In this document: one piece after another, positions 1-64,000 of the stretch
How the letters are laid out: each line of letters starts with the position of its first letter
How positions within the stretch are numbered: the first letter of the stretch is position 1
Source: a virus
Strand: one strand, 5' to 3'
Length of the DNA stretch: 64,000 nucleotides
IMG/VR virus record: IMGVR_UViG_3300045919_000302
Location: 1-64,000 of that record
The notes under the pieces: generated by a model
What the model was told of the DNA's origin: nothing
The model's input: only the letters and a program-made list of their open reading frames with translations
The model's database searches: none
Position numbers and translations under genes: made by a program

Positions 1-569
1 GTGACGTTTCCTGCTCCATCCATATCGATTTTGAATTTTTCGAGCTGAGCCCTGAACTGCTTACCCGCATCCCCTCCCAGTGCGTCCTGGATTTGTTTGA
101 CGAACTCCTTAGACCCGGCAGAAAGATATTTGAAGACCTCCTGGAGTGGCCTACCCTTGCCGGAGACTTTGTCGTCGTGGGGGGCTTCGGAGCGCGTCTT
201 TTGTGACTTTGCCCCGGCCGGACCACCGACTCCACGGACCATCTTTGCTGTATTAGTGGCGATCTCCTTTAAGAATCTGACTTTCGCACCCTCAAAGCGA
301 GACGGAGCCCTGGCGGTGCTCCGCGTTTCTTTATGACTACTGCCACGAACCGACCCGGTGGGGCGGGCTGGGCCGGCATAACGGGTGCCGCCTCTTGGTT
401 TTTTTATTTTACCGATCGAAGCGGACGCGACATCACCGGCCATGCCAATATCGACAAGTGACTCTCCTATTCCGCTCAGCGCGGACTTGATTCCAAGGAG
501 CTTCTTTTCCAAACCCTTGTCGTTCGCGGTAAATGAAAATCCAAGACCGAGGAATCGTTTGTTCGGCAT
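1..569 (-). CDS. Probable tape measure protein, N-terminal part (runs off window)
   Basis: Manual translation MPNKRFLGLGFSFTANDKGLEKKL... is open to position 1. ATG overlaps the upstream stop (TAATG). Position after the frameshifted chaperone pair is typical for a TMP. Confidence 0.65.
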   Translation of the reverse strand, partial: MPNKRFLGLGFSFTANDKGLEKKLLGIKSALSGIGESLVDIGMAGDVASASIGKIKKPRGGTRYAGPARPTGSVRGSSHKETRSTARAPSRFEGAKVRFLKEIATNTAKMVRGVGGPAGAKSQKTRSEAPHDDKVSGKGRPLQEVFKYLSAGSKEFVKQIQDALGGDAGKQFRAQLEKFKIDMDGAGNV

Positions 570-754
570 TATCTACTCCGTTTTGCTGCCCGCTCCTGCG
601 CGATCTGCTGCTCTCGCATTCGCTGCTCCTTCCACAGTATCAGCCTTTGTCTCCGAGAGTAAGGCATGTCGTATATGTCCTGATAGTTGAGTCGCATGGC
701 CTCTATCAGGAAGGCTATCTCCTCTTCCATGTTATGGAGATGGCCTATAGGGAG
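569..754 (-). CDS. -1 frameshift extension of tail chaperone (gpGT/E'-like; could also start at ATG 730)
   Basis: The -1 frame after T TTT TTC (760-754) reads LPIGHLHNMEEEIAFLIEAMRLNYQDIYDMPYSRRQRLILW...SR*. Not in the ORF track. Confidence 0.7.
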   Translation of the reverse strand, partial: LPIGHLHNMEEEIAFLIEAMRLNYQDIYDMPYSRRQRLILWKEQRMREQQIAQERAAKRSR

Positions 755-1461
755 AAAAAACTTCTGCCATCCAATCGCAGTTGAGCCTTGTATTCATGGC
801 TACATTTTGGGCATACCGCGTCGAATTCATCATCGAAGTCACCCTCTTTAGAATCAATTTCTTCACGGAACTTTATGCGATCCTTGAGGCTCATGTTCAG
901 AACGTCAGCAATGACCGCAGGTTTCTTGTCAACCTCCGTACAACGAGCAAACAAGGCGATCGTGGCCGCGTTCTTCGTGGTCGCAAGCTTCTCAATCTTC
1001 GCGTCCGTTTCTCCGTCAGCGATCTTCCAACGGACCGTCCGGCCAGACGGGAGGGTTGCCTCGCTGAAAAGCATCTTCGCATCTGGAGGGTTCTTTACCT
1101 GAATTTGGTTTAGATCATAGTTGACCTTGTCTTCAGATCCACAGGAAGGGCACGTGGACTCAAACCTATATGAAGACCCGAGAGAAAGGGCTCTGAGCTG
1201 AACAAGGTAGAGCCATCGATCGGTGACGACCATCTTGTCGATGAGCTTCCTGAGAGTTGGCCTATCCGATATCCCTGAGAACTCCATCGTGCAGTTCAAC
1301 ATGACTTCGGATAGCTTCTGACCGGCCGTCATATTCGAGGCCATGATGTCCTCCTCTGGGCCGGCCATCTCTCTAAACTTAATGGACTTTAAAACCTGAT
1401 CGTCCTTCAACACCCCGGTTGGGAGGTCGATCCCCGATACTGCTGCGCGTGCTCCATCCAT
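745..1461 (-). CDS. Tail assembly chaperone / T4 gp26-like baseplate hub protein
   Basis: Two CxxC motifs (CPSC, CPKC), C-terminal FF, lies upstream of the TMP; SD GAAGGAG. Confidence 0.7.
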   Translation of the reverse strand: MDGARAAVSGIDLPTGVLKDDQVLKSIKFREMAGPEEDIMASNMTAGQKLSEVMLNCTMEFSGISDRPTLRKLIDKMVVTDRWLYLVQLRALSLGSSYRFESTCPSCGSEDKVNYDLNQIQVKNPPDAKMLFSEATLPSGRTVRWKIADGETDAKIEKLATTKNAATIALFARCTEVDKKPAVIADVLNMSLKDRIKFREEIDSKEGDFDDEFDAVCPKCSHEYKAQLRLDGRSFFSL

Positions 1462-1478
1462 CTCAACTCCTTCAAGTG

Positions 1479-1506
1479 TACGCGGGCCAGAAGCCTGGCG
1501 GGCGTA
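1479..1506. repeat. 28-bp spaced palindrome, copy 1
   Basis: TACG CGG GCC AGAAGCCT GGC GGG CGTA, intergenic. Confidence 0.85.
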
Positions 1507-1508
1507 GG

Positions 1509-1832
1509 TTACGATTTGTTTTCTGCCTGATCGAGGATCTTGTCGATCGTGGCTCTGGCTGGGATTCGGATCGTCTCTCCGGGGAGGAAGTCTGTCGGGA
1601 GATCCTTGTCGTTGGCAAGCAAGATCACCCAGAACAGCTCCGCATCCCCGTACTTGTCGTGGGCCACGAGGTCGATTCGCTTGGACTGACTGGAGTCGAG
1701 CGTAATGAACTCGTCATCCTGATGGTCGGGAATTTCCGGGTACTCGGTCTGATCCCAAAAGATCTTCCCCTGGAACTCCAGGAGGCGCGTCATGTTCAAC
1801 CAAGATCCCGCAGCGATGCGAACGTTACCCAT
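1509..1832 (-). CDS. Baseplate wedge gp53-like / tail X (LysM-like) protein
   Basis: RIDLVAHDKYGDAELFWVILLAND...GETIRIP motif. Confidence 0.75.
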   Translation of the reverse strand: MGNVRIAAGSWLNMTRLLEFQGKIFWDQTEYPEIPDHQDDEFITLDSSQSKRIDLVAHDKYGDAELFWVILLANDKDLPTDFLPGETIRIPARATIDKILDQAENKS

Positions 1833-1998
1833 CGGTCCTCTCCTTCTGGACGCGATCCTGGTGTTGCTCCATGTAGTCCCGCATGGCCTCTCGGACGACG
1901 TCGCTCATCGATCGGCCATCAATCGAAGAGAGCGTCTCCATGAAAGCGTACATGGGCTTTGAGATCCAGAGATTGATCCTGACCTTGTCTTGATCCAT
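1825..1998 (-). CDS. Ribbon-helix-helix (CopG/Arc-like) DNA-binding protein, 57 aa
   Basis: Manual translation MDQDKVRINLWISKPMYAFMETLSSIDGRSMSDVVREAMRDYMEQ...; beta-strand, helix, G-x-S-x-S, helix pattern. Confidence 0.7.
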   Translation of the reverse strand: MDQDKVRINLWISKPMYAFMETLSSIDGRSMSDVVREAMRDYMEQHQDRVQKERTDG

Positions 1999-2051
1999 GT
2001 TGCAGATGTTCTACGTAAGATAGACGTAGGTCAACACGTCAGTACGAAACG

Positions 2052-2711
2052 TCACTTGAGCTTGGCGAGGATGGCCTTAACCGCCTCGACTTGCTCCTTC
2101 AAGAGGCTGACGTCCGTTCCGTCCGCGATGTCGTACTTGTTGTCGTACTTTCGAATGTAGCCGTAAGCGTTCTGAAGGTCGCTTCCAATCAATCCGTGGA
2201 GGGCGTCCCCAAGATCTTGCAGCGTTTCACAGCGAGCCATTTCCTGGATCAGCTGGTCGGCATTGATGTAAGAGAGGTCGATAAAGCTGTGTGCGGCCGT
2301 TCCGGACTCTTTGATTTTCTTCCGGCGCTTACGCGGACCGATCGGAACGGGGTACCGGGCTACGTTTGCCGTCGAGGTGAACGAGGTGCCGGGGCCGGTG
2401 GACGCGCCCACGGCCGGCGGGGCGTCTTCAGCCAGATCTGGGTTCTCTTCCTTGGCCTTTGGCGACAGGAGCGTGACGATGTCTTTGTTGAGCGCCTTGT
2501 TATTCCAGAGCCTGGCGAGCTTCACGAGTTCGTCTGAATTCATGCCGAGAGAATTTTTCTTCAAGAACTGGTCAGAGAGCGCCGAAAAGAGTTCCTGGGT
2601 AGTGACCTCGGTCTTTGGGGCCTTCAACAGGGCCGAGATTCGTTTTAGATCCCAGTTCACGTACTTCATGTATTTGACGATGTGTTGGAGCTGGCTGAGG
2701 TTAAGGCGCAT
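2052..2711 (-). CDS. Hypothetical protein, possibly head-associated
   Basis: 219-aa ORF with LAE|D and IKE|S sites; promoter-like TCGAAA-17-TACGAT 6 nt before ATG. Confidence 0.55.
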   Translation of the reverse strand: MRLNLSQLQHIVKYMKYVNWDLKRISALLKAPKTEVTTQELFSALSDQFLKKNSLGMNSDELVKLARLWNNKALNKDIVTLLSPKAKEENPDLAEDAPPAVGASTGPGTSFTSTANVARYPVPIGPRKRRKKIKESGTAAHSFIDLSYINADQLIQEMARCETLQDLGDALHGLIGSDLQNAYGYIRKYDNKYDIADGTDVSLLKEQVEAVKAILAKLK

Positions 2712-2795
2712 GTCCAGATCGTATCTGAAGCCTGGGTCTTTTTCGACACATTTTCAATTGGGCCTTAATTGTTTACGATTGAATACGGAGGCCCT

Positions 2796-3119
2796 ATGAA
2801 AGTCATCTGGAAGCCCATCCTCGCAATCTGCATCCTCGACGCCGACGAGATCCCCCGGCCCACTCAGCCGGAGTCTTTCGATGGCGACGGCAGCCTCCTG
2901 GAGAAGATCCAGGCCATGCCTCAGGGCAGGCCGATCAACCTTCAGGCCGCATTCCTGCTGGCCCAGGATGAATTCTTCAACGCCATGGAGCGCGAAGACT
3001 TCGCCGCCGTCGATCAACTCATCGACGAACACTGGACCGAGAGTGTTTCGCGGCAGGGTTACAGGATCATCCTGAATGGATCTGAGTACGAAGTTTTCCA
3101 GAGCGAAGCGAGTCAGTAG
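2796..3119 (+). CDS. Hypothetical protein
   Basis: GGAGG SD before ATG 2796 (MKVIWKP). Confidence 0.55.
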   Translation: MKVIWKPILAICILDADEIPRPTQPESFDGDGSLLEKIQAMPQGRPINLQAAFLLAQDEFFNAMEREDFAAVDQLIDEHWTESVSRQGYRIILNGSEYEVFQSEASQ

Positions 3120-3145
3120 TTCCAGGCTGACGTACCCAACGCCGG

Positions 3146-3610
3146 TCAAGTTTTAATAAACTTGTACGCTTTATCTTGTTTAGACATTTTGAATGCCTGG
3201 GCAACTGCTTCCGGTGCGGCGCGGTAGATGTGCTTGCACAAGAATGGAATCTCTCGTGGGTTCGTGATCACGGGACGCTTGCCGTTGGAATACTCGATGC
3301 GGCTGGAGCCATGCTTTGCTAGGGCGTACTCCGCCACGAACAAAAAATTTGGACACGAGCACGAGACCCAGCAAGGGTTGTCCATCGAGATCCGCTCGAA
3401 GACGTTTTCGTGAATCTCTCCGGGGTACAGTTCAATCTCAATATCGTAATACTGGCTTTCCGTGACGGCCTTGCACCGAACAGTGAAGACAACCGTATCC
3501 AGATCCTTCCGCCTGGATCTGCTAACCTTCATGACCATCGCCGTGGTCTTTCTAGACCTGGCGACCACATCGGACGGAGTGTTTTGCATGAGTCTTCTAA
3601 GAGTCAGCAT
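3146..3610 (-). CDS. SWIM zinc-finger protein
   Basis: CSCPNF...CKHI motif. Confidence 0.7.
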   Translation of the reverse strand: MLTLRRLMQNTPSDVVARSRKTTAMVMKVSRSRRKDLDTVVFTVRCKAVTESQYYDIEIELYPGEIHENVFERISMDNPCWVSCSCPNFLFVAEYALAKHGSSRIEYSNGKRPVITNPREIPFLCKHIYRAAPEAVAQAFKMSKQDKAYKFIKT

Positions 3611-4188
3611 CAGAGCCCCAATGAGATCTCATCGACCTGATTCGGCCGAAGGGTGAGTTCCGCAATCGAGATATCGCCCCCAAGTGCGTCGAAGTCCGTC
3701 CCGGCCTTGTATCGGACCGGGATGCATTCCCGAAGGACCCAGGCCCGCGCCGGTACCCGGGTAACCAGATCGTTGAGCGGAAGCACAGCGTTCACGAGCG
3801 AGCCGATTCCATTACTTGGGATCGGAGATCCGAAGGGCGACACGTCGGAGAACTGAATCAAAAGCAGGTTCCTCCGCATGTTGACCTTGCCTCGAATACT
3901 TGCAGATATCCAGTCATAGAAGTCAGAACTAAAGAACTGGACACCCTGGTGCAGCTCGATGTCTGACACCGATGCACTCTTCGTGACGTGCTTTGGGTAC
4001 TCGTAGGTGCCCTCCTTCACGTCTCTCGTTTCCACATTAATCTCGGGCGCGGTGATGGATCTGAATCCGGCGGAGAGATTGAAGACGACCGGTGTGGCCA
4101 GGCTCACGTCCAGCAGGTGGAAACGGATGTTCGTCAGGTAGTCTGACATCCGCTGGCTGCGCGTAATTAGCGAAACTGGGCTCGCCAT
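3610..4188 (-). CDS. Tail tube protein (gp19 family) paralog 3
   Basis: GFRSITAPE..EG..ITL..G..DFDA..ISIAEL pattern shared with the two adjacent tube genes. Confidence 0.8.
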   Translation of the reverse strand: MASPVSLITRSQRMSDYLTNIRFHLLDVSLATPVVFNLSAGFRSITAPEINVETRDVKEGTYEYPKHVTKSASVSDIELHQGVQFFSSDFYDWISASIRGKVNMRRNLLLIQFSDVSPFGSPIPSNGIGSLVNAVLPLNDLVTRVPARAWVLRECIPVRYKAGTDFDALGGDISIAELTLRPNQVDEISLGL

Positions 4189-4733
4189 TAGGTCACCTGG
4201 ACGGTTGTGCCGGGATCACCTTGAAATACCTTAAAAGACTCGGGCTGGAATTCGATTTCCGCGATCGAGATGTCCGATGCCGTGGCGTCAAAATCGTGCC
4301 CAGGGCGGAACCGGAGCGGCGTGCAGTTCTTCAAAACAATCAGGCGCGACTGCTTGGCGACCGTGGGATTGAACTCGGGGGTCATTCCCGAGATGTCGGC
4401 TCGATGGAAGTGAACGATCGTGATGTCCGTGCGGTAATTTTTCCCCTCAGCAGCGGCCAAGATCCAGTTCGCGAACCGCGTGTCGCCAGCTACCACTCCT
4501 CTAGAAAGGGTAACAGAGGAGAACGTGGAACGGCCCGGAAACACCCGCTCGTAGGTCCACGTCCCCTCGGAATAGTGAATGGGCTCAACGTTGTGCTCTG
4601 GAAGCGTGCAATTACTGAAGCCGGCCGTAGGCTGGGATTGGATGAAATCCCCAGTGTCCATGACCATAAAGCGGAACGACTGGTAGAAGTCCGACCTCTG
4701 GTCATACCTGCCCTGCGGAGAGGCGACAGCCAT
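4188..4733 (-). CDS. Tail tube protein (gp19 family) paralog 2
   Basis: AGFSNCTLPE, YSEG, FPGRSTFSSVTLSRGV, DFDATASDISIAEIE. Confidence 0.85.
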   Translation of the reverse strand: MAVASPQGRYDQRSDFYQSFRFMVMDTGDFIQSQPTAGFSNCTLPEHNVEPIHYSEGTWTYERVFPGRSTFSSVTLSRGVVAGDTRFANWILAAAEGKNYRTDITIVHFHRADISGMTPEFNPTVAKQSRLIVLKNCTPLRFRPGHDFDATASDISIAEIEFQPESFKVFQGDPGTTVQVT

Positions 4734-4743
4734 TTACAGCTCC

Positions 4744-5265
4744 TTACGCCGCCGAAACTTCGACGCCGTTCACGAAGAGTCGGAAATATTCGTACTCGAT
4801 GTCCAAGTCCTCGATCGAGATCTCAGCAGACATGGAGTCGAAATCAGATGCCATCTTCACGCGATTCGAGAAGGCGTTGAAAAGACGGTATTCCCGGTAC
4901 GGGGTGGCGGTGCGGTACTCAACCATACCCGTCACATCGTCGCGATGGAAGTGCTTGATGATGAGGTTCGTGCGATAGGATTTGTTTTCCGCAGAGGCCC
5001 GGACCCATTTATAGAAGCTCGTGTCGTTCTTCACAACGCCCTTGGTGAGCGTGATCGGAGCGAAGGTCACTTCTCCCGGAAACTTGCGGCGATACAGTTG
5101 GGTGCCCTCCTGATACTCGACGGTTCCAACCGTCATCTCAGGGGCCACCAGCGTGTTGAAACCAGCCGCCGGAGTCGCGAGGTTCAGAAACCCCTCAGTG
5201 TCCGTGACATGGAACCGATGCATCGAAAACGGATCAGTAGATTGACTTCTTGCCGTACCGGACAT
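4744..5265 (-). CDS. Tail tube protein (gp19 family) paralog 1
   Basis: DPFSMHRF, YQEG, KFPGEVTFAPITLTKGV; directly follows the sheath gene. Confidence 0.9.
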   Translation of the reverse strand: MSGTARSQSTDPFSMHRFHVTDTEGFLNLATPAAGFNTLVAPEMTVGTVEYQEGTQLYRRKFPGEVTFAPITLTKGVVKNDTSFYKWVRASAENKSYRTNLIIKHFHRDDVTGMVEYRTATPYREYRLFNAFSNRVKMASDFDSMSAEISIEDLDIEYEYFRLFVNGVEVSAA

Positions 5266-5275
5266 AGCTCACTCC

Positions 5276-7081
5276 TTAGACCTGGGTTGCATCGAACACG
5301 CGCTGAAGACGCAGGTGGATGAATTCGGCTGCGATGTTTGGCTTGACGAATTCGTCGATAACGATTCGCTTGGCCTGCTGAACCGGAGCCGGATTGTTGG
5401 TCAGATCGCAGATGATCTTGTACGCCTGGGCCTTATCCGGAACTCCGCTTCCGATCACCTGACCGAGGAACTGGTTTTCCAAGAACGCATCCAGTCGAGC
5501 CGTGATCAGACCAAAGGTCACCGGCCCGACGTCTTCGAATACGATGTCGATGAGTCCAGCGGTCTGCGCCTTCTCCAGGAAGATGAAGAGCCTGCGGACG
5601 TTGACATCTGTGAAGTCTCCCACGACCTGAAGCGTCTTGTTGCCCCAAATTGCGTTTCCGACCTGATCGTCCGAGCGGAGAGGGTTGATCTGCGCCGGAT
5701 AGACGAGATCGCGTTCCGCCTTCGAGACCGTGCGTTCCAGGCTGGTGAAGAACGAGAGCTGGCCGCGAATGACGCCTGCCGCAGCCTTACCAACGTTCTC
5801 CTTTGAGTCCGTGTAAGCGAGACGTCCGGCGACATGGCCGCAGGGCGGGATAAGCTTGGGCCGGTTGCGGTTGAGGGGATCCGGAACGTTGATCCAGGGC
5901 CAGTACATCGCCGCGTAGCTGGAGGTTGACTTCAGCACGTTGCGCTTGTAGTTGACAGCGGCCTGGGCCGAGCATCCGGCCGGGGGCTGGATCAAAACCA
6001 GGACGTCACCACGAGCGGCGGCGTAACCGATCATCGCGAGATCAGTTACCGGATCTCCGGCGTAATCAGGAAGCGCAAGCGACAGCTGAATGTCCATGTC
6101 GTCGAGTGCGTAGATTCCGCGCTTCGAGGAGGCAAGTCCGACGCTCACAAGGTCAGAAGCAATCACCGCCCCACCGTCGGATCCGCCAGCAAGAGTCACC
6201 GTTACGCTTGCGGCGGGCTTGCGGATCATGTCGATCGTCAGCGCAGCGAGATTGGCCGGAGCCGGCGTGATCGTCACCGAAAGAGCGCCCGTAGCGTAAT
6301 CCACGGTGCCAGCGATGGCAGGACCACTCGGAACAGCAACGAGATTTCCTTGGCCATCGTCCACGGCAACCGTGGTTCCAGCGACCTTGACCTTGACGGT
6401 CGCTTCGGCAACCGGAAGGAAGGAGAGGGTTGTGCTGAAGGTGGCGATCGATCCATTTCCAGTGCCGAGAGAGATCGCGTTGTGCGTGGCCGGCTGGAGC
6501 GCGGCAGGAACTCCGCCCGCGTTGGCCGTCATGACAACGTCTTCGGACTCAGCGCTTACAACGTTGGGGAGATAGTCAGGATCCCCGGCATCAGTCAGTT
6601 CAAGACTTTCGAACTTCTCGCTGGTCACCAAAAGCCCGGTATCCGGATCGACCAACTCAATGGTCAGATCGAACTTCGAGTAGGTGGCCGTGGCCTGATC
6701 GTAGAAGCTCGGGTGGCCGCTGATCGTGACTTCAGCCCCATTCGCCCAGACGCCTCGACCGGAAGCCTTGGCGTCCCAGGTTCCAGCAAAGCTTCCTGTC
6801 GCTGCGGTTGCGTCGGAGTGTAACTCGCGAACGAAAACCAAGTCAGATCCGCCGTTCAAAAAGAACGCGGCAGCAGTATGGGCGTTTTTCGACTTCGACG
6901 TAAAACCGCCGAAACGATCGACGAACTCTTTCAAAGAGCCGTTGTGGTAAGCCTTCCCTTCGGGACCACGAGGGGAAAAACCTGCAATCGCAAAGGTCGA
7001 TGTCGAGGGAATCGGGACTTGCCCGTTTTTACCCTGGACCTCTTCCGTGGTGACGCCTGCTGAAAGAAATTCTGGTGCCAA
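5276..7081 (-). CDS. Contractile tail sheath protein (gp18-like)
   Basis: SAGVTTEE N-terminus, YAAMYWPW, PPCGHVAG, INPLR, WGNKT, VNVRRL, AEFI; probable TTG start at 7081 after GGAGG. Confidence 0.95.
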   Translation of the reverse strand: MAPEFLSAGVTTEEVQGKNGQVPIPSTSTFAIAGFSPRGPEGKAYHNGSLKEFVDRFGGFTSKSKNAHTAAAFFLNGGSDLVFVRELHSDATAATGSFAGTWDAKASGRGVWANGAEVTISGHPSFYDQATATYSKFDLTIELVDPDTGLLVTSEKFESLELTDAGDPDYLPNVVSAESEDVVMTANAGGVPAALQPATHNAISLGTGNGSIATFSTTLSFLPVAEATVKVKVAGTTVAVDDGQGNLVAVPSGPAIAGTVDYATGALSVTITPAPANLAALTIDMIRKPAASVTVTLAGGSDGGAVIASDLVSVGLASSKRGIYALDDMDIQLSLALPDYAGDPVTDLAMIGYAAARGDVLVLIQPPAGCSAQAAVNYKRNVLKSTSSYAAMYWPWINVPDPLNRNRPKLIPPCGHVAGRLAYTDSKENVGKAAAGVIRGQLSFFTSLERTVSKAERDLVYPAQINPLRSDDQVGNAIWGNKTLQVVGDFTDVNVRRLFIFLEKAQTAGLIDIVFEDVGPVTFGLITARLDAFLENQFLGQVIGSGVPDKAQAYKIICDLTNNPAPVQQAKRIVIDEFVKPNIAAEFIHLRLQRVFDATQV

Positions 7082-7144
7082 GTGCAATCCCTCCGTAGAG
7101 AAGATCTCTTTTGAGATCTTGCGGAAATTGCATCCATGCAACCC

Positions 7145-7810
7145 TTAAAGTCTGTGAAAGTATAAATCAAACCCAGTCGCCGAATCCACACTTACCGGAG
7201 AAGCCAAATCCAATTCGCCTTCTACTCGGACCGTTTGCGCATACCCTCTGGCTCTCGTGACTGGATCAATCACTTCTTGCAAACTTGTGATCGATCCCTC
7301 CCAGTAATACTCGTAGGAGCGCTGTAGATTCAAGCTATCGTACACCATGAGTCTACCGACTGGATAGAGGGCTTTCAACACATTTGAAAGAATCGCCTGT
7401 GCGGTGGTTTCGTATCGATCCCACGCAGAGATGGTGTACATTATGTCATGCGGAAAAGCCTGGGGCTTGGTCTCGTAAGCACCAAATCCTCGGCGTCCAT
7501 TGATCACGATCGGACTTCCAACGCCTACCTTGTACTCCAGCTGGCCCACGCCCATCCAGCGATGGTTCGCGATCTGGATGTCGTCACGGTTCACGCAGAT
7601 GAACGGGTAGATATTCTTTTTGAAGATCGGTTCCGGCTGTGAAAAATAGACGGGGACCTTCCTTGGTCCATCCTGAAATGGGACAGTGAGCGAGTAACAT
7701 GGGTCGGCAGGATTGCTGGGATTCGGGACCGCGCCCAATGTGGACAGGACGCCTTCGTCGAATGACCTTAAAAAAACCGTCCCCGTTTTAGAGTCGTGGA
7801 TCGGAATCAC
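7145..7810 (-). CDS. Tail terminator / completion protein (gp15-like)
   Basis: Position upstream of sheath; VPVYFSQPE, YPFICVNR, DIMYTI motifs. Confidence 0.55.
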   Translation of the reverse strand: MIPIHDSKTGTVFLRSFDEGVLSTLGAVPNPSNPADPCYSLTVPFQDGPRKVPVYFSQPEPIFKKNIYPFICVNRDDIQIANHRWMGVGQLEYKVGVGSPIVINGRRGFGAYETKPQAFPHDIMYTISAWDRYETTAQAILSNVLKALYPVGRLMVYDSLNLQRSYEYYWEGSITSLQEVIDPVTRARGYAQTVRVEGELDLASPVSVDSATGFDLYFHRL

Positions 7811-8093
7811 TCTGATCTCCCAGGAATCCGTCGTTCATAGCCTTCATCAGGGCTTCCTTCACAACGGGCAGGAAGCGTGAGAGCCATTCGGACTTCACAG
7901 TCTCTTCGTCCGTGAGATCCGGAATTTCCTCGATCTGCTCCTGCTCAACCAAAGAGTCGATGACCTCAAACACGATGTCGGAAGCGGCGTCGAAGTCTTC
8001 TTCGTCGCCATCATCCCCGATGAGTTCATCAATAATCTCAACGAGAGCTTCGTCGATCAAATCTTCTTTTGGGGCTTTGTCGAGATCCATCAT
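7788..8093 (-). CDS. Acidic hypothetical protein
   Basis: 101 aa, D/E-rich, overlaps both neighbours. Confidence 0.6.
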   Translation of the reverse strand: MMDLDKAPKEDLIDEALVEIIDELIGDDGDEEDFDAASDIVFEVIDSLVEQEQIEEIPDLTDEETVKSEWLSRFLPVVKEALMKAMNDGFLGDQSDSDPRL

Positions 8094-8911
8094 CTCACCT
8101 TGCTCTGGAAATCCTGAATCCTCTTCAGGTCTTTAACGCTCATTTTAGCACGGAAGTGTCTGAACAAGCGATATTTTGCAAATCTCGGATCCACCCAGAC
8201 TCGGATCAGATCCCGATCTTTTTCTAGAATCCTGATGCCTTCTCTTTTAATCCATCGAAGCGATGGCCGCCAGTGGGGCTTAGCTTTCTCCGTGAGTCCG
8301 AACTCCGCTCGAATAGCCTCCAGCTCCAGGTCGCGCACGACTCGAAGTCTCTCGTAGACGACATGCCGAGGAACAAAGGGCAGGCCATATTTGACCATCT
8401 TGCTCTTCGTCTGATCTCCGCGCTTGAAATTCTCATCGGCCACTCGGGACAGCTTGTCTTCGTCGATCTGCTTGACGATAACCTGGCCGGCCCTGGGGCT
8501 CGGAAGAAACGGGATTGTGTCCACCGTCCAGGGCCCGAGCGATTCCAGGATCTCAGAGACAGGATCGCCATCAATCCCAGGGAACCGACTCACGACACTG
8601 AGCAAACTAGTCTTCGGATCAATTTCTCCTGCCGCCAAAGACTTCGACGACGCGACGATCGCCCACCAGGATCTCTTTGCGCCATCACGAATCTCGGCGA
8701 TCATCAGTCGCTTCTTGTACTCGTCACTTCCAGGGATAGTCGAGATTGATTGAAGAAGGTGCTTGTAGAAAAGCTTCGTTCCGCGCTTTCCGAACTCAAA
8801 GAGGAACCATTGGTATCGATCGACGATATCCTTGCTCCCGTAGATCTTTGAGAAGTTTCCCCACTGACGTGAGGGCTCAATTTTTAGCAAGCTCGGTCGC
8901 CTGACTTCCAT
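8090..8911 (-). CDS. Hypothetical virion morphogenesis protein
   Basis: 273-aa ORF in the neck/tail operon; PHWRPS motif near C-terminus. Confidence 0.5.
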   Translation of the reverse strand: MEVRRPSLLKIEPSRQWGNFSKIYGSKDIVDRYQWFLFEFGKRGTKLFYKHLLQSISTIPGSDEYKKRLMIAEIRDGAKRSWWAIVASSKSLAAGEIDPKTSLLSVVSRFPGIDGDPVSEILESLGPWTVDTIPFLPSPRAGQVIVKQIDEDKLSRVADENFKRGDQTKSKMVKYGLPFVPRHVVYERLRVVRDLELEAIRAEFGLTEKAKPHWRPSLRWIKREGIRILEKDRDLIRVWVDPRFAKYRLFRHFRAKMSVKDLKRIQDFQSKVR

Positions 8912-9311
8912 CGCCGTAACCGAAAGCGACCTTCATGTAGTCGTTGAAAGCAAGGCCGTTGTCCATGGCCATCAACCCAAGAACCGCGAGCGACATGCGC
9001 TCAGGATCTCTCTTCTCCTTCGGAATCGGAACGAGGTCGCCGTAATCGATGAGCGCCTTGAACTTTTCGGAGCGGACCTTCTTGCCCTTGTCCCCGTGAC
9101 AGTAGTAGGTCCAGCCCTCGCGGGTGAATAGAAAGATAATGTAGTTCGTGCCACCCTTCACGGTCTTCGCCTCAAACACGTCCCCACGCTGGAAGACGCC
9201 AGCATTGGAATAGAGGATGGCGCTATTGCCGGTCTTCCGAGCGTTGTCCTCCATCTCCTTCATGGCCTTCTCGTACTGCTCCAGCATTTTCTGTTCTTGT
9301 TGGTTCAACAT
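8877..9311 (-). CDS. Hypothetical protein
   Basis: Probable start MLNQQ at 9311 with GGAG SD. Confidence 0.55.
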   Translation of the reverse strand: MLNQQEQKMLEQYEKAMKEMEDNARKTGNSAILYSNAGVFQRGDVFEAKTVKGGTNYIIFLFTREGWTYYCHGDKGKKVRSEKFKALIDYGDLVPIPKEKRDPERMSLAVLGLMAMDNGLAFNDYMKVAFGYGDGSQATELAKN

Positions 9312-9498
9312 CTTCAACTCCTTCAATCTTGATGAACTCACGCATGAGTTTTACCATCGTTTCACGAACATAAAGACCCCGCGACTGAACCGCGTGGATA
9401 AAACCACGGGCGACGCTCTCCTCTACCTTCACGGTGAAGGGGCGTCTGACCTCAGACGATTCCTCTGGAGCATCCCAGTCGATCCGATCCAGTTCCAT
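9223..9498 (-). CDS. Possible ribbon-helix-helix (ParG-like) protein
   Basis: RRPFTVKVEESVARGFIHAVQSRGLYVRETMVKLMREFI fits the RHH pattern. Confidence 0.5.
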   Translation of the reverse strand: MELDRIDWDAPEESSEVRRPFTVKVEESVARGFIHAVQSRGLYVRETMVKLMREFIKIEGVEDVEPTRTENAGAVREGHEGDGGQRSEDRQ

Positions 9499-9746
9499 TA
9501 CTCTCCCGACACGATCTGGTGAATAAGCTTACGACGCTGAAGCTCTCTGAGTAAAGGGTCGCGCACTTCGGGGCGAAGGTTCTGAATCCGGCTTGCCTCT
9601 TGAAGGCTTCGGATGTCTTTCACGAGCGCAACGGGATCGTACTTCTCTCTGAGTTCCTTCACTCGGCCGAAGATGCTTGTAAGCTCACGGTTCTCATTCG
9701 AAACATCGGTAGAAGGCAAATGGACAACATCAAGGTCTTTCAACAT
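9498..9746 (-). CDS. Hypothetical protein
   Basis: AAGGAG SD; immediately downstream of palindrome copy 2. Confidence 0.6.
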   Translation of the reverse strand: MLKDLDVVHLPSTDVSNENRELTSIFGRVKELREKYDPVALVKDIRSLQEASRIQNLRPEVRDPLLRELQRRKLIHQIVSGE

Positions 9747-9756
9747 GACAACTCCT

Positions 9757-9784
9757 TACGGATGCCACAACCCTGGCACCCGTA
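9757..9784. repeat. 28-bp spaced palindrome, copy 2
   Basis: TACG GAT GCC ACAACCCT GGC ACC CGTA. Confidence 0.85.
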
Positions 9785-9786
9785 GC

Positions 9787-10140
9787 TTATTTTACGACCG
9801 CCTTACTCAGGACGGTCTTTTGTTTGCGAAGAAACCTTTTTGCACCGAAGCGAGCAAACTTGCGAGACATTTTAGCTACGACCGACTTCTTCGTATAAAG
9901 GCGGCGCACAACGGCCAGGATTGCCTCCCGGGCCTGCTCGGGCGTCTCGATCTCAGGGATCTGCCCCTCCAGCTCAACCTCGCTTAGGACGGTCAAGAGG
10001 CCGTCCACAAAGCGCTCCAGAAGCTCCTGGGTGAGGCTGTTCTCGTACTCGCCCTCGACGTTCTCCTGGTCCTCAATCTGGGTCTGGATCAGGGGCTCAA
10101 TGCGTTCGTGCAGTGCGTCTAATTTCTTGAAGATGTCCAC
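9787..10140 (-). CDS. Hypothetical acidic/basic protein, prohead-core-like
   Basis: GTG start at 10140 with GGGAG SD; acidic core and basic C-terminus. Confidence 0.5.
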   Translation of the reverse strand: MDIFKKLDALHERIEPLIQTQIEDQENVEGEYENSLTQELLERFVDGLLTVLSEVELEGQIPEIETPEQAREAILAVVRRLYTKKSVVAKMSRKFARFGAKRFLRKQKTVLSKAVVK

Positions 10141-10150
10141 AAATTCTCCC

Positions 10151-10747
10151 TTAGACCAGTCCGTCGATCGCGGATGCGATGACCTGTTCGAGTGAGCCGT
10201 ACTCCAAGGCCGGGCTCTCGTAATGAAGCTTGAGCGTGCCTTTGAACTTCGCACGCTTGAAGTCGCCTGGTGCCGCAGGCTTGTCATTCAGTTCAATCTC
10301 TGCGGCCACATACGCGCCCTCGCGACGAACGGCATTCCAGATGGCGTCGTTCAGCTTGCTTTCGAATTCTGAGCCGAAAATGTTTTCAAGATAGTCCTCC
10401 AAGGTGCCCATCTCGTTTTTCGGATCCTCAAGCTTCGCCTCTTTCTCGGCGTGCGCTTCGAGCGCAGACAGGTCGCCGGCATCAATCTCGACGTCGAATT
10501 CGATCAGGCCCTGGTCCTCGTGCTCACGAACGGCCTTCACCTTGACACGTTCTTTGCCTTCGATCAGAGACTGAAACGAATCAAACCTTGACTCCAGTAA
10601 GTCCAGGCTGGCAGAAGCAGCGCGAATACGAACAGTTTCCGCTTTGGCGTGGTCTTCCAGGATGAGCCGATCCGCGCTCTTCGCAGGCTTCTTCTCTTCC
10701 ATGGTCAACGGGGATCCCCAGGAATCCACAACCGAATCGAGTTTCAT
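10151..10747 (-). CDS. Putative internal head protein with variant tag (SVVDSWGSP)
   Basis: Start at 10747 (ATGA overlap): MKLDSVVDSWGSPLTMEE. Confidence 0.55.
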   Translation of the reverse strand: MKLDSVVDSWGSPLTMEEKKPAKSADRLILEDHAKAETVRIRAASASLDLLESRFDSFQSLIEGKERVKVKAVREHEDQGLIEFDVEIDAGDLSALEAHAEKEAKLEDPKNEMGTLEDYLENIFGSEFESKLNDAIWNAVRREGAYVAAEIELNDKPAAPGDFKRAKFKGTLKLHYESPALEYGSLEQVIASAIDGLV

Positions 10748-11274
10748 TTGATGATCTTCTTTTCTGGAACGAAGTTTTCGTTTCTCACGCACTCAAGCGA
10801 GTACTGTGTCCACACATCGGAGTCATTTTCAAATCCGTCTCTTTCAACGTTGATGACTTCAAAGTACCAGCTGTGTTTGCTTTTTGACCAGACCTGAATG
10901 ATGTCACCGACCCCGATATGATTGCTGAGGTCATCGACAGGTATTTTGAGCTGCTCCAGATTACTTCTTGGGATGGTGATCCGGCTCTCGAATCGAGTCA
11001 CCAGGCCGTTGTCGCCCGCCTCTTCCGTGCGAGTGGGCTGCTCAAAGCTAACCAGAAGGGGCACAGTAGGCGTACCCTTATAGGATATGTAGTTCTTGCT
11101 GCCGGCTACCGGCTCCTCATAGAGACAGTCGCTGTTGGCAACTGTAGCCAGGGAGGCCGGCAGGCTCTTGTAGAATTTCCAGAGGACTGGGTCATCCGTC
11201 CCGGCAAGGCGAACGATCTCCTGATTCACTGAATCGAAGAACGCCCGCTCCTTGCCGTTCAGGAGTGAACCCAT
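10744..11274 (-). CDS. Neck / head-closure protein (gp14-like)
   Basis: D-x-LYEE, GDIIQV, YFEV motifs; position in the module. Confidence 0.6.
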   Translation of the reverse strand: MGSLLNGKERAFFDSVNQEIVRLAGTDDPVLWKFYKSLPASLATVANSDCLYEEPVAGSKNYISYKGTPTVPLLVSFEQPTRTEEAGDNGLVTRFESRITIPRSNLEQLKIPVDDLSNHIGVGDIIQVWSKSKHSWYFEVINVERDGFENDSDVWTQYSLECVRNENFVPEKKIIK

Positions 11275-11277
11275 GAC

Positions 11278-13569
11278 TTACTTCTTCTTTGCGACCTTGG
11301 CCGGAAGCTTTTTACTGAGAGCGGACATGGCGCTCTTCACGCCCTTCTTCGCCAGCTCCTTCTTCTGAGCTTCGGCGCTCTCCACCATCTTGCGGCGGCT
11401 TTCGATCCGCGCTTCGAAGGCGGCCTTACGAGCCTGGATCTGGCTTACAGACTTACGGGCCTTCTGGAGAGACTCCAGTTTAGCGCCCGATACCTTCGGT
11501 CCGAACTTACGCTCAGTGACGGGCTTTCCAGCTACGCGACGGGAATCTTGCATGTGCTTGCCGGAGTCGTCGCCGGGTTTGCCGAGCTTGATTTTAGCGG
11601 AAGGGAGGTCCTTCTCCTGCTTCTGGCTCTTGCCCTTGCCTTCAACGTGATCGCCATGATCGTCGCCGACGTCGCCGACCTTGATGTCGGATTCGGAGTG
11701 GTTCTTCTCACCGGACTTCACACCGAGCGGGGTTTCCTTGGCCTTGTCGCCGATATGCTCGCCGGCCTTGTTAGGTTCGGTTTCGCCGCCAAGTTCTTTC
11801 TTCTTGGAGGCTACCAACTTGTCCATGGCCTGGGGATTCTTGTGGACGAGAGGGGAGGTGGCCTTCTTCTGCTGCGGGGCCACGGCGACTTCTTCCATGA
11901 CCGGCATGCCGAAGAAATCGACCGATTCCTGCATCTGACCCGTTTTCTTTTCCGTGCTCTCACCCATGATTTTCTTCTCCGTCTTCACGACTTCTTCCCC
12001 GCTGTCGAGGATGTGTTGTGCCCACGAGTCTTCGACCAGGGGCTTGATTGATTTGATCTTGTCCACGATGGTGGCAGGCAAACTAACTTCCTTCTTCATA
12101 GATTCTCCCAGAAGGCTTCCCACGTGGCCTTCAATTGACTCTTCCTGTTCAGATCCGACCTGGACCGACTCTTCGGCTCCTTCCGCATCCTTGGCTTTAC
12201 CCTGATGCCTCTCGGCAGCCCCGGCGTGGATCTTGGCCACAGCGGTCATGATCTCTTTGAACTTATTCTTGGTCAGCTTGGCCGCAACCTTAGCTGCTTC
12301 CTTCTCGTTGTCCATCCGGCCTTCATCGACCGAATCCACAACGCATTGGGCGATGTCTTCGGCGGACATGTCGCTGAGTTGGACTTCAATCTCTTCCTTG
12401 AAGTAACTCTCTTCGAAATCTCCTTCTAGTCGGTCGGATACTTCCGGCTTCCGTTCTCCATAAACTTCGAAGTAGTCTCCCAGGCAGGACATGAGCCCAT
12501 TCTTGATCTCTTCGTCCGAAGCTTCGACGTAGGAGTCAATCTCTGGGGCGAACCGTCCGACGCCGTTCACGATGTCGTTGATCAGGTGCTCGGGATTCTT
12601 GATCACGATCGTGACTTCGTCCTTCGGGGCATCAACCTTGGCTGATACGATCGCAGCGGGGCACGAAACCATGCCGCCGTCGGTGCTCTGGTATTCGCCA
12701 ACGACGTCGATCTTTTCCAGGGCGTTTTCGATGCACCTGTAACGATCCTTCGTAATCGCAGCAGCGAGACCGGCGCGCTCCGCGCTTTCCATCGCAGTGG
12801 CAACGGCGATCGGGAAAATCTTCTCGACATCGTCCATGCCATTTGGCGTGTTGATGTTCTGCACGTCCTTCGCGCTGTAGCCGCCGTGATAAACGTCTCC
12901 GTCACGATCGGCGTCGAGGTAGTCGTTCTCAACTTTCCAGGCTCCTCTGCCGCTGAGGTAACCGAGGGCCTCGGCCGCTTCCTTGAGCGTAAGCTTGACG
13001 GTGACTTCATGCTCGACGGGCTTGGCCACGTTGTCTTCGGCGAGCTTCTTCACTTCCTTCGATTCAGTCTTCACTTTGACTTCCTTGCTGGCTTCGCGGG
13101 CCTTCGTGATCACATCGAGTTCTTCCGGGGCTACCGAGCGCTCCGGCACCGCGCCCTTGCCCATTTCGCGGTCGAGATTCTCATCATCGAGAAACCACTT
13201 CAGGGTGACGTCCTTGTCACCGGTCTGAAGCTGTTGCTGGTCCGAGTCCTTGTTCCAGCGGCGTCCGAATTCGACGCTCATCTTGACGCGAGGATCCTTC
13301 TTGGAAACGATCACCAGGCCGGTGGCCTTGTAGCCGCCTTCGTCGCCACCCTGGGCCTTCAGAACTTCATCGTACTCGCCCATGGCTTCGAGCTGCTTGA
13401 TGCAGTCGGTGAGGGCGGACATATCCACCGCCGCCTGGTCGAGAGCTGGCTGCGCAACCGTGAGGGCCTGCTTGAAGACGTACCCAGTCTTCTTGTCCGA
13501 GATCTGCCCGTAGAGCGCCTTGGCGACTGCGATCTCTTTACCCACGATCTTGTTCTGGTCAGCTTCCAT
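11278..13569 (-). CDS. Large acidic multidomain protein, putative internal head polyprotein
   Basis: 763 aa; many xxE|S sites; internal MQESVDFFGMPVMEE; Lys-rich C-terminus. Confidence 0.6.
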   Translation of the reverse strand: MEADQNKIVGKEIAVAKALYGQISDKKTGYVFKQALTVAQPALDQAAVDMSALTDCIKQLEAMGEYDEVLKAQGGDEGGYKATGLVIVSKKDPRVKMSVEFGRRWNKDSDQQQLQTGDKDVTLKWFLDDENLDREMGKGAVPERSVAPEELDVITKAREASKEVKVKTESKEVKKLAEDNVAKPVEHEVTVKLTLKEAAEALGYLSGRGAWKVENDYLDADRDGDVYHGGYSAKDVQNINTPNGMDDVEKIFPIAVATAMESAERAGLAAAITKDRYRCIENALEKIDVVGEYQSTDGGMVSCPAAIVSAKVDAPKDEVTIVIKNPEHLINDIVNGVGRFAPEIDSYVEASDEEIKNGLMSCLGDYFEVYGERKPEVSDRLEGDFEESYFKEEIEVQLSDMSAEDIAQCVVDSVDEGRMDNEKEAAKVAAKLTKNKFKEIMTAVAKIHAGAAERHQGKAKDAEGAEESVQVGSEQEESIEGHVGSLLGESMKKEVSLPATIVDKIKSIKPLVEDSWAQHILDSGEEVVKTEKKIMGESTEKKTGQMQESVDFFGMPVMEEVAVAPQQKKATSPLVHKNPQAMDKLVASKKKELGGETEPNKAGEHIGDKAKETPLGVKSGEKNHSESDIKVGDVGDDHGDHVEGKGKSQKQEKDLPSAKIKLGKPGDDSGKHMQDSRRVAGKPVTERKFGPKVSGAKLESLQKARKSVSQIQARKAAFEARIESRRKMVESAEAQKKELAKKGVKSAMSALSKKLPAKVAKKK

Positions 13570-14989
13570 TTTGTTTCTCCAGCCAGTGCTTGAATCTGAT
13601 TTTTGCTACGGCCTTCAGTGCGTGGAAATCATCGAGTCCGCCGATTGCCACCACTTGTTTCATGTTCTGTTCGTCTTTCGACCACAGAACCGCACTCATG
13701 TACTCCGACTCGTAGGCCAGGAAGGTCTTGATCACGCAGGGCTCGCCATTGATCGAGATGGAGTACCGAAGGAAAATACCGTCCGCGCTGCGGTCTTCCT
13801 TGAGATGATACTTCAACTTGTGGGCTTTCAAAACCCCTTCAACGATCTCCTTGACCTTTTTCTCCATGTCTTTATGCTTGTGCTCGGGTTGGACCACGGG
13901 GATCAGGGAGTGCAGAAAGCTTTTCAGGCCAGTGGCCTCAGACAGAATGTCATGGGATTCTCGCTGCCACTTTCTAGAGGCGGACTTGTAATCGATATTT
14001 GGACGGTGCTCCACTCTGAGCAGAGTGAATGCGATCTGGCCACTCAGGAGTTGGACAGCCTCGGCAAAGCCACGGTATTCGGAGTCAAGCTTGAGGCGCA
14101 CAAACCAGACCGAGACTGACCCCACGATTTTCGGCTCGGATACGATCTGCTCGATGTCTCGAAGCGACGGCTGTTGCAGCCAAGCTTGGAATGCGCTCTT
14201 GTCGGCCTCAGGAAGATGATCGAGAGGCGGCAATTGCCCGTTCACCACGAGCGACCCGACCAAGCTCATCTTTGATTCTCCGAGCTTCAACTGGGTCCTT
14301 GGAAAAGGCTTCGTCCGGGAACGTAAGAAGGAATTTCGCTCGCGCAATGCAGCGCTCGGGCGTTCCAGCTTCGTCGATAAGTTTCTGCTCCCAGGATTCC
14401 GGCTTTTCCATACACTCTCTACCTTATCACGTTTCGTGCCGTGTTTTTCGGTTGATTTCTCTGAGTCTTTTTCGACACTTGTGTCATCGTCTTGGTCGCT
14501 TGTCGAATCTTCAGTCACCTGCTCCAGGGCCTTATAAACGCCCTCGAACCGCTTCGGATCCATGTCGATGCCCAATTCTTCGGTCGTCGGCGCTTCCACG
14601 TCTGCGTTCGCCAAGAAGTCCTTTACCCGGGGATCGTCACCCAAAGAGACGTCGTGGCCCACCGCCTGGAGCGCGAGCGTGCCGATGGTCTCCTTGTCGA
14701 ACCGGACCAGATCCGCAACCGTGATCTTGCCGGCCCAGAGTTCGTCCACGTTCTTCACCATGACGTGAGCGGGCCTCCGATCCACGAAGGGCATGGGGTC
14801 AATGTCCTGGTCCTTGAAGAAGTTCCAGACGCCCTCCACGAGATCGTGATTGGGCTGGGAGACCTTCTCGGCGATGGCTGGATATTCCTTCTTCGTGACG
14901 TCCAAGAATGCGTCCACGAAGAGCACCAGGGCCGCGTAGTCCTTGTAGTCGAAGCCGCCAATTTTTGGAGCGTGTGATTTCTTTTTCAT
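13559..14989 (-). CDS. Hypothetical protein (possibly fused or overlapping genes)
   Basis: Start MKKKSH at 14989 with AAGGA SD; second SD+ATG at 14269. Confidence 0.5.
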   Translation of the reverse strand: MKKKSHAPKIGGFDYKDYAALVLFVDAFLDVTKKEYPAIAEKVSQPNHDLVEGVWNFFKDQDIDPMPFVDRRPAHVMVKNVDELWAGKITVADLVRFDKETIGTLALQAVGHDVSLGDDPRVKDFLANADVEAPTTEELGIDMDPKRFEGVYKALEQVTEDSTSDQDDDTSVEKDSEKSTEKHGTKRDKVESVWKSRNPGSRNLSTKLERPSAALRERNSFLRSRTKPFPRTQLKLGESKMSLVGSLVVNGQLPPLDHLPEADKSAFQAWLQQPSLRDIEQIVSEPKIVGSVSVWFVRLKLDSEYRGFAEAVQLLSGQIAFTLLRVEHRPNIDYKSASRKWQRESHDILSEATGLKSFLHSLIPVVQPEHKHKDMEKKVKEIVEGVLKAHKLKYHLKEDRSADGIFLRYSISINGEPCVIKTFLAYESEYMSAVLWSKDEQNMKQVVAIGGLDDFHALKAVAKIRFKHWLEKQNGS

Positions 14990-14993
14990 ATCC

Positions 14994-15021
14994 TTCGGGT
15001 GCCGCGATCCTGGCGGCCGTA
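14994..15021. repeat. 28-bp spaced palindrome, copy 3 (one mismatch)
   Basis: TTCG GGT GCC GCGATCCT GGC GGC CGTA; 15000-15022 is identical to 55842-55864. Confidence 0.8.
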
Positions 15022-15023
15022 GA

Positions 15024-15749
15024 CTACCCTGCCAGAATTCCGTCAGGCCCTTGGCTTGCGAAAATCTCGATGTCGAGCTTCTCCATCTCTTCCTTGGCTT
15101 CAGCGACCAGATCCTTACCGTCGAGGCCGACAGGCCCGCCGGCACCCGGGAGCTGGTCGTACTTTGAGCGGATCTTTCCGATCACATCCTTGGCCTTGGC
15201 TTTGACGTACCGAGTGAACAAGTAGTCGTCCTTATCGCTGAGGTCTTCCGGCTTAAAGTCGTTCGTCTTGAGTTGAATGAGCATCACTCCTGATGGAGTC
15301 CCGCCGCGAGCGGTGATGTGCAGGAGCCGCGTCTGCTGATCGTAAGACCAGTCAGGGTCAACCGAGAAGACACGCTTGCGCTGTTCGGTGAACGAGAGGA
15401 GTTGCGCGAATCCAGAATAGTCCGTCAGCCCGGATCCGGTGGACATCAGTGTGTTTGGACCGTACGGAATGATGTCGAAGAATCCAAGGGTAAAGAATGC
15501 GGCTACGTCGGTCGGAACCTGGAACACCACGTCCACAACCTGTTGAACGTCATCCTTCATGGGGTATTCAAGCTGTCCGTCCACGATCTGAACTGGGCGG
15601 TAAATAAGGAAACCCTTTTTCGCCATAAACCAACGCTTAGCGATCGTGAGGATATTGGCGAAGGCCCCGTCGGAAAGCTCTACCGTGACGTAGTCGCCTC
15701 CCATTTCTGAGATCACTTCGGCCTTAAGCTTTGCAGGAGTCGTCCCCAT
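15024..15749 (-). CDS. Neck / head-tail adaptor (gp13-like)
   Basis: MGGDYVTVELS; YVKAKAKDVIGKIRSKY..LPGAGGPVGLDGKDLVAEAKEE. Confidence 0.85.
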   Translation of the reverse strand: MGTTPAKLKAEVISEMGGDYVTVELSDGAFANILTIAKRWFMAKKGFLIYRPVQIVDGQLEYPMKDDVQQVVDVVFQVPTDVAAFFTLGFFDIIPYGPNTLMSTGSGLTDYSGFAQLLSFTEQRKRVFSVDPDWSYDQQTRLLHITARGGTPSGVMLIQLKTNDFKPEDLSDKDDYLFTRYVKAKAKDVIGKIRSKYDQLPGAGGPVGLDGKDLVAEAKEEMEKLDIEIFASQGPDGILAG

Positions 15750-16216
15750 TACTTCTCTTCTTCCTCTTCGGACTCGGGCTCTTCTTCCGACTCTTCGTCT
15801 TCAGGCTCTTTTTCGGACTCCTTGTCTTTGGAGTCGTCATCAGACTCTTCATCATCCTCAGCTTCGCCTTCGGATTCTTCCTCATCGTCCTTCCCATCGG
15901 CGGAGAGATTAAACAAATCCGCGATGCTCGCCATGCACTTCTTGGTTTGCTCCAGAAGCTCCTTGGCTCCCTCTCCGAAAAGAGTGTCGAGCTTGTCCTG
16001 GTGGCCACGCTTGAGCAGCTGGTCGATTGCCTCAACGGCCGTGAGAGCGGAGTTCTGAGCCATGGACATCAGCGACTCGACTTCCTCGAATCGATCTTCA
16101 ACCGTTCCAACTTCCCCGGTGTCTTGATCAATCTCCGGATCTCCGGTCTTGTCTTCATCTTCCAGGAACCGCTCTTCGAGTTTCTTCACATTGCTGATAA
16201 CGGATTCAACGGACAT
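15749..16216 (-). CDS. Highly acidic protein, prohead core-like
   Basis: CAGGAG SD, MSVESV start, E/D/S-rich tail. Confidence 0.6.
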   Translation of the reverse strand: MSVESVISNVKKLEERFLEDEDKTGDPEIDQDTGEVGTVEDRFEEVESLMSMAQNSALTAVEAIDQLLKRGHQDKLDTLFGEGAKELLEQTKKCMASIADLFNLSADGKDDEEESEGEAEDDEESDDDSKDKESEKEPEDEESEEEPESEEEEEK

Positions 16217-16289
16217 GGCACTCTCCTGTTTTCTCAACTTTATCTTGAATCCAGAAAACAAGAAAGAACAGAGAGCGCATTACAAATTG

Positions 16290-17921
16290 TCAATCGACCT
16301 GTTTACGTCTCCATTCCGAGGCGTAATGCTTCTTGCATTTCCGATGGGTGCCGACCGCAGGTAATCCACAGTGGCAATTCCCATAAGAGCCCTTCGGCCT
16401 TCCGGTAATCCTCCCCGGAGGAATGCCGCTTTTCTCTTTCCAGTGGATGGTGCAAAGTCCGCCCCTTTTTGCAGCCATGGATTGACAGCCAAATATTACG
16501 CAATGCTTTGCCGCTTTTTTCGGCTTGATATAGCCCTCTTTTTCTCTGGCCTCAGCGTAATGACGCGAGCAAAGATTCCTGGAGAAAATATCCCTAGCGC
16601 ATCCCTCAGTGAGGCATGACGTCGCACCGAACGCGACTCTCTCGATGTATTTCTTATATCCAACGTTTCCGGCCCTTCTCTTCTCAACCAGAGAGCAGTT
16701 CTTGCAGAAATCAGAAACGCCAGATGCTTGTCGGCCGCAATTCTTACAGTACCTGTCGAACCTGTTTTGAACTACTGGGGTCACAGGAAGTTGTTCAGCT
16801 TCACACCTACCTGGCAAGTCGTAAGAACTGATGGGATGGTTTGTTATCGCTGCCGACCCATACCTCTTAACGGCTGCTAAATCGTAAACCTTCTTTGCCT
16901 CTTCTTCGGAAGCGTACCTGCCGAGGTATTCGTTCTTGTGATTGAAGGTGATTGATACCTCGAACTTACCCTTGCGGTATCTGACGCCTATGGGTCCACC
17001 TTTTTTCCTGGTCCTATTGTGGTTATTTTGAGCGATCGTAATAACCCGCAGCTTGCATCTCCTGTTGTCCAGGCGATTCCTTTCAATGTGATCCACAACC
17101 ATTCCCGGCGGTGCGGTCATCACCTCCCTGTGAAACGGAATCACATGGCCCCCGTCTCTCCGGCAAAGGTAGCCACCAGCCGAGAAATACCAATTATGGC
17201 TCCCTATTTTCTCTAGGTCATCCCGATCACAGAAGATGTACTTGCCCTCTAAAAGTAGAGCTGCGTGCTGATCCGTGAATTCAGAGGGTTTGTCAAATCC
17301 CTCAGTGACCTCTACCGGCCTTCTCTGGCCGGTGAACTGATGCGCGTACTTTGGCTTTACCCTGAACTCATATTCAAAAATAATCTTTGGGTCTTCCTGA
17401 ATCCTGACGTACCCCATCTGCTTGGCGTACTCATCAACGCTGCAACCCATGACCCTCGCTTTTTTCCACGGGGAGTATTTGTGAATGAAGTTTCCGTCTT
17501 TATCCTCGTAGTGAAATGACTTCTCTGTTTTTCCTACTCGCTTAAAGTTGGTGGCCAAATAGATGACGCCGCTATGACCCTCAGATGGTGAGGCATATGA
17601 CTTCACCCCAACCCATTTCCTCTCTCGCTCTAGCATTCGAAGACATCTGCCAAGAAAAAAGCTTTCTGTATTTTTTGGCGTGTCATCGACGACGAAGAAT
17701 CTGCTGAGATTCAGCCAACCAGAATAAGACTCTTCGCTTTGTTTTCTTGAGAACTTCCCAAACACTGCCATCCCAAGCAAGGTGTTCGCCGTCCTAAGCA
17801 GGAAAACGACCTGGGATTTCGGGGGAAACGTCCCCGTGTAGTGCCTCGACGCCAGCCAATCCCTTAGAGACTTGTTAATTTCTGAAGCCTTCTCTACGTA
17901 AAAATCACCGATCGCACCCAT
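16290..17921 (-). CDS. Mom-like (GNAT-fold) DNA-modification domain fused to HNH endonuclease, AP2 and Cys/His repeats
   Basis: HY..G.AVFG..LSRF..PKNTESFFLG..SYA..GHSGVIYLATNF; VVDHIERNRLDNRRCKLR; YLGRY..EEEA..YD.AA..YG; C-x4-C..LC..H repeats; more AT-rich than flanks. Confidence 0.75.
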   Translation of the reverse strand: MGAIGDFYVEKASEINKSLRDWLASRHYTGTFPPKSQVVFLLRTANTLLGMAVFGKFSRKQSEESYSGWLNLSRFFVVDDTPKNTESFFLGRCLRMLERERKWVGVKSYASPSEGHSGVIYLATNFKRVGKTEKSFHYEDKDGNFIHKYSPWKKARVMGCSVDEYAKQMGYVRIQEDPKIIFEYEFRVKPKYAHQFTGQRRPVEVTEGFDKPSEFTDQHAALLLEGKYIFCDRDDLEKIGSHNWYFSAGGYLCRRDGGHVIPFHREVMTAPPGMVVDHIERNRLDNRRCKLRVITIAQNNHNRTRKKGGPIGVRYRKGKFEVSITFNHKNEYLGRYASEEEAKKVYDLAAVKRYGSAAITNHPISSYDLPGRCEAEQLPVTPVVQNRFDRYCKNCGRQASGVSDFCKNCSLVEKRRAGNVGYKKYIERVAFGATSCLTEGCARDIFSRNLCSRHYAEAREKEGYIKPKKAAKHCVIFGCQSMAAKRGGLCTIHWKEKSGIPPGRITGRPKGSYGNCHCGLPAVGTHRKCKKHYASEWRRKQVD

Positions 17922-18050
17922 TACAAAACGATATCATTCGACCATCAGTGTGTCTAAACAATAGTTCCTATGCGGTTATCGTTAATAATAAATTTCTTTA
18001 GTATCGAATCATTTTATATTCTACAGACTAAAAGTGTCTGGCCATAAAGC

Positions 18051-18085
18051 AAAAAGACCCGGCAACCTATTAGATTGCCGGGTCT
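18051..18085 (-). terminator. Rho-independent terminator after the major capsid gene
   Basis: 11-bp stem AGACCCGGCAA/TTGCCGGGTCT plus T-tract. Confidence 0.85.
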
Positions 18086-18110
18086 CTGTTTTTCAGACCT
18101 GAGAACCCTA

Positions 18111-19610
18111 TTAGTACAGGGTGCTTCCAGCGCCAAAGCCAGACGGGCTGATCGTCGCCAGGTTCGACAGCGTGACGGTTCCGTAGAACTCGCTGCGAGC
18201 CAGGAGCTTCGCGTAACGGGTACGGATACCCTTACGGAAGCGGAAGTCATTCGGATCAAGGAACGTCGCCGACACCTGGAGCGGAACGTACGGGGCCCAG
18301 ACGTAGCCGGCATCCACGAACGAGGAGCCCTTGTAGCCCATGACGATCTTGTTCGAGGTGAGATACGGGTCCTTGTAGGCCATGAAGCGGGACATCACGG
18401 TCCCCATCTTCATGATGCCCCAGGTCTGCGGCTGCTCGACCTTGGCCATCGCTTCAGCATCGCCCGCGAAAACCGGCCGGAAGAAGCCGTCGGTGGACAG
18501 CTGTTCGATCTGAGCGGCGAAGTCATAGCTCATGACCATGAAGTTCGCCGGACCGCGCAGGGTGTTCTTGCCGATCTGGTTCGACAGGAGGGTCATCGGG
18601 GTGAGCGAACCACGGATATGGTCGAGTTCACGAACGCCCGAGGGAACCGTCATGTCGTAGGTCGCAGCGCCGCCGGTAGCACCGAGCTTGATGTCCTCGA
18701 TGATTTCGCGGTCGATTTCGAGCGCGAGTTCGGAGCCGACGCCGGCCACGAGTTCCTGCTCAGCATCGATGCCGTGGAGGGCCTTCAGGTCGTCGGAGGC
18801 TTCCGAAGACCAGAGAGCCTTGATCTTACGGCTCTTCGCGGTCACGGCCACAAGGGCGATGTCCACGTTGACCGTCGGGATCTTGCTCGAACCTTCCGAA
18901 ACGTACTCGTAAGAGGCAACGATCGGAGCGAGGTTGGCCGGAGCGGACGAGAACGTCACGGTGACAGCGCCGGACGTGTAGTTCACGGTGCCGGAGGCCA
19001 CGCCCGTGCCGGTGAGGTTACCAGCGCCGTCATCAACAGCGGTAACGCTGCCGACAACGATCTTGAGCTTGGTGGCGCGAGCCGGGATCCAGGCGAGGGT
19101 GTGCGAGAAGGCGACCGTGGTGCCGTCGCCGGTACCGAACGCTTCACCGTCGATGAACTCCGAAGAGTAAGCGCGGTTGAAGTCCTTCACGAGCTTGTTG
19201 CCAGCAGCAACAGCGCCCTTGTTGTCGCCGTACTTCAGTTCGAAGTAGAAGATCGCGCCGACCGGAGCGGACATCGGCTGGATCGAAACGATCTCAGGAG
19301 CGATGAGGCTCGGCCACACGCGGCGGAGGAGCGGGAATGTGTACTTGATGAACGGCGCGGTGTTCACCGTGGTGGTGTCTTCGCCGAGCACGTGCTTCTC
19401 TTTGAAGCTCTTCAGCTCATGGAGCTGATTTTCAAAAAGCTGCGCGAGACAGTACTTGCGGTAGGCATCCATCTGGATAGGCCGACCGGTGGAATCCTTC
19501 TGGGGGATCCATTTGTTCCAACGCTCGATGAGCGCCGCACGTTGCGGATTACGGGCAAAACCTTCGCCCGAGAGATCCGATTTCATTTCCTGAAGCTGCC
19601 GCTGTTCCAT
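18111..19610 (-). CDS. Major capsid protein, T4 gp23-like, with an inserted beta domain
   Basis: PLLRRVWPSLIA..SIQPMSAPVGAIFY; VTAKSRKIKALWS.EA..DL.A.HGIDAE; YAPYVPL-like; DPNDF..RKGIRTRY. Confidence 0.95.
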   Translation of the reverse strand: MEQRQLQEMKSDLSGEGFARNPQRAALIERWNKWIPQKDSTGRPIQMDAYRKYCLAQLFENQLHELKSFKEKHVLGEDTTTVNTAPFIKYTFPLLRRVWPSLIAPEIVSIQPMSAPVGAIFYFELKYGDNKGAVAAGNKLVKDFNRAYSSEFIDGEAFGTGDGTTVAFSHTLAWIPARATKLKIVVGSVTAVDDGAGNLTGTGVASGTVNYTSGAVTVTFSSAPANLAPIVASYEYVSEGSSKIPTVNVDIALVAVTAKSRKIKALWSSEASDDLKALHGIDAEQELVAGVGSELALEIDREIIEDIKLGATGGAATYDMTVPSGVRELDHIRGSLTPMTLLSNQIGKNTLRGPANFMVMSYDFAAQIEQLSTDGFFRPVFAGDAEAMAKVEQPQTWGIMKMGTVMSRFMAYKDPYLTSNKIVMGYKGSSFVDAGYVWAPYVPLQVSATFLDPNDFRFRKGIRTRYAKLLARSEFYGTVTLSNLATISPSGFGAGSTLY

Positions 19611-19652
19611 GGCTATTTTCTCTCTTTCATTTTTTCAAGGCGTCAGCCTTGT

Positions 19653-21284
19653 CTACATCAAAGCTTCGATCTGATCCTGGGTAGCTCCTGGAGTCAGATC
19701 TGCAATTTCCCCAATGACCCCTTCGACTCCGGTGGAGCGGCGCTTTTCTGTGCCGGTCTTCTTCACCTGATCTTCGACGAGGTTGGTCGTTTTGACCCTT
19801 TCAAACCTTCTTCTCATGAGATTGTAATCTTCGTTTACGACAGGAGCAACGGCAAAACGCTTTACGATCGAATCGATCTCATTACGTTCTGTTTTGCCTT
19901 CGCAGAGTTTACGAATCTTCGCGGCGTTCGGATTGTCGCGAATGCACTCCTCGACGTAGAGTCGCATGCCCAAGCTCTTACTTGTTTCGACAGATTCCCT
20001 AAGGGCCTGTTCGAGCTTGTGCGTACGATCTTCGGCCGCCTTGATACGAGACTCCATACGAGCTTCGATCCGCTTGCGATCCATCTCGGCCTGCTTCTTC
20101 TTGGCCTTTCCAGCGGCGACCTTCTTCTTGGCTTCGGTGAGAGCTGCTTCGACCTGATCGACATTCTCGAACTTCTTGGCAGAGACGTACGAAAGAACTT
20201 CTTCACGGTCTTCACCAAGCTTCGCGAGCGAACGCTCGTAATGAAGCGTGGCGGCCAAGCGGTTGGCGACCAATCCAATCTCGTCAATCTTGGAAACGAG
20301 GCCCTTGTTCTCTTCCTGGAGCTGGGCGATCTGCGTGTCTCGAACCTTGAGAGATTCGTCGAGTTCAGCCGGGCTCGCGGCGACGATGGGAATGAGGACC
20401 TTCTTGATGTCTTCGAGCGCGATGTGCGCGGCAGCGAAGGTCGGATCCGCAAGGAGTTCAGCCTTGATGGACTCGCGAAGCTTCTGCTTCTCTTCTTCGA
20501 GGTTCGCAGCGGCGGGAGCGGCTTCTTCCTTCACGTTGGCTTCCGCGTTGGCTTCTGCGGCCGGTGTCTCGGTGACAGCAGGAGCCTCTTCCTTCTTGGG
20601 CTCTTCGACAGCAGCTTCTGGGGCCTTCACTTCCTCGGGCTTCTGAATCTCGGGAACTTCGTTCGATTCAGATTTCAATTCAACTGCCTTCGCGGTCTTG
20701 TCTTCCATTTGAGCATCCTTTTCTTTTTTCTCGTTCTCTTTGAGAACGGATTCGGGCTCGATCCAGCGAACCTCGGTGGTGAACTTAGGGTACGACGTGA
20801 GCACGGCCGGATCCGCTACGAAGTCGTGAGTCATATAGGCGTAGTCTTCCTGGACCACTTCCATGCCGCCTTCGCCCATGGCCGTTGATCCCATGCCGCG
20901 AGAAGATACGCCGACAGCTCCGCCGGCCTCCAGGATCGAGCGCAGCTGGTTGCCGTGCTCATTCAGGAGGATCTTGGCTTCGCCCAGGATGACCCCGTCG
21001 TCCGTCATACGGAGACCGGTCATGAGGTGAGACACGCGCTTGAGTGACGTCTTCCCGTCCGCCGGATGGTCCAGCTCGCCCATGACCTTGCCTGCTGCCA
21101 GGGACTCATAAATCTTCTGGATCTCGCGCTCCCAGAGTTTACGAGGATACATACGACGATTCTGCGTCGGGATGTCCGCACGCCCGAACTCGCCGCGAGC
21201 AACCAAGAAACGCCCCTGAGGCTCGTTACTTTCAGTCAGCTGGAGACGGAGCGCACTGCCGAAATCAATCAGAAGCTTTGACAT
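19653..21284 (-). CDS. Prohead protease (gp21-like) fused to a scaffold-like coiled coil
   Basis: NRRMYP, GELDHP, VSH, GVSSRGMGS, DFVADPA; ~350-aa E/K/A-rich C-terminus. Confidence 0.9.
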   Translation of the reverse strand: MSKLLIDFGSALRLQLTESNEPQGRFLVARGEFGRADIPTQNRRMYPRKLWEREIQKIYESLAAGKVMGELDHPADGKTSLKRVSHLMTGLRMTDDGVILGEAKILLNEHGNQLRSILEAGGAVGVSSRGMGSTAMGEGGMEVVQEDYAYMTHDFVADPAVLTSYPKFTTEVRWIEPESVLKENEKKEKDAQMEDKTAKAVELKSESNEVPEIQKPEEVKAPEAAVEEPKKEEAPAVTETPAAEANAEANVKEEAAPAAANLEEEKQKLRESIKAELLADPTFAAAHIALEDIKKVLIPIVAASPAELDESLKVRDTQIAQLQEENKGLVSKIDEIGLVANRLAATLHYERSLAKLGEDREEVLSYVSAKKFENVDQVEAALTEAKKKVAAGKAKKKQAEMDRKRIEARMESRIKAAEDRTHKLEQALRESVETSKSLGMRLYVEECIRDNPNAAKIRKLCEGKTERNEIDSIVKRFAVAPVVNEDYNLMRRRFERVKTTNLVEDQVKKTGTEKRRSTGVEGVIGEIADLTPGATQDQIEALM

Positions 21285-21451
21285 TATTTCTTCCTAAACC
21301 AGTAAGAGAAGCCAGGGATCTTGGTCTTCTTTGGATCGACCAACCTGCTCTTTGGTTTTTTACCCTGCTTCCGATCGTACAGCCTTTTCTCTAAAGCCTC
21401 AAGCGAGTCGGCGAGCTGTTTCGGGTTCTTGCCTCTGTACAATTTGTCCAT
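21284..21451 (-). CDS. Small basic protein
   Basis: MDKLYRGK...; stop overlaps the protease ATG. Confidence 0.5.
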   Translation of the reverse strand: MDKLYRGKNPKQLADSLEALEKRLYDRKQGKKPKSRLVDPKKTKIPGFSYWFRKK

Positions 21452-21458
21452 TGATCGC

Positions 21459-24305
21459 TCAGTTGTGGAAGACCATGACTCCGTCGTCGGAGTCCACGAA
21501 GGAAACGGATCCATTCATCTCCGCATCGCGAGCATAGGCTTCGTAGTCGATCGAGAAGAGATTGAGCTTCATGATCTCTTCGATGCCGTAGCCCAGCTCA
21601 TCCATGAAATAACCGACTGCGTCCTTTTGGAGCTGCTCCTGAATATCACTGGAGTACCGATCCCTGAGTTCTTCGCGAGCATCGTCAATGACCTTTTGAA
21701 CCGAGTCGGCCCCATCCGTCAGAGTGAGCATCCGATCCTTAATCTCTTGAACCCTGCTTTTGTCTTCAGGGTCCTCTTCGTCGAGACCGTCCAGCTCATC
21801 TTGAAGTTGAGCCAGCTCCTCTTCAGCGGCTTCTGCCGCCTCAAGTTCTTCCTCCTTGTCGGCATCGGAGATGACCTCGCTATCTTTCATGTCTCCCACG
21901 CGACGATCAGCTTCTTCCGAGGCGATCAAACGCATGTCGGTTTCGGACATCGTCAGATAGTTCGCCGCATTGTCTTTGCTCAGTCCGCCCGTCTCTTCGA
22001 GGAAGTCAGCAGCCCAGTCTTCCTTGGACTTGGCCTGACCCATGTAAGCGTCTTTCGCCTGGTCGATCGTGGCTTTGCTGTCGTTCATCAGATCGATGTA
22101 GGCTTCAAGTATCTTGCGATCTTCCTCGTCAAGATTGAGCCAGTCCCAGACCTTCTCGTCGATGCTGGACTCGCTGTAGTACCGTTCCGGGAATCCCTCG
22201 TAGCCCTGGAACATCGGTTCCGGATCTTCTTCATCCTTGTGAAGCTCTTTGCAAGCTTCGAGGAACTCATCCTTGTCGGCGTAGTCTTCAAGATTGAGCC
22301 ACGCGCCCTTGATGCTGCCGTCGTTGTATTTGGCGTAGGTGCCGACGTAAACAGCCGGGCCAGAAGGGGCCTTGGCTTCGGTCTTCACCGACTCCTTGAC
22401 CGGCTCTTCGGTGCCTTTGCCACAATTCGGGCAGACGCCCACGTGCGGATCCGCGACGGTCGTTTCATCGTCCTTGATGCGGATCGGCTCGCCACAGTGG
22501 GGGCAGTTGTAACCGTCGGATGACTCAACCTTCTCCTCGCCATTCTTCAGCAAGGTCTTGCCCATGACCAACTCGTTGAAGCTGCCCAGGCCCATCTTGA
22601 CCTTGGTGTCTCCACCGCTCAATACCACTTCTCCGCCATCCATGTGGACGTGAAGCTTCTGGCCCACCTTCCACTCGGGCTGATCCGGCACCGGAGCGAG
22701 AACCGAATACACGGCCACATCGCGGGCCTCAGGGAGGGTGTAGCCGTACTTCTTCCCGTTGAACTCGACGGAAAGGGACTCGCCCACATCTCTGCGAACG
22801 TCGCCCTCCTTGTTGTAAGTCTTCAGGCACATCGAGTCGTCGCAAACGTGATCATCGCCCGACTTGTGAGAGGTGCTCTTTCCGCAGACGACGCACTCCC
22901 CGGTGACAAGCTCATTCTCTGCCATTCCCTTTACGGCGATCTCTGCCTTCTCGGAATGAGAGTCGTTGTATTTCTTAACGGCATCGGCAAGAGATGCAGT
23001 CTTAGGCATCTCAAGAGCCTTCATGAATTCAGCACCACCCATGCGCTGAGTTACTTTCCCATCCTTGTCTTTAACAACAACGCAAACAGGATCCTTAGCT
23101 TCAACCACCGACTCTTTGCCTTCGTCCGCAAGTTTGTCGTTCAGCGCGTCCACGAGTTCATCGCGATCCACGACGAACATCCAGGTATCATAGGAGGCAT
23201 TGCCGTAGGCGTAGTTGGACTTGCCATCCCAGTAAGCTTCGTTGAGGTCCTTCGTAACTTTCGCCTTGTCCTCTTCGGAGAGGCCAGCGACAAGTGCCTT
23301 GAAGATATCTTCCACTTCCTCGCCGTTCACGATCCCGGAATTGCCGTCGAGCTGAGTCTCAACCTCTCCGATCTGACCAGATCCACCGACCGCGTTCATC
23401 GGATAGAACACCCCAGACGCCTCGGGTTTCGCCAGACTGCTCAGGATCGCAGTGATGTCGTCCTTCGAGAGCCCGGCCTTGAGAGCGTCCTCTACCGGAC
23501 CCCATAGCTCGTTGTTGGTCATGTTGATCGCGAGGAGCGCATCCGTCGTGATGGTTTGACCGAGAGCGTCCAGGTAGTCCTGGCCGGAGTCCTCGTGCTC
23601 GGTTTCATATTCAGTATTGGACTTCACATTCTCATCAATCCAGGCCGCCAGCGCTTTCATCTGACTTTCCTTATCAGAGAAGCTGATCTCGCCCTGGGAC
23701 TCCTTGATGGGCTTGCTGCGCTTCTTGACGGATTCGTCTTTCGATCCTTCGCCGCCCTTCACGTATACAGCGACATGATAATAGTGTTCAGAGTCGTTCA
23801 TCGAGTGACCCGCGTCTTCGATTTCCTTCTTCACGACTTCGCTGACCTGGAGACCGTCTTCTCCAATTGCCTGTAGGATTTCATTCGCAAGGTCTTCAGT
23901 GTTGCCGCCACAAGCGGAGTAGGTCACTTCTTCTTCGATGGCGTCTTCAGAGACTGAGTCGCGCTTGACGGCTCCGCCAACAATCGAAGAAGGCAAAAGA
24001 TCGGCTTCGCCGTCCACCTTGGCACTCAGAACCTCTTTGCCGGTGACAACCAGCGTAACGTCCAGAGAGGTGACAACCTGATGATCGTTGTCGGCCTTGT
24101 CGGCGTCAGCTTCCAGTTCAGTCGAGATCTCATAGCCCTGTTGGGCGAGCATCTCGATCGCGTCATCCACAGCTTCTTTCTGGGTCATGCCGATGCCCAC
24201 GGAAACGTCGTCCCACTTCGAGTGAGAGGTCCCGCGACCCTGGAAGTACTGGGAGTGTTCCATGCCGATGTCTTCGATTTCAAATTCAACGATCTTTTTG
24301 CTCAT
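21459..24305 (-). CDS. Multidomain acidic protein with C-terminal ArdA antirestriction domain
   Basis: VYVGTYAKYNDGSIKGAWLNL...EDPE.MFQ.YEGFP...IDYEAYARD; zinc ribbons; xxE|S/A linkers. Confidence 0.8.
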   Translation of the reverse strand: MSKKIVEFEIEDIGMEHSQYFQGRGTSHSKWDDVSVGIGMTQKEAVDDAIEMLAQQGYEISTELEADADKADNDHQVVTSLDVTLVVTGKEVLSAKVDGEADLLPSSIVGGAVKRDSVSEDAIEEEVTYSACGGNTEDLANEILQAIGEDGLQVSEVVKKEIEDAGHSMNDSEHYYHVAVYVKGGEGSKDESVKKRSKPIKESQGEISFSDKESQMKALAAWIDENVKSNTEYETEHEDSGQDYLDALGQTITTDALLAINMTNNELWGPVEDALKAGLSKDDITAILSSLAKPEASGVFYPMNAVGGSGQIGEVETQLDGNSGIVNGEEVEDIFKALVAGLSEEDKAKVTKDLNEAYWDGKSNYAYGNASYDTWMFVVDRDELVDALNDKLADEGKESVVEAKDPVCVVVKDKDGKVTQRMGGAEFMKALEMPKTASLADAVKKYNDSHSEKAEIAVKGMAENELVTGECVVCGKSTSHKSGDDHVCDDSMCLKTYNKEGDVRRDVGESLSVEFNGKKYGYTLPEARDVAVYSVLAPVPDQPEWKVGQKLHVHMDGGEVVLSGGDTKVKMGLGSFNELVMGKTLLKNGEEKVESSDGYNCPHCGEPIRIKDDETTVADPHVGVCPNCGKGTEEPVKESVKTEAKAPSGPAVYVGTYAKYNDGSIKGAWLNLEDYADKDEFLEACKELHKDEEDPEPMFQGYEGFPERYYSESSIDEKVWDWLNLDEEDRKILEAYIDLMNDSKATIDQAKDAYMGQAKSKEDWAADFLEETGGLSKDNAANYLTMSETDMRLIASEEADRRVGDMKDSEVISDADKEEELEAAEAAEEELAQLQDELDGLDEEDPEDKSRVQEIKDRMLTLTDGADSVQKVIDDAREELRDRYSSDIQEQLQKDAVGYFMDELGYGIEEIMKLNLFSIDYEAYARDAEMNGSVSFVDSDDGVMVFHN

Positions 24306-24316
24306 GGCCCTGCTCC

Positions 24317-27300
24317 TTATTCCTGTTCCGGTTGGTCGTCGAGAATGGCGTCAACGGCCTTCTTCACTTCAGTTGCAAAATCCGACTCGTCGAGCGTAGC
24401 GACCAGCTGGTCGAACGTGTTGCCGGCCTGGTCGTAGGCGTAGTCCTCGACGAAGTCGTCACTCTTGAACGGAGAGACGTCGTCCAGCAACCAGAAGGCC
24501 CAGTTCCAGCTTGATCCGGCTTCCTGGATGCCGTCATAGATGTTCCGGTCATAGAGAGCGGCCGGCTCAAGGTCTCTCGACACTCCGCCGCTTTCGATAT
24601 GGATGTAAGCGGCCATCGCCTCGGATCCGGTGTAGGAATCTAATCCGCTGATGTCCGCTTCCACTGTAAAATGGTCAGACAGCTTTCCAGCCTTGGCTCC
24701 TTCCTGGTCGATCACTTCTTTCACGAAAGAAACGATTCCAGCCCTCGCGCTTTCCATGTTCTTGTCGGCGTACTCACGCGAAGCGAACAACTGGATGGTA
24801 TTACGCAGGTCTTTAATCACCTCTGGCTTGAGGCGGAACGCCTTCTGGACACCGAGTTCGGAATCAGCCTCTTCAGGGCTTACCATTTCGATATCACCCG
24901 AGTAGCCGTACTTCTTAAGGGCCGCTTCGAGTTTAGGGGTCAGCTCGTGCATATCTCCCAGATCATCTCCGGAGGACTCAGTGGTCTGCTTTAAAATCTT
25001 CTTGGCAGAATCGGTGTCGCCTGAGCGGACGAACTTACCGGAAAGGCTCTTGCCCATCGCGGCTTTCTTCTCCTTGGTCATGGACTTACCAGGGTGCGCC
25101 TGAGCAGGAGCCTGGACAGACTCCTCACTTGGGAGAAGGGCTTTCAGTTTATCCACGGAGAGCGGCTCGTCATTCATGTCCCAAAGCTTGCCGTTCCAAC
25201 TGACTTTCCCGACCTGCTTATCCCCAGACATGATCTTGCTGAGAAAATTACCGCCGCCCAAATTATACTTCTGAGCGTACTTCTTGACCTCGTCTCCCAG
25301 CTTGCCCACGTTGCTGGACGTGATCTGAACGCTTTCAGAATCGGATCCAGGAAGGGGCTTATTCGGGTCCTGACCGAAGTCCGGATTGCCAACGTTGGTC
25401 ATCACTAAAACAAGGCTTCCGGAATTCTCTCCGGATTCACTCATGCCCGAGCCCATGAGCTTGATGCCCTTCTCGAAGTCCTTGGCGGTCTCTTTGCTTC
25501 CGGAGTCCTTGAGATCCGGAATCAGAACCTCTTTGAGATAGTTGATGAACTCTTCCCTAGAGAAGTCGTCAGCAGACGAAGCGCCCTCAATGAACTTCAC
25601 GAGGGTCTCAAAGTCCTTCGCCGTCTCAAACCGCTCCATCTCTTCCAGATCCGGGATGAGCGTGCCCTTGAGGTAGCTGACGAAAGATGCCTTGCCGTCT
25701 TTCTTCTTGGCCTCATGCATATCGTCGTGATCTTCACGGCCGGCGATCTGGCACTTCGCGCAGAGCTTGTCACCCGGCTCGGCAACGAGGCGTCCGCATT
25801 GAGAACAGTGCTCGCCATCGCCATCAGCGTCGCGCCCATCCAGATTGTCCTGGGCGAAATCCCGGGGATCCCCGCCGGAATAGACGGTACTCTCAATGAT
25901 GATCATTCCCGACTCATCGCCCATGTCGGCGACGTAAGGGTTGATCTCTTTGAACTCCTTGGAGACGTTCGTCAGGATGTCGCCAACTTCCTCTTCGTAG
26001 TCGCCGTCCCAGAAACCAGCCCCGTGACCGTTCCGGGTCAGCCAGAAGTCGTGGCCCAGCTGTTCAAGGTCAGCAATGCCACCTTCGCCACGGCGACACT
26101 CCAGGTTTCCGATGTCGTAGCCGGCCTTCTCAAGCGCGGCCTGGGCCTTGTCGTAGAACTCATCACAGTCCTTCTCGGCCTGAGTCACGGAGTCAGCCGA
26201 GATATCGGCGATGGAATAGTTCCAGTCCATGGGCTCGCCGCCTTCGGGTGTGGACTCGTCGGTAGACGACCAGAGCGCCGTTTCCAGGTACTGGGAGACC
26301 ATAGGCGAGAGCTTCTTCTGAGCTTCGGTCATGTCCAGATCCCGCTTAACGCCGTCCGCGTTGTCGCTGACCACGCTCACGAGCTGGTCGAGGGTGCCCT
26401 TGAAAGGCTTGCCGCCTTCCTTCTCCCAGGCCGCGAGGATCCGCTCTGCGACCTTCTTCACATCCAGGGTGGTCTTCACCTTGTGGAGCATGGCGTAGAG
26501 ATTTTCTTTGCCGACTGCAAAACTGAACAGATCGTCTGCGTCTGCCGTGTCCTTCATTCTGGCGTCTTCGAGTTTGGGCTTAACCCCGGAACTGGACCCG
26601 GAGGCGAAGATGTGATCGCGGATGCTCGCGGCATCGCCCTCTTTCGCGCCGGGGAAGTCGGCGAGCATCTCGTGGAATGCGTCCTTCCAGTTCTCAAAAA
26701 TCCCGTCCGCGTTGACGGCCCAGTCCACAAAGGCTTCCTTGAAGCGTTCGACTTCGGTGTATTCCTTGAGTCCAGTAATGGAGGCGATCGTGCCGGAGGA
26801 GAGGCTACGAATCTCCTGCTCCAGCTTGCCGCTCATGTCTGACTCGCCCATTGCCTGCTCGACGGCCTTGTCCAGGCTTTCGACCATGATGGAAAGAATC
26901 TGGTGGGCTTCTTCTTCCTCGACCTTACCCTCGCGAATCTGCTGAGCCATGTAGAGCGCGTCGTCCTTGACCTTGCGGTAGTCGGCGTACTCGGGCTCCT
27001 TCTGTTCTGCGACGGGCTTCTTGACGCCGAGGATCTCGGCGAAGTCCTCGTCGAGCGCGAGACTGGAAGACGAGAAATCGGGAAGCTCGGGGAGATCTTT
27101 GAACCCGCATTCGCTGACGGGCTTCTCGACCGGCACCTTCTTGCTTTCGGTGGTAACCTTTTTCTCACCCAGAATGGTGATCAAACTGTCCACCAGCTTG
27201 GCCGCGTTCTCAAAGCCCCGAATCAGATTCATCTTCTCGCCCATCTTACCCTCCGTCAGATTCGCCAGGTACCCAATCGAGGAAAGATGAATCCTTCTCC

Positions 27301-27544
27301 GACTGCCCGGCTTGATGTGCATCCGCTTGCGGATCTTCGCACGCCTCTTGGCCATTCGTTTGTACCGCGAGGTCTTCCTGCGGCGTTTCGCCATTCTCTT
27401 GAGTCTTGCCTTACGCTTACGATAGTACCGCTTCCGCTTCATGCGGACACGAGCCGGTGTACGCTTAGACCGCGTAACGCGAACTTCGTACAACCAACTC
27501 TCAATCAGCAGATTCAGAATAGATGGCTCGACCACTTTTTGCAC
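24317..27544 (-). CDS. Multidomain protein with gp68-like basic N-terminus, putative core-anchored polyprotein
   Basis: R/K-rich first ~90 aa, located after portal; later domains include ETALWSS...GHDFWLTRNGHGAGFWD and GNPDFGQ...LGGGN. Confidence 0.7.
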   Translation of the reverse strand: MQKVVEPSILNLLIESWLYEVRVTRSKRTPARVRMKRKRYYRKRKARLKRMAKRRRKTSRYKRMAKRRAKIRKRMHIKPGSRRRIHLSSIGYLANLTEGKMGEKMNLIRGFENAAKLVDSLITILGEKKVTTESKKVPVEKPVSECGFKDLPELPDFSSSSLALDEDFAEILGVKKPVAEQKEPEYADYRKVKDDALYMAQQIREGKVEEEEAHQILSIMVESLDKAVEQAMGESDMSGKLEQEIRSLSSGTIASITGLKEYTEVERFKEAFVDWAVNADGIFENWKDAFHEMLADFPGAKEGDAASIRDHIFASGSSSGVKPKLEDARMKDTADADDLFSFAVGKENLYAMLHKVKTTLDVKKVAERILAAWEKEGGKPFKGTLDQLVSVVSDNADGVKRDLDMTEAQKKLSPMVSQYLETALWSSTDESTPEGGEPMDWNYSIADISADSVTQAEKDCDEFYDKAQAALEKAGYDIGNLECRRGEGGIADLEQLGHDFWLTRNGHGAGFWDGDYEEEVGDILTNVSKEFKEINPYVADMGDESGMIIIESTVYSGGDPRDFAQDNLDGRDADGDGEHCSQCGRLVAEPGDKLCAKCQIAGREDHDDMHEAKKKDGKASFVSYLKGTLIPDLEEMERFETAKDFETLVKFIEGASSADDFSREEFINYLKEVLIPDLKDSGSKETAKDFEKGIKLMGSGMSESGENSGSLVLVMTNVGNPDFGQDPNKPLPGSDSESVQITSSNVGKLGDEVKKYAQKYNLGGGNFLSKIMSGDKQVGKVSWNGKLWDMNDEPLSVDKLKALLPSEESVQAPAQAHPGKSMTKEKKAAMGKSLSGKFVRSGDTDSAKKILKQTTESSGDDLGDMHELTPKLEAALKKYGYSGDIEMVSPEEADSELGVQKAFRLKPEVIKDLRNTIQLFASREYADKNMESARAGIVSFVKEVIDQEGAKAGKLSDHFTVEADISGLDSYTGSEAMAAYIHIESGGVSRDLEPAALYDRNIYDGIQEAGSSWNWAFWLLDDVSPFKSDDFVEDYAYDQAGNTFDQLVATLDESDFATEVKKAVDAILDDQPEQE
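25452..25684 (-). repeat. Intragenic tandem domain duplication
   Basis: FVSYLKGTLIPDLEEMERFETAKDFE versus FINYLKEVLIPDLKDSGSKETAKDFE. Confidence 0.8.
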
Positions 27545-27575
27545 CGACCTTTTCCAAAGAATATACTAGGAAAGT

Positions 27576-27603
27576 TACGGGTGCCAGGCTTTAGGCGGGC
27601 GTA
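27576..27603. repeat. 28-bp spaced palindrome, copy 4
   Basis: TACG GGT GCC AGGCTTTA GGC GGG CGTA. Confidence 0.85.
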
Positions 27604-27606
27604 CAT

Positions 27607-29388
27607 TTACTTTCGGTTGGTCGAGCGGTCTACCGAGTGCTGAAGTTCTTCCATCATGCGCTTGAGCTGCTCCCACTTTTTGCCAGACGTTTTGTCCTGC
27701 GCTTGGATCCGATCAGTGCGTTCAATCAGCGAGTCGGTGTTGCGCTTGATCTGACTGAGGATTGGGAGGCTCGTGTCTTTCGAAGCCGTGACGGGTTCTT
27801 CTTCTCCGCCGGACATCGGTTCACTGGCCTCAGGCTCACTCGGAGAACTCGGAGTGCCACGCTTGGCAAGGGCCTTCTCCAGATCCCCAGTGCCGCCAGA
27901 CGGAACTTCGGACTCATCCGAGTCACCCTTGAGATTCATTTCTCGGATCTGATCATCCGACCAGCCCAAGACATGCGTCTTGATCCAGTAGTCCGGGGCC
28001 CACGGTTTGTACTTGTCGGCCAGATCCAGCTCGGCTGCGCGGATCTCCAGCTGCGCCAGCTCGAAGATCGCCGACGGGACCGTCATCTCGACGTCAAACT
28101 CAACGGCGTCCGGGTTGACCCCCTTGGCCGCGAGATGCACCTTGCAGATGTGCTTGATGCCGTTTCGGAACTCACGCTGAACGCGAATGACCGTACGAGC
28201 GAAACGAGAGTCCTCGGCCGAGAGGTTAGTCTTGGCGGTGGACTCTTCGTAAGTGAGGAAGGGCTTCGGAACTTTGAGCGCCGCGAACAGTTTGTTCTCA
28301 AAGAACTTGATGTCTTCGATGTGATCGTAAATCGGCCCCTGGAGGGATTCAACCCGAGTGGACTCTTTGCCGTCGCGCATTGGCAAGAAGAAGTCTTCAT
28401 CAGCGGATAGGACGTCGAACTTCCTGTCCATTTTCCCGCTGTTCGGATTCACAAATTTCTGCTTCTTGAACGACTGCTTGACCCTCTGCAAGTAGCTCAT
28501 GGACTCATTGGGCGGGATCCCAGAAACGTCCACGTAGAATGCGTAGCGCGAGGGGGCTCGGCTCAAGCGATGCATGATGATCGAGTCTTCCAGGAGAAGG
28601 AGACGCTTGAAGACCCAGCGAGCCGGCTCACCGATCCCGTGGCCGTAGGGGCTGAGGGGGTTCTTTCCCATCAGCCTCATGTGAACCACTTCCCAGCTTT
28701 CGAAGATCGCGCAGTCTTTTACGGGTTGAGCGGGCTTTCTCCGACCAGTGGCTCGAAACTCCAGTTCCCCCAGGAACTGCTCAGAGGAAACCCTGAATGA
28801 TCCCCTTGGGTCATAAATGAATCCGAGCGTGTCGATTTCATGGTCCTCGCGACCATCTTCGAGTTTGCGGCCGATCTCCTTGGGGATCTCGATGCGCCTC
28901 ACGGTCGGGGGCGCGAGCATGTTCACAGCTACCACGCCGGCTTTAGCCTTCGCCACGATCTCTGCGTACAGGTTTCCGTACTTACAGAGCATGCGGACCC
29001 AGCTCCAGACCCTTTGTTCGATGTCGAGGCGTTTGTGCAAAAGATCATCCAGCTCTGCGCGGACGTCTTCATCTTCGGCTTTGATCCAGACGCTCTTTCC
29101 TGTTTGCGCATCTACCTGGGATGCGTCATCCGCATAAATATCGATTGCCGAAGAAATCAGCGGACTGTCGTCCTGATCTTCGTAATCCATGAAGCTGGCG
29201 ACGAGATCGGCGTCGATCCGTAAGTGGTCCGTAAGCCCAGGGATCGATCCGCTGTTGATTCCGAAGCTCTGATTTGATTGCGTACCGAGGCCCTGATATC
29301 CCGCGACCGGAACATAAGGAGGTCGGTGGTACTCGGTGTCCCGAAAGAATTGCCGGATAAATTTGATCGAATCAGAACCTACGCCCAT
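27607..29388 (-). CDS. Portal protein, T4 gp20-like
   Basis: ISSAIDIYADD, LLEDSIIMHRLSRAPSRYAFYVDV, EDFFLP.R, IEDIKFF..KLFAALKVP, EDSRFARTV. Confidence 0.95.
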   Translation of the reverse strand: MGVGSDSIKFIRQFFRDTEYHRPPYVPVAGYQGLGTQSNQSFGINSGSIPGLTDHLRIDADLVASFMDYEDQDDSPLISSAIDIYADDASQVDAQTGKSVWIKAEDEDVRAELDDLLHKRLDIEQRVWSWVRMLCKYGNLYAEIVAKAKAGVVAVNMLAPPTVRRIEIPKEIGRKLEDGREDHEIDTLGFIYDPRGSFRVSSEQFLGELEFRATGRRKPAQPVKDCAIFESWEVVHMRLMGKNPLSPYGHGIGEPARWVFKRLLLLEDSIIMHRLSRAPSRYAFYVDVSGIPPNESMSYLQRVKQSFKKQKFVNPNSGKMDRKFDVLSADEDFFLPMRDGKESTRVESLQGPIYDHIEDIKFFENKLFAALKVPKPFLTYEESTAKTNLSAEDSRFARTVIRVQREFRNGIKHICKVHLAAKGVNPDAVEFDVEMTVPSAIFELAQLEIRAAELDLADKYKPWAPDYWIKTHVLGWSDDQIREMNLKGDSDESEVPSGGTGDLEKALAKRGTPSSPSEPEASEPMSGGEEEPVTASKDTSLPILSQIKRNTDSLIERTDRIQAQDKTSGKKWEQLKRMMEELQHSVDRSTNRK

Positions 29389-29397
29389 ATCAACCCT

Positions 29398-32300
29398 CTA
29401 GCCCATCAGGAACGGCGGTGTGAAGTTGCTTTTCCAATCATGCCCTTGATTGGCCTCTTGTTCCAGGGCCTTCTCGGCATTGGCCCGCCACTCTTGTTTC
29501 ATTTCTTCAGAATTACTTTCTATCACGATGGTCGCAGCATCGTCGAGAACCCAAGTGTCTTCATCGGAATTCTGAAACATCTCACGCGAACTGATCGGCA
29601 CATCCAGAATGCCAGAGGCCGCCTCCGTAAGAGTCGTCGTAATCGCGGCCAGAGCATCTGCGATATCTTTGCTGCCGCGTTGCGTTGCCGGCGGGTGGTC
29701 TACTTTTCCCGTCTTCCAGTCCTTCTGGAGTTCGCGAAGCTCCTTGATGAGCGGCGGATAATTGTAGATCTGGATCCGGTTCTCGTAGAGCGCAGTCTTC
29801 ATGACTTCGTAAGGGCCGCCGGCAGGCTCCACCGAAACCACTCGGGTCTGGTAGCCTTGGCCCTTCACGGTCTGGAGAAGATTCGCAGACTGGAATTGAT
29901 CGGCGCTGACCTGCTTGATGAAGAAGCCGTGCTGAGTCAGCTCGTAAATAATCCGGCGGATCTCGGAATACGAGATCTCACCCCCTCGCGGAGCGCGTAC
30001 CTGGAGTACGAAGTCCACATGGATGATCGGGGCCATCTCCTGCTCAGCCTTGCCGAACCTCTGAATGGGCGCGTATCCGGCGACACACCCGACGGCGATA
30101 CCCGTACAGTCCTGGGTTTTTGATAAGTCGAGGTGCAGGTGCCTGGGGGCTTTCGGATGCGCCAGGGGCTCCCAGGAGCCGTCTGGGTGAAGTTTAGCGA
30201 GCTTCTGCCAGTCGAAGCGTCCTGGGATGTCCTGATCCCAGGTCTCCTGGCTGAATGGATGGGTGCGGTTCTTGTCTATGGCCTCGTAGATCTTCTCGCG
30301 TCGGGCGATGAACGGGGTGATGGCCACTGTAGATCTGCCGGCGTGGTCCCGGATCGCGGCGTCAATATCTTCGACGAACGCACCGTGGAACTCGACCGGC
30401 ACCTCGACTACTTCCATGCCTTCCGGGTCCGCCTCACCGGCAGTCATGATCCGGGACATCTTGGTCTCATTCCCGATGGCCACACGGAATTTCTTCCCGG
30501 AGAAACGTTCCTTTGGGACAGCCTCCCAGACCGCCCGCTCCCTGACGAACACAAGGGGATCGCCAACGTACTTCCGGATGAGCTTCTCCGTGAACGCATT
30601 GGGCGTGGTCTTCGAAGAGGCCACCAAGATAACGCCAGGGAGTCTGCCTCGATTCATGAATCGAGACTCCATTCGGCGCTTGATGGCTTCGAAGATCACC
30701 TCGATGTTTTCCTTTACTTCGCTCCGGCCGACTTGCTGGTCACGCTTGTGAAAGAAATTGCCTTCGTCAACGGCTGCACCAATCGCATTCGTACCGACCA
30801 CTTGTCCTGCGGTCGAGGCTCCGGGCGGGAACGTGAACCGGTTTGGAAAGATGATGCCGGCAGCGGCTGTGTTTCTAATCGGGGCGAAGTGCTTCCGGAA
30901 GAACTCGGACTCATCAACGATCGCCCGGATCTTCGATACGAGATTGCGCTCGGCCACGTCTTCTGTGACAGAGACGCAAGGGACTGATATGTAGTCGGTG
31001 CTAGAGATCTGGTAGGTCTCGTGCGGATCTCGCATGCAGTAAACGTCATACGCCATGCGAACACATCCAATGACTGACCCGGTGGAGTTGTGAGTCACCA
31101 GGAAGTTATCCGTCAGGTACAGCCCATTTGGATTGCTGACGGTAATGCAGCGCATCGGCACAACCTCGCCGAGACGTACGTTGCGAACCGTGTTGTAAAG
31201 TTGCGTCGTCTCGCCAAGCGCGTTGACCTTCTTTCGAGCCAGCCTGAATAAATTCTTATTATTTCTGCTGCGGATATAGACAGTGAACGAATCAGAACAC
31301 TCGTAGGTCTTGCTGCCGTCGCCGCTAGTGCGGTCGCGCCCAGCCCTCTTACTAAGGGAAGCATAACAACCCAAAGATCTCGCCAGCCATTGAACATCTC
31401 TTGCAAGTCGCTCGTTCGTGCTAAAGAATTTCACGCTTCCGCATTCTTTGTCTGCGCTGCCGTCGCTATCTAGGAGGCCCTGGAGTATCGCTAGTCTGGC
31501 AACCTTTGGAGCAAACTTATAACACTCTGGAACGAACTTAGATCCAGCATCGGCATTGAAGAGCCCAATCGTGCGCAACTGGAGCCTTAGCTTGTGGACT
31601 GAATCACCCTTGAAGCTGATATCGAAACAGTCCTTGCCGTACTTAGAGAAGTCGGTCACATAGTTGCTGCCAACGCGGTCAGCGATCTCACGATAGAAAT
31701 GAATATCTGCACCGTTGACGGTGATCTTAACCCTTCGATCATTCATCGTTCCATTTCCAAGCATATAGCCGAGCAGGTATGGGTCGATTGTCCTGCCGCC
31801 GATGTCCGTTAGATCTACAGCTTCGGTGATGGGTATTTTGAACAGCTTTTTGCTGCCCAGTTTTTTTGAAAATTCCCTGAGCGTGTGATCATAGACTTGC
31901 CTGGATGTCTTAATGCAATTTGAATTATTCCATGAAAGACATGGGTCGCTCTTATCTCTGCGCCAACCCCCATACCAAAGATGATCGCCGCAAGAGGAGA
32001 CCTCTTCTCCATCGCCCAGCTCGAAGATGTACTCCTGCTCCTGCGTGATCGCGTGTAATTCGCGAATGATGGCAATCGTTCCATCGGGATTGCAGATCTG
32101 GTCTCCCACCTTGAGATCGACGATCTGCCTGAAACCTGTTGGGGTCAGTACGTGGTCTTTGACGCGCTGCTTCTTGCCCCCGCCAAGTGAACCTCCCCAG
32201 ATCGCGGTGTTGTACCCGCCCTCAAAGATCTCGATCAGGTCTTTCTTGATCTCCGGAAAGAGAGTCTTGGTGATCGATCCTAAATAGAAAGGGTTCTCCA

Positions 32301-32517
32301 AGAACTCCTTCATCGATACCGGAGGAACCCGGTAGAGATCGCGCGAGGCGTACTCGATGATCGGGCTTGCCCCGTCACGCATGAAATCCTCCAGGACAGA
32401 GAGCGCTGCTTCGCGCTCGGGTCCTGAAAGTCCTTCCATCTCTCGCTGAAAGATCTCAGCGTACTCGGCGTCAGTCCGAATGGACTGAAACCTTCCGCCT
32501 TGATTTAGGATGCTCAC
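29398..32517 (-). CDS. terL: Terminase large subunit with intein
   Basis: Walker A GGSLGGGK|ST split by the intein; Walker B AAVDE; nuclease HLDLS..D, DQFQS, KVDHP..SKDIADA. Confidence 0.93.
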   Translation of the reverse strand: MSILNQGGRFQSIRTDAEYAEIFQREMEGLSGPEREAALSVLEDFMRDGASPIIEYASRDLYRVPPVSMKEFLENPFYLGSITKTLFPEIKKDLIEIFEGGYNTAIWGGSLGGGKKQRVKDHVLTPTGFRQIVDLKVGDQICNPDGTIAIIRELHAITQEQEYIFELGDGEEVSSCGDHLWYGGWRRDKSDPCLSWNNSNCIKTSRQVYDHTLREFSKKLGSKKLFKIPITEAVDLTDIGGRTIDPYLLGYMLGNGTMNDRRVKITVNGADIHFYREIADRVGSNYVTDFSKYGKDCFDISFKGDSVHKLRLQLRTIGLFNADAGSKFVPECYKFAPKVARLAILQGLLDSDGSADKECGSVKFFSTNERLARDVQWLARSLGCYASLSKRAGRDRTSGDGSKTYECSDSFTVYIRSRNNKNLFRLARKKVNALGETTQLYNTVRNVRLGEVVPMRCITVSNPNGLYLTDNFLVTHNSTGSVIGCVRMAYDVYCMRDPHETYQISSTDYISVPCVSVTEDVAERNLVSKIRAIVDESEFFRKHFAPIRNTAAAGIIFPNRFTFPPGASTAGQVVGTNAIGAAVDEGNFFHKRDQQVGRSEVKENIEVIFEAIKRRMESRFMNRGRLPGVILVASSKTTPNAFTEKLIRKYVGDPLVFVRERAVWEAVPKERFSGKKFRVAIGNETKMSRIMTAGEADPEGMEVVEVPVEFHGAFVEDIDAAIRDHAGRSTVAITPFIARREKIYEAIDKNRTHPFSQETWDQDIPGRFDWQKLAKLHPDGSWEPLAHPKAPRHLHLDLSKTQDCTGIAVGCVAGYAPIQRFGKAEQEMAPIIHVDFVLQVRAPRGGEISYSEIRRIIYELTQHGFFIKQVSADQFQSANLLQTVKGQGYQTRVVSVEPAGGPYEVMKTALYENRIQIYNYPPLIKELRELQKDWKTGKVDHPPATQRGSKDIADALAAITTTLTEAASGILDVPISSREMFQNSDEDTWVLDDAATIVIESNSEEMKQEWRANAEKALEQEANQGHDWKSNFTPPFLMG
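31087..32172 (-). mobile_element. Class 3-type intein with LAGLIDADG endonuclease (362 aa)
   Basis: KQRVKDHVLTPTG...DHLW...YLLGYMLGNG...ILQGLLDSDG...MRCITV...VTHN|S. Confidence 0.9.
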
Positions 32518-32538
32518 AACAACATCAACGAGCGGGGA

Positions 32539-32838
32539 TTAAACCTGATCCAGATCGCCGTTCATCTCAGCGCCCATTTCTGGCTCGGGAAGCTCTTCGG
32601 CTTCCGCGCCTTCGTCGCCGTCCTTCTCTTCCGCTTCAGGGTTGAGAGCTTCCTTGACTTCGGCGAGTTTTGCGTCGAGAGCAGCTTCGCCCTCGCCTTC
32701 TTCGCCTTCGTGCCGGCCTTCTACTGCCATGACGAGGTCACCGAGAAGCTTCTCGTGGTCGATCTTTTTCTTCTTCTTGCCTTCAGAAACTTCTTCCGGA
32801 AGACCAAAACCATTCACCGATTCACTGATCTGTTTCAT
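32539..32838 (-). CDS. Tagged acidic protein
   Basis: MKQISESVNGFGLPEEVSE. Confidence 0.7.
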   Translation of the reverse strand: MKQISESVNGFGLPEEVSEGKKKKKIDHEKLLGDLVMAVEGRHEGEEGEGEAALDAKLAEVKEALNPEAEEKDGDEGAEAEELPEPEMGAEMNGDLDQV

Positions 32839-32847
32839 ACTGTCTCC

Positions 32848-33957
32848 TTACGTGGTTAACTCGGGCGCAACCTCTGCGACCATGTCACTTCCCAAGATCT
32901 GAATAACCTTTTTTACGATCCCTTCATCATTGGTGTGCAGATTGACATGATCAGCTTCACCAGATGGTCCCACCTGGATAAACGCTTCCGGTTCAAGCTT
33001 TAAAACGGCGTCTCGCATCGCCTGCGTTATCTCACTATCTGGATTGAGGAAAATGGTATGCATCGGCTCGTCATCTACACGCTTCATCTTCAGTGCGTGG
33101 ATGTGCTCGGATGGGACGTCAGGAAGACTGAACGGGATGTCTCCAGTCTTTTTGTTCCCACGGCGGAAGCGATTCTCGTTCTCCCCATGTTCAGCATCGG
33201 TCGCGTCCCAGTAGGTGTAACTGTCGTCGTGACCATGTTGAAGCGCGATCTTGTAGAACGGGGAACTCGGCGAAAGACGCTTCGAAATGTAGAAGTAGAA
33301 GTCGTTGCTCTTCGAGTAATCCTCAAAGTAATCTTGCTCCGGCTCGGTGATGCACCACTTCGTCCCAGAGCCGTAGAGCATTGCGGCCTCTTTGGTAGTG
33401 ATGTGGTAAACCTTCCAGTACTTGTCCTCGGCGACGAGTTTGGCCCCCGATGCCTTCTTCTCTTTCTTCTCCTGGCTCTTCGACTTGCTGGCCTTCGTCT
33501 CATCGACGAAAGCCTTGAACTCGGCCCAGGTCTTCCACTTGTCGATGTCCTTCTTGGTGGCATCCTGGATCTTCGGCTTCAAAAGCTTGAAGTCGGTGAT
33601 GTAGTCGGTGATCTCGTCATCAGGAGCCCCTTGATCCTTGAAGCGCTTGATAGAGGTTTTGAAGTCCTCTTCGAGACTTTCATTCTTGGGCCATTGATGT
33701 GTTTTCTCGTATGCCCCAAAGATCGTGTTGCATCTGGTCTGAGCACGCTCTTCGGATTCAAGCGGGCCATCGCGATAAACCTGGCGCTCATCGTCGAATA
33801 TCTGGGCAATCCAGCCATTGGAATACAGACCGACCATGGCCGTGATGTAGTCCGTGAAATTCCGGTACGACCCACGGATGCACGAATCCCTCGCCTTCCA
33901 CCCATCGTCAGACTCGAATACCGGCAGGCCGAACCTATCTACGCCCTCGGTGAACAT
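32848..33957 (-). CDS. Tagged multidomain protein
   Basis: MFTEGVDRFGLPVFES; internal KNE|S; YGSGTKWCIT domain. Confidence 0.7.
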   Translation of the reverse strand: MFTEGVDRFGLPVFESDDGWKARDSCIRGSYRNFTDYITAMVGLYSNGWIAQIFDDERQVYRDGPLESEERAQTRCNTIFGAYEKTHQWPKNESLEEDFKTSIKRFKDQGAPDDEITDYITDFKLLKPKIQDATKKDIDKWKTWAEFKAFVDETKASKSKSQEKKEKKASGAKLVAEDKYWKVYHITTKEAAMLYGSGTKWCITEPEQDYFEDYSKSNDFYFYISKRLSPSSPFYKIALQHGHDDSYTYWDATDAEHGENENRFRRGNKKTGDIPFSLPDVPSEHIHALKMKRVDDEPMHTIFLNPDSEITQAMRDAVLKLEPEAFIQVGPSGEADHVNLHTNDEGIVKKVIQILGSDMVAEVAPELTT

Positions 33958-34973
33958 TAGTCGCGGTCCCGATGGAGGCTGATCGAAGCGCCGCCCCAGC
34001 CGCCACTCACGCTGTAGTTGAAGTAATTCCCATCAGCCGCCTTCACGAGGTAGATCGGCGAGTAGATGTGGTGAGCCTTGTCTTCGTGGAAGCCGGCGAG
34101 CCTGAACTCTTTGAAGTTCTTGATCACCTCGGCGTCCTGCACGTTGAACTGGGCATCGCGGACCATGCCGGTGTCGCGCAGCTCGCCCTTCGCGTTGATG
34201 ACGTTCTTTTTGAGCCAGGCGATCCCTTGTTGGGATTGCTCGGGCGATATGTCGATGAGCTTGCCTTCTTCGAACATCGCGAGGATCTCGTGAAGGATGT
34301 ATTTCATCTCCTCGTCCATGTCCTGCTTCCAACCCCGGGCCAGATCCGACAGGCGGTGAGCGACCCCGAGGATCTCCTGCTTCGTCCACATCGGCTTGGT
34401 CTTCAGGGCCTCGTACTTCTTGAGCGTAGCGCGGGCGGTGCCTTCCTGGATCTGCACGGACTCGTCCACCTCCCCGACTTCGGCATCGTAATGATTCTGA
34501 GCAGACGTCAGGGCCTTTTCGAAGGTCACCTGAGGGTCCTTATCGCACCAATGCATAAGGTCCGCGAGAAGGTCCACTACGGCCTCTTCACCCTCGCTCC
34601 CTGTGTGCGCAGAGAATGCCTTGAGGGCGACATCAGCGGCGGCAACGCTGTCTTCCTTGGATTCGACCACCGACTCCACTGCCTTCTTCTGACCGGAATG
34701 AGGATCCTTCGGGTCGAGGTAGCGAGCGTCTCGCGAGCCCTTGTCCGGAATGATCTCGTATTCCTGACGATCATTCTCGTACTGGTCGCCGAGCTTCTCA
34801 GCGAGAAACGCCTCAGCATCTTCAGCTGAATCGAACTTCTGGCCATCAAACATGATCGTGTTGGTCCAGTCAACGATGTGCCACTTCTCCTTGGCTTCGA
34901 TCTGGGTGCTCTCTGTCAGCTCGCGCTCGATCGGGAACCCAAACTTGTCTTCGACCATCATCTTCTTCGCCAT
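33957..34973 (-). CDS. Tagged multidomain protein
   Basis: MAKKMMVEDKFGFPIERELTES; linkers AVE|SVVE|S and VDE|S; DLLADLMHWCD domain. Confidence 0.7.
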   Translation of the reverse strand: MAKKMMVEDKFGFPIERELTESTQIEAKEKWHIVDWTNTIMFDGQKFDSAEDAEAFLAEKLGDQYENDRQEYEIIPDKGSRDARYLDPKDPHSGQKKAVESVVESKEDSVAAADVALKAFSAHTGSEGEEAVVDLLADLMHWCDKDPQVTFEKALTSAQNHYDAEVGEVDESVQIQEGTARATLKKYEALKTKPMWTKQEILGVAHRLSDLARGWKQDMDEEMKYILHEILAMFEEGKLIDISPEQSQQGIAWLKKNVINAKGELRDTGMVRDAQFNVQDAEVIKNFKEFRLAGFHEDKAHHIYSPIYLVKAADGNYFNYSVSGGWGGASISLHRDRD

Positions 34974-34983
34974 TTGATCTCCG

Positions 34984-36114
34984 TTATCCGATTGGGTACG
35001 CCGACCCTGATTTTGCTGCCATCTCTTGAAGCCGGGCCGTCGGTCGGCCCAGTCCGCTCAAGATCGTGAAGAGGTAGATTGTGCTTTGGGATCCAGCCTC
35101 ATAAACTCCGCGATGGAGCTTTGTCTCCGGGCCCTGGGCCATCAGTCGGTTAAGAGAGCCAAAAGCGCCCTCAAGAGCCTCCTGCGTAACCGAAGCAAGC
35201 CCCTCGCCGTTACTGACAAGAAGCCCTGCCCCCACTTTCGCTTTCGAGAGATCGAGTCCTTCAACGAGAAGCCCCTTCTTCACGTTCTCACGAACCGCGT
35301 CGGCGACATCCGTCGGCTTCTCGATTCGCTCAAGCTTTGTCCTTCCAAAGCTAAGAATGCCAGATTCGAGGACGGTCCGATAGTCTTTTGGATCGCAGAC
35401 CACGTGACACTCTTTGCTGTCGATCGCACACAATTCGTTGAAGCTGCTGAACAGGGCGGCGATGTTTTTATTTGCGGTCTTCCATACGTCCACCACGCTG
35501 GCGGTGCCGTAGAGCTGCATCACTCGGGCGTTGTCCACGATGACCAGGGGCGAGAGATGGCCCTTCTCGGCCATGCCCAGGAGGGGCAGAAGGGTCTCCA
35601 GGGCGTTCCGCTGCACAGCCGAGGATTCATCCTTGGTCGGGAGGGTGACGATCACGCCGACGCGCTTCTCGGGATTCTGGACGCCGATGGAAGCCATGTA
35701 CCCCTTGGCGATCTTCACGAGCGGAAGGGCCGCTCCGGATCCAGTGCCGCCGCCGGCACCGACACAGATCAAGATCTGCTCGACGTCTTTTTTGAAGGAG
35801 GACTGGATCAGACGATGAATCTCTTCGCTCTCGGCCTCGACCGCTGCACGGCCCACGGCCGGATCCTTGCCGGCCCCACCATCGCCCCTCAGGACATGAC
35901 GATTCGCCTCGGGTACGGAGAGCCGCTGCATGTCGCGGGTCGTGGTGTTCACGATGGCCACGCGCCGGTAGCCCAGACCGTAGAAGGTGTCCGCAAGATT
36001 ACCGCCGCCCTGGCCAGCGCCAAGGAAGGCCATCTTCACGGCAGTCTTCTTTTCTTCTGTGACGGATTCAACAGTGGCTAAAACTTCGTCATCAATCTGT
36101 GAAAGGTCAAGCAC
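34984..36114 (-). CDS. Tubulin/FtsZ-family GTPase (PhuZ/TubZ-like)
   Basis: GAGQGGGNLA, NT, GAGKDP..G, GAGGGTGSG, VDN, DPKD; GTG start at 36114 after AAGGAG. Confidence 0.9.
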   Translation of the reverse strand: MLDLSQIDDEVLATVESVTEEKKTAVKMAFLGAGQGGGNLADTFYGLGYRRVAIVNTTTRDMQRLSVPEANRHVLRGDGGAGKDPAVGRAAVEAESEEIHRLIQSSFKKDVEQILICVGAGGGTGSGAALPLVKIAKGYMASIGVQNPEKRVGVIVTLPTKDESSAVQRNALETLLPLLGMAEKGHLSPLVIVDNARVMQLYGTASVVDVWKTANKNIAALFSSFNELCAIDSKECHVVCDPKDYRTVLESGILSFGRTKLERIEKPTDVADAVRENVKKGLLVEGLDLSKAKVGAGLLVSNGEGLASVTQEALEGAFGSLNRLMAQGPETKLHRGVYEAGSQSTIYLFTILSGLGRPTARLQEMAAKSGSAYPIG

Positions 36115-36263
36115 AACGATCTCCTTTTTCCCTAACAAATTAAACTCATCTTCAGTCAGCAGAGTGTAAACCATAATTGCGGAAGCCACCATCCTGGCAT
36201 TCGCAAGCAACCCAAGCAACAACCCTTTGACTCTTTGTCATGACAAAAGGTATAAGTCAGGCT

Positions 36264-37100
36264 ATGCCAAAAGCATTGGATTTCACCGCAAAGCGATTCG
36301 GTCGCCTTACTGCCATACATTTCGTGGGCCGCAGTCCTTCTGGCCGAGTGTGGCTCCTCTTATGCGACTGCGGCGCAACGATAGAAAGGCCGGTATGGGC
36401 TTTCAAGAAACCAAGAGTCAAAAACGTTTCCTGTGGATGCAGGGGACTTCCATTCCCCACTAACGGTCAAAGATTTGGGAGGTTGATATCGACAGGCCCA
36501 GGATCGAATGGGAAATGGTCTTTTCGCTGCGATTGCGGAAAGGAAATCCAAAGGCCGCGCTATGCGGTTCAAAACGGCAAAACTAAAAGTTGCGGATGCT
36601 TGTGGACCGAGACAGCAAAGGAAAAACAAAAGAAATACTGCCATTCGCACGGCTACAGCAAGACCGCCATCTACAGCAGATGGAAAAACATGCTGTCCCG
36701 CTGTGAGGATCCAAACCACATCAATTTTAACGACTACGGCGGAAGAGGCATAAAAGTTTGCGAACGGTGGCATAACTTCGAGAATTTTCTGGCAGATATG
36801 GGAAACCCGTTCACCGACAACAAGAGTAAGGCTCTTCAAATCGATCGCATAAACAACAACGGAAACTACGAACCTGGAAATTGTCGATGGGTAACACCCA
36901 GAGAAAACTGCAACAATAGAAGAAACAACGTACTGATCACATGGAACAACAGAACCCTTACTCTTGTTCAGTGGTCCAGGGAGACCGGCATTCCCAGAGA
37001 CACACTAAGTCACAGAATAAAGAGCAGCCGTCTCAGCATCGAGGAGATTCTCACTGTTCCCGTAGGGGCGCACCCTTGGAGGAGGTCCCGTCACCCATAA
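36264..37100 (+). CDS. HNH homing endonuclease
   Basis: Two FGRL..W.x.CDCG..SCGC units; YGGRGIKVCERW; IDRINNNGNYEPGNCRW; opposite strand, AT-richer. Confidence 0.9.
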   Translation: MPKALDFTAKRFGRLTAIHFVGRSPSGRVWLLLCDCGATIERPVWAFKKPRVKNVSCGCRGLPFPTNGQRFGRLISTGPGSNGKWSFRCDCGKEIQRPRYAVQNGKTKSCGCLWTETAKEKQKKYCHSHGYSKTAIYSRWKNMLSRCEDPNHINFNDYGGRGIKVCERWHNFENFLADMGNPFTDNKSKALQIDRINNNGNYEPGNCRWVTPRENCNNRRNNVLITWNNRTLTLVQWSRETGIPRDTLSHRIKSSRLSIEEILTVPVGAHPWRRSRHP

Positions 37101-37116
37101 CGTCCTGCTGTGCCCC

Positions 37117-37144
37117 TACGGGGGCCATAATCCTGGCGGGCGTA
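37117..37144. repeat. 28-bp spaced palindrome, copy 5
   Basis: TACG GGG GCC ATAATCCT GGC GGG CGTA. Confidence 0.85.
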
Positions 37145-37156
37145 AGTTACGATAAC

Positions 37157-37196
37157 AAAAAAGCCCCACCCACCCGCTAAGGTGAGAGGGGCTTTT
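37157..37196. terminator. Bidirectional terminator
   Basis: AAAAAAGCCCC...GGGGCTTTT between convergent genes. Confidence 0.75.
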
Positions 37197-37217
37197 ATAT
37201 CCTCCTGGCGGGGATCT

Positions 37218-37364
37218 TCACCAGAAAGAAGGTGGTGGATTGCTCGATTGAGGCACTGGATCCTCGTCAGCGCATGGCCGGCACGGGATTAGGTACAGGC
37301 CCGTTGAGTCGCGCTTCTTCTTTGTGCCATTGCAGTCAGGACATTTTTCATCATTATTTTCCAT
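37218..37364 (-). CDS. Small zinc-finger protein
   Basis: MENNDEKCPDCNG...CRPC; GAGGGG SD. Confidence 0.5.
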   Translation of the reverse strand: MENNDEKCPDCNGTKKKRDSTGLYLIPCRPCADEDPVPQSSNPPPSFW

Positions 37365-37549
37365 TTTATCCCCCTCGTATTTTTGAGATGGCCACCCAGT
37401 ACCACGGCATAACAAGTTGTCAAGCGACGCGGATGCGCCTCCGTTGCAGAGGAAAGATATGCGATTAATGGTGGGAAATTTGAGGCGGGAAGGCTGGCAG
37501 ATCTTCAGACTGGCACGACAAACGCGCACTTGCAAGTTATCATGACTCC

Positions 37550-38074
37550 ATGAAGCTCTCTGGATCTGTCGATTGCTTTGGACTCCCGGCTGTCGAGAAA
37601 GAGGCGCAGGAGATCTCCGAGGCTGAACTGAAGAAGGCCAACTGCCCCGAGTGTGGCCCTTCCTATTTCAAGAAGACATACGCCTTCGACCCAGATATGC
37701 GCCTCATCTGGCAATGCCAGAACTGCGGCCACCAGAAGGAAGTGGGGAAGCGGGCCCCTTCACCGAAGGCTCAGCAAGCCGCGCTCGACAAGATCCGGAA
37801 GGCCATCGAGACCTCCGGAACTCCTGACCATCCGACCCGGATCGTTGAGTGGACCGTCGAGAACGACGAAGGCGGATTCATCAACTTGAAAGTCTGGGCG
37901 ATGCAGGGCGAAGACAGCAACATGCTGGGCCTCGTGTCCAAGCGCCTGCTCGGGATCCGCATCAGCCCGGTCGGGGGCGTCACCGTCTATTCAGACTCAC
38001 AGGCAAAGACGAAGTCCCAGCTGAAGGATGTCGAGAGACGCCTTCGAGATGGAACCAGGACTCACTGGTGGTGA
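37550..38074 (+). CDS. Tagged zinc-ribbon protein
   Basis: MKLSGSVDCFGLPAVE...ISE|A; CPECG/CQNCG. Confidence 0.7.
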   Translation: MKLSGSVDCFGLPAVEKEAQEISEAELKKANCPECGPSYFKKTYAFDPDMRLIWQCQNCGHQKEVGKRAPSPKAQQAALDKIRKAIETSGTPDHPTRIVEWTVENDEGGFINLKVWAMQGEDSNMLGLVSKRLLGIRISPVGGVTVYSDSQAKTKSQLKDVERRLRDGTRTHWW

Positions 38075-38458
38075 TCAGACCTTTTCGAGGGAAGTCTTCC
38101 AAGCGTCAGTCTCGTCTTGAAACCAAGTCCCGCCGTGATCCCAGAAATCCATCAAGCGAGCCTCGTTCTTGACGATCCACGATCTGATGTGAGCGAGATC
38201 TTTTGCGGATACCGACTTCGTGAATTGGCGATCCTTGTGGGCCTCCACGACCTCGGGACTCTTTGAGATCGTCATGGAGAAGAATTCACTCAACCCCGGG
38301 CGATCGGCGTAGACCTTGAGCGTGGGGATTTCTGAATGCGAAGTCCGGAGCGTCTCTTCCTTACTTCTGACGTGGAGCGAGTAGTGAAGGCCCGTTTCCT
38401 GACTGCGGAAATTAGCCATCTCAACAATCACTTCGGCGCTACGACTCAGATCGGTCAT
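38075..38458 (-). CDS. Hypothetical protein, DUF4160-like
   Basis: IVE|MANF..TGL..H..P.LKV..WI.KN..L..FW. Confidence 0.5.
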   Translation of the reverse strand: MTDLSRSAEVIVEMANFRSQETGLHYSLHVRSKEETLRTSHSEIPTLKVYADRPGLSEFFSMTISKSPEVVEAHKDRQFTKSVSAKDLAHIRSWIVKNEARLMDFWDHGGTWFQDETDAWKTSLEKV

Positions 38459-38464
38459 GACGTT

Positions 38465-38493
38465 ACTCTACCTTAAATGACGCGAACTGTCAA
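38465..38493 (-). promoter_or_regulatory. sigma70-type promoter, probably giving a leaderless transcript
   Basis: TTGACA-17-TAGAGT, 6 nt before ATG 38458, no SD. Confidence 0.7.
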
Positions 38494-38501
38494 ACCTGAA
38501 G

Positions 38502-41117
38502 TCAGGCTTCGTCGTCCAGGCTGCGCCACTTGACGCCCTCGGGATCCTTCTCAGACTTCACGATCTTCGCCCACTCAGGATTGCTTTCGACGTTCGACAG
38601 AATGGTATCGATGTCCGTCACCTGAGAAGGGAACCAATCCTTGTCCGTCTTGACGTAACTGATCGCGAGATCCGGGAAGCGCTCCAGCATGTCCTGGTAC
38701 ATTTCGGAGGCTGAGCTGCCTTCATAGAAGCCCTTTCTCGCCTTGGGTAGAACATCCCGCTCGAACATCTCCAGGGTCGGAGGGCAGACGATCCGCTGGA
38801 TGTTGCCGATCTTCTGGTTGCCACGGCCGTTCTTCTTCCAGGCGACGTAGATCTCGAAGCTCTTCTCTTTCTTTACCTCGGTGATCGGAGTTGCATAGCG
38901 CTCGCGAAGGACCGACTCGACCAAGCGACCACCCCTTGGGGCTGATTCAGCTTGGCGCTTGGGTGCGTACATGTCGAAGATCCGGACCCTGGTCGAATCA
39001 ATAGGACTACCTGGAGCGTTAACGAAGTCGAGGGCTTCATCATAAGTTGAAAAGGTCTTTGCGCGGTAGAGGTGCTCGCTCCAGCCGCTCTTCGTGTGCT
39101 CGGTGTAATACCTGGGCACCGCCCTGAATTTCGTCTTGATAGCCCAGCATTCCTTCGGGATCAAGGACTCGACCACTGCGTTTTCAAGCTTCTCCAGGAA
39201 GCGGTCCATGCCGTAGTGAAGCGGCGACGGGGCGTCGGAAAGTGTAGCCCAAGTGTAATCCTGGGTCTCGGAGTTCAACCTGGGCTTGAACTCATGATCC
39301 ACCGGAATCACGTAGAAGTGGAACTTGAATCCGCCCTCTTCGTACTCGTCCACGAGCCGTGGGTTCATGGGGCCTGTGTAGCCCGCCTCTTCCGCGACCT
39401 CGCGCTTCAGTGCTTCGAGCGGAGTCTCGCCTTCATCGATCTTTCCACCGAAGGTGCTCCAGGTATTCGGCTCCGGGCAGTCAGGCCCCCGGTGCGCAAA
39501 GAGATACCGACCGGTGTCCTTGGCGTAGAAGAGTCCGCCGGCCCCGGCGAGCCTCCAGGTGATTCCGTCCGGATCCGTGTAGGCGGCCTCCTTGAGGCCG
39601 ACCTTATTGAATTTGGAATCAAACTTCTCTTTTGAGATCCCGAACTCGCTGATCCAGTCCCCATCCACAAAGGCGCAGTCGGCGTTGACTCCGGATCGGA
39701 TCGCCCGGTTCAGGCGGTGCTGCCCATCCAGAACGTAGTTGGATCCGCCCACAACCAGAACGATGCTGGCCTCCAGATCTGCCTCAGGCTTGTCTTTGAG
39801 TTCCAGGCTCGACTCCTGCTGATGGATCTTTTGGAACGTCGCGGCCTCTTCGGGAGAGACCGACCGGAGCTTGGCATTCTTGACTGCGGCATCGAACTTT
39901 TTGGCAAAGTCTGGCCACTGATCGTCATCAATCATGGAGAAGAATTGGCCGATCGCTGACTCGTGGTCCTCGGGATGGATCTCAAGACGTTCGCCAAAGG
40001 GACGATTGGGTTGCGACCATAGGGCAGCTGCGTCGTCCGACTGTGCGTCACTTTTGCGGAGCTTCCTGTTCTTTAGTTTTTCCGCATATTGATACATCGC
40101 CGTAGCAAGACCTTTACGTCGATGTTCCGGATCCACAGAGATTCCCCTCGAATAGAATCCGTGGGCAGACTTTCTGTTTGCAATGTGGGCGTGGGCAACT
40201 TCTTCACCATCCTTGGTCACACTGATTCTCAGATCATCATCGCCAGTGTCGATAGCGCAATCCTTGCAACCAGCATCTGGCGCTTCCTGATGAGTTATCC
40301 TGTACCCTTTGTTTTCCAGATCCTCTAATCCCTCAGGGATCCACGCCTTCTGCTTCTTCAGCATGTCGAAAGCACCTTTTACACTGGTGTCGTATTTTTG
40401 ATCATCCGATTCGAAGAACTTACCCGCAGGGTAGCGTCCCGGCTTCTTGAAGACCTTGTCGATGATCTTCTTGAAGACCCCATTACATCGTCTGATGTCG
40501 AAGAGAAATTCTCCCTTTTCATCCCACACTCCGTACTTACCCCGAGCGGCGGTGATCGGAATCACTAAACTCACGTCATCAATATCAAATACGACCTGAT
40601 GTTTGTCACCATCGGAGATATGCTCAGCCTCTACAGCACGATCAACTTGGAGTAGGACGGCGTTTTTCCCGTAGTCGTCGTGCCCGCCAGGGCTGGCGTT
40701 ATCCAATGTAAAAGCGAACACCAGATTCCCTGGATTAGTTCGCTCATGAAACGTCAAACCAAGATTCTCTGGCGCTGCACCTTCAACGGTCCCACTCACA
40801 AACGCCTTTGCGAAAGCAATCGGATCCTTACTGGTATGACGAACAAGCCACGTGCCTCGCGGAAGCCATTTTGGCTTGCGAAAAAAAATAGTAGTGCTCG
40901 GCTCATTCCCTTCCGCTTCGCGGATAAAATCCGAAATCCAATCTTCGCGTTCATGTGGATCTCCGTCTTCAATCTCTTCAGGGACGGAGTCTTCGGCTTC
41001 TTTTCGGGTCTGCTCATACCACTGGTCATAAGATCCGGCCATGTCGTAGAACACATCCAGCTCATCCGACTCGACAAGTGGCATTCCAAAATGATCCAAG
41101 GACTCAGAGAGCATCAC
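38502..41117 (-). CDS. Tagged polyvalent protein: ART-like, GNAT, ParB-like, NUDIX and other domains
   Basis: MLSESLDHFGMPLVES; VDPEHRRKGLATAMY (GNAT); VLDGQHR (ParB-like); GGKIDEGETPLEALKREVAEEAG (Nudix box). Confidence 0.85.
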   Translation of the reverse strand: MMLSESLDHFGMPLVESDELDVFYDMAGSYDQWYEQTRKEAEDSVPEEIEDGDPHEREDWISDFIREAEGNEPSTTIFFRKPKWLPRGTWLVRHTSKDPIAFAKAFVSGTVEGAAPENLGLTFHERTNPGNLVFAFTLDNASPGGHDDYGKNAVLLQVDRAVEAEHISDGDKHQVVFDIDDVSLVIPITAARGKYGVWDEKGEFLFDIRRCNGVFKKIIDKVFKKPGRYPAGKFFESDDQKYDTSVKGAFDMLKKQKAWIPEGLEDLENKGYRITHQEAPDAGCKDCAIDTGDDDLRISVTKDGEEVAHAHIANRKSAHGFYSRGISVDPEHRRKGLATAMYQYAEKLKNRKLRKSDAQSDDAAALWSQPNRPFGERLEIHPEDHESAIGQFFSMIDDDQWPDFAKKFDAAVKNAKLRSVSPEEAATFQKIHQQESSLELKDKPEADLEASIVLVVGGSNYVLDGQHRLNRAIRSGVNADCAFVDGDWISEFGISKEKFDSKFNKVGLKEAAYTDPDGITWRLAGAGGLFYAKDTGRYLFAHRGPDCPEPNTWSTFGGKIDEGETPLEALKREVAEEAGYTGPMNPRLVDEYEEGGFKFHFYVIPVDHEFKPRLNSETQDYTWATLSDAPSPLHYGMDRFLEKLENAVVESLIPKECWAIKTKFRAVPRYYTEHTKSGWSEHLYRAKTFSTYDEALDFVNAPGSPIDSTRVRIFDMYAPKRQAESAPRGGRLVESVLRERYATPITEVKKEKSFEIYVAWKKNGRGNQKIGNIQRIVCPPTLEMFERDVLPKARKGFYEGSSASEMYQDMLERFPDLAISYVKTDKDWFPSQVTDIDTILSNVESNPEWAKIVKSEKDPEGVKWRSLDDEA

Positions 41118-41668
41118 TGGGCCACTCCATCGACCGAAAATGCAGCGGGACTTCCTCCATGCTCCATGTGCTCGGCAAAGGCCATGACCATCTCGCCGTT
41201 CTCCTGGTGGAAGTTTCGGGCCTCCTGATCGGAATAGATCTCTTTCAGATGCGGGGTCGCATACTTCTTCCAGAGGGCCATCCGGTCGTCGAGATTTGAG
41301 AGCTGGGCATCGAGCTTCTCGTTACCAAGCTCGAACCAGAAGAGGCCCTTGTACTCGTGTTTCTTGATGTCCTTGTGGCCGACGATCTTTAGCTCGTGCT
41401 GCTTGAAGAGCATGTTGGAATGCTGGATGCGCTCGTACTCGTCGAAGTTTCCGTGCTCATCGCAACCGACGTAGTGGAACCCGCCGCCGTGGACGCCGGA
41501 ATCAGGGATGTAGAGAATGTGGCCCGAGGTCTTCCCGTCCGTCACGAGGAGGATGTCACCTGGCTTCCCGGTGGACTCGATTTCGTCCTTCCAGCTCCAG
41601 GAGGTCTTTCCGTCCTTCTTGGTTTCAGGGATGGGCATGCCAAAGCGGTCAAGGGATTCAGAAAGCAT
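41114..41668 (-). CDS. Tagged protein
   Basis: MLSESLDRFGMPIPET. Confidence 0.7.
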   Translation of the reverse strand: MLSESLDRFGMPIPETKKDGKTSWSWKDEIESTGKPGDILLVTDGKTSGHILYIPDSGVHGGGFHYVGCDEHGNFDEYERIQHSNMLFKQHELKIVGHKDIKKHEYKGLFWFELGNEKLDAQLSNLDDRMALWKKYATPHLKEIYSDQEARNFHQENGEMVMAFAEHMEHGGSPAAFSVDGVAQ

Positions 41669-41713
41669 AGGGCACATGATACCCCGAGATCCGTCCGACC
41701 TGAAGCTGTTTTG

Positions 41714-41929
41714 TCAGCTGGCTCGGTACATCTCTTCCAGGCGATCGGTCCGGCGCTGGCCCAAGCTCTTCCGGAGGAAGATGACAATGTCTCCGACGTA
41801 GCTTTGGTCTGAGTACAGACCGTCCCGGATCATCATCTGGGCCACCTCGCGCAGGTCTGTGGACTCCACCTGCTCCCGATGGGCCTGGATCCAGTTTAGC
41901 TTGGCCTGCGTGGTTGCCTTCCTCACCAT
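41714..41929 (-). CDS. Small hypothetical protein
   Basis: MVRKATTQAKLNWIQ..., the C-terminal part of track ORF 41714..42256. Confidence 0.45.
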   Translation of the reverse strand: MVRKATTQAKLNWIQAHREQVESTDLREVAQMMIRDGLYSDQSYVGDIVIFLRKSLGQRRTDRLEEMYRAS

Positions 41930-41963
41930 ACCTGACAAAGGTAGCACGCTTATTAGGGAGGGC

Positions 41964-42009
41964 AAATAAAATGGCGAAGGACCAGGCTCCCCAGCGCAGT
42001 CCTTCGCCA
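41964..42009 (-). terminator. Rho-independent terminator
   Basis: 11-bp stem TGGCGAAGGAC/GTCCTTCGCCA followed by TTTTATTT on minus strand. Confidence 0.65.
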
Positions 42010-42577
42010 CCTTCTTCGGCCGGTTACAGGCCGGCCTAGAACCACTTACCCCCGAAGCCAATGAAGAACATGACCGCCAACCTGATGGGCGGTGAAGAGA
42101 GACCCAGCGACGACGAAAGCCCCTCCGGCCACCGTTCTGAACCCGTTCAGACGAAAGCACCAAAGCGCTCCGTAAATAACTCCAAGGATGGCGACACTCG
42201 CGGTCATCATCACGCACATTCCAAGGATAATTTGAAGAATAGAAATCATTGCCCACCTGTCTTTTCAGTCTGGATCGATTCGCCGATCCTCACGTCCCTG
42301 GGGCTCCTGTGTTCTGCACAGTACTTGTAACCCCAGGCATTTAAAAAATCAGCTCGCTGCGTGCAGCGTTCGTAACGTTTGCCTTGCGCCGTCTGGCATT
42401 CACACCGCATTTCGGATCTGCTTATTTCGGACGCTTCGGAAACAGTCTCGACAGAGTCCATTCGTATCGATGTTAGAACTCTTTCCATTGAGGATAGGCT
42501 TTCCACATTTGCACACGGTGGCGCGGTGGGCTTTGCAACGCCCCCATCGATTAACGGCACGTCTACAGTCTTGACAA

Positions 42578-43873
42578 TCATGGGGCTGAGATTCCATTGA
42601 CCGTCTCCTTGAAGAGATTCTTCCATACCTGGCTCTCTTCCTTCTTCTTGACCAAACAGTAATGCTTGATGGCCTCGTGCAATAACTCGTAGCGACACTG
42701 GAGCAAGTTGCAGTTCACGACGATGTTCCCTTTGTCTGATACTGAGCGCGTCGCGTCCAGGTTGAATTTGGCCACAGTCATCTTGAACTCGAACTTCGGA
42801 TCCACCTTCCACATGACTTCAAACATCCATGCCAGGTTGCCGTCGTCGATGGGGGTCAGGGCCTGAAAGAGAGCGTAGTCCAATTCCACCGTTCGCTTCA
42901 GATCCTCGATGGATCCAAGCTTCTCACGGATGATCCCGGTGTACGAAGAGCTGGAATAGACTGGCGCGTAGCCGTAGCCGCGAACCTGCTGGGCCTCGTG
43001 CTCAGATGTGACCGGGTAACTCTTGGCGGAATTCTCCCTGAAGAACTCCTCGACCACCTTCCCTTTGACGGTGTAGTCGGAAAACTTATCCATGTACTCA
43101 ACGTCTGCGATCCCGTCCTTGAGCATCTTGGTGGCGTCGTAGAGCTTGCCCTTCTCGTTGGCCGAGAGGTAGGCCCAGAGCTTGGACGTGTTCCACCTCA
43201 GGTCAAACGAGCTGACCATATCTCGATCCCGGTTCAAGGTGAGTACAGACGGCGGGAAGTCGTAGCCGTACTCCAGCTCCTTGTCTTCGCAAACGTAGAT
43301 CCCGCCGCAGTAGATCCGGCCCTTGTACTTCTTTTCCAGGAGGACGGTTCCATCAGGGGTCTTCCGGATCGATCCAGGCGGGGGCGTGTTGATCGTGAGG
43401 AACAAGTCCCCCATCTCGTGCCACTCCTCGGGAGAGATGTTACCCACCTCAAAGAGAAGTTTGTTGCCGGACTTGGGCGCGTTCTTCACTATTTTGAAAG
43501 TGAGAACCTCGGTCCCGAAGTCGGGGCTCTTCTTGATCAACGCTTCCCAGCGCTCGTGGGTATCCCCGTTGTAAACGGTCACGGACTTGTCAGCTCGAAC
43601 GAGGGCGAGCGATCCGATTTTTGCGCCCTCTCCATGCTTCCCTCTCTGACTAGGATCATCTGTCTTGGTTGTGGATCCGAGCAACAAGCTGGATCGCTCC
43701 AGATGTACACCCCGGTTGAAGATCAGCAACTGCCTCTTACTGCGGAGATAAGTGACTCCCATCGGAAAGCCCTTGTCCTGGGCGTCCATGGCATTTTGAA
43801 TCAACTCGCGAATACCCTGCTTCATGCCCCAGTTGTTAATGTAGTTTTTAGCAATAGTCGTATAGATCAACAT
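42578..43873 (-). CDS. GHKL (HATPase) ATPase
   Basis: IRELIQNAMDA; LLLGSTTK; GKHGEGAKIG. Confidence 0.8.
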   Translation of the reverse strand: MLIYTTIAKNYINNWGMKQGIRELIQNAMDAQDKGFPMGVTYLRSKRQLLIFNRGVHLERSSLLLGSTTKTDDPSQRGKHGEGAKIGSLALVRADKSVTVYNGDTHERWEALIKKSPDFGTEVLTFKIVKNAPKSGNKLLFEVGNISPEEWHEMGDLFLTINTPPPGSIRKTPDGTVLLEKKYKGRIYCGGIYVCEDKELEYGYDFPPSVLTLNRDRDMVSSFDLRWNTSKLWAYLSANEKGKLYDATKMLKDGIADVEYMDKFSDYTVKGKVVEEFFRENSAKSYPVTSEHEAQQVRGYGYAPVYSSSSYTGIIREKLGSIEDLKRTVELDYALFQALTPIDDGNLAWMFEVMWKVDPKFEFKMTVAKFNLDATRSVSDKGNIVVNCNLLQCRYELLHEAIKHYCLVKKKEESQVWKNLFKETVNGISAP

Positions 43874-44352
43874 TCTTGTCTCTCGGGTCTCGGGATGTGC
43901 TTCCAGGATTTCCCATTGATGATGTTCATGACCGTCTGCTGGCACACGCCAAACACTTTCCCTATTTTTAAAGAGGAGTGGCCATTAGCGTATAGCCTTA
44001 ATATTTCTGGAATCTGATCCTGTTTGAGGACGTTAGTGTTTCCACTTTCCCCACAAAAATGATTCCCTCTACCCTTTCTGACCTTGTCCTGCATATTGTC
44101 CTTAGCGGTGCCGATGAACAGATGCTCTGGGTTGACGCACATCCTGTTATCGCATTGATGCAAGACCTGGAGGGTAGAGCGAAGATCAAAACCAAGATAT
44201 TTTGAGGCAGAGTATCGACTCGCAGTGACCATCTTTCCGTCTACCTTGAGTCTCCCGTAACCGTCATTCCGTGGCTTCTTTTTCCAAACCCAACAGCCAG
44301 TAGCCTGGTCTGTCTCGTAGGATGCCTGAAACCTTACCCAGTCGGTCATCAA
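43867..44352 (-). CDS. HNH endonuclease with C-terminal HTH
   Basis: GCWVW..GYG..VLHQCDNRMCVNPEHL..GTAKDN. Confidence 0.9.
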   Translation of the reverse strand: MMTDWVRFQASYETDQATGCWVWKKKPRNDGYGRLKVDGKMVTASRYSASKYLGFDLRSTLQVLHQCDNRMCVNPEHLFIGTAKDNMQDKVRKGRGNHFCGESGNTNVLKQDQIPEILRLYANGHSSLKIGKVFGVCQQTVMNIINGKSWKHIPRPERQEC

Positions 44353-45044
44353 TAGCTCCGGTGAGGGTAGTAGGCCAGATCTTCAGATTCGCGCTTATCC
44401 ACCTCGACCTTGGTTCCCCAGACCATAATCTGGAAGAGAAGTGAATCGAATGCACCCATGTGCTGCTTGTCGGCGCGGATCGCCTTCATCTTGTTGTAGA
44501 TGTCCTTCTCGTGGGCCGAAGTCAGGAGGCCGTCCTTATCGACTACCAACCGAAGAGCGCACTGATGCTCCATCTTGTCGCCTTCCGAATCGATATAGAT
44601 GAAGAAAAGGTAGGAGCTGCTGTCATCGATATGGACTGACATCTTCTCAATGTCGTTTTCACGAGCGCTCTCTTCGTGCTGCTCGCGGTACAGCTTGACG
44701 ATCTCAGAGAGTTTGTATTTCTCCTTCGGCTTCTGGAACATCTCGTCGAGCATCGACTCCAGATGCTTCTTTGCTCCCTTGAGGTAGACGTCGTCCAGGC
44801 GGGCCTTGATCTCCTGGAGAATGATGCTGTTGTATTGCTCAAGAGAAAGCCTATCCAGCTTCGAGCAAAGGTCATCGTTGATCTTCTTCTGAAGTGCCTT
44901 CGAGAAGTCCCCGTAAGACCGCAGAGCATCGCTCAGCGTTTCTTTGATGAACTTGTCCACGTTCTGTTCGACCAGAGTCTGGATGGCCCCACTTTCGACT
45001 CGCTGAGTAAACGTCTGAACAATTGCATCCTGTAACTCTTTCAT
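44349..45044 (-). CDS. Hypothetical protein
   Basis: 231-aa helical ORF in operon. Confidence 0.6.
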   Translation of the reverse strand: MKELQDAIVQTFTQRVESGAIQTLVEQNVDKFIKETLSDALRSYGDFSKALQKKINDDLCSKLDRLSLEQYNSIILQEIKARLDDVYLKGAKKHLESMLDEMFQKPKEKYKLSEIVKLYREQHEESARENDIEKMSVHIDDSSSYLFFIYIDSEGDKMEHQCALRLVVDKDGLLTSAHEKDIYNKMKAIRADKQHMGAFDSLLFQIMVWGTKVEVDKRESEDLAYYPHRSY

Positions 45045-45228
45045 CTTCTCACTCCTCTGCTACGAATGAGTCTTGTAGGGACTCCATTTCTAAACTTTTA
45101 CAAAACTCTTCCTTCAGGACTTCCAGGGCGACTGGCGCATGGTCGTCATCAGCCTGCATCATCTCAACGATCTCAATAAGTCGAGTAACGGTGCCCTGGA
45201 GGATCTCTATTCGTCGCTGGTGGTCCAC

Positions 45229-45765
45229 TCAGTAATCCTCCTCAAACATGTCGTCTTCATGGATGATCCCCATGTTTGGAACTTCCTGAAATGTACCAAT
45301 GAACGGAGAGTCTGATTCCATGTTGCCCATGAAGTCTACGTGAAACCCGTCCTCGCGAAGATCCCTCTCGCGCTGGGTCTCTGGCCGCTTCTTGGGTGAT
45401 GGCAAACGATTCGTGTCCTCGATCAGCCGGGGCGACTTCACGATCTGTTCCAGGATCTCTCGATAGGGCTGAAGGTACCGCTGTGGCAAGTCTCCGCGTC
45501 TCTCGATCTCGCGTACAAACATTCCCACCGTGCTGGCCAGGGGTTTCGGATCTACGCGGATGTCGGCGAAGTATCCTTCGGTGGTGGAGTACCTCTTCGT
45601 AAACCAGATGGGTCGCGCACCGTAGATCTCAGCCAGATGGTTGAAGATCATCTTCATCGAGTTGAAGACGTGAGAGGTTTCCATGTCCGCGAGCTTGTAG
45701 ACTCGTCCGTCCATCGCTCGCCATCTGAACTGCTTCTCGACCCGAGTGGTCACGGACTCCCCCAT
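45229..45765 (-). CDS. Hypothetical protein
   Basis: W.AMDGR...DMETSHVFN motif; start uncertain. Confidence 0.5.
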   Translation of the reverse strand: MGESVTTRVEKQFRWRAMDGRVYKLADMETSHVFNSMKMIFNHLAEIYGARPIWFTKRYSTTEGYFADIRVDPKPLASTVGMFVREIERRGDLPQRYLQPYREILEQIVKSPRLIEDTNRLPSPKKRPETQRERDLREDGFHVDFMGNMESDSPFIGTFQEVPNMGIIHEDDMFEEDY

Positions 45766-45864
45766 TGGATGAATCAGTGGTGGACCCGCGCACGCAGGCG
45801 AATCCACCACCAACGGAGGAAGGGCGATTGGCGTGCCCTTCCAAGATTGTTCGATGGGTTTGTC

Positions 45865-46233
45865 CTACAATCTGTCCTGAACTTTGGGAAGAATGTTTTT
45901 CGTCGTCCAGCGGTTTTCTTGGACGCGCTTCCAATGAAGCAAGAGCGTAATGATATCCTTAACGTAGCGATCGATCCTTACGGGATCTGGATCCTTGGCC
46001 TTGCTGATTTCTCGACACGCCATGTCTAAGTCCACAAGTTTGCTCATGTCGCAGATCAGATAGCCGGGTCGATCCCAGGGTTGATTCAGCTCGTCGATCA
46101 ACTGGAAGATGTCGTGGCAGTGGAGGAAGAGTCTCATCGTCCCAACGCTCCGGCTCTGCTTGGCCAGCGCAAAAGACTGGGCTCGTAAATGAAAGACGAA
46201 CTTACGAACGTCAAAGAGTGAGTGGACACTCAT
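45865..46233 (-). CDS. Hypothetical protein
   Basis: 122-aa ORF. Confidence 0.5.
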   Translation of the reverse strand: MSVHSLFDVRKFVFHLRAQSFALAKQSRSVGTMRLFLHCHDIFQLIDELNQPWDRPGYLICDMSKLVDLDMACREISKAKDPDPVRIDRYVKDIITLLLHWKRVQENRWTTKNILPKVQDRL

Positions 46234-46333
46234 CGCTCAATTGTTACACTTAGACTATGGAGAGTCCAGATCCGTTCCTTTTCCTGGCTATCCTTATCGC
46301 AATCGCGGCTCTCTGTATCCCGGAGGGTGAAGA

Positions 46334-46603
46334 ATGATCGGGCCTCTGCTCGTTTTCATTCTTGTGCTTGCCGCGTGCAGTGGCGATCAACTCGACAACC
46401 ATCTAACTCCGCTGCCCGAGCCCGAAGAGTCCACAACAGCTTACGACCAGCCACAGGACATCTATCGCGACGTAGACATGGACGGAGCGCTTCACTTCGT
46501 CGGGCACTGGGAGAAAACAAGAAAGGGCTTTCACTTCGTCATGGATCGGAAGTGGCGTGAAGGTCAGGATCTACCGGAACAACCAGACACGGTCGCACAG
46601 TAG
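46334..46603 (+). CDS. Putative lipoprotein
   Basis: Hydrophobic signal and LAAC lipobox; GGAGG SD. Confidence 0.65.
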   Translation: MIGPLLVFILVLAACSGDQLDNHLTPLPEPEESTTAYDQPQDIYRDVDMDGALHFVGHWEKTRKGFHFVMDRKWREGQDLPEQPDTVAQ

Positions 46604-46913
46604 ATAGTCCGGTCCGGCATCTCTACATGACTTCCTGCCAACGAGATACTGAGGCGTGGCGCACGAACCCAGAACGACGAGACCGGCAAAGACTGCTGTG
46701 GCAATCGCAGCTCGAACTAGCCATGGCATCTTCACGACTCATCCTTGAGGACGTCAATCAAGGTTCTAATTTTGATACTACATGAAACCAGGAGATAGGC
46801 CGGCCAGAGAAACAATAAGCCGAGGAGAGGGCTGGCGTCCTCGTCCGCAGAGAGGTCTTTCCAGTGATACCCGATGACGATCAGTCCAATAAGAAAGTAA
46901 ACGCCGCCTAACA

Positions 46914-47204
46914 TCACACCCTCCTCAATCCCATTTGCTGGAGATCTTGATCGCTCAAAATTGCCACGTCCACTCCCTTACCAAGAAAAACCGAACCAGA
47001 AGCGCCCAACTCCTTCAGTCTCTGGCCGTACATATAGAGCTGCTCAACGGACAGACTTCCCGGATCGACGTAGATGAAGAGGGTCTTTCCCCTGAGATCC
47101 ACGCCATGGAACAGGGGATAGAGCTTGTCGGCCACTCCGCTGTGATCCGCGTCTGCGAGCTGCACGGCCGAGATGAATGCCCTGTCAAAGTCTGCCCGGT
47201 TCAT
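46914..47204 (-). CDS. Hypothetical protein
   Basis: ATGA-coupled to the kinase gene. Confidence 0.55.
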   Translation of the reverse strand: MNRADFDRAFISAVQLADADHSGVADKLYPLFHGVDLRGKTLFIYVDPGSLSVEQLYMYGQRLKELGASGSVFLGKGVDVAILSDQDLQQMGLRRV

Positions 47205-48070
47205 CCGGCACCCCTCACGACGTCTTGAGCATTCCTTACGGCTGCCGTGAGACTGGCACCCGTAGACAACGCCCAGGTGAGCGCGGCGCTAATGATGTCC
47301 CTGGCTCCGAGAGGACTGCCACCTTGAGTTGGGGACTCATAGATGACGGGTTCTCCGTCAACCCCATGTAACGTGAGTGTGCTGTCGCCGCACTCCAGAA
47401 TGTAACAGACACCATGCCTGGCTCTAAAACTCTCAACATCGTGGGCCCCGGTTCTGATACGCATGTCTTCCAGGTCCTCAGAGTTCAAACGTAAGATCCC
47501 CGCACCCCGGTAGAGGAGGGGATTCCTCCTGGAGCAGCCATCAACGACAACGGGGACGTTCTGATCCAGTCCGTACTGAATCAATGTCTGAGCCACGCGC
47601 TCACAGATGAGCCCCTTGTCGTAGTCAGAGACCAGGATCGCGTGAGGCTTCCATGACAGCTCGCGCATGAGCCCCTCAGTAAAGCTGATCGAGACCTGCG
47701 GCTCGTAGGGGGTCGTGTCTTCTTCGTCCACCCGGAACGCCAGCTTGCCGCGAACATAGTACCGGTTCTTGACCGTAGTTCTTTTGGATTGAGTCCCCAC
47801 CCAGCGATCCCCAACGCCGGCCGAATCGAGGGTGCTTCGAAGATCTATCCCGTCTTGGTCGTCCCCGATAATCGAGCAGAGCCTCGCCTCGGCCATAGAA
47901 AGCTTTCTGGCAGCGTTGGCGGCCATGCCTGGGCGGGTTTGCGTGGCCTGTGGAATGAATACTGGGACCGGGGCCTCTCCACAAAGACGTCGAGCTTCTC
48001 CATTGAAGTCACGATCCAGACATACATCTCCGACGACGAGAATTCTCTTAGGACTAGGTTGCCTAGCCAT
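47201..48070 (-). CDS. PfkB-family kinase resembling the HldE/RfaE heptose-7-phosphate kinase domain
   Basis: ILVVGDVCLD...RLCGEAPVPV...GMAANAA...RTTVKNR...SDYDKG; C-terminal GARD in place of GAGD. Confidence 0.8.
   Translation of the reverse strand: MARQPSPKRILVVGDVCLDRDFNGEARRLCGEAPVPVFIPQATQTRPGMAANAARKLSMAEARLCSIIGDDQDGIDLRSTLDSAGVGDRWVGTQSKRTTVKNRYYVRGKLAFRVDEEDTTPYEPQVSISFTEGLMRELSWKPHAILVSDYDKGLICERVAQTLIQYGLDQNVPVVVDGCSRRNPLLYRGAGILRLNSEDLEDMRIRTGAHDVESFRARHGVCYILECGDSTLTLHGVDGEPVIYESPTQGGSPLGARDIISAALTWALSTGASLTAAVRNAQDVVRGAG
47237..47264. repeat. 28-bp spaced palindrome, copy 6 (inside the kinase 3' end)
   Basis: TACG GCT GCC GTGAGACT GGC ACC CGTA. Confidence 0.8.
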
Positions 48071-48371
48071 TGAGCACCTTCTTGTCTTTCTTCAGTGCAA
48101 CCACAGCTTCGCGAAGCTCAATCAGGATTTTGTTCTGCACCTGGATGTAGCTCTCGACCACTTGAGTGTGAAGATGGTTGTGATCCCGAACCTTCTCGAA
48201 CTCTTTGCGGGTATTCTCGGCAAGCCTTGCCTGCTCCGCGATCCAGCGATCGATCTGCATCTGGATCTCCTGGACCTCTTTATTGAGGGAATCTTCCGCG
48301 ACCACCAGTCGCGCCCGAACTTCGGCCTCGACCATCTTCTTGATCATCTTTTCAATTCTGTTTTTAAACAT
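48063..48371 (-). CDS. Coiled-coil hypothetical protein
   Basis: Heptad-rich, 102 aa. Confidence 0.55.
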   Translation of the reverse strand: MFKNRIEKMIKKMVEAEVRARLVVAEDSLNKEVQEIQMQIDRWIAEQARLAENTRKEFEKVRDHNHLHTQVVESYIQVQNKILIELREAVVALKKDKKVLNG

Positions 48372-48590
48372 TGCCTTCCTCCACGTACCAGTAACTGGTG
48401 ATTTCTCTTTCTTCGGTCTCCATCAGCTCGTCATCGGTAAGCTGGAAGTCCTTCGCCGATCTGACCACCAGAGCCCCGTAGCGGATCCGGTCCACCTCGA
48501 ACAGGTGGCCTTTCAGCATCACCACGAGGCGGTGGCCGCTGGGCCTCTTCGCGAGAAGACCCTGGATGTAACTGATTGAAACCTCTTTGC

Positions 48591-48782
48591 TCATTTCTTA
48601 AGCCTGCGAATCTCAACTTCCTTTGGGGCCGAGATCCTGAGTCTTGCCGCACGCCCGATGCCGGGTCCGCCCACCTGAACAACAAGAACGACAGCGTCGC
48701 CCACTCGGAAGGACATCCCCTCCTTCAAGGTGATAACTACGTTTCCAATTTTTTCTTTAGACTCTTCTTGTTTCTCCATCAC
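48591..48782 (-). CDS. CsrA-like RNA-binding protein
   Basis: VVITLKEGMSFRVGD.VVLVVQV...RLRISAPKEVEIRR. Confidence 0.7.
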   Translation of the reverse strand: MMEKQEESKEKIGNVVITLKEGMSFRVGDAVVLVVQVGGPGIGRAARLRISAPKEVEIRRLKK

Positions 48783-48794
48783 TCTCTCCTTGAG

Positions 48795-49127
48795 CTACAG
48801 CTCATTCAAACCTAACTCTTCAACCACGAGCTTCATGAATTCTACCGGCGCAAGTCTCCGCTGATTGGTGATCGGATGCTCCGAAAGAATTCTGGCGACA
48901 GCCATCAGATCCGCTTCGGTTACTTCGATCTTCTTTGGCTGGGCCACCCAATCAGTGGCGATGATCTGCTCGGCGTAGAAGTGAATGTCGTCCGCAAGTT
49001 TGGTCCTAAGGTTGTTCACGATCTTGTGACCGCGCACCTGCTTGCCGCTGAGGAAGTAAATTAAGTGGGGCTCGCTCGTGCGCCAAAATTCTCGGCCCGT
49101 CCTTGCGACCTCGCTCAGTTGGCTCAC
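48795..49127 (-). CDS. Hypothetical protein
   Basis: IIATDW motif; coupled to upstream gene. Confidence 0.5.
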   Translation of the reverse strand: MSQLSEVARTGREFWRTSEPHLIYFLSGKQVRGHKIVNNLRTKLADDIHFYAEQIIATDWVAQPKKIEVTEADLMAVARILSEHPITNQRRLAPVEFMKLVVEELGLNEL

Positions 49128-49363
49128 GCGAACGCTACCGCCGGCTCGGCCACCAGCTTGTACCCGTTCGAGCGCTCGCGGAATCGGAGCAACTTAATAC
49201 GAAGATCCTTCCCAGTCTGACTTCTTACGACGGCGTAACCGTGGTCTTCTCTTACGAGAAGAACAGTGACTTTGCGACCCCCCGCTCGTTTGTCGCAGTC
49301 CTCCCAGATCTGTCCGGGTTTAACGCTGAACGGATTCGGGCCTTCCGGCTTCTTTCGCGGCAT
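49124..49363 (-). CDS. Small SH3-like hypothetical protein
   Basis: VKPGQIWEDCDKR..GR. Confidence 0.55.
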   Translation of the reverse strand: MPRKKPEGPNPFSVKPGQIWEDCDKRAGGRKVTVLLVREDHGYAVVRSQTGKDLRIKLLRFRERSNGYKLVAEPAVAFA

Positions 49364-49609
49364 CGATGACCTCCATAATGTCTACTTGGTTTTTCAGATC
49401 AGAGGCGTGCGTGAATTTGAACTTGGTCTGCTGCTCAGGACTGATGAGCTTGCGGAACTCTCGGTTTTCACGCCGAAGGAATTCCACTTCACCCGTCAGC
49501 TCTTGGATACGAGACTCAAGCCGTGCGATCTTACGACGAGACACATTCACCTCCATGGGATTGCATTTCGTACAGACTCTATCGAGACATTATGTTGGTC
49601 AAGGCAAAA

Positions 49610-49686
49610 TGGTGGGGAGCACCGATTTGAACGGCACATCTCCGGCGCAAAGCATCAGAGCGCTCTACCTGTTAAGCTAACTCCCC
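49610..49686 (-). tRNA. tRNA-like gene with aberrant 11-nt anticodon loop
   Basis: GGGGAGT TA GCTT AACAGGTA GAGC G CTCTG [ATGCTTTGCGC] CGGAG ATGT GCCG TTCAAAT CGGT GCTCCCC A CCA. Confidence 0.75.
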
Positions 49687-49854
49687 GGAGAAAAAGCTCC
49701 GCCCGAGTAGGTCCAGCCAATCTGTGGTTCCGGGTCCAGTGTATCAATTCGTACGAGATCGTCGTATCCGGCAAGAAAGAGAGGGGCGAGGGCCGGGTCG
49801 TCTAGGACGATTACATTTTCGACAACACCGCTGATGATCTGTGCGAATCTCATA

Positions 49855-50793
49855 CTATTCCATCCACTCGATCACGAGAATACCGTTCGATCCGGCCGCG
49901 CCAGAAGAAGCTCCTCCAGCGGTATTTACTCCGGCCGCAGTACCACCCGCGCCACCACCGCCGCCGCCGCCACCGCCGCCGCCGCGCCCCATGGTACCAG
50001 CCGTACCGGAAAGGCTTCCGGAGGCGGCTCCACCCAAAGAGTTCGCCGCATTACCGCCGCGACCACCACTGCCGCCGCTCGGGGCAGCAAGACCAAGAAA
50101 CGGGTAATCAGACCCGAGGCCACCGATACCACCTCCGCCGCCGCCTCCGCCGCCGCCGCGACCTGTGGACGGTGTCCCACCATTACCCAGAACTCCTGCC
50201 GTAGGTGCAGTGACTGGGGGGTGAAAAAATCCAGACGTGAGACCTGAACCGTTACCGCCGATAAGTCCTACCTGAGCGGGGTTGCCGCCATTACCGCCGT
50301 TCCCACCGTTTGTGCCGCCGGTCGATCCGCTGCCGTAAGACTTCGTCGATCCCACGCCTCCGGTAGTCGATCCGTTACCGTGAGTTGCTCCGGCTGCGCT
50401 TGCTCCGGACCCGCCCGCCGAACCACCAAAACCAGAGGTCACCGCCGCACGGAAAGATACGAGAGTATCGAACGATGTTGTCCCACCATTTCCGCCTGCG
50501 GCATCATGAATGCCGCCAGACCCACCCGCACCAATTGTAATCGTATAGGTCTGGCCGGGGACAACTTTCACTTTGGCGTGCATCATAGACGCACCACCAC
50601 CTCCACCGCCACCATGGCCACCGCCACCGCCGGCAGCATTGGTGGTGCCGTTGACGCCATTTCCGGCCGAGCCTCCGCCGCCACCGCCGCCTGCGCCCGG
50701 TCTGCCATAGATGGTGACATCCGTTGCCCCGGCTGGAGCAACCCAACTCCCGCTCGTGGTGAAGACGTTTCTAACGACACGAGACCTTGACAT
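49855..50793 (-). CDS. Glycine-rich domain protein (tail-fibre/surface type)
   Basis: FTTSGSWVAPAG..YGRPGAGGGG...GSNGILVIEW. Confidence 0.75.
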   Translation of the reverse strand: MSRSRVVRNVFTTSGSWVAPAGATDVTIYGRPGAGGGGGGGSAGNGVNGTTNAAGGGGGHGGGGGGGASMMHAKVKVVPGQTYTITIGAGGSGGIHDAAGGNGGTTSFDTLVSFRAAVTSGFGGSAGGSGASAAGATHGNGSTTGGVGSTKSYGSGSTGGTNGGNGGNGGNPAQVGLIGGNGSGLTSGFFHPPVTAPTAGVLGNGGTPSTGRGGGGGGGGGGIGGLGSDYPFLGLAAPSGGSGGRGGNAANSLGGAASGSLSGTAGTMGRGGGGGGGGGGGAGGTAAGVNTAGGASSGAAGSNGILVIEWME

Positions 50794-50795
50794 AC

Positions 50796-51734
50796 TTACT
50801 CAGTCCATTCGACGACGACCAGCCCGTCAGACCCAGGGGCTCCGGAACCACCGACTCCGCCGGCTCCACCTGCGCTAAGTCCAGATCCGCCACCGCCACC
50901 ACCGCCGCCGCCACCACCGCCGCGACCGCTTGTGCCAGCCGTGCCGCTCCCGCCGTCCGATCCGGTGACGCCAGTCCCAGAAGCAGAGCCAGCGCCGCCA
51001 CCACCGCCCGCACCGCCAGCTCCGCCCGAAGCGGCGCTCTGACCCATCACAGGATAGGTCTCAGCACTCAGACCCGAAGCCCCGCCTCCGCCCGTTCCGC
51101 CGCCACCGCTGCTTCCGTCGGAGGCCCCCGCGCTAACGCCAGCGATTCCACCGGAGGCCGATACGCCGAAAAAATTGTCCGTCATGGTCGCGCCGGCAGT
51201 CCCGACAGATCCGGCAGCCGACCCGCCCGCACCACCCGCTCCGCCCGCGACTCCGCTTGTAGCAACGCTCGTAACCAGGCCGTAGGACGTGCCGTTGGCC
51301 CCGCCAGCACCAGCCCCGCCGCCACCAGCACCCGTTCCGTCAGAGCCGGCTGCGCCCGTCGCCCCTCCGGTAGCACCTTGGCTGGAAGTCCGACCGAACT
51401 TAACGAGGGTTCCAAAAGAAGAGATCCCGCCTACCCCGCCAGATCCGCCGGGTGTCCCGCCAGAGCCTCCAGCGCCGACCACGATTGCGTAAGTCGTTCC
51501 AGGTGTAACCGCCACGCGAGCGCTGGAAATAGAAGCAGAAGCCCCGCCACCTCCTCCCCCGCCTGCCCCGCCGCCCACGCCGGGCGAGCCCGTAAACCCC
51601 GCGCCACCGGTACCGCCGCCTCCGCCGCCGCCAGCGCCGGGACGACCATAGACCGTAACCTCAACGATCCCGGCTGGGGCGACCCAGTTGTCATTCGCGG
51701 TAAAGACCTTTCGAACGATACGAGGAATCGACAT
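50796..51734 (-). CDS. Glycine-rich domain protein, paralog of 49855..50793
   Basis: FTANDNWVAPAG..YGRPGAGGGG...GSDGLVVVEW. Confidence 0.75.
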   Translation of the reverse strand: MSIPRIVRKVFTANDNWVAPAGIVEVTVYGRPGAGGGGGGGTGGAGFTGSPGVGGGAGGGGGGGASASISSARVAVTPGTTYAIVVGAGGSGGTPGGSGGVGGISSFGTLVKFGRTSSQGATGGATGAAGSDGTGAGGGGAGAGGANGTSYGLVTSVATSGVAGGAGGAGGSAAGSVGTAGATMTDNFFGVSASGGIAGVSAGASDGSSGGGGTGGGGASGLSAETYPVMGQSAASGGAGGAGGGGGAGSASGTGVTGSDGGSGTAGTSGRGGGGGGGGGGGGSGLSAGGAGGVGGSGAPGSDGLVVVEWTE

Positions 51735-52480
51735 CAGATTACCCACCAGTTGACGAGGTCAGAAACAACTTCCCAAGAACCAAAGTTCGATTGGAGAAGC
51801 TTATCTGCCGCAAGACCCTCAATGTTCTCGCTCGCGAACCGCTTGAGCGTGATGGGATTGGTTTGAGCAAGTCCGGAAATATCCTTGATCCGGAACATCC
51901 ACTTGCCGCTGGCTGGATTTGGAAGGTCCAATTCCTTGGATGTGGTTGTATTAACCAGAAGTAAAAAATGAGATCCGGTCACTGAAAACGGGGTGGAGGA
52001 AACAGTGTCAACGGCTTGGGCTGTGTTCCCAGTTGGGCCGGCAGGCCCGGTAGGACCCGTGGGGCCTTGTGCTCCAGTTGCGCCAGCCGCTCCAGCGGGT
52101 CCTTGCGCTCCAGTTGCGCCAGTCGCTCCGGAAGGCCCAGTGGAGCCTGTGGCTCCGGTCGCTCCGGTTGCCCCGGTAGGTCCACGCTCACCAACCGCAG
52201 AAGAGAACGTCTGCTTTCCGTGGGAATCCTCCCCTTCGATTCGAACGCTCGCAGCCTGAATGACCAGTTCATTTTCTTTGAACGGGTACAGTTCTCCCAC
52301 GATCGCGATCTTCCCGGAGAGAGCCATGCCATCGAGAAGCTTTCGTGTCCCGAGATACTCCTCATCAGCGATGTCTGCTGAAGCGAAACCAAGAATTTGA
52401 ATCGTCCGCACCGCAAGCGTAACGCTATGGGTGAGGCGAATGGTCAACGGATTAACCGTGATATTTCCAACCTTATGCAT
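51734..52480 (-). CDS. Collagen-like fibre protein
   Basis: About 19 Gly-X-Y triplets; C-terminal LDLP..IKDISG..TNPITL domain. Confidence 0.8.
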
Positions 52481-52488
52481 TCTCTACC

Positions 52489-53283
52489 TCAGACCAAAGC
52501 GGCGGTGAATACCTGATTCGTTCCCTGGACTTTCAGAGTGTACCCTTCGGCGACTCCGTTCGATGTCAGCGTAACCCACGAGCGACCACCAGCAATCGAA
52601 CTCAGAAGCGTCCCGCCCTGGCCCCCAGCGATGGTGATAATGTTTTGCGCATGGCTCAGGTTGGCCTGCGCCCAAGCATTGACCGCCGTGGCGAAGTCCG
52701 CGAGGGTCGCGGATCCGGAATAGCCGTAAGTCAGGCCATCGGTTTGATGATGAACACCTGCGGTTGCGTTGTCGGCAAATCCGACGGCATACCCGCTGAC
52801 CGCCGCAAAAGACAGAAGATCATTCGCGCTGAGCGTGATTGCGGAGACGGAGATCGCGCCAGCAGAACCGGTGAGCTGGGTCGCGGCTACCGCAGGGGTG
52901 CGAAGGATCCAAGCGTCATTAAGAGCCGGAGAGCCTGGATCCGAGGTCACAATGGGAAGCGCGGCAGGGCCGCCTTTCACTCCACCAGCATCGAGACTCA
53001 CTGGGGAGGTTTGCGCTCCGTGGGTGTCGGTCGAAAGAATGCGAATGCCGGCGGCCTCGATGATCTGCTGATTTTCCATCAGGGGATACAGAGTTCCAGT
53101 GACAGAGAGCTGGCCTGCTTGGGCCATGCCGTCGATCAGCCTGTGCGTGCCGATGTACTCCTCGTCAGCGATGTCCACGCTGGCATATTGGCCGATATGA
53201 ACCACGCGGGTCGAGAGCGTCACGCTGTGGCGAAGAGTGATGGAAACGACCGGACCCGCTACGATATTCTCCAAACGAATCAT
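52489..53283 (-). CDS. Fibre/decoration protein sharing its N-terminal domain with the collagen protein
   Basis: HSVTL...DIADEEY.GT..L.DGMA..G...LYP..EN...D.HG.QT occurs in both. Confidence 0.7.
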   Translation of the reverse strand: MIRLENIVAGPVVSITLRHSVTLSTRVVHIGQYASVDIADEEYIGTHRLIDGMAQAGQLSVTGTLYPLMENQQIIEAAGIRILSTDTHGAQTSPVSLDAGGVKGGPAALPIVTSDPGSPALNDAWILRTPAVAATQLTGSAGAISVSAITLSANDLLSFAAVSGYAVGFADNATAGVHHQTDGLTYGYSGSATLADFATAVNAWAQANLSHAQNIITIAGGQGGTLLSSIAGGRSWVTLTSNGVAEGYTLKVQGTNQVFTAALV

Positions 53284-53386
53284 GAATCCCCCAGAAAGAT
53301 TGCGCGACGACGCAAAGGTTCAAAGCCTGTTTCTTTGACAGTAAGGGGAGGTGTCGAGCGCCGCAATGAAATTGACATTTTGTAAT

Positions 53387-53463
53387 TGGAGGGGAGGAAG
53401 GGAGTTGAACCCTCCTGAAGGGGATTTAGAATCACCCCGCCTAAACCGCTCGGCCACCTCCCC
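53387..53463 (-). tRNA. tRNA with CUA anticodon (amber suppressor), U73 discriminator
   Basis: GGGGAGG TG GCCG AGCGGTTT AGGC GGGGTGA TT-CTA-AA TCCCC TTCAG GAGGG TTCAACT CCCTT CCTCCCC T CCA. Confidence 0.85.
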
Positions 53464-53470
53464 GCCAAAC

Positions 53471-53770
53471 TTACATCAGGGGAAGATCAGACAAAATCTG
53501 ATCGACCTTTTTGTTCGCAAGGACCGCAAAGGCTGTCAAGGATCCTCCGAGATCCGGTTCGCAAAACCGGGCCGATATCTCCCAGAGGACTTTCTTACTG
53601 TATTCCTCAAGGACTTGGATATTCGGGACCTTCAATAAAACGATCGTCTCGTTATACCAAAGCCGGTGCCAGTCCTCGTCCTTCGCCCACTCCGCTACCG
53701 CATGACATGCCTGCGCTGCCATTGACGACCTCTTCAAGTCCGACCTGACCACCACGTAAAGCTTGCTCAT
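53471..53770 (-). CDS. Peptidyl-tRNA hydrolase, Pth2-like
   Basis: KLYVVVRSDL...AAQACHA...IVLLKV...F.EPD....TA. Confidence 0.8.
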   Translation of the reverse strand: MSKLYVVVRSDLKRSSMAAQACHAVAEWAKDEDWHRLWYNETIVLLKVPNIQVLEEYSKKVLWEISARFCEPDLGGSLTAFAVLANKKVDQILSDLPLM

Positions 53771-54050
53771 GTTTTTCCTTCAAGAGATCAATCGTTGCCT
53801 GGACCGCGCTCGCGTCGTGTTCGTTGCCGGGTCGAGGTCTCTCGATCTGATCAATCGTCCGGCCGCGCAACGTGCTTCGGGCGATGTGCTTGTGACGGAA
53901 CTCCCAGCAGTCCCTGGAGAGCTTCGCAACGAGCTTCCATGTGTCTCCGCCCTTACCGCGCTGGGCGTCTTTGAATTGTTTTCTGGTTTCTCGGATCTCG
54001 TGTGCCAGACGTTTGAGATCCTGCTTGAGTTCGTAGATGACTGATTTCAT
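53652..54050 (-). CDS. Basic helical hypothetical protein
   Basis: AGGAG SD; EFRHKHIARSTLRGRTIDQIE. Confidence 0.65.
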   Translation of the reverse strand: MKSVIYELKQDLKRLAHEIRETRKQFKDAQRGKGGDTWKLVAKLSRDCWEFRHKHIARSTLRGRTIDQIERPRPGNEHDASAVQATIDLLKEKHEQALRGGQVGLEEVVNGSAGMSCGSGVGEGRGLAPALV

Positions 54051-54058
54051 TAATTGCT

Positions 54059-54154
54059 CCTAAGCGATTCGCAGTTTGCGAATTGAAATGTGTTTCATGT
54101 TTACGCCGTTCACTTTTCAGTGAACGTTTACCGGATCTGAAACACACGCTTAGG
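54059..54154 (-). ncRNA. Candidate structured 5' leader containing a 12-codon amber-terminated uORF
   Basis: Four perfect stems: CCTAAGCG/CGCTTAGG, TGTGTTTCA/TGAAACACA, CGTTCACT-GAAA-AGTGAACG, ATTCGCA/TGCGAAT. Confidence 0.7.
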
Positions 54155-54182
54155 GCGGCTTAAAAACCTACATAACTTTACC

Positions 54183-54494
54183 CTACCCGTTCGTATCAGC
54201 GGGGCCAACCGGAATCGAAGTCGTGTCAACCGCATTGGCCAACTGACTATCCAGGTCGAACATTGCCAGGAAGGCGATGGCACGACCATTGGCGGCCTCA
54301 GCCGGAGCCACGCCGGTCAGCGCTCCCCGTCCGCCCTGGTTGTCGTCGAGGCTACAGAGGGCGTGCGTAAGCGCCATCAGTATTTTCGATTCCAGGAATG
54401 CGAGCCACTGGTCGTCATCTTTGAAGTGACCCCTGGCTTCATACAGGATCCCGATTGCCGACTTCCCTTTAAAATTCAAACTCGCATTGGTCAT
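54183..54494 (-). CDS. Hypothetical protein, paralog of 54537..54767
   Basis: FKGKSAIGILYEARGHFKDDDQWLAFLE. Confidence 0.6.
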   Translation of the reverse strand: MTNASLNFKGKSAIGILYEARGHFKDDDQWLAFLESKILMALTHALCSLDDNQGGRGALTGVAPAEAANGRAIAFLAMFDLDSQLANAVDTTSIPVGPADTNG

Positions 54495-54536
54495 GGTAAT
54501 CCCCTTACCTCAAAGATGACGACAGATCAGGCCATG

Positions 54537-54767
54537 TCAATCTGGAAGCGGGGCGAGCGAGTCCGGATCCATACTGAGCAGCTCGAATCCAGCCAGAAAA
54601 GCGAAGGAGGTATGATTTTCGCGATCAAACCAAGCCGTAGTCAGGGCAACCACCATCATTTCCTCCAGAAAAAGCAACCACTGATCACCATTAAGCCTGG
54701 CCTTGGCTTCTTTAAATATCTGAACCGGGGTTTTGCCTTCAAAGCTTACTACATGATTAGTTTCCAT
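54537..54767 (-). CDS. Hypothetical protein, paralog of 54183..54494
   Basis: FEGKTPVQIFKEAKARLNGDQWLLFLE; AAGGAG SD. Confidence 0.6.
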   Translation of the reverse strand: METNHVVSFEGKTPVQIFKEAKARLNGDQWLLFLEEMMVVALTTAWFDRENHTSFAFLAGFELLSMDPDSLAPLPD

Positions 54768-54784
54768 ATTATCTCCTTTTACTG

Positions 54785-55105
54785 TCAACCAAAGCGATAC
54801 AGCTTTCTTTTCCGCCAAAGAGTGGAGAGATTAATCCCCAAAATTTCGGCAGCCTCTTCCATGGTTCCTGTTTGATTCAAGATGCTCTTGATGTGGTCGC
54901 GCTCGATCTCAGCTAGGGTTCGCAAGTCGCCCTTAGACAGAATGGACGATCCGGCCTCAGCCTGATTGACGATAGTCATGGCCACACGCTCACATGCGTA
55001 TGCAACTATAAGATCATCAGTGTTACTCAGCTTCTTGGTGCGCCTGGACCAATCCACCAGCCAACGAGCGTCATTAACCAATAGTTCTTCCGCAAAGTCT
55101 TTCAT
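54785..55105 (-). CDS. Fis-type (HTH_8) DNA-binding protein
   Basis: TLAEIERDHIKSIL...EAAEILGINLSTLWRK. Confidence 0.85.
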   Translation of the reverse strand: MKDFAEELLVNDARWLVDWSRRTKKLSNTDDLIVAYACERVAMTIVNQAEAGSSILSKGDLRTLAEIERDHIKSILNQTGTMEEAAEILGINLSTLWRKRKLYRFG

Positions 55106-55425
55106 TCCGGCACTGCATCAATCCGACGGTCAGTCCGAAGCACCTTTCGCTCGATGGCCTCGTCTACGGCCTTCGCTCCGTAATAGAGGCGCATCTGCCG
55201 GAGCATGATCGTGGCGTCTGCAATCTCCTCGACCGTGACGTCGAAGCTCCCGCTGTTCTTAGGATTGTAATTCTCAACGGCATCCTTGGCGAGTCGGGCT
55301 GTGCATTCGCTCAACTCCTCGATAGCTTTGATCCGCTGAGTTATCGCACCGAAGTGCTGCATGAACTTGCCTGCGTAGGCATCCAGAGCAAACGTGCTCG
55401 ACGCCATTCCGCATGAAGTTTCCAT
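55102..55425 (-). CDS. MazG-like NTP pyrophosphohydrolase
   Basis: IEELSE...EEIAD..IM..Q. Confidence 0.7.
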   Translation of the reverse strand: METSCGMASSTFALDAYAGKFMQHFGAITQRIKAIEELSECTARLAKDAVENYNPKNSGSFDVTVEEIADATIMLRQMRLYYGAKAVDEAIERKVLRTDRRIDAVPE

Positions 55426-55584
55426 TACCGCCTCCTTCTGAAGAAGAACTCAATCTCAGAACAGATCCAGAGACCAATGATAACCAGGGCAATTAAAAAC
55501 ACCAGTTCTGCGAAGAACGTCAGCTTATCCAGGTTGCTCACTTCCATCTGGCTCTTCGTCAGCCATCCAAACCATTGCATGACG

Positions 55585-55818
55585 TCACCCCTGGTTCATA
55601 GATTCGTCGAGGAAGCGCGGCTTGTCCTGGCGGTGAGTCGGGACGTGTACGCGCATCTGTTCAAGGAATATTTTTACAATCTGGTCCTTGGCCATGAATG
55701 GGCTCGGGATCTCCTCTCCGTCCTCATCGTACTTCGGGTTCGACTTCGGGCTGAAGTAGAGGGCCTTTAGCTCTTCGTACCGCTTCACGAACGCATCATA
55801 GTCAACTTGCTGGGCCAT
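55585..55818 (-). CDS. Hypothetical protein
   Basis: AAGGAG SD; follows palindrome copy 7. Confidence 0.6.
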   Translation of the reverse strand: MAQQVDYDAFVKRYEELKALYFSPKSNPKYDEDGEEIPSPFMAKDQIVKIFLEQMRVHVPTHRQDKPRFLDESMNQG

Positions 55819-55835
55819 GGGGTCTCCTTACGTTG

Positions 55836-55863
55836 TACGGCTGCCGCGATCCTGGCGGCCGTA
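55836..55863. repeat. 28-bp spaced palindrome, copy 7
   Basis: TACG GCT GCC GCGATCCT GGC GGC CGTA. Confidence 0.85.
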
Positions 55864-56178
55864 GGTTATCCAACTTTCTGCTCATCCATCAGGTGAACGA
55901 TTGCCTGGATCGGTTCAGCCAGCTCAGGAATGTTATGTGATGTCACTGCCAGAAACTCTGCAACCTCATCGGCCAGCTCGAATTTTCCATGAACTCGACC
56001 CATGCAAAATGAAACGATCATCCCCAGAACAAAAATAAATACGCTCATAGAATCCTCAAGGTGCAGCTCGTGATGAGCAGACAGACACAGATCGTAATCG
56101 TCGCATCGATCGGATCTCTGATGAACCACTTCCAAGTGGAGTCCATGATCTCTGCAATCACTTCGAAAAAAGTTTCCA

Positions 56179-56658
56179 CTACTTTCCCATCCTAAACCCC
56201 CAGGGAAATCCGCCGGCCAAAATATTCTCCAAGTGTTGCTTGTGACCGTCATCCATGAAGGATCCCTTTTCGAGCATCTCCCTCGCCTGGGCGGTCAGCC
56301 AGTCGGCCACGTCTTTTGGAATCTCCATCACCATCGGTTCGTTCGCCGGGTGCAGAAGGCCGGCCCAGGACCAGAGCTTGGCTGGGCCCTCCATCTTTGC
56401 CCACTTCCGGATGAAGAGCGTTAAGACTTTCTGGGCCTGCGCTGAGGTCAGGCCGCCTTCAGGATATCGATTCATCACCGAGATCGTAGCGAGCGCCCCG
56501 GCCGTCACCGCATGGGCCACCGTGTTCATATCGTGGGAGTAGTCGAGCATCAGGTGGTGGATCAGGCCCATCAGCCCTTCTGGCGTCTGCATCTTCTGCG
56601 CGGCCAGGTACCACTCATCCTGCACGTTCATCTCTTCTGAGATGTATTTCTTTTCCAT
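56179..56658 (-). CDS. Hypothetical protein
   Basis: Start MEKKYIS after GAGGA. Confidence 0.55.
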   Translation of the reverse strand: MEKKYISEEMNVQDEWYLAAQKMQTPEGLMGLIHHLMLDYSHDMNTVAHAVTAGALATISVMNRYPEGGLTSAQAQKVLTLFIRKWAKMEGPAKLWSWAGLLHPANEPMVMEIPKDVADWLTAQAREMLEKGSFMDDGHKQHLENILAGGFPWGFRMGK

Positions 56659-56710
56659 GCAATCCTCAGTTGTTTTTTGCAACGCTACTTCTCGTAAGAC
56701 GTTTTGTAAA

Positions 56711-56917
56711 CTACTTCTTGAAACTTCCGGATCCACGGGGCCGGGTCGAGGCTCCATTGCCGCCGCTGATGAAGTAGCCCGCGTGCGCAGAGATCGACTT
56801 CTTCACTTCCGCTCCGCACTCGGGGCAGGACTCAAGGGGCTTGTCCAGATCCGCGAGCTTCACGTCCCGCTCGAACTGGTGGTTGTTGCTGCATTCATAA
56901 TCGTATCGGGGGCACAT
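56711..56917 (-). CDS. FmdB-family zinc-ribbon protein
   Basis: PRYDYEC..NH.FE...CPECG. Confidence 0.75.
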   Translation of the reverse strand: MCPRYDYECSNNHQFERDVKLADLDKPLESCPECGAEVKKSISAHAGYFISGGNGASTRPRGSGSFKK

Positions 56918-56993
56918 TCAGTTCTCTCCTAGAAACAAAACCAATATCCACAATTCTCGTCAGGACACCTCTCCCCGCCGCCGGGCGGGTAGA

Positions 56994-57398
56994 TTAATTT
57001 TTTTCCGCACTTTGGACATCCATCCATGCTCGTACCTTTCTTTTCGTATCGTTGATCGAAAGCGGGGAGATGTCCTTGTGATCTAACTCGTGAATCCCCC
57101 CAGCGAAGATCTGATAAACTTTCCCACCATTCTCGATCATGGTGTCGATCTCTTTCCAGACGCCCATACCCCAGGTTCCGTCCGGGAACGGAGCGGCCAC
57201 CAGGGCTTCGCACTCGCAGACCAGTTCCTCGAAGTACGACATCCCCTGGAGCGCATAGGCTTCCTTGTGGTCCTCACCGTTGGGGTTGACGACATGCGAA
57301 CCAGGGAATGCCTTGTGGATCAGACTTACGAACTCACCTTCACGTTCGGTGTCGTAATCGCTGACGGGGTGGGCAAAGTAGATCCTGTTGATCTTCAT
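56994..57398 (-). CDS. Nucleoside 2-deoxyribosyltransferase-like fold protein
   Basis: IYFAHP...VVNPN...G.WGMGV..E. Confidence 0.5.
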   Translation of the reverse strand: MKINRIYFAHPVSDYDTEREGEFVSLIHKAFPGSHVVNPNGEDHKEAYALQGMSYFEELVCECEALVAAPFPDGTWGMGVWKEIDTMIENGGKVYQIFAGGIHELDHKDISPLSINDTKRKVRAWMDVQSAEKN

Positions 57399-57770
57399 GG
57401 TGACCTCATAAGGTGGAGAAGGGGCGAGCTATGGGAGTCAGCCACCGCAGCCATCTCGGCAACGCCTTATGGTAAAGGCAATCGTTATCCTTATTCAGCT
57501 CCGACGGATGACCGAAGACTTTCCGGGGACTAGCGCTGAGGATGAACCTCAGATGCGACAACAGAAATTGACACCCGGCCTCATCCCGTTCCATCTGTGG
57601 GAACACGGCAGTATTGAACCGCGCGACACTATCTCGGACCGGATAGTTGTTTGCTTTTTGAAAGTCGGTCAACTCGTCTGGAGCTAGACCCGGATTCGGG
57701 ACGTTGCATTGATCAGCTCCCGTGATGTACCAGCGGAGACAGTCGCGACAGTGTTTCTTTTCTTGGCAGC

Positions 57771-58421
57771 TCATTCTCCACCTCCGCCGCCAGAATCACC
57801 GCCAGAGTCTCCGCCGCTCGACCCGGAGTCGCTCGAAGACGAACTCGTATCCATGGAGCCGCCTGTATCCACGCTCGCTGCCTCAGCGGCCGGCGCTTCG
57901 GGCTCAGGGCCTTCATTGCGAGCGTCGGCCGGCACATCCCCGGGGTTCCGCTCGGCCTCTGACGCCGCACCCTCCTGGGCTTCGGCCATCCGGGCTTCCT
58001 CTTCGATCTGCTCTTGGGTGAGGGGGATGCCATTGTCCATGCTCTCGGGGATATCCACACGAGCTTCATCCTGAACTCGGTCCTGTGACGGGGCCAAGCT
58101 GCTCTTGGTCCAGCTTCCTCCGGGCGGGAGAGAGGATCCATAGCTGGTGTAATAATTCGTGGTGGCCGGGTTCATTTGTCCAGGACTGAAAAGCCAATAG
58201 TAATACCACCAGTCTCCTGTCGTATCGCGATAGGCGTAGCCCCCCTTGCATTGATCTCCGCCACACTCGGGGCGAAGCTTCTTCACCTGAAGCGACTGGG
58301 TGACTACCTGATGCTTGCGGCTCGGTTTATGGATGACTCCAAGTCCAAAGAGGACGACGATACCCAGAAGCACCAGCATGAACCCAACCAGGAACTCTGC
58401 CTGACCCTTATTATTACGCAT
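57771..58421 (-). CDS. Membrane-anchored protein with acidic Ser/Gly tail
   Basis: N-terminal TM helix; WWYYYW; DSGG repeats. Confidence 0.6.
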   Translation of the reverse strand: MRNNKGQAEFLVGFMLVLLGIVVLFGLGVIHKPSRKHQVVTQSLQVKKLRPECGGDQCKGGYAYRDTTGDWWYYYWLFSPGQMNPATTNYYTSYGSSLPPGGSWTKSSLAPSQDRVQDEARVDIPESMDNGIPLTQEQIEEEARMAEAQEGAASEAERNPGDVPADARNEGPEPEAPAAEAASVDTGGSMDTSSSSSDSGSSGGDSGGDSGGGGGE

Positions 58422-58660
58422 GTGTTTTCTCCTTGTGCGTATGCGACGGATGAGTGATCCGCCAAATGAGCGCCATGGCCAGGGTCGATCCCAGGCACAT
58501 CGCGTGAATCGCCACCCGTCTGTGCGTACCTCATGACTTCTTCTCCCTCTTGCGCTTGGCGTGCTCGATCAGCTCTTTCGTCCACTCCTTGCCGACCTTC
58601 TTCAGTTCGCGCTCGGAGTACTTCGAAACGCAGAAGCCCTCGCGCTCGTTGAACAGAAAG

Positions 58661-61432
58661 TTAGGAAGGCTCGGCAACCGGACTGAGCTGCGCTCGTCCA
58701 GTCTGATCATTTTGTGATGCATGTTCTTGAACCGTATTCGCGTCAGTACGAACCGTCAAGGACTTATCGAGGTAACGCTGCGCGAGAAGTTTGATTCGAG
58801 ACTCGTCTGAATGCTGAGCTTGAAGCGGGGAGTTGGGATCCACAATCCCCTGCGCCTGGGACGCCTTGAGCCCGAGCAAATCAATCATGGGCGGATCCGA
58901 TCCGCTGTCGCTCACGCAGTAGATCGCGGTGACTTGATTCTTCTGGCCGTCGCGTCGGAGTCTCCCGATCAGCTGCTCATGCACGGCCGGACTCCAATCC
59001 AGTTCGCCGATCACAACCAGAGATCCCCGCTCCTGAAGGCCGTCAAGCCCCACTCCGGATCTGAGTGAGATAATAAACAGGTTCGTCTTGCCACTGACAA
59101 ACGCTTCCTTCGCTTCGTTCTTCTGGGTCGGAGACTCGGTGCCCGTGTACATGACGGGCCTGTAGGCGGCCAATTCCTTGAGCCAGATCTCGTAGCAATT
59201 GTGAACGATGGTGAAGTCATCCAAAAGAAACAGGTGGTCGCCATCAGTCTCGAACCCGTAAAAGTGATCAACCCCTACCGATTCAATTTCGAAGCCGACC
59301 CGCAAGACGTTCTTGTTGATCCTCCTGGCGTCAGGACGCTTCCTGGAGATGACAGGGATCTTGGATAGATCACCGGAGATGCTCACGCGGTAAGCAAGAC
59401 TGACTGACCCATCCTTCTTTCCATACCCGCTGTGAACTTCAAACGGCCCACTCAGATATGCGGCCAAGCCTAGAGATCTGCACAACCATTCCACATCCTC
59501 GGCAAGCCTCTTGTTTGTATTTGAAAATTCGGCACCGCATCCATTTCTGTACACGTGCCCATCCGAATCTAGCAGTCCCGCCAGTAATTCGCGCCTCTCT
59601 TGAATGGATGCAGTCTTGTATTTCACGGGGATGTGCTTGTTTCTCTTGAGACCCAGATCCCTGAACTCAGAGAGCACCCTGTTGAAGCCATTCCCTTTGC
59701 CGCACGAGAGCCTCAGGTGGAAAGCCTCACTGGCTCCAGTCCTACCCGGTGCTAGGTACTTTCTGACAAGTAAGTCATGCCGGTCTGCGATGGTCTGGAA
59801 TTTATCTTCCACCTCAGCGTCCATGGTGGCGATGCCGAGCATGGCAAGCCTTGAGTCGCCGTTTCCGAGCCAGTACCCTAGAAGCCATGGCTCGAACACC
59901 GTCCCTGAGCTTGGGAAAGTAATCTGATCCGACCGCATTAAAGTATAATTGCGCCGCGCCCTGTCGCTCTTCTTTGCAAACTCAGAGGCCGTGATATCAA
60001 CGATCTTGAACTTCCTCTTGTTGTTGTATGACAAGGTGAGAATGTGACCCTCGCTGCAAACGAAAGGCTTGCCCTTCTTTGGGGTAACCTTCAGCATTTT
60101 ACCGCTGCCGCGAACAAGGGAGAGAACCCTGCGAGGACCAGAGTCCGGACCCATCACTAGGTCGCCGACCGCCACTTCCTCCACTGGAACTGAAGTGCCG
60201 TCGTACCTCATCACTCTCGTGCCCCGCGCAAAGCAGTCCCGGTGCCACCCGGCCAGCACCACGGGCTCTCCGGCCTCCAGGAGGACCTTCACGTACTCGG
60301 CGACGTACTTAGCCTTGGAGACCCCGGTAACCTGCCTGACCATGATGTCCAGCTCGCGGGCAGCCTGGCCTCGCTCGACGAAAGATCCGGTCGTGGCCTT
60401 GAGAGCCAGCTTCTTGGCCAGCTCCTCGATGTTCTTCACGGCTTCTTCGTCGTGGCCTACGGGCTCGATGATCACGTTCGTGGGCGGAAGCTCGCGGCCG
60501 ACCTCCTCGCGGGTCCGGCGGATGAACAGGAACTGCTCGCGGAGGTGGGTGCCCAGGGCCTTCGGATCCTTGACCGTGTCACCCCAGCCTGCCCACTCCC
60601 GCATGAAGTCGTCGGACCTGCCCAGGCATCCCTCCTTCATCAGGTTCAGGATGTTGTAGATCTCGGCCCCCTTGTTGTAGATCGGGGTGGCCGACAGGCC
60701 GAGCACATGGCTCACCGTCTTGCTTAGGTTCTTCGCGGCCAGGTACTTCTGGGAGTCAGATTTACGAAGCTCCTGGATCTCGTCGAACACCACCGACTTG
60801 AACGGGCGCATCCCGTAGATGTCGGACCACCCGGCAAGGCACGAATACTTCATGATATAGACGTCGGCCGGCGGGAGCGAGTAGGGCTTCGTGCCTTTCA
60901 CGAGATGGACCGAGCAGTCGGTGAACTTCGCAATCTGGTCTCGCCACTGGGTGGGCAGGTGGGTCTGGACGACGACCACTGCCGGCAGCAACTCGGGCTG
61001 AGTGAACGACCCGACTGCCAGGGGAGTTTTGCCCACTCCAACTGGGTCTCCGACCAGCAGTGCTCCGTTCTTGAGGTAGATCTCCAAGCCCTGGGCCTGG
61101 TAGTCACGGAGAGGGAGCTTCAGCTTGAACTCCTTGGGCTTGTAGTCCGGCCTGGCAATTCGCTCCAGATCATCCAGGCGGGTGATATGGGCATCCCTCT
61201 GGGCGTGGAGATGGGCCAGATCCAGAGACGAGATCGCGAGCGGGAAGCGATCGATGAACCAGGAGATCTCTCGGCAGAACTCGGGCGTATCCTGAAAGGT
61301 GAACGGGGCCACCTGGGTCTTCCGGATCCCTTGGTAGATCGACTTCAGCTTGATGACGACGTGGGGCTCGATCTCCGGGATGACCCACAGGCCCACATCC
61401 CGATGGAGAACGAGCTTGCCGTAGGACCTCAC
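58661..61432 (-). CDS. SNF2-family helicase with intein
   Basis: LRDYQ, GVGKT, DEIQ, LSATP, GVGLD, Q.IGRL.RDGQ; GTG start at 61432. Confidence 0.9.
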   Translation of the reverse strand: MRSYGKLVLHRDVGLWVIPEIEPHVVIKLKSIYQGIRKTQVAPFTFQDTPEFCREISWFIDRFPLAISSLDLAHLHAQRDAHITRLDDLERIARPDYKPKEFKLKLPLRDYQAQGLEIYLKNGALLVGDPVGVGKTPLAVGSFTQPELLPAVVVVQTHLPTQWRDQIAKFTDCSVHLVKGTKPYSLPPADVYIMKYSCLAGWSDIYGMRPFKSVVFDEIQELRKSDSQKYLAAKNLSKTVSHVLGLSATPIYNKGAEIYNILNLMKEGCLGRSDDFMREWAGWGDTVKDPKALGTHLREQFLFIRRTREEVGRELPPTNVIIEPVGHDEEAVKNIEELAKKLALKATTGSFVERGQAARELDIMVRQVTGVSKAKYVAEYVKVLLEAGEPVVLAGWHRDCFARGTRVMRYDGTSVPVEEVAVGDLVMGPDSGPRRVLSLVRGSGKMLKVTPKKGKPFVCSEGHILTLSYNNKRKFKIVDITASEFAKKSDRARRNYTLMRSDQITFPSSGTVFEPWLLGYWLGNGDSRLAMLGIATMDAEVEDKFQTIADRHDLLVRKYLAPGRTGASEAFHLRLSCGKGNGFNRVLSEFRDLGLKRNKHIPVKYKTASIQERRELLAGLLDSDGHVYRNGCGAEFSNTNKRLAEDVEWLCRSLGLAAYLSGPFEVHSGYGKKDGSVSLAYRVSISGDLSKIPVISRKRPDARRINKNVLRVGFEIESVGVDHFYGFETDGDHLFLLDDFTIVHNCYEIWLKELAAYRPVMYTGTESPTQKNEAKEAFVSGKTNLFIISLRSGVGLDGLQERGSLVVIGELDWSPAVHEQLIGRLRRDGQKNQVTAIYCVSDSGSDPPMIDLLGLKASQAQGIVDPNSPLQAQHSDESRIKLLAQRYLDKSLTVRTDANTVQEHASQNDQTGRAQLSPVAEPS
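59198..60235 (-). mobile_element. Canonical intein with LAGLIDADG endonuclease (346 aa)
   Basis: D|CFARGT...WLLGYWLGNG...LAGLLDSDG...IVHN|C. Confidence 0.92.
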
Positions 61433-61767
61433 AGCCAGCCCCTGCCAATATTGACAACGTAGCAAGGTTTGCCCAGGATCTGATCGGGGAAGCCCATCGA
61501 GCGATTGGTGATTAAGATAAAAGTTTTTACCTTATCTGACTCGCAGTACCTAAGGCACTGTTTGTAGATCGCTTTCGGCGAGCCTTTAATCTTCACTTCG
61601 ATGGCGATCCCGTCTTCACGGAAGAAGTCGGGTCGGCTCTTCTCGTCGAGCCGGTACTCCGGGATGAAGCCCGGGAGCAGTGGGGCCATCTCAGTCTTGA
61701 GTACGGCCTCAGTGGACAATGAGAAACGGTGGCGCTTCAGTTGCGCCAGGATCTGTTCGAGTTCCAT
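61429..61767 (-). CDS. PD-(D/E)xK nuclease
   Basis: RPDFF...IAIEVK; coupled to the helicase gene. Confidence 0.7.
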   Translation of the reverse strand: MELEQILAQLKRHRFSLSTEAVLKTEMAPLLPGFIPEYRLDEKSRPDFFREDGIAIEVKIKGSPKAIYKQCLRYCESDKVKTFILITNRSMGFPDQILGKPCYVVNIGRGWL

Positions 61768-62308
61768 CGGTGAGCGAGAGGCTATTCGAACACGATAAGG
61801 CCGTCAAGAGGAGTGTGGCTCCACAACTTCATGATCTTCCCCTCTTCAGTCCGTGGACAGGGCAATACGGATCTGTGTGGAATCCGCGACAGGAGCAGGA
61901 AAAGACTTCGCGGAGAATACCCTTGGCAGCCTTCTCATACGCTTCGATCCGCTCTTCGTAAGCCCGGAAGGCGGCAGTCAGACGGCGCTTCAGATCCTGC
62001 ATCTCGACCGCGCTGAACTTGGGTTGCATGCTGTCCACCCAGTCGTTCAGGGTTCGCATGGCCTCACGCTCCGCCCTGGATGAGGCGTCACTGTTTTCCA
62101 TTGATCATCTCCTTGAACGGACCCAGGGCGTGATGCATCATGGCGTCTGCTGTATCCATGTTTCCGGCCTCTGCCCTCGCGGTCATGCGTCGGTCACACC
62201 CCGGTCTGGCGCAGGCCCCATGGTAGTCAGAGACCCCGTAGATGATGAACTCAGTCCGCCACTGCCAGTCGTGCAGACCGATGGCGCAGAGGATCTTCCC
62301 CAGGATCT

Positions 62309-62710
62309 TCATCCGGGCCCAGGGCCTCTCGACATCTCCATCGCCATCTTCCCAGCGTCATGCATGGCCATCATCCCGTTTTTACAGCCGCACAAGTAGG
62401 GCTTCGCGCCTAAGATCACTGCCAACTTCTTCTGAGCATCGGTCATCGGGACCGCATCAAACAGTCTGGCCATGACCTCCCGTGACTGCTTGATCTCAAC
62501 GGACTCGTCCATATTTTCTTCCTTCTTTTCTTCGATCGATATTTTGAATCTTCGGTCGCCAACGTAGAACGATCCGACCATGTCAAACGTCCCCAGGGAG
62601 ACTAATTGGTTCAGAAACTTCTGGGTCAGATCCATCGGCTCGGCCAGCAAGTCATCCAGCTTCGGCATCCGCTCCAGGCGCTTTTCTTCTAGGTTGATAA
62701 TGTCAGACAT
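62309..62710 (-). CDS. Hypothetical protein
   Basis: MSDIINLEEKR; coupled operon. Confidence 0.5.
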   Translation of the reverse strand: MSDIINLEEKRLERMPKLDDLLAEPMDLTQKFLNQLVSLGTFDMVGSFYVGDRRFKISIEEKKEENMDESVEIKQSREVMARLFDAVPMTDAQKKLAVILGAKPYLCGCKNGMMAMHDAGKMAMEMSRGPGPG

Positions 62711-63259
62711 CAGTCCGTAATCCTCCCTGCTTGGATCTCCTCAAGCTTGTACCCGTCATGAACGAGCACGATGCGCTTGGGCTTCCCGTTGGGGTGGGCC
62801 TCGCCGACCAGCTCCTGAGTGCATGCCCCGACCACCACGTCGTCGGCCAATGGTGTCCACTGGCATGGGTTACTTTTCTTGCAGATCCTGGCCTCATGCT
62901 GATTCTGACGCCGGTCAACGCATTCGATCATCGACACCATCGACGCGGTGTTGATGCCGCTGACCGCATAAATCAACTGAAGCGTTGCTAGGGTGATCAT
63001 TGGTTTTCCCTTCGAGGTAACTCTGAACATGCCTTCAAAGGAGTGCCGTACTCATTGGTTCCGCGAGCATCGGCATACTGCTTGCGAGCGTACTCAATTC
63101 CTCCAAAGTAGGTTTCACTAAGTAGGTAGGACCAGATGACATCTAAATCTTTCCAGCCAGAAAACCATCGATGACACCGAATAACAGCCCCACGGACAGC
63201 GTGGGAACTTTTATACTCGGCTAACTCGGACTTTCTAATTAGTGTCCACCCAAACAGCG

Positions 63260-63679
63260 TCATGACTCTTTCCTCTCGCCGCGAGTCGGCTCAAGCAGTT
63301 TGGATGCTGGCACCGGACAACGGCTGCTGTAGCCGTGGTACTTGAGCATTTCCTCGCCCTTCGGCATGGCCTCGCCGCATATCTGGCACCTTCCAGCGGG
63401 AACCGGGGGTTTCTCTTCCACTCGGTCATAGGTCGCCGCAAAGATATCGGGCTTGCACGGATACAGCTCGCCCTTGACCCCTTTGATGATCCAGTCGCCC
63501 TTCTCGACCTTCATCATGCCTTCAAGGGTCTTGACCCAAAGGGTTTCGGTAGTTGGAGTGAAGCTGAGAACCGTGAACGGGTTCACGTCGGATAGCGTCG
63601 CTTCCCACGCGAAGGCGGCCTCCTGAAAACCGTCGTATTGCCACGCCTCAATCTCTACTGGACGTTTACGGAACTTCAT
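63260..63679 (-). CDS. Conserved phage protein (PGDYG/ASCH-like)
   Basis: KFRKRPVEIEA.Q...TLEG....GDWIIKGVKGELYPCKPDIF..TY. Confidence 0.75.
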   Translation of the reverse strand: MKFRKRPVEIEAWQYDGFQEAAFAWEATLSDVNPFTVLSFTPTTETLWVKTLEGMMKVEKGDWIIKGVKGELYPCKPDIFAATYDRVEEKPPVPAGRCQICGEAMPKGEEMLKYHGYSSRCPVPASKLLEPTRGERKES

Positions 63680-64000
63680 TCTGTTTCCCTTTCTTTGCCG
63701 TGCTGCCTCATCGGCATGTCATTTCGAGCAGCCGCCATGGGCCAGTTTCGCCGCGTACTCCAGCAACCAGACCTTCGGGGCAATGCTCGCCTTGAGCGCC
63801 GTCTGCGCAGAGCAAACCCCGCCGCCCAGGGCTATGGCCGCGAGAGCGACCACCCAAATGTAATGCATTTCTTGCATGTCATACGCACCGGCGTTCTTAA
63901 CGCGCTCAAGCGCCCACTTGTGGCCCCGCCAAGCGACGTACCCGATAACCGCGAAAACAAGCGTGTCGAAAATGTTCTCGGCCACGGCATATTTAACCGC

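Follow-up and report, generated by a model that had tools for sequence, protein, structure and literature searches.

A 28-bp spaced palindrome, TACG-N3-GCC-N8-GGC-N3-CGTA, recurs 13 times along the 149,291-bp genome of a distant T4-like myovirus (G000). The sites are genuine, restricted to this phage lineage, evenly spaced and located at gene ends, and in a relative their position is conserved while their sequence has turned over. We propose, with about even confidence, that a lineage-specific protein with two-fold symmetry docks on double-stranded DNA at this element.

The window, i.e. the whole 64,000-nt stretch of DNA that was analysed, was searched for the pattern with at most one mismatch allowed. 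Exactly seven copies were recovered, all of them at the coordinates listed by a previous reading made from the sequence only, and with the invariant spacer lengths that it had described. None of 100 dinucleotide-preserving shuffles of the window contained any match at this tolerance, the expected number of copies being none. Over the whole genome, TACG and CGTA were found 13 times at a spacing of 20 nt, other spacings averaging about 1.6 occurrences, and a weight-matrix scan placed the 13 copies (24.6-42.4 bits) clearly apart from the background, the next best match being a single decayed copy at 36178. Six further copies lie beyond the window, at 72875, 79584, 91853, 102679, 115909 and 125092. 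No second recurrent palindrome was detected in the G000 genome. The elements of the window are the following:

1479..1506, minus strand: copy 1, flanked by a T4_baseplate gene (745..1461) and, on its other side, a gp53-like baseplate gene (1509..1832); TAA stop 2 nt upstream of the motif, next ATG 17 nt downstream
9757..9784, minus strand: copy 2; TAA stop 2 nt upstream, CGTA abutted by AGGAG, 11 of 11 stem positions able to pair
14994..15021, minus strand: copy 3, one mismatch (the coding strand has CGAA instead of CGTA); TAG stop 2 nt upstream, ATG 4 nt downstream
27576..27603, plus strand: copy 4, whose AGG core runs against the direction of the genes; begins 3 nt past the portal stop and is followed by the promoter-like TAGTATATT and then by a 1075-aa gene
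36178..36205, minus strand: decayed or variant copy, TGCG-AAT-GCC-AGGATGGT-GGC-TTC-CGCA, two mismatches, 12 bits; 63 nt upstream of a tubulin-like gene
37117..37144, minus strand: copy 5, at a convergent junction; 9 nt before it is an intrinsic-terminator-like hairpin belonging to the minus-strand genes, and 16 nt before it the stop of the plus-strand ORF 36240..37100
47237..47264, minus strand: copy 6, inside a PfkB-family kinase CDS (47201..48070) near its 3' end, some 20 codons short of the stop; the Pfam PfkB match reaches residue 282 of 289
55836..55863, minus strand: copy 7; TAA stop 2 nt upstream, ATG 17 nt downstream, at the head of a run of small genes ending in the Fis-type HTH gene 54785..55105

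Between the elements at 36178 and 37117 lies a plus-strand ORF whose family is repeated and possibly homing-endonuclease-like.

The placement of the copies is strikingly constant. In 10 of the 13 copies, the upstream ORF ends with a stop codon 1-4 nt ahead of the motif, the distance being exactly 2 nt in seven. A start codon follows 4-40 nt past the motif, often with AGGAG abutting CGTA. The earlier observation that copies occupy small intergenic gaps near Shine-Dalgarno sequences is thus borne out and made tighter. Eleven copies are intergenic and two are found within the last codons of a gene, namely 47237, already noted as being inside the kinase CDS, and 115909, in a small ORF. Two others, 37117 and 72875, sit where the ends of genes converge and no gene start follows. 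The motif also has a polarity that had escaped the earlier reading: the core GCC-AGG-nT is on the coding strand in 10 of the 13 copies, whereas those at 27576, 102679 and 115909 have it in the opposite orientation. Finally, the copies are spaced by 10.3 kb on average genome-wide (CV 0.31, minimum gap 5.2 kb), which is significantly more even than uniform placement (P(CV) = 1e-5) or a random choice among the 201 gene junctions (P(CV) = 5e-5).

Because most copies precede a gene start, they could be the operators or promoters of a regulon, each controlling the initiation of the next gene via a phage activator or repressor, a sigma factor or RNA polymerase. The conservation of position with changed sequence between relatives, as for phage-specific promoters, and the presence of a Fis/NtrC-type HTH protein in both motif-bearing phages would fit this scenario, which we nevertheless regard as quite unlikely. 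Several copies are only 4-17 nt from the start codon, and this gap is filled by the ribosome-binding site, so that a -10 element and a leader would not fit. No AT-rich, -10-like or sigma-54-like element accompanies the copies, three of them are reversed, and no gene lies downstream of the copies where genes converge (37117, 72875 and, in the relative rel1, two more). In addition, the flanking genes are of unrelated classes (baseplate, portal, kinase, helicase, unknowns), and separate sigma-70-like TTTACA/TTTACG promoters are visible elsewhere. The promoter option of the sequence-only reading is therefore improbable. A further comparison is with the start-associated sequences (SAS/ESAS) of Cluster K mycobacteriophages, which Pope et al. 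in 2011 are said to have described, SAS being a 13-bp non-palindromic word at start codons. Like SAS, the present motif is a short conserved sequence at a subset of gene starts, beside the ribosome-binding site; unlike SAS, it is a 28-bp element tied to stop codons, including where no gene start follows.

The constant position after stop codons is also what would be expected of a transcribed hairpin, acting as a processing, stabilising, pausing/termination or translational-coupling element whose conserved UACG/CGUA base would be read by a phage or host factor. We judge this alternative rather unlikely, although several observations speak for it. Most copies end just before a ribosome-binding site, those at convergent ends would fall in the 3' regions of both transcripts, and the 10 co-oriented copies follow the direction of transcription. 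Folding energies of the 13 copies range from -6.7 to -18.2 kcal/mol, and eight fold clearly better than their shuffles (z -2.8 to -5.9, dG -13.8 to -18.2 kcal/mol). Furthermore, the stems of the rel1 copies are continuous, with 7-11 pairs, all four non-Watson-Crick pairs being G.U on the sense strand, and another relative, G001, carries a terminator-like, ordinary hairpin at the junction matching copy 9757.

By contrast, the pattern of variation within G000 is the reverse of usual RNA-protein recognition. The symmetric helical blocks TACG/GCC/GGC/CGTA (motif positions 1-4, 8-10, 19-21 and 25-28) are invariant, and the central 8 nt and the N3 spacers, i.e. the loop and internal-loop bases, vary; invariant helical blocks with variable would-be single-stranded positions are consistent with a duplex read through its grooves. 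Pairing is missing at columns 6/23 in 9 of the 13 copies, and likewise at columns 7/22 in 9, in line with the earlier remark that the N3 bases mostly do not pair. No compensatory change of GCC/GGC was found among the G000 copies, and coding-strand mismatches comprise five G.U versus seven A.C, so that G.U is no commoner. Copies 27576, 37117 and 72875 fold no better than shuffles, and nothing obvious at the RNA level would account for the even spacing. In addition, a strong terminator precedes copy 37117, and copy 47237 is part of a translated sequence. The particular classes of hairpin fare no better. RNase III processing hairpins of the T7/SP82 type need about 20 bp, or about two helical turns, and the G000 copies can form at most 11-12 pairs, most with a 2x2 or 3x3 internal loop. 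An intrinsic terminator would require a G+C-rich hairpin with a T-run behind it, and such a run follows none of the 13 copies, whereas canonical terminators are present elsewhere in G000, including the one 9 nt before copy 37117. An Rfam search gave no match for the motif. The sequence-only reading favoured a DNA site for a dimeric protein rather than an RNA hairpin; this preference holds and is strengthened by the invariant blocks, the even spacing and the copy in the kinase gene.

The 28-bp word is private to this phage lineage. Scans returned hits at chance level and no repeat family, with two single hits in IMG/VR, 72 in metagenome contigs, none of them from related phage DNA, and 61 across 185,579 bacterial and archaeal species, each represented by a single genome. 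The relative rel1, whose portal is 62% identical, carries a related word, TACGAGT-N14-ACTCGTA, in five copies over 80.6 kb (gaps of 10.7, 28.4, 10.35 and 27.8 kb). This word shares its length and its TACG/CGTA ends with the G000 motif, and differs in its inner sequence. Two of the five rel1 copies are at junctions orthologous to copies 1479 and 27576, and two are at convergent gene ends. Keeping length, ends and position while the inner sequence changes is as expected if the sites co-evolve with their reader. Conservation in related phages is therefore partial: it extends to two identical junctions in rel1, but the motif is absent from the junctions examined in four closer relatives, suggesting that its role is dispensable. 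The basal relatives G004 and G005 instead harbor a different, 14-bp palindrome, TCCAAT-N2-ATTGGA, in about 16-25 copies each. In G004, it occupies the junction matching copy 125092, and a TCCAA-N4-TTGGA palindrome follows the portal gene in L091 and L095, at the junction of copy 27576.

This distribution also bears on a selfish or recombination origin, in which the copies would be REP/MITE-like elements spread by a transposase, or recombinase core sites with 10-bp arms and an 8-bp asymmetric spacer. The 10-8-10 layout and the asymmetric centre resemble such core sites, each copy begins and ends with TA, two pairs are near-identical (14994/55836 at 26 of 28 positions; 115909/125092 at 27 of 28, in inverted orientation), and the possibly homing-endonuclease-like ORF sits between two elements. 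Nevertheless, we consider this origin highly improbable. Searches of G000 with PF00589, PF00239 and PF01797 gave no match, and the phage is thus devoid of a detectable tyrosine recombinase, serine recombinase or Y1/RAYT transposase. The central 8 bp are unlike between most copies, which would block recombination, and lox/FRT/dif-like core sites were rejected on these grounds. A REP/BIME system with RAYT was likewise rejected, the word forming no repeat family in any bacterial genome scanned. The orthologous positions in rel1 oppose recent spread, and even spacing is not predicted.

Returning to a docking site on duplex DNA, the reader would be a dimer or a dimer of dimers contacting the invariant blocks TACG, GCC, GGC and CGTA. 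The inner blocks are 11 bp apart, hence on one helix face, and the outer blocks 24 bp apart. The 13 sites would follow one another roughly every 10 kb on the chromosome, each placed in the nearest gene end, between the stop codon and the next ribosome-binding site, where the tight packing of the genome would squeeze them. As to function, we lean towards the marking of transcription-unit boundaries, the bound protein possibly acting as a stoperator-like roadblock or insulator at gene ends, including convergent ones. Alternatively, the sites may be loading or anchoring points that split the replicating chromosome into units of about 10 kb, in a ParB/KorB-like manner. Both the action of a protein on DNA and its role are inferred, and some features go against this reading. 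The AGG-nT centre is asymmetric and oriented along transcription in 10 of the 13 copies, which a purely symmetric dimer site would not predict. The absence of the motif from the junctions examined in four closer relatives also counts against it. The tight post-stop placement beside ribosome-binding sites would also be expected of an inter-cistron RNA element, and the folding of eight copies below shuffles, together with the continuous rel1 stems and their G.U-only exceptions, points the same way. Moreover, 28 bp with four read blocks is atypical of ParB-type or HTH-dimer sites.

Several known systems resemble this arrangement in part. The genomes of Cluster O mycobacteriophages contain more than 30 copies per 70 kb of a 17-bp dyad, TGTTCGG-N3-CCGAACA, with contiguous 7-bp arms and a higher density at one genome end; its authors infer a dimeric DNA-binding protein and a process other than transcription initiation, of unknown function (Cresawn et al. 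2015, PMC4351075). As in Cluster O, the G000 copies are near-identical dyads dispersed genome-wide, mostly in short intergenic gaps and some in coding sequence, with some central asymmetry and no tie to promoters. Unlike in Cluster O, they span 28 bp with four short read blocks, number 13 at even 10-kb intervals, are almost all just past stops, and belong to a T4-like myovirus. Stoperators are 13-bp asymmetric sites read by the monomeric immunity repressor of a temperate phage. Those of Cluster A mycobacteriophages (L5-type repressor sites; PMC9283540) halt elongating RNA polymerase and do not work through promoters. The G000 sites are similarly dispersed in short intergenic gaps (11 of 13), mostly in one orientation relative to transcription (10 of 13 co-oriented with genes), but they are 28-bp palindromes, and no integrase was found in G000. 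A third comparison is with OB and parS sites, which are compact palindromes of 13-16 bp. The 28-bp site with its four spaced blocks does not have this compact form. The OB operators of plasmid RK2 are clamp-loading sites read by a ParB-family protein (KorB/ParB) acting at a distance (McLean et al. 2025, PMC11790492); G000 is alike in having palindromes scattered over the replicon and in encoding a ParB-like protein (75310-76188), and unlike in that this gene is not beside a site.

More broadly, and only tentatively, this T4-like phage family may possess a chromosome-wide lattice of docking palindromes at gene ends, in which the 14-bp word of basal lineages was swapped for the 28-bp word with some positions kept, whole lineages lost the lattice, and a dispensable reader co-evolved with sites delimiting units of about 10 kb. 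If so, the reader could be a ParB/KorB-like clamp or a Fis-like bender, and the units could serve transcriptional insulation or DNA organisation during infection. To our knowledge, lytic T4-like phages have not been described as having a system of this kind.

Which protein might read the sites? The two ribbon-helix-helix (RHH) proteins put forward from the sequence, 1825..1998 and 9223..9498, lost ground, as neither gave a Pfam RHH match and homologues of the former occur in relatives without the motif. CsrA-type RNA binding had been suggested by the CAGGA present in three window copies. These three were found again, but the idea is not supported: CsrA targets each carry a GGA, either in the loop of a short hairpin or overlapping the ribosome-binding site, and only 5 of the 13 copies have GGA within their central 8 nt on the transcribed strand; in addition, G004 and G005, both without the 28-bp motif, also have CsrA-like genes. 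The full-length ParB-like protein, encoded beyond the window, contains an HTH segment as well as a GNRR box. None of the relatives examined has a homologue of it, no ParB domain appears in Pfam lists covering 72% of the rel1 contig, and its homologues in phage contigs L260 and L261 occur where the motif is absent. The remaining protein is encoded within the window:

54785..55105, minus strand: candidate reader, 106 aa, with a C-terminal Fis/NtrC-type HTH_8 domain (Pfam E=1e-10)

The domain proposed from the sequence is thus real, and its family is found in the two motif-bearing phages, G000 and rel1, and is absent from G004 and G005, although the two proteins cannot be aligned. The Fis-type HTH protein and the ParB-like protein remain candidate readers.

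The genome of this phage (G000, 149,291 bp) carries a real, lineage-private array of evenly spaced 28-bp dyad sites at gene ends. The sequence-only reading had listed seven copies of the motif, TACG-N3-GCC-N8-GGC-N3-CGTA, in the window, and a search allowing up to one mismatch matched exactly these seven places, with 0 matches in shuffled sequences. Over the whole genome the count rises to 13, with further copies at 72875, 79584, 91853, 102679, 115909 and 125092, and a degenerate sequence was also recognized:

36178, G000, decayed motif copy

TACG and CGTA are separated by 20 nt in 13 occurrences, vs about 1.6 for other spacings. Orienting the copies by their centre yielded the consensus TACG-SSY-GCC-AGG-nT-nn-GGC-nSC-CGTA; 10 copies have the AGG core on the coding strand, and the other 3 carry it reversed. 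The regularity of spacing, which had been proposed for testing, was confirmed on the 13 copies, with gaps of 5.2-17.0 kb, a mean of 10.3 kb and a CV of 0.31. Under uniform placement, the probability of a CV as low is 1e-5 and that of a minimum gap as large is 9e-4; when sites are drawn at random among the 201 gene junctions, these values are 5e-5 and 4e-4, respectively. The last 24 kb of the genome, occupied by large tail genes, contain 0 copies. A 110-bp intergenic region (G000 124597-124706; L191:597-706) is dense in TTACGAGAC / TTTCGTAA half-sites in both orientations and may be an operator region; the extra TACG-N20-CGTA matches that these half-sites generate, at 124661 and 124697, are not motif copies.

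The copies are placed strictly with respect to genes. In 10 of the 13, the upstream ORF ends with its stop codon 1-4 nt ahead of the motif; for 7 of the 13 this distance is exactly 2 nt. Copy 47237 is located inside the final 20 codons of the PfkB kinase gene, copy 115909 at the end of a 74-aa ORF, within its last codons, and copies 37117 and 72875 between convergent genes. Downstream, a start codon follows at 4-40 nt, with AGGAG often abutting CGTA. The flanking genes (baseplate, portal, kinase, SNF2 helicase, unknowns) share no common function. Intrinsic terminators adjoin copy 37117 only, and a general link between motif and terminators was therefore rejected.

Elsewhere, exact matches to the oriented motif pattern numbered 2 (IMG/VR), 72 (metagenome contigs) and 61 (bacteria, one genome for each species). 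These were all isolated matches at chance level, and no motif-matching metagenome contig encodes relatives of this phage. These data indicate that the motif is not a host REP family, discarding the hypothesis of a host REP mimic. A recombinase, transposase or RAYT origin was likewise discarded, none of these being found in G000.

Two natures can be envisaged for such a palindrome. Our best reading, which we hold with about even confidence, is that a symmetric DNA-binding protein docks on the motif. The main rival, a transcribed hairpin, appears less probable, at roughly one chance in four. The copies are foldable (dG -6.7 to -18.2 kcal/mol, eight well below shuffles), the stems of the TACGAGT-N14-ACTCGTA word carried by a relative, rel1, run without interruption and have G.U pairs only on the sense strand, and the copies are placed at stop codons; because of these features taken together, an RNA element stays in contention. 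By contrast, in G000 the helical blocks coincide with the invariant letters while variation falls in the would-be loops, pairing is mostly missing at columns 6/23 and 7/22, a compensatory change of GCC/GGC is never seen, the half-site letters of column 5/24 combine as their frequencies alone predict, and A.C mismatches equal G.U mismatches in number. The even spacing, the one translated copy and the copy just behind a strong terminator also better fit a role at the DNA level. Over 18 copies, 80.8% of the cells are paired, with covariation mainly between the two phages, compatible with a DNA palindrome or a hairpin. A known RNA family was rejected, an Rfam search of the window at the gathering score having returned no match.

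Comparison with related genomes shows that one relative keeps the array in position with a changed sequence, and suggests that others have lost the array. The relative that keeps it, rel1, is a 111-kb Logan contig (ERR14797998_6995) with a portal 62% identical to that of G000, of which 80.6 kb were read by walking. These contain five copies of its word, one with one mismatch, separated by 10.7, 28.4, 10.35 and 27.8 kb. One copy follows the portal stop directly, the position of G000 copy 27576, and another separates the gp53-like gene from the T4_baseplate gene, the position of G000 copy 1479, with similar downstream flanks. We estimate the chance of two coincident junctions, among about 45 shared with 4 occupied in G000, at about 0.006. 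Two rel1 copies are located at convergent gene ends. Conservation in relatives, which the earlier reading had put at stake, thus holds in rel1, where the word has the same 28-bp length, identical TACG/CGTA ends and two of the same junctions, and fails elsewhere: the motif is absent from the post-portal junction of L264/L265 and L088/G001, from 53.6 kb of G001, and from the more basal G004 (134.6 kb) and G005 (160 kb). The portal tree places G000 in one group with L264/L265 and L088/G001 (support 100/99), with rel1 branching outside it, so that loss in the L264/L265 and L088/G001 lineages is the simplest reading of the tree. A scan of IMG/VR for the rel1 word gave 68 single matches, close to the chance number, from which nothing was inferred; the extended stems in 8 of these 68 are explicable as ordinary hairpins sharing a 7-bp base by accident.

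The basal genomes G004 (L168-L174) and G005 (L175-L183) contain another palindrome, TCCAAT-N2-ATTGGA, in 16-25 copies per genome with mild over-dispersion. This element, TCCAAT-[CT][AG]-ATTGGA, mostly adjoins gene starts, usually 6-20 nt ahead of the start; with a G added, the 3' arm reads as a GGAG ribosome-binding site, to which the 5' arm is complementary. In G004, the 14-bp word occupies the junction of G000 copy 125092, and this word or a TCCAA-N4-TTGGA variant is found after the portal stop, at about 45 nt, in L091 (3584-3600) and L095. When the junctions were inspected, most first-pass positional matches in G005 proved to fall within genes, and only G004 61039, L091 and L095 survived.

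Which protein could read the motif? The sequence-only reading had proposed two RHH proteins, a Fis-HTH protein and CsrA-type binding. Pfam finds nothing in either RHH candidate (1825..1998 and 9223..9498), and the first is conserved also in relatives without the motif. The HTH_8 domain of 54785..55105 is real, and among four genomes compared this Fis/NtrC-type family occurs in two, G000 and rel1, and in neither G004 nor G005; the G000 and rel1 proteins, however, do not align. CsrA-type binding is not supported, with GGA in only 5 of 13 centres and CsrA-like genes in all four large genomes. Two further proteins, both encoded outside the window, drew attention:

G000 75310-76188 (L188:11310-12188), ParB_N protein, full ParB/Noc-like, with GNRR box and HTH segment
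G000 87755-88513 (L189:3755-4513), ParB_N protein without the HTH segment, with orthologues in G004 and G005

The first aligns to Spo0J/Noc through the HTH region and has no homologue in the relatives compared. It is counted, with the HTH_8 protein, among the candidate readers, although the two phage contigs with its homologues, L260 and L261, are both without the motif. Neither it nor the HTH_8 protein has close relatives in IMG/VR. Four proteins are found only in G000 and rel1 (46914..47204, 48364..48594, 56179..56658 and 56711..56917); the first, second and fourth of these received no DNA-binding call from Pfam or the protein atlas. A RegA-type translational operator was set aside with no PF01818 match in G000, G001, G004 and G005, a weak test, as the control genomes were unmatched too.

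A sigma-54 or ECF promoter reading of the motif was rejected, the spacings being unsuitable as judged by eye, and a search for the T4-like late promoter TATAAATA showed no enrichment. Sigma-70-like promoters (TTTACA/TTTACG, about 17 nt, TAnnnT-type -10), distinct from the 28-bp motif, recur in intergenic regions of the non-structural half of G000, for example at 56659-56710, 84097-84187, 107942-107993 and 118668-118747. At the post-portal junction, a conserved promoter-like element (TAGTATATT / GGTACATATT / GGTATAGTT / TTTAGACT ...) lies 25-40 nt before the next gene's start in G000 (27545-27575), rel1, G001, G002, L088, L264 and L265, and may be the late promoter of this phage family.

Dispersed dyad repeats are known from a few phage groups, and the closest published parallels are the 17-bp repeats, of unknown function, of Cluster O mycobacteriophages (PMC4351075), the stoperators (PMC9283540) and the KorB operators (PMC11790492). 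What the G000 motif adds is an unusually long spaced palindrome, a statistically strong even spacing and a strict gene-end placement, together with a T4-like evolutionary series in which, at some shared junctions, one word gives way to another, and closer relatives no longer have it. Given more complete genomes, this series offers a route to the reader by phylogenetic profiling, and the short, well-defined motif DNA makes pull-down or DAP-seq straightforward. Should the sites prove to be boundaries or loading points, one would learn from them how transcription, or the replicating chromosome, is partitioned in a large lytic phage that has almost all of its genes on one strand.

The window covers the initial 64 kb of one contig, whose ends overlap exactly over 127 bp (1-127 vs 149165-149291); this has the look of an assembler k-mer overlap, left by a circular or permuted genome, and not of a biological direct terminal repeat. 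The minus strand carries nearly all genes, and PHROGs and Pfam called a T4-type portal, a gp23-like capsid gene context, a prohead protease, a tail sheath, baseplate proteins, a terminase with a LAGLIDADG intein and a tubulin-like gene. The portal is only 33% identical to those of the nearest named phages, and the nearest protein among 5.8 billion reaches 64% identity. Several genes deserve mention:

window 34984-36222 (-), tubulin/FtsZ-family (TubZ/PhuZ-like) gene, kept in all relatives examined at 54-76% identity
window 29398-32517 (-), large terminase with a LAGLIDADG-type insert (Pfam LAGLIDADG_3/Hom_end) at residues 342-420
G000 91885-94287, SNF2 helicase with an intein comprising Hint and homing-endonuclease parts
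window 21459-24305 (-), 948-aa protein with an ArdA antirestriction domain at residues 652-785, between the protease and portal genes
window 36240-37100 (+), G000 98727-99353 and G000 110476-110964, ORF family with a shared N-terminal FGRL...W-C-CDCG motif

The first ORF of this last family, which has motif copies 36178 and 37117 on either side and is encoded on the opposite strand, had no match in a Pfam search. The family members sit where the gene caller left stretches empty, and are possibly free-standing homing endonucleases.

Follow-up and report, generated by a model that had tools for sequence, protein, structure and literature searches.

The internal proteins of T4 (IPI*, IPII, IPIII, and Alt) carry a capsid-targeting sequence (CTS) and are processed by gp21 (PMC9026906), and the T4 cut-site sequences that we read (FIAE|A, TITE|A, and FLTE|A) fit Glu-specific cutting of the gp21 type. 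The ejection (E) proteins of SPN3US, phiKZ, and 201phi2-1 are processed by gp245/gp175 (PMC10052503, PMC5694885); the protease motif of SPN3US is A-x-E|S, and the propeptides span 111 to 254 residues (PMC10052503). The premise of the original prediction for the locus described here, namely, that gp21-type proteases cut after Glu, agrees with both sets of sites. Two further systems are pertinent, the polyvalent proteins of phages and conjugative elements (Iyer, Burroughs, Anand, de Souza, and Aravind, 2017; PMC5512222) and the ArdA anti-restriction DNA mimics (PF07275), such as Tn916 Orf18 (PDB 2w82; PMC2731889).

Both giant open reading frames (ORFs) studied here belong to the 149-kb genome of an uncultured T4-like phage, for which no near relative was found among 50,697 phage records. 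In the window (the whole stretch of DNA that was analyzed, 64,000 nucleotides), a Portal_T4 gene, the giants P0001 and P0002, a Peptidase_S77 gene, and a Gp23 capsid gene follow one another on the minus strand:

27607..29388 (-): T4-type portal protein, 593 aa (PF07230 Portal_T4, E=4e-67; phrog_213), directly upstream of P0001
24317..27544 (-): giant P0001, 1075 aa (ORF and translation), GTG start, with a conserved anchor and ~7 cargo modules
21459..24305 (-): giant P0002, 948 aa (ORF), without anchor and without tag
19653..21284 (-): S77 (gp21-type) prohead protease, 543 aa (PF03420, E=1e-14; phrog_207)
18111..19610 (-): gp23-type major capsid protein (PF07068), with a probable maturation site, L-G-E|DTTT, at residue 77

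The PF07230 and PF03420 neighbors confirmed that two giant ORFs of 1075 and 948 aa lie between portal and protease, and T4 gene order confirmed that this is the position of the core genes gp67/gp68. We placed the start of P0001 at 27544 because residues 5 to 50 are conserved in an alignment of its relatives; the database call at M51, downstream of these residues, was rejected. P0002 has its own ribosome-binding site (AAGGAG), 11 nt past the P0001 stop. The protease is fused to an acidic linker and a scaffold-like C terminus, and its residues His73, Ser127/128, and Asp154/158 are invariant in five relatives; we propose it as the processing enzyme of the giants. We consider that there is about an even chance that P0001 and P0002 are head-internal cargo polyproteins, which would be cut by this protease and whose modules would be ejected with the DNA. 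Elsewhere in the phage, the capsid L-G-E|DTTT site is conserved in three phages and placed like T4 FLTE|A, implying that cleavage at L-G-E|D is probable. Besides, a D-x-F-G-[LMF]-P tag occurs in seven ORFs of the phage (N-terminally in six), each with a Glu 2 or 3 residues past the Pro of the tag. The capsid propeptide and the tagged ORFs show the same logic as the Glu sites of the giants, in favor of the cargo reading.

As in T4, an S77/gp21-type protease gene lies beside the genes of a gp23-type capsid protein and a gp20-type portal, the motif predicts Glu-specific cuts in a hydrophobic-x-E|small context, and the cargo includes an anti-restriction protein (IPI*, which is injected, in T4; ArdA, which would be injected, here). 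However, each T4 gene encodes one small protein with a targeting peptide of 10 to 19 residues, whereas P0001 and its relatives have an unrelated anchor, 234 residues long in P0001, and up to ~10 modules per chain with internal sites between them; the cargo here is acidic, whereas that of T4 is basic; and the genes lie in the gp67/gp68 slot. P0001 can be divided as follows:

27500..27544 (-): residues 1-15, conserved amphipathic N terminus (predicted helix 7-20), ending L-I-E|S
27251..27499 (-): residues 16-98, Arg/Lys-rich helical segment, net +34, pI 12, ending in the conserved N-L-T/M-E|G
26843..27250 (-): residues 99-234, helical-bundle end of the anchor, pLDDT >90, ending M-G-E|S
26324..26842 (-): residues 235-407, helical module(s), ending M-T-E|A; 333-407 common to P0004
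25892..26323 (-): residues 408-551, phrog_1915 domain (E=2e-27), net -22, ending I-I-E|S
25712..25891 (-): residues 552-611, CxxC...CxxC zinc ribbon (weak Zn_ribbon_3 match), pLDDT <50, ending M-H-E|A
25436..25711 (-): residues 612-703, two tandem helical repeats of ~45 aa each (helices 613-699), ending M-S-E|S
25121..25435 (-): residues 704-808, poorly predicted module, ending S-E-E|S
24977..25120 (-): residues 809-856, 48-aa basic mini-module (GKxMTxxKKAxMGKSL...), common to L002, L003, and P0004
24320..24976 (-): residues 857-1075, acidic C-terminal module, net -28

The 234-aa anchor is conserved and is the only part of P0001 kept in all relatives; homology matches to it stop at residues 233 to 239, and beyond this point the relatives are unalignable. 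Its Glu sites recur: 7 of 8 aligned relatives have L-[LI]-E at the end of residues 1 to 15, 9 of 10 anchors have E-[GS] at the column where the basic segment ends, and each of the 11 anchors examined has a Glu at its end, mostly as hydrophobic-x-E. Within the 83-residue basic segment, AlphaFold2 places helices at residues 31 to 74 (pLDDT 80 to 87), and the structure matches of residues 99 to 234 were generic three-helix bundles only. A T4-type CTS of 10 to 19 residues (MKTYQEFIAE-like) was not found at the P0001 N terminus, which is an unrelated anchor. The likeness of the R/K-rich opening to gp68 that had been pointed out holds for the basic character, gp68 having a basic tail, and the N terminus also resembles LIE motifs of gp67; homology was undetectable, with hhalign probabilities for the aligned anchors of 0.6% for gp68 and 0.1% for gp67 in a comparison of low power because the profile held only three sequences. 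Moreover, gp67 and gp68 comprise 80 and 141 aa, in contrast to 1075 and 948 aa here, and the basic tract is C-terminal in gp68 but N-terminal in P0001.

Beyond the anchor, the phrog_1915 domain (pLDDT 92 to 98) is shared with >1800 representative proteins at E<1e-10, many of them standing alone at 120 to 150 aa, and its F/I-I-E|S/G end is kept in L003 and P0134. The 48-aa mini-module is flanked by a conserved E|S/A upstream and a conserved E after it, both Glu residues being present in 4 of 4 proteins; in 3 of 4 relatives, S comes directly after the second Glu. The C-terminal module corresponds to the N terminus of P0140, P0170, and P0196 (matches begin at their residues 7 to 15) and also forms a stand-alone 231-aa gene elsewhere.

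Modules of P0001 and P0002 recur, reshuffled, in ~15 giants at the same gene slot of related uncultured phages, with at least 6 to 10 modules per giant, and are also found elsewhere as small stand-alone genes. P0004, for instance, is a mix of modules of both giants, and L002 has the anchor and ArdA in a single chain. The phrog_1915 domain, like the long ArdA and the C-terminal module, also forms stand-alone genes that begin within a few residues of the junction; these three are self-sufficient units, and both giants are mosaics of modules. We also weighed whether the giants are morphogenetic core or scaffold proteins that replace gp67/gp68, or are inner-body-like, with their pieces degraded and expelled as the head matures and ArdA and the other modules passengers that have no delivered function. 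This would suit the occupied slot, the basic tract shared with gp68, the cutting of T4 core proteins to small peptides (PMC9026906), and an anchor that is the sole part conserved in all relatives. We nevertheless regard it as very unlikely, since no homology to gp67 or gp68 was detected, total size ranges from 375 to 1791 aa, the cargo is reshuffled between close relatives, as arms-race genes but not assembly parts typically are, and ArdA and the phrog_1915 domain are well folded and also occur as ordinary stand-alone genes.

The second giant is built as follows:

23700..24305 (-): residues 1-202, poorly predicted N-terminal region (flavodoxin matches only sub-threshold), ending I-K-E|S
23100..23699 (-): residues 203-402, acidic module (FxDKESQ...) common to L003 and P0004, ending V-V-E|A
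22377..23099 (-): residues 403-643, three small units by AlphaFold2 boundaries, separated by V-G-E|S and K-V-E|S
21462..22376 (-): residues 644-948, long ArdA unit (ArdA plus helical insertion), net -53, with K-T-E|A directly before it

The three small units are an alpha/beta unit with a Cys-rich stretch, a beta domain (510-594), and a zinc ribbon (595-643; weak zinc-ribbon matches). The C-terminal unit is an ArdA by both family profile and fold. PF07275 matches residues 652 to 785 with 75.5 bits against a curated cutoff of 27 (E=9.4e-21), phrog_2059 (anti-restriction protein) matches with E=9e-19, and the top Foldseek match is 2w82_B (probability 1.00, 143 columns, target TM-score 0.50; E=0.013 with the 948-residue model as the query). 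The AlphaFold2 model becomes confident at about residue 645 (pLDDT >90 over 645-948), right behind KTE|A at 643/644, and stand-alone homologues of 264 to 316 aa begin at the same point; ArdA indeed starts directly after this site, as had been predicted. Like known ArdA proteins, the unit has the 2w82 fold, keeps the C-terminal strands (917-948), and is strongly acidic (net charge computed from sequence, -53 over 305 residues; pI 4.1). Unlike them, it carries a helical insertion of ~130 residues, giving a long ArdA of ~305 aa, and stands at the C terminus of a 948-aa protein of the late structural operon, not in an early or leading-region gene.

Among the modules, a role in anti-defence is known for ArdA only. 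The ~15 other modules gave no match to a known family, so the prediction of anti-defence cargo is upheld for ArdA alone, and nearly all modules of these giants are undescribed. As for the predicted anchoring in the core, P0001 has the N-terminal anchor, but P0002 lacks it, and the D-x-F-G-[LM]-P tag of this genome is absent from both giants. The P0002 N terminus (MSKKIVEFEIE) is only loosely like a T4 CTS, and the second giants of the relatives share no N-terminal motif. With regard to polyvalent proteins, the giants resemble them in being mosaics of many small domains (conflict-related in the described proteins, with ArdA the only recognized conflict domain here), in being encoded beside virion genes, in including ArdA, which is among the described domains, in fast domain shuffling, and in a proposed release by proteolysis. 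However, the described proteins commonly, although not obligatorily, use MuF/portal fusions and embedded peptidases, whereas no Pfam, NCBIfam, or PHROG match to such a fusion or peptidase (MPTase, etc.) was found in P0001, P0002, or 11 related giants; here, the prohead maturation protease would perform the release in trans, by cutting at Glu junctions.

Every x-x-E|S/A site listed in the original prediction is present, and all 12 lie at the ends of AlphaFold2 units or in linkers with pLDDT<50; they were, however, picked from 45 such dipeptides in the two giants. Plain E[SA] occurs at background frequency, both overall (23 against 17.0 expected in P0001, and 22 against 17.5 in P0002) and in linkers (12 of 23 in the pLDDT<50 segments that make up 45% of P0001), which contradicts the implied excess of these sites as well as an avoidance of folded domains. 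Above chance are Glu-small dipeptides at junctions conserved among relatives and a family-wide enrichment of [LIVMF]-x-E-[SAG].

E[SAG] was present in 17 of 21 windows of 18 residues just upstream of conserved module cores, compared with a mean of 10.1 after within-window shuffling, which controls for composition (p=0.00075), and with a background rate of 0.36 (p=4e-5); windows from homologous proteins are only partly independent of each other. The next best X[SAG] reached 7 of 21, and E[SAG] was found in 6 to 9 of 21 neighboring windows and in 13 of 21 in one window inside modules (+54); the pattern is largely position-specific. Glu-small dipeptides are conserved before ArdA and the phrog_1915 domain, and likewise before the 48-aa and FxDKESQ modules. 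Together, 17 giants contain 183 occurrences of [LIVMF]-x-E-[SAG], whereas 110.4 were expected (ratio 1.66, p=1.7e-10), and the enrichment persists relative to the phage's own proteome (ratio 1.16; p=2e-6), whereas control motifs (Asp, Lys, Gln, reversed, or charged P1') gave ratios of 0.91 to 1.26. Helix-rich proteins may have a structural preference for hydrophobic-x-E-A, for which the proteome ratio partly controls. P0002 alone shows no enrichment (8 against 6.3 expected), and P0134, a second giant without anchor, has 11 against 7.4. Since matches also fall inside confident folds (E222 and E1053 in P0001; E683 and E734 within ArdA), the motif alone cannot predict cleavage.

The conserved Glu junctions suggest that the head protease cuts the giants into separate injected proteins. 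Comparison with relatives supports the Glu-cut modular polyprotein in a refined form, in which the modular build, the N-terminal anchoring, and the Glu junctions before independently occurring modules stand and the plain E|S/A enrichment does not; on the whole, the original observation was partly confirmed and its interpretation partly supported. P0001 would enter the prohead core by its anchor, in which an amphipathic helix is followed by an Arg/Lys-rich one (net +34) and then by a bundle of three helices. The anchor may act like the CTS of T4, which is short, or like the long N-terminal propeptides found in ejection proteins of giant phages, and the anchor-less P0002 would presumably be loaded as well. 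The S77 protease, encoded two genes downstream of P0001, would cut after Glu at exposed junctions, best described as hydrophobic-x-Glu followed by a small residue, freeing a basic peptide and a string of small, mostly acidic modules (~7 from P0001 and ~6 from P0002, including the 305-residue ArdA-type DNA mimic). These would remain in the head and exit with the DNA and would therefore be active before expression of the first phage gene, ArdA by blocking type I restriction and the others as candidate host-takeover or anti-defence factors. If this is correct, processing in trans by a prohead maturation protease releases many modules per chain.

Giant-phage ejection proteins offer a functional analogy only (PMC10052503): they too have long N-terminal propeptides (111 to 254 residues) with several protease motifs, a small/hydrophobic-x-E motif with Ser favored at P1', and many proteins packaged with DNA, as would be the case here. 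They differ in losing the propeptide to yield one mature C-terminal protein, whereas sites here lie between many modules, and the genome here is 149 kb, not that of a jumbo chimallivirus. Packaging with mere trimming, perhaps by several cuts that remove the anchor and leave one multidomain polyvalent protein, ejected intact or serving as an internal head structure, is in our opinion unlikely. It would accord with SPN3US, in which the protease removes N-terminal propeptides at 13 of 14 mapped sites and leaves ~80% of head proteins uncut (PMC10052503), with the frequent proposal that polyvalent proteins work as single chains (PMC5512222), and with the position of the two best-conserved Glu sites inside the anchor. 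Against this, conserved Glu-small dipeptides also mark internal junctions distant from the anchor, the motif enrichment spans whole giants, including anchor-less second giants such as P0134, and a chain of ~840 residues would presumably have to unfold for tail passage.

The least probable of the readings weighed here is that the giants stay outside the virion as late cytoplasmic multidomain proteins (for example, to protect replicating DNA or as decoys) encoded in the head operon, the Glu pattern reflecting linker composition or another protease. The packaging assumed above is a prediction, P0002 has no recognizable targeting element, and stand-alone homologues sit among small genes outside head modules, all of which would fit. 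However, a late-made ArdA would be useful mainly if carried into the next cell, the junction pattern survives the composition-controlling shuffle and is largely position-specific, and the synteny from portal to prohead protease is strict across divergent phages. Indeed, the full order of portal, anchor giant, second giant (where present), S77 protease, and capsid occurs in the window, L002, L003, and L008, and part of the slot order in each of L001, L007, L009, and the P0009 contig, where P0004 (L001) and P0009 immediately precede the protease and P0134 (L007) comes right behind the portal.

Both giant proteins lie between the portal and protease genes of a T4-type head-gene cluster, in a single-contig phage genome of 149,291 bp whose first 64 kb form the window. 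The cluster is composed as follows:

29398-32517, minus strand: large terminase of 1039 aa, interrupted by a LAGLIDADG-type intein
27607-29388, minus strand: T4-type portal
24317-27544, minus strand: P0001, the 1075-aa giant protein
21459-24305, minus strand: P0002, the 948-aa giant protein
19653-21284, minus strand: Peptidase_S77 prohead protease (protease domain at about residues 1-200) joined by an acidic linker to a scaffold-like C-terminal part (residues 262-543)
18111-19610, minus strand: gp23-type capsid gene
16290-17921, minus strand: 543-aa protein in which a Mom-like DNA-modification domain is fused to HNH endonuclease domains, directly 3' of the capsid gene

No near-identical or related cultured phage was detected by megablast, and the capsid protein shared no more than ~35% identity with the capsid proteins of Bacillus phage SP-15 and Listeria phage LIS04. 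Among phage records, protein searches matched the phrog_1915 domain of P0001 and the ArdA unit of P0002 and nothing else. The database call for P0001 begins at Met51, the stretch concerned being 27394-27544. Since residues 5-50 are kept in at least 8 relatives, sequence conservation indicates that the GTG at 27544, rather than M51, is most likely the start of P0001. P0002 is preceded by an AAGGAG site of its own, 11 nt past the P0001 stop. We found no support for a P0001-P0002 fusion, whether by read-through or by frameshift: a second stop makes read-through impossible, and upstream of P0002 its frame stays open for just ~21 codons. The 62-nt spacer between portal and P0001 (27545-27606) contains a palindrome-like sequence with TACG...CCGTA arms, which could be a late regulatory site.

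An HMMER scan over 1.8 billion representative proteins with P0001 as the query gave three independent homology blocks, namely an N-terminal block (from residue 5 to 234-239), a domain at 409-542 and a C-terminal block (860-1071). The N-terminal block, hereafter the anchor, includes an Arg/Lys-rich segment, is absent from P0002 and is common to 10 further proteins, whose lengths run from 375 to 1791 aa (P0004, P0005, P0131-P0133, P0135, P0141, the giants of the related loci L002 and L003, and P0130, which carries the second half only), with complete divergence past the block. Further anchor loci numbered two in IMG/VR and one in a metagenome scan, the latter being the L003 contig. We detected no homology of the anchor to T4 gp67 or gp68. 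Wherever the context of a relative is known, the order is T4-type portal, giant and S77 protease, often with a second giant, lacking the N-terminal block, after the first. The units past the anchor are reshuffled: P0004 combines P0001 blocks (5-232, 333-407 and 819-1064) with a P0002 block (209-390), and one L002 chain joins the N-terminal block to ArdA.

The same modules also occur alone. The 409-542 region is the phrog_1915 domain. At E<1e-10 more than 1800 representative proteins match it, and many of these consist of the domain alone, at 120-150 aa; this domain is very widespread, with more than 6000 representative homologues. The ArdA unit of P0002 (644-948) resembles stand-alone proteins of 264-316 aa, and the C-terminal block of P0001 is a stand-alone 231-aa gene in the related locus L011. 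Small-gene arrays contain free-standing homologues of both the long ArdA unit (L010:986-1825) and the P0001 C-terminal module (L011:4875-5570). Because such homologues stand outside head modules, the modules are deployed as ordinary genes in other phages. The portal-to-protease slot corresponds to that of gp67 plus gp68 in T4, a position that would suit morphogenetic core proteins; given this mosaic build, we regard such a role for P0001 and P0002 as quite improbable.

Sequence searches of Pfam, NCBIfam, PADLOC, PHROGs and PDB with whole proteins and sub-segments identified nothing beyond ArdA and phrog_1915, and Foldseek against PDB with both full-length models matched ArdA alone. In the ESM Atlas, the phrog_1915 domain led to unnamed viral clusters, and P0001 residues 857-1075 gave no usable match. 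Matches to zinc-ribbon, flavodoxin and Tai4 families were sub-threshold and were not trusted. Residues 612-703 of P0001 (25436-25711, minus strand) consist of ~45-residue helical repeats, two in tandem (F-x-x-YLK-x-x-LIPDL ... ETAKDFE), for which a family match was absent.

The original prediction held that the giants are cut at x-x-E|S/A sites joining small domains, 12 of which it named. All 12 are present in the sequence, and all fall at unit ends or in low-confidence linkers of the AlphaFold2 models; they are a choice from 45 E[SA] dipeptides. Plain E[SA] gave no enrichment signal (23 versus 17.0 and 22 versus 17.5 expected from composition) and no concentration in linkers, since 12 of the 23 P0001 sites lie in segments with pLDDT<50, which account for 45% of its length. 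In its simple form the claim therefore fails, because sites at background frequency were the outcome that the prediction itself had named as its refutation. A more specific T4-type motif, [LIVMF]-x-E-[SAG], behaved differently, occurring 183 times in 17 giants versus 110.4 expected (ratio, 1.66; p=1.7e-10). Control motifs (Asp, Lys or Gln at P1, the reversed motif, or charged P1') gave ratios of 0.91-1.26 in the giants. Against the baseline ratio of 1.16 in the rest of the phage's proteome, the enrichment was still significant for all giants (p=2e-6) and for the relatives alone (p=1e-5). P0001 was among the most enriched ORFs of the genome (13 versus 6.1 expected), and P0002 by itself showed no enrichment (8 versus 6.3).

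Besides, Glu is conserved where modules meet. The residues before ArdA in relatives are VKTE|A, SIKE|S, PLIE|S, LEEE|A, VIKE|A and ATAE|S; a 48-residue GKxMT module is preceded by SEE|S, VDE|A, QEE|A or VKE|A and followed by TTE|S, HHE|S, AHE|S or HSE|P; and the phrog_1915 domain ends in IIE|S, FIE|S or FIE|G. Of 21 windows of 18 residues placed upstream of module cores, 17 contained E[SAG], versus a mean of 10.1 after within-window shuffling (p=0.00075) and a background rate of 0.36 (p=4e-5), these samples being not fully independent because they come from related proteins. The runner-up X[SAG] dipeptide reached 7 of 21 windows, and windows shifted by 18-54 residues contained E[SAG] in 6-9 of 21, with one at 13. 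The anchor itself ends in Glu in 11 of 11 proteins, mostly as hydrophobic-x-E, and N-L-T/M-E|G follows its basic segment in 9 of 10. Trimming of the anchor with no further cuts would account for these last two sites, and the junctions before ArdA and the other modules lie outside its reach; we consider it unlikely.

The AlphaFold2 models had mean pLDDT values of 58 (P0001) and 63 (P0002). Confident units in P0001 were basic helices at 31-85, a three-helix bundle (100-130 and 189-234), 360-550 and 660-700; in P0002, the entire ArdA unit (645-948) was confident. Motif matches also occur within helices of folded parts, such as ArdA E683 and E734, and cutting is therefore not predictable from sequence alone. 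A conserved L-G-E|DTTT stands in the capsid propeptide where T4 has FLTE|A, and T4 targeting peptides end in FIAE|A and TITE|A. In T4, processing is prevented when P1 is Asp (PMC9026906). The homologous SPN3US protease recognises A-x-E, favours Ser at P1' and takes off propeptides of 111-254 residues by multiple cleavages (PMC10052503).

A regex search for D-x-F-G-[LMF]-P, a candidate head-loading tag, found it in 7 other ORFs (window 32848-41677; genome 11278-13569 and 78940-79557), N-terminally in six and internally in one, always with Glu 2 or 3 residues past its Pro. A tagged 871-aa ORF (38502-41117) is the one most enriched for [LIVMF]-x-E-[SAG] in the genome (10 versus 3.9). The tag is missing from both P0001 and P0002 by regex. 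That the giants are not packaged is a very improbable alternative in our view. Between candidate sites, P0001 residues 16-98 carry a net charge of +34, and the cargo pieces are mostly acidic (pI 4.1-4.9), with net charges of -53 for ArdA, -22 for phrog_1915 and -28 for the C-terminal module.

The most likely reading, at about even odds, is that P0001 and P0002 are head-internal cargo polyproteins. The conserved anchor would bring them into the head, the S77 protease would cleave them at hydrophobic-x-E|small junctions, and the modules would be ejected separately, ArdA then acting against type I restriction. More tentatively, this uncultured T4-like lineage may possess a dedicated multi-cargo delivery cassette, in which one conserved Arg-rich anchor loads a freely reshuffled string of at most ~10-15 small, mostly acidic effector modules into the head and the maturation protease cuts it into separate proteins at Glu junctions. 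If so, every module, including the phrog_1915 domain, would be a pre-made injected host-takeover or anti-defence protein from a family not yet described, and the portal-protease slot would be a place to look for new anti-defence proteins.

Injected phage proteins act ahead of any phage gene expression and are thus the earliest protection against restriction and other defences. To our knowledge, few are known, for example, T4 IPI* and Alt, P1 Dar and the N4 virion RNA polymerase. Cutting as proposed would mean that a head maturation protease can act like a viral polyprotein protease, giving many effectors per anchored precursor. It would also add ArdA to the virion-delivered anti-restriction proteins, turn ~15 uncharacterised modules, one of which has thousands of homologues in phages, into candidates for anti-defence or takeover factors, and offer a portable anchor-plus-linker design by which foreign proteins could be loaded into capsids. 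If uncut, the giants would be an unusually clear case of polyvalent proteins with mosaic architecture, encoded where a T4-like head module has gp67/gp68.

The systems already known are polyvalent proteins, the propeptides of giant phages, and the CTS and internal proteins of T4. Proteolytic release has been proposed for polyvalent proteins with ArdA, which have MuF or portal fusions and embedded peptidases (PMC5512222); unlike these, P0001 and P0002 have no detectable MuF or portal fusion or embedded peptidase. New here are a previously undescribed anchor family, ArdA as putative head cargo, and module-by-module Glu junctions, a sequence pattern that implies in-trans, polyprotein-style processing by the maturation protease.

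In L002, the portal gene (L002:7710-9935) has an intein inside. The S77 protease-scaffold protein of that locus (L002:14148-16760) is 870 aa long, and its acidic linker has a ~330-residue insertion between both parts, which may be extra cargo.

Follow-up and report, generated by a model that had tools for sequence, protein, structure and literature searches.

A short peptide shared by unrelated proteins of an uncultured T4-related phage is a candidate head-loading tag

The internal proteins Ip1-3 of bacteriophage T4 have in common only an N-terminal leader that directs their packaging (PMC12373910, PMC3012670), and T4 Alt carries a C-terminal propeptide as well (PMC9026906). The T4 prohead protease gp21 is active only inside proheads and cleaves after Glu in L/I-x-E contexts (PMC9026906). 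In the giant phiKZ-like phages and SPN3US, a related prohead protease cuts ejection proteins after Glu, and their propeptides are thought to target them to the head (PMC5694885). Packaging and injection have also been predicted for the polyvalent proteins described by Iyer et al. in 2017 (PMC5512222). Here we describe a short peptide tag in the 149-kb genome of an uncultured wetland relative of T4, where it is present in 11 copies and about a dozen unrelated proteins are tagged. By analogy with the T4 system, the tag most likely loads these proteins into the phage head, is clipped there, and allows them to be injected later. The analysis centered on a stretch of 64,000 nucleotides (positions 1 to 64,000 of IMG/VR record IMGVR_UViG_3300045919_000302), hereafter called the window.

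The tag has the consensus [LFI]-x-E-[SDG]-[VLI]-[DN]-x-[FW]-G-[LMI]-P. The first-pass annotation had listed eight copies in the window, and every one of them was found where it had been placed:

32791..32838, minus strand: N-terminal tag of a 99-aa acidic protein whose gene (32539-32838) is immediately upstream of that for the terminase; HMM 22.7 bits
33913..33957, minus strand: N-terminal tag of a 369-aa protein (gene 32848-33957); HMM 24.2 bits
34926..34973, minus strand: N-terminal tag of a 338-aa protein (gene 33957-34973); HMM 19.5 bits
37550..37597, plus strand: N-terminal tag of a 174-aa zinc-ribbon protein (gene 37550-38074); HMM 25.3 bits
41070..41114, minus strand: N-terminal tag of an 871-aa multi-domain protein (gene 38502-41117; start 41114/41117); HMM 23.9 bits
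41624..41668, minus strand: N-terminal tag of a 184/187-aa protein (gene 41114-41677); HMM 24.7 bits
10694..10747, minus strand: N-terminal tag, in a Trp/Ser variant, of a roughly 198-aa protein (ORF 10151-10792); HMM 21.9 bits
11890..11934, minus strand: internal tag of a 763-aa protein (gene 11278-13569), at residues about 557-574; HMM 23.5 bits

In the 338-aa protein the tag is preceded by four or five residues, with its onset at the fifth or sixth codon. Beyond the window, the genome has three more copies, at positions 78928, 79515, and 84667. The last was considered as a frameshifted N-terminal tag, an assignment dropped after comparison with the homologue in contig G004: the downstream gene starts later, and the tag is thus the C-terminus of the upstream 200-aa protein.

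The regular expression [DN]-x-[FW]-G-[LMIFS]-P matched 10 times in the 213 called proteins, against 0.25 matches expected from composition, and 200 shuffles searched with the same expression averaged 0.2 matches and never exceeded 2. Eight of the 10 matches fell within the first 30 residues, where 0.03 were expected, and the reversed motif had no match. A profile search, which the earlier annotation had proposed, separated the true copies (12.7-26 bits) from every other six-frame ORF (<5 bits). Once the tag was removed, BLASTP found no mutual similarity among the cargo parts (best E-value, 0.09), which bears out the claim that the proteins are unrelated beyond the tag. Codons differ synonymously among the copies at nearly every position, so selection acts on the peptide and not on the DNA. 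Furthermore, the tag HMM detected not even weak copies in two giant proteins of the head operon, the capsid protein, the protease, or the portal. Because the giant proteins, the capsid protein, and the protease are untagged, the tag is an add-on of a cargo class rather than the general cleavage signal.

The tag is restricted to one phage clade. Our searches recovered 39 copies from 13 related contigs (27 N-terminal, 6 internal, and 6 at the extreme C-terminus), while in 77 more distant portal relatives (<=47% identity) the tag HMM found none within 10 kb of the portal gene. The tag-bearing clade spans 34-55% GC and probably infects different hosts. Megablast of the region against phage records returned no match, and the closest isolates by capsid protein share at most 35% identity. 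Tagged homologues of the 99-aa protein occupy the same position in G001, L003, and L129; the 369-aa protein, which has a weak PcfJ-like match, has a likewise tagged homologue in G002. For the roughly 198-aa protein with the Trp/Ser variant, Trp variants of the tag stand at the orthologous position in G001 and L134. Homologous cargo also gains or loses the tag: a 127-aa protein (38075-38458) is untagged here and tagged in G004 and G005, and NUDIX domains that are N-tagged within a polyprotein here are stand-alone and C-tagged in L133. In correction of the first-pass annotation, the tag is not solely an N-terminal leader: most copies are N-terminal, but the 6 C-terminal and 6 internal ones go beyond the classical model of such leaders and count against a capsid-targeting role.

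Of the 33 N-terminal or internal tags, 31 have a Glu among the four residues that follow the Pro, including all eight in the window as previously noted; of the 6 C-terminal tags, only 2 do (Fisher p = 0.0025). The Pro-to-Glu spacing ranges from 1 to 4 residues, with Glu at +3 in 22 of the 33 N-terminal and internal copies against a background of 6.4% (p about 5e-19), and 17 of these 22 have an aliphatic residue at +1. N-terminal tags comprise 15-18 residues up to the Glu, and two Trp-variant tags have no Glu nearby. The site is enriched only where the polypeptide continues past the tag and is depleted in C-terminal copies. Judged from sequence, it is usually aliphatic-x-Glu, the rule by which gp21 cuts.

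A protease of this type and other T4-type head proteins are encoded in the window, as are two giant proteins and a tubulin:

18111..19610, minus strand: major capsid protein (Gp23 family; Pfam 2.3e-66)
19653..21284, minus strand: prohead protease (Peptidase_S77, gp21 type; Pfam 1.1e-14) fused to a coiled-coil, scaffold-like C-terminal half
21459..27544, minus strand: a pair of untagged giant proteins, one of 948 aa that includes an ArdA domain and one of 1075 aa, encoded between the portal and protease genes
27607..29388, minus strand: portal protein (Portal_T4, gp20 type; Pfam 4.4e-67)
34984..36222, minus strand: TubZ-like tubulin gene inside the tag-gene cluster, a candidate alternative receptor

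In the capsid protein, a conserved [LM]-G-E|D site precedes the mature domain. The tagged genes are co-oriented with the terminase and head genes and packed against the terminase-portal-protease-capsid operon, and a further location of tagged genes is between the capsid and tail-sheath genes. From this gene order we infer late expression of the tagged genes; the T4 late promoter TATAAATA had no match in the window. The two giant proteins have modules in common with tagged proteins of relatives. Residues 30-96 of the 338-aa protein, a 67-aa module, reappear within giant portal-adjacent proteins of G001 and P160. The tagged 871-aa protein contains GNAT and NUDIX domains, a 1325-aa protein of L007 contains several GNAT domains, and a protein of more than 1434 aa in L003 combines SprT-like and GNAT domains. 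By eye, the 871-aa protein also shows a ParB/Srx-like D-G-x-H-R motif, which Pfam did not confirm.

We consider that the tag is a sequence-distinct, position-independent version of the T4 capsid-targeting sequence, with a probability of about 0.58. The tag would act as a short linear docking peptide that brings unrelated proteins into the assembling prohead, and its partner is likely to be either the inner surface of the capsid or the scaffold core, which in this phage is joined to the protease. The protease-scaffold fusion is a candidate for both the cutter and the tag receptor. Where polypeptide follows the tag, the adjacent aliphatic-x-Glu would let the S77 (gp21-type) protease free the cargo, which would remain inside the capsid and reach the host cell along with the DNA. 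The GNAT/NUDIX multi-domain enzymes may be among the injected proteins, as may the 99-aa protein, which is acidic, and the tail of the 763-aa protein, which is basic. Prohead binding, cleavage, and injection of the tagged proteins are what we infer from these features. The proposal of the first-pass annotation that this is a packaging tag fits the S77 protease, the T4-type head, the Glu site, the gene orientation, the polyvalent-like cargo, and the module found in giant proteins. Weighing against this reading are the variable Pro-to-Glu spacing, the two Trp-variant tags that lack a nearby Glu, the unlikeness of the tag core to the T4 leader, and the tubulin gene in the tag cluster, whose product could be the partner instead. 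A co-fold of the protease-scaffold protein, the tubulin, and a 40-residue tagged N-terminus scored 0.00 (mark 0.32), which is uninformative either way.

The 763-aa protein is the sole conserved tag-bearing protein and is encoded within the head-tail module. All six internal copies in the clade belong to its orthologues, and every orthologue found has kept the tag. On the N-side of the tag are a conserved N-domain and a variable middle part, and on the C-side a basic, largely disordered tail of ~200 aa. In the structural model, the tag region is disordered (pLDDT 31-43), indicating that the tag is not docked within the chain. The Met before the tag had no convincing ribosome-binding site as an internal start. 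Foldseek returned no significant match to the 763-aa model in viral or PDB libraries, and a profile search of the N-domain against PDB sequences gave one chance-level match only. With VIA-align, the top two matches of the N-domain (model pLDDT 63) were 2ea9 and 2inw, at Z 6.1 where the trust mark is Z 8, with an rmsd of 3.4-3.5 over 89-91 residues. We take both to be YeeU/YfjZ (CbeA)-type proteins. Members of the YeeU/YfjZ family have been reported to bind FtsZ and MreB (PMC5371832).

One alternative form of head loading, which we hold to be doubtful, would make the tag a loading peptide that works wherever it sits in the cargo and is recognized by a single dedicated receptor domain of the prohead core. 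Such a modular system would be encapsulin-like, with cargo tagged at either end and protease release only where needed. One candidate receptor would be the longin/roadblock-like N-domain of the conserved 763-aa head-module protein. Because this protein is itself tagged, it could form a self-linking matrix if its N-domain is the receptor.

The tag might instead dock proteins on a hub outside the head, such as the TubZ-like tubulin or a filament adaptor like the 763-aa N-domain, and thereby localize enzymes in the infected cell. In G000, G001, L003, P160, and L129, a tubulin gene is part of the tag cluster and immediately precedes the terminase gene, the best structural matches of the N-domain are 2ea9 and 2inw, and mixed N-terminal, C-terminal, and internal placement is typical of hub-binding linear motifs. 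However, related tubulins of L130 (61% identity), L135, and L131 have no adjacent tag, and the tags of L130 and L133 are instead found in the head-neck region. The fold match does not reach the trust mark and lacks sequence-profile support, known FtsZ and TubZ partners bind a peptide on the tubulin and not the reverse, and cargo of the polyvalent type is expected to function as the phage enters the cell. A hub outside the head also leaves unaccounted for the aliphatic-x-Glu site, which is enriched only before a following polypeptide. We regard this reading as unlikely.

Slightly less likely is a host protein as the binding partner (a chaperone, protease adaptor, clamp, or defence component), with the tagged proteins serving as cytoplasmic effectors. 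Host hubs can be bound through short conserved motifs that diverse phage proteins carry, the cargo resembles counter-defence or takeover enzymes, and three tagged genes are away from the structural genes (78-85 kb of the genome). Against this, the motif is limited to a single clade whose GC range and probable host diversity are wide, its one conserved carrier is inside the head-tail module, and the linked Glu site is again left unaccounted for. We know of no bacterial hub-binding motif that matches the tag.

We think it quite improbable that the tag serves, without packaging, to be recognized by a modifying or processing enzyme, as a RiPP-type leader or a cytoplasmic protease exosite would. 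The adjacent Glu site does suggest proteolysis, but most C-terminal tags have no Glu, the prohead protease, whose T4 counterpart works only within proheads, is the sole one of suitable specificity, and no enzyme gene consistently adjoins the tags in eight contigs, head genes and tubulin aside. It is very improbable that the repeat reflects chance or a feature of the DNA itself, such as the boundary of a recombination cassette or an RNA element. As a sole explanation, this is refuted by the synonymous codon variation and the copy number far above expectation, and the motif is retained in relatives across 34-55% GC, even though in T-even phages exchangeable ip cassettes are likewise bordered by the conserved leader sequence.

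If the tag does load the head, a sequence rule lists the injected proteins across a clade of uncultured wetland phages, and these proteins would be prime candidates for new counter-defence functions. The tag would also be a second, sequence-unrelated means of placing foreign proteins in T4-type capsids and may work at either end of the cargo. Moreover, the C-terminal copies, which keep the docking core without the Glu, would provide a natural experiment that parts targeting from cleavage.

Among known systems, the capsid-targeting sequence of T4 Ip1-3 and Alt is similar in being a short leader common to otherwise unrelated, fast-evolving proteins. Both systems combine a T4-type head and an S77 protease with cargo that is plausibly used for counter-defence, and in both a hydrophobic-x-Glu site for processing comes after the targeting part, which is putative here. 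The T4 leader looks unlike the tag core D-x-F-G-[LMI]-P, and the tag is probably sequence-distinct, as the first-pass annotation held in calling it a candidate new signal. Because shared leaders are already known from T-even phages, however, the tag varies a known theme and is not a new kind of signal. It differs from the T4 system in that about a third of the copies are internal or C-terminal, and its cargo includes 871-1325 aa proteins with several enzyme domains and an acidic protein, whereas that of T4 consists of small basic proteins. In addition, the scaffold here is fused to the protease, and head loading by the tag is a prediction from sequence. The propeptides of phiKZ-like phages and SPN3US differ in form, being 80-130 residues long with no common short motif. 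In encapsulins, a short portable terminal peptide loads diverse cargo into an HK97-fold shell, whatever the cargo. The tag is similarly portable and found on diverse cargo, but encapsulins are not viruses, have no protease step or injection, and use mostly C-terminal peptides of another consensus. Finally, as with polyvalent proteins, multi-domain proteins with GNAT, NUDIX, SprT-like, or ArdA domains are encoded here beside virion genes; Iyer et al. proposed no short common loading tag (PMC5512222), whereas some such proteins here start with the tag.

Six-frame translation recovered, at the positions given, every peptide that the first-pass annotation had reported, namely copies of a short tag with the core D-x-F-G-[LMI]-P, and the tagged proteins showed no mutual similarity once the tag was removed, as had been claimed.

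Tag copies in the genome
32838: N-terminal
33957: N-terminal
34973: N-terminal
37550, plus strand: N-terminal
41114/41117: N-terminal
41668: N-terminal
10747: Trp/Ser variant
11890-11934: internal, within a 763-aa protein
84667: C-terminal, in a 200-aa protein (genome 84644-85246, minus strand; L132 7145-7747) with the tag three residues ahead of the stop, one of the six C-terminal copies of the clade

The source is a single virus contig of 149,291 bp (55% GC), whose initial 64 kb make up the window; three tag copies of the same genome, at 78928, 79515, and 84667 (the C-terminal one listed above), lie outside it. Among the 213 called proteins, the core regular expression occurred 10 times against 0.25 expected, eight of these in the first 30 residues (0.03 expected), and the reversed motif did not occur. 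A profile built from the copies scored true copies at 12.7-26 bits and nothing above 5 bits in the rest of all frames. Because the copies differ by synonymous codons at nearly every position, the conserved entity is the peptide, and this variation together with the copy statistics rules out a DNA-level feature or a chance pattern as the sole origin.

By portal, tubulin, and protease searches and a back-translated DNA pattern, we recovered 13 related contigs, one of them a complete genome of 160 kb that has terminal repeats. They hold 39 tag copies, of which 27 are N-terminal, six are internal (every one in an orthologue of the 763-aa protein), and six sit at the very C-terminal end of unrelated proteins, with 1-6 residues between the Pro and the end. 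The internal tag is likewise conserved in five further orthologues of the 763-aa protein, taken from the protein collection. No tag copy was found within 10 kb of the portal in 77 other portal loci (those with long flanks being at most 47% identical), and four larger outer-group genomes gave 0-2 pattern matches each, the control level. A pattern scan of IMG/VR returned 10 matches, six from the tag clade and four chance-looking. On homologous cargo, tags were gained and lost between relatives. The 127-aa protein at 38075-38458 (minus strand) has no tag, but its homologues in two relatives, the contigs G004 and G005, carry at their start the tag or its Gln/Asn variant, a pattern suggesting that the tag was lost or diverged on a conserved cargo; NUDIX domains are N-tagged within an 871-aa protein here and form a C-tagged stand-alone protein in contig L133.

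The annotation had also stated that a Glu follows the tag. This was true, within four residues after the Pro, of 31 of the 33 N-terminal and internal copies but of only two of the six C-terminal ones (Fisher p = 0.0025). In 22 of the 33 the Glu stands exactly at +3 (background 6.4%), and 17 of these 22 have an aliphatic residue at +1 and so read aliphatic-x-Glu. Since Glu is scarce in C-terminal copies, it matters where polypeptide follows the tag, and such position dependence is predicted by a release site, not by a pure binding determinant. The T4 prohead protease gp21 cleaves after Glu in L/I-x-Glu contexts, and processing and targeting determinants of the T4 leader are separable (PMC9026906). 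In the tag clade, the capsid protein has a conserved [LM]-G-E|D immediately ahead of its mature domain. Upstream of the tag, at a distance of at most 15 residues, an aliphatic-x-Glu occurs in five of the six C-terminal cases, which is weak evidence.

From about 42 kb to 10 kb, the minus strand is a single long structural, late-looking block.

Order of the block (all minus strand)
1: tagged genes, a TubZ-like tubulin among them
2: intein-containing terminase
3: portal (Portal_T4)
4: pair of giant proteins, one of them containing an ArdA anti-restriction domain
5: protease of the Peptidase_S77 family (gp21 type), fused to a scaffold-like half with a coiled coil
6: Gp23 capsid protein
7: homing-endonuclease-like gene, plus a few unknown ones
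8: 763-aa protein (11278-13569), internal tag
9: Trp-variant tagged protein
10: tail sheath and tail tube

The DNA originates from wetland metagenomes, and no isolate has a capsid protein more than 35% identical to the one encoded here. In the protease fusion (19653-21284, minus strand) the scaffold-like C-terminal half spans about 280 aa; no separate gp22-like gene is present ahead of the capsid gene, and more than 100 protease-scaffold fusions, 500-600 aa in length, were found. The capsid gene is followed directly by one (16290-17921, minus strand) whose 543-aa product has a Mom-like DNA-modification domain and HNH endonuclease domains. Terminase inteins with an HNH domain occur in the window (29398-32517, minus strand) and in contig L130 (11300-14344), and the portal of contig L135 (13151-16174) bears an intein. 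The capsid gene of the relative L029 (IMGVR_UViG_3300035696_000220, 750-2810) is broken up into three ORFs, a sign of probable intervening elements; that of Bacillus phage SP-15, the nearest isolate, is likewise interrupted, by an endonuclease gene.

GNAT and NUDIX domains occur in the 871-aa protein (38502-41117, minus strand), several GNAT domains in a relative's tagged protein of 1325 aa, and SprT-like and GNAT domains in a further giant protein. The cargo matches in type the polyvalent proteins for which Iyer et al. predicted packaging and injection (PMC5512222). One module of 67 residues from the tagged 338-aa protein (33957-34973, minus strand) recurs at 54-58% identity in giant portal-adjacent proteins of two relatives, and these giants likewise have a module in common with the central part of the 763-aa family. 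The tag profile found no copy in giant proteins, capsid protein, protease, or portal; the tag is therefore the mark of a separate cargo class and not a general cleavage signal. The two giants of the window (21459-27544, minus strand), sited between portal and protease, carry hydrophobic-x-Glu motifs among their 15 N-terminal residues, in the manner of short T4-type leaders.

The main rival explanation is that the tag docks onto the phage tubulin or a filament adaptor. In its favor, five genomes have the tubulin gene lying inside the tag cluster. The gene here (34984-36222, minus strand) lies just upstream of the terminase within a late-looking operon, a position shared by G001, L003, the 160-kb genome, L129, L130, and L135, and TubZ-like homologues number more than 100 in metagenome assemblies. 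Also in favor of this rival, the N-domain of the 763-aa protein (residues 7-130) was modeled as a longin/roadblock-like alpha-beta fold whose best structural matches are 2ea9 and 2inw (Z 6.1, weak), which we take to be YeeU/YfjZ-type cytoskeleton-binding antitoxins, a curious match given the phage tubulin alongside. That family is linked to FtsZ/MreB (PMC5371832). However, the match falls under the trust mark of the tool, with a model pLDDT of 63, and lacks sequence support; related tubulins exist without tags nearby, and docking onto tubulin or an adaptor leaves the position-dependent Glu unexplained. Binding of a host hub and recognition of the tag by an enzyme are less likely still.

We favor, with a probability of about 0.58, a prohead-docking peptide resembling the T4 capsid-targeting sequence. 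The tag would draw proteins into the prohead core, and a release site of the gp21 type would accompany it where cleavage is required. The packaging tag first proposed is in this form the best-supported reading, qualified in that the tag is also internal and C-terminal. Common leaders on unrelated proteins are found in T-even phages. The T4 capsid-targeting sequence works alike (PMC3012670, PMC9026906, PMC12373910), whereas the core of the present tag is apparently unrelated and its placement is not tied to the N-terminus. New here are the sharply defined core, the N-terminal, C-terminal, and internal use with Glu only where release would be needed, and the fact that in this clade of wetland phages, which encode tubulin, the tag is attached to large enzymes of the polyvalent type.
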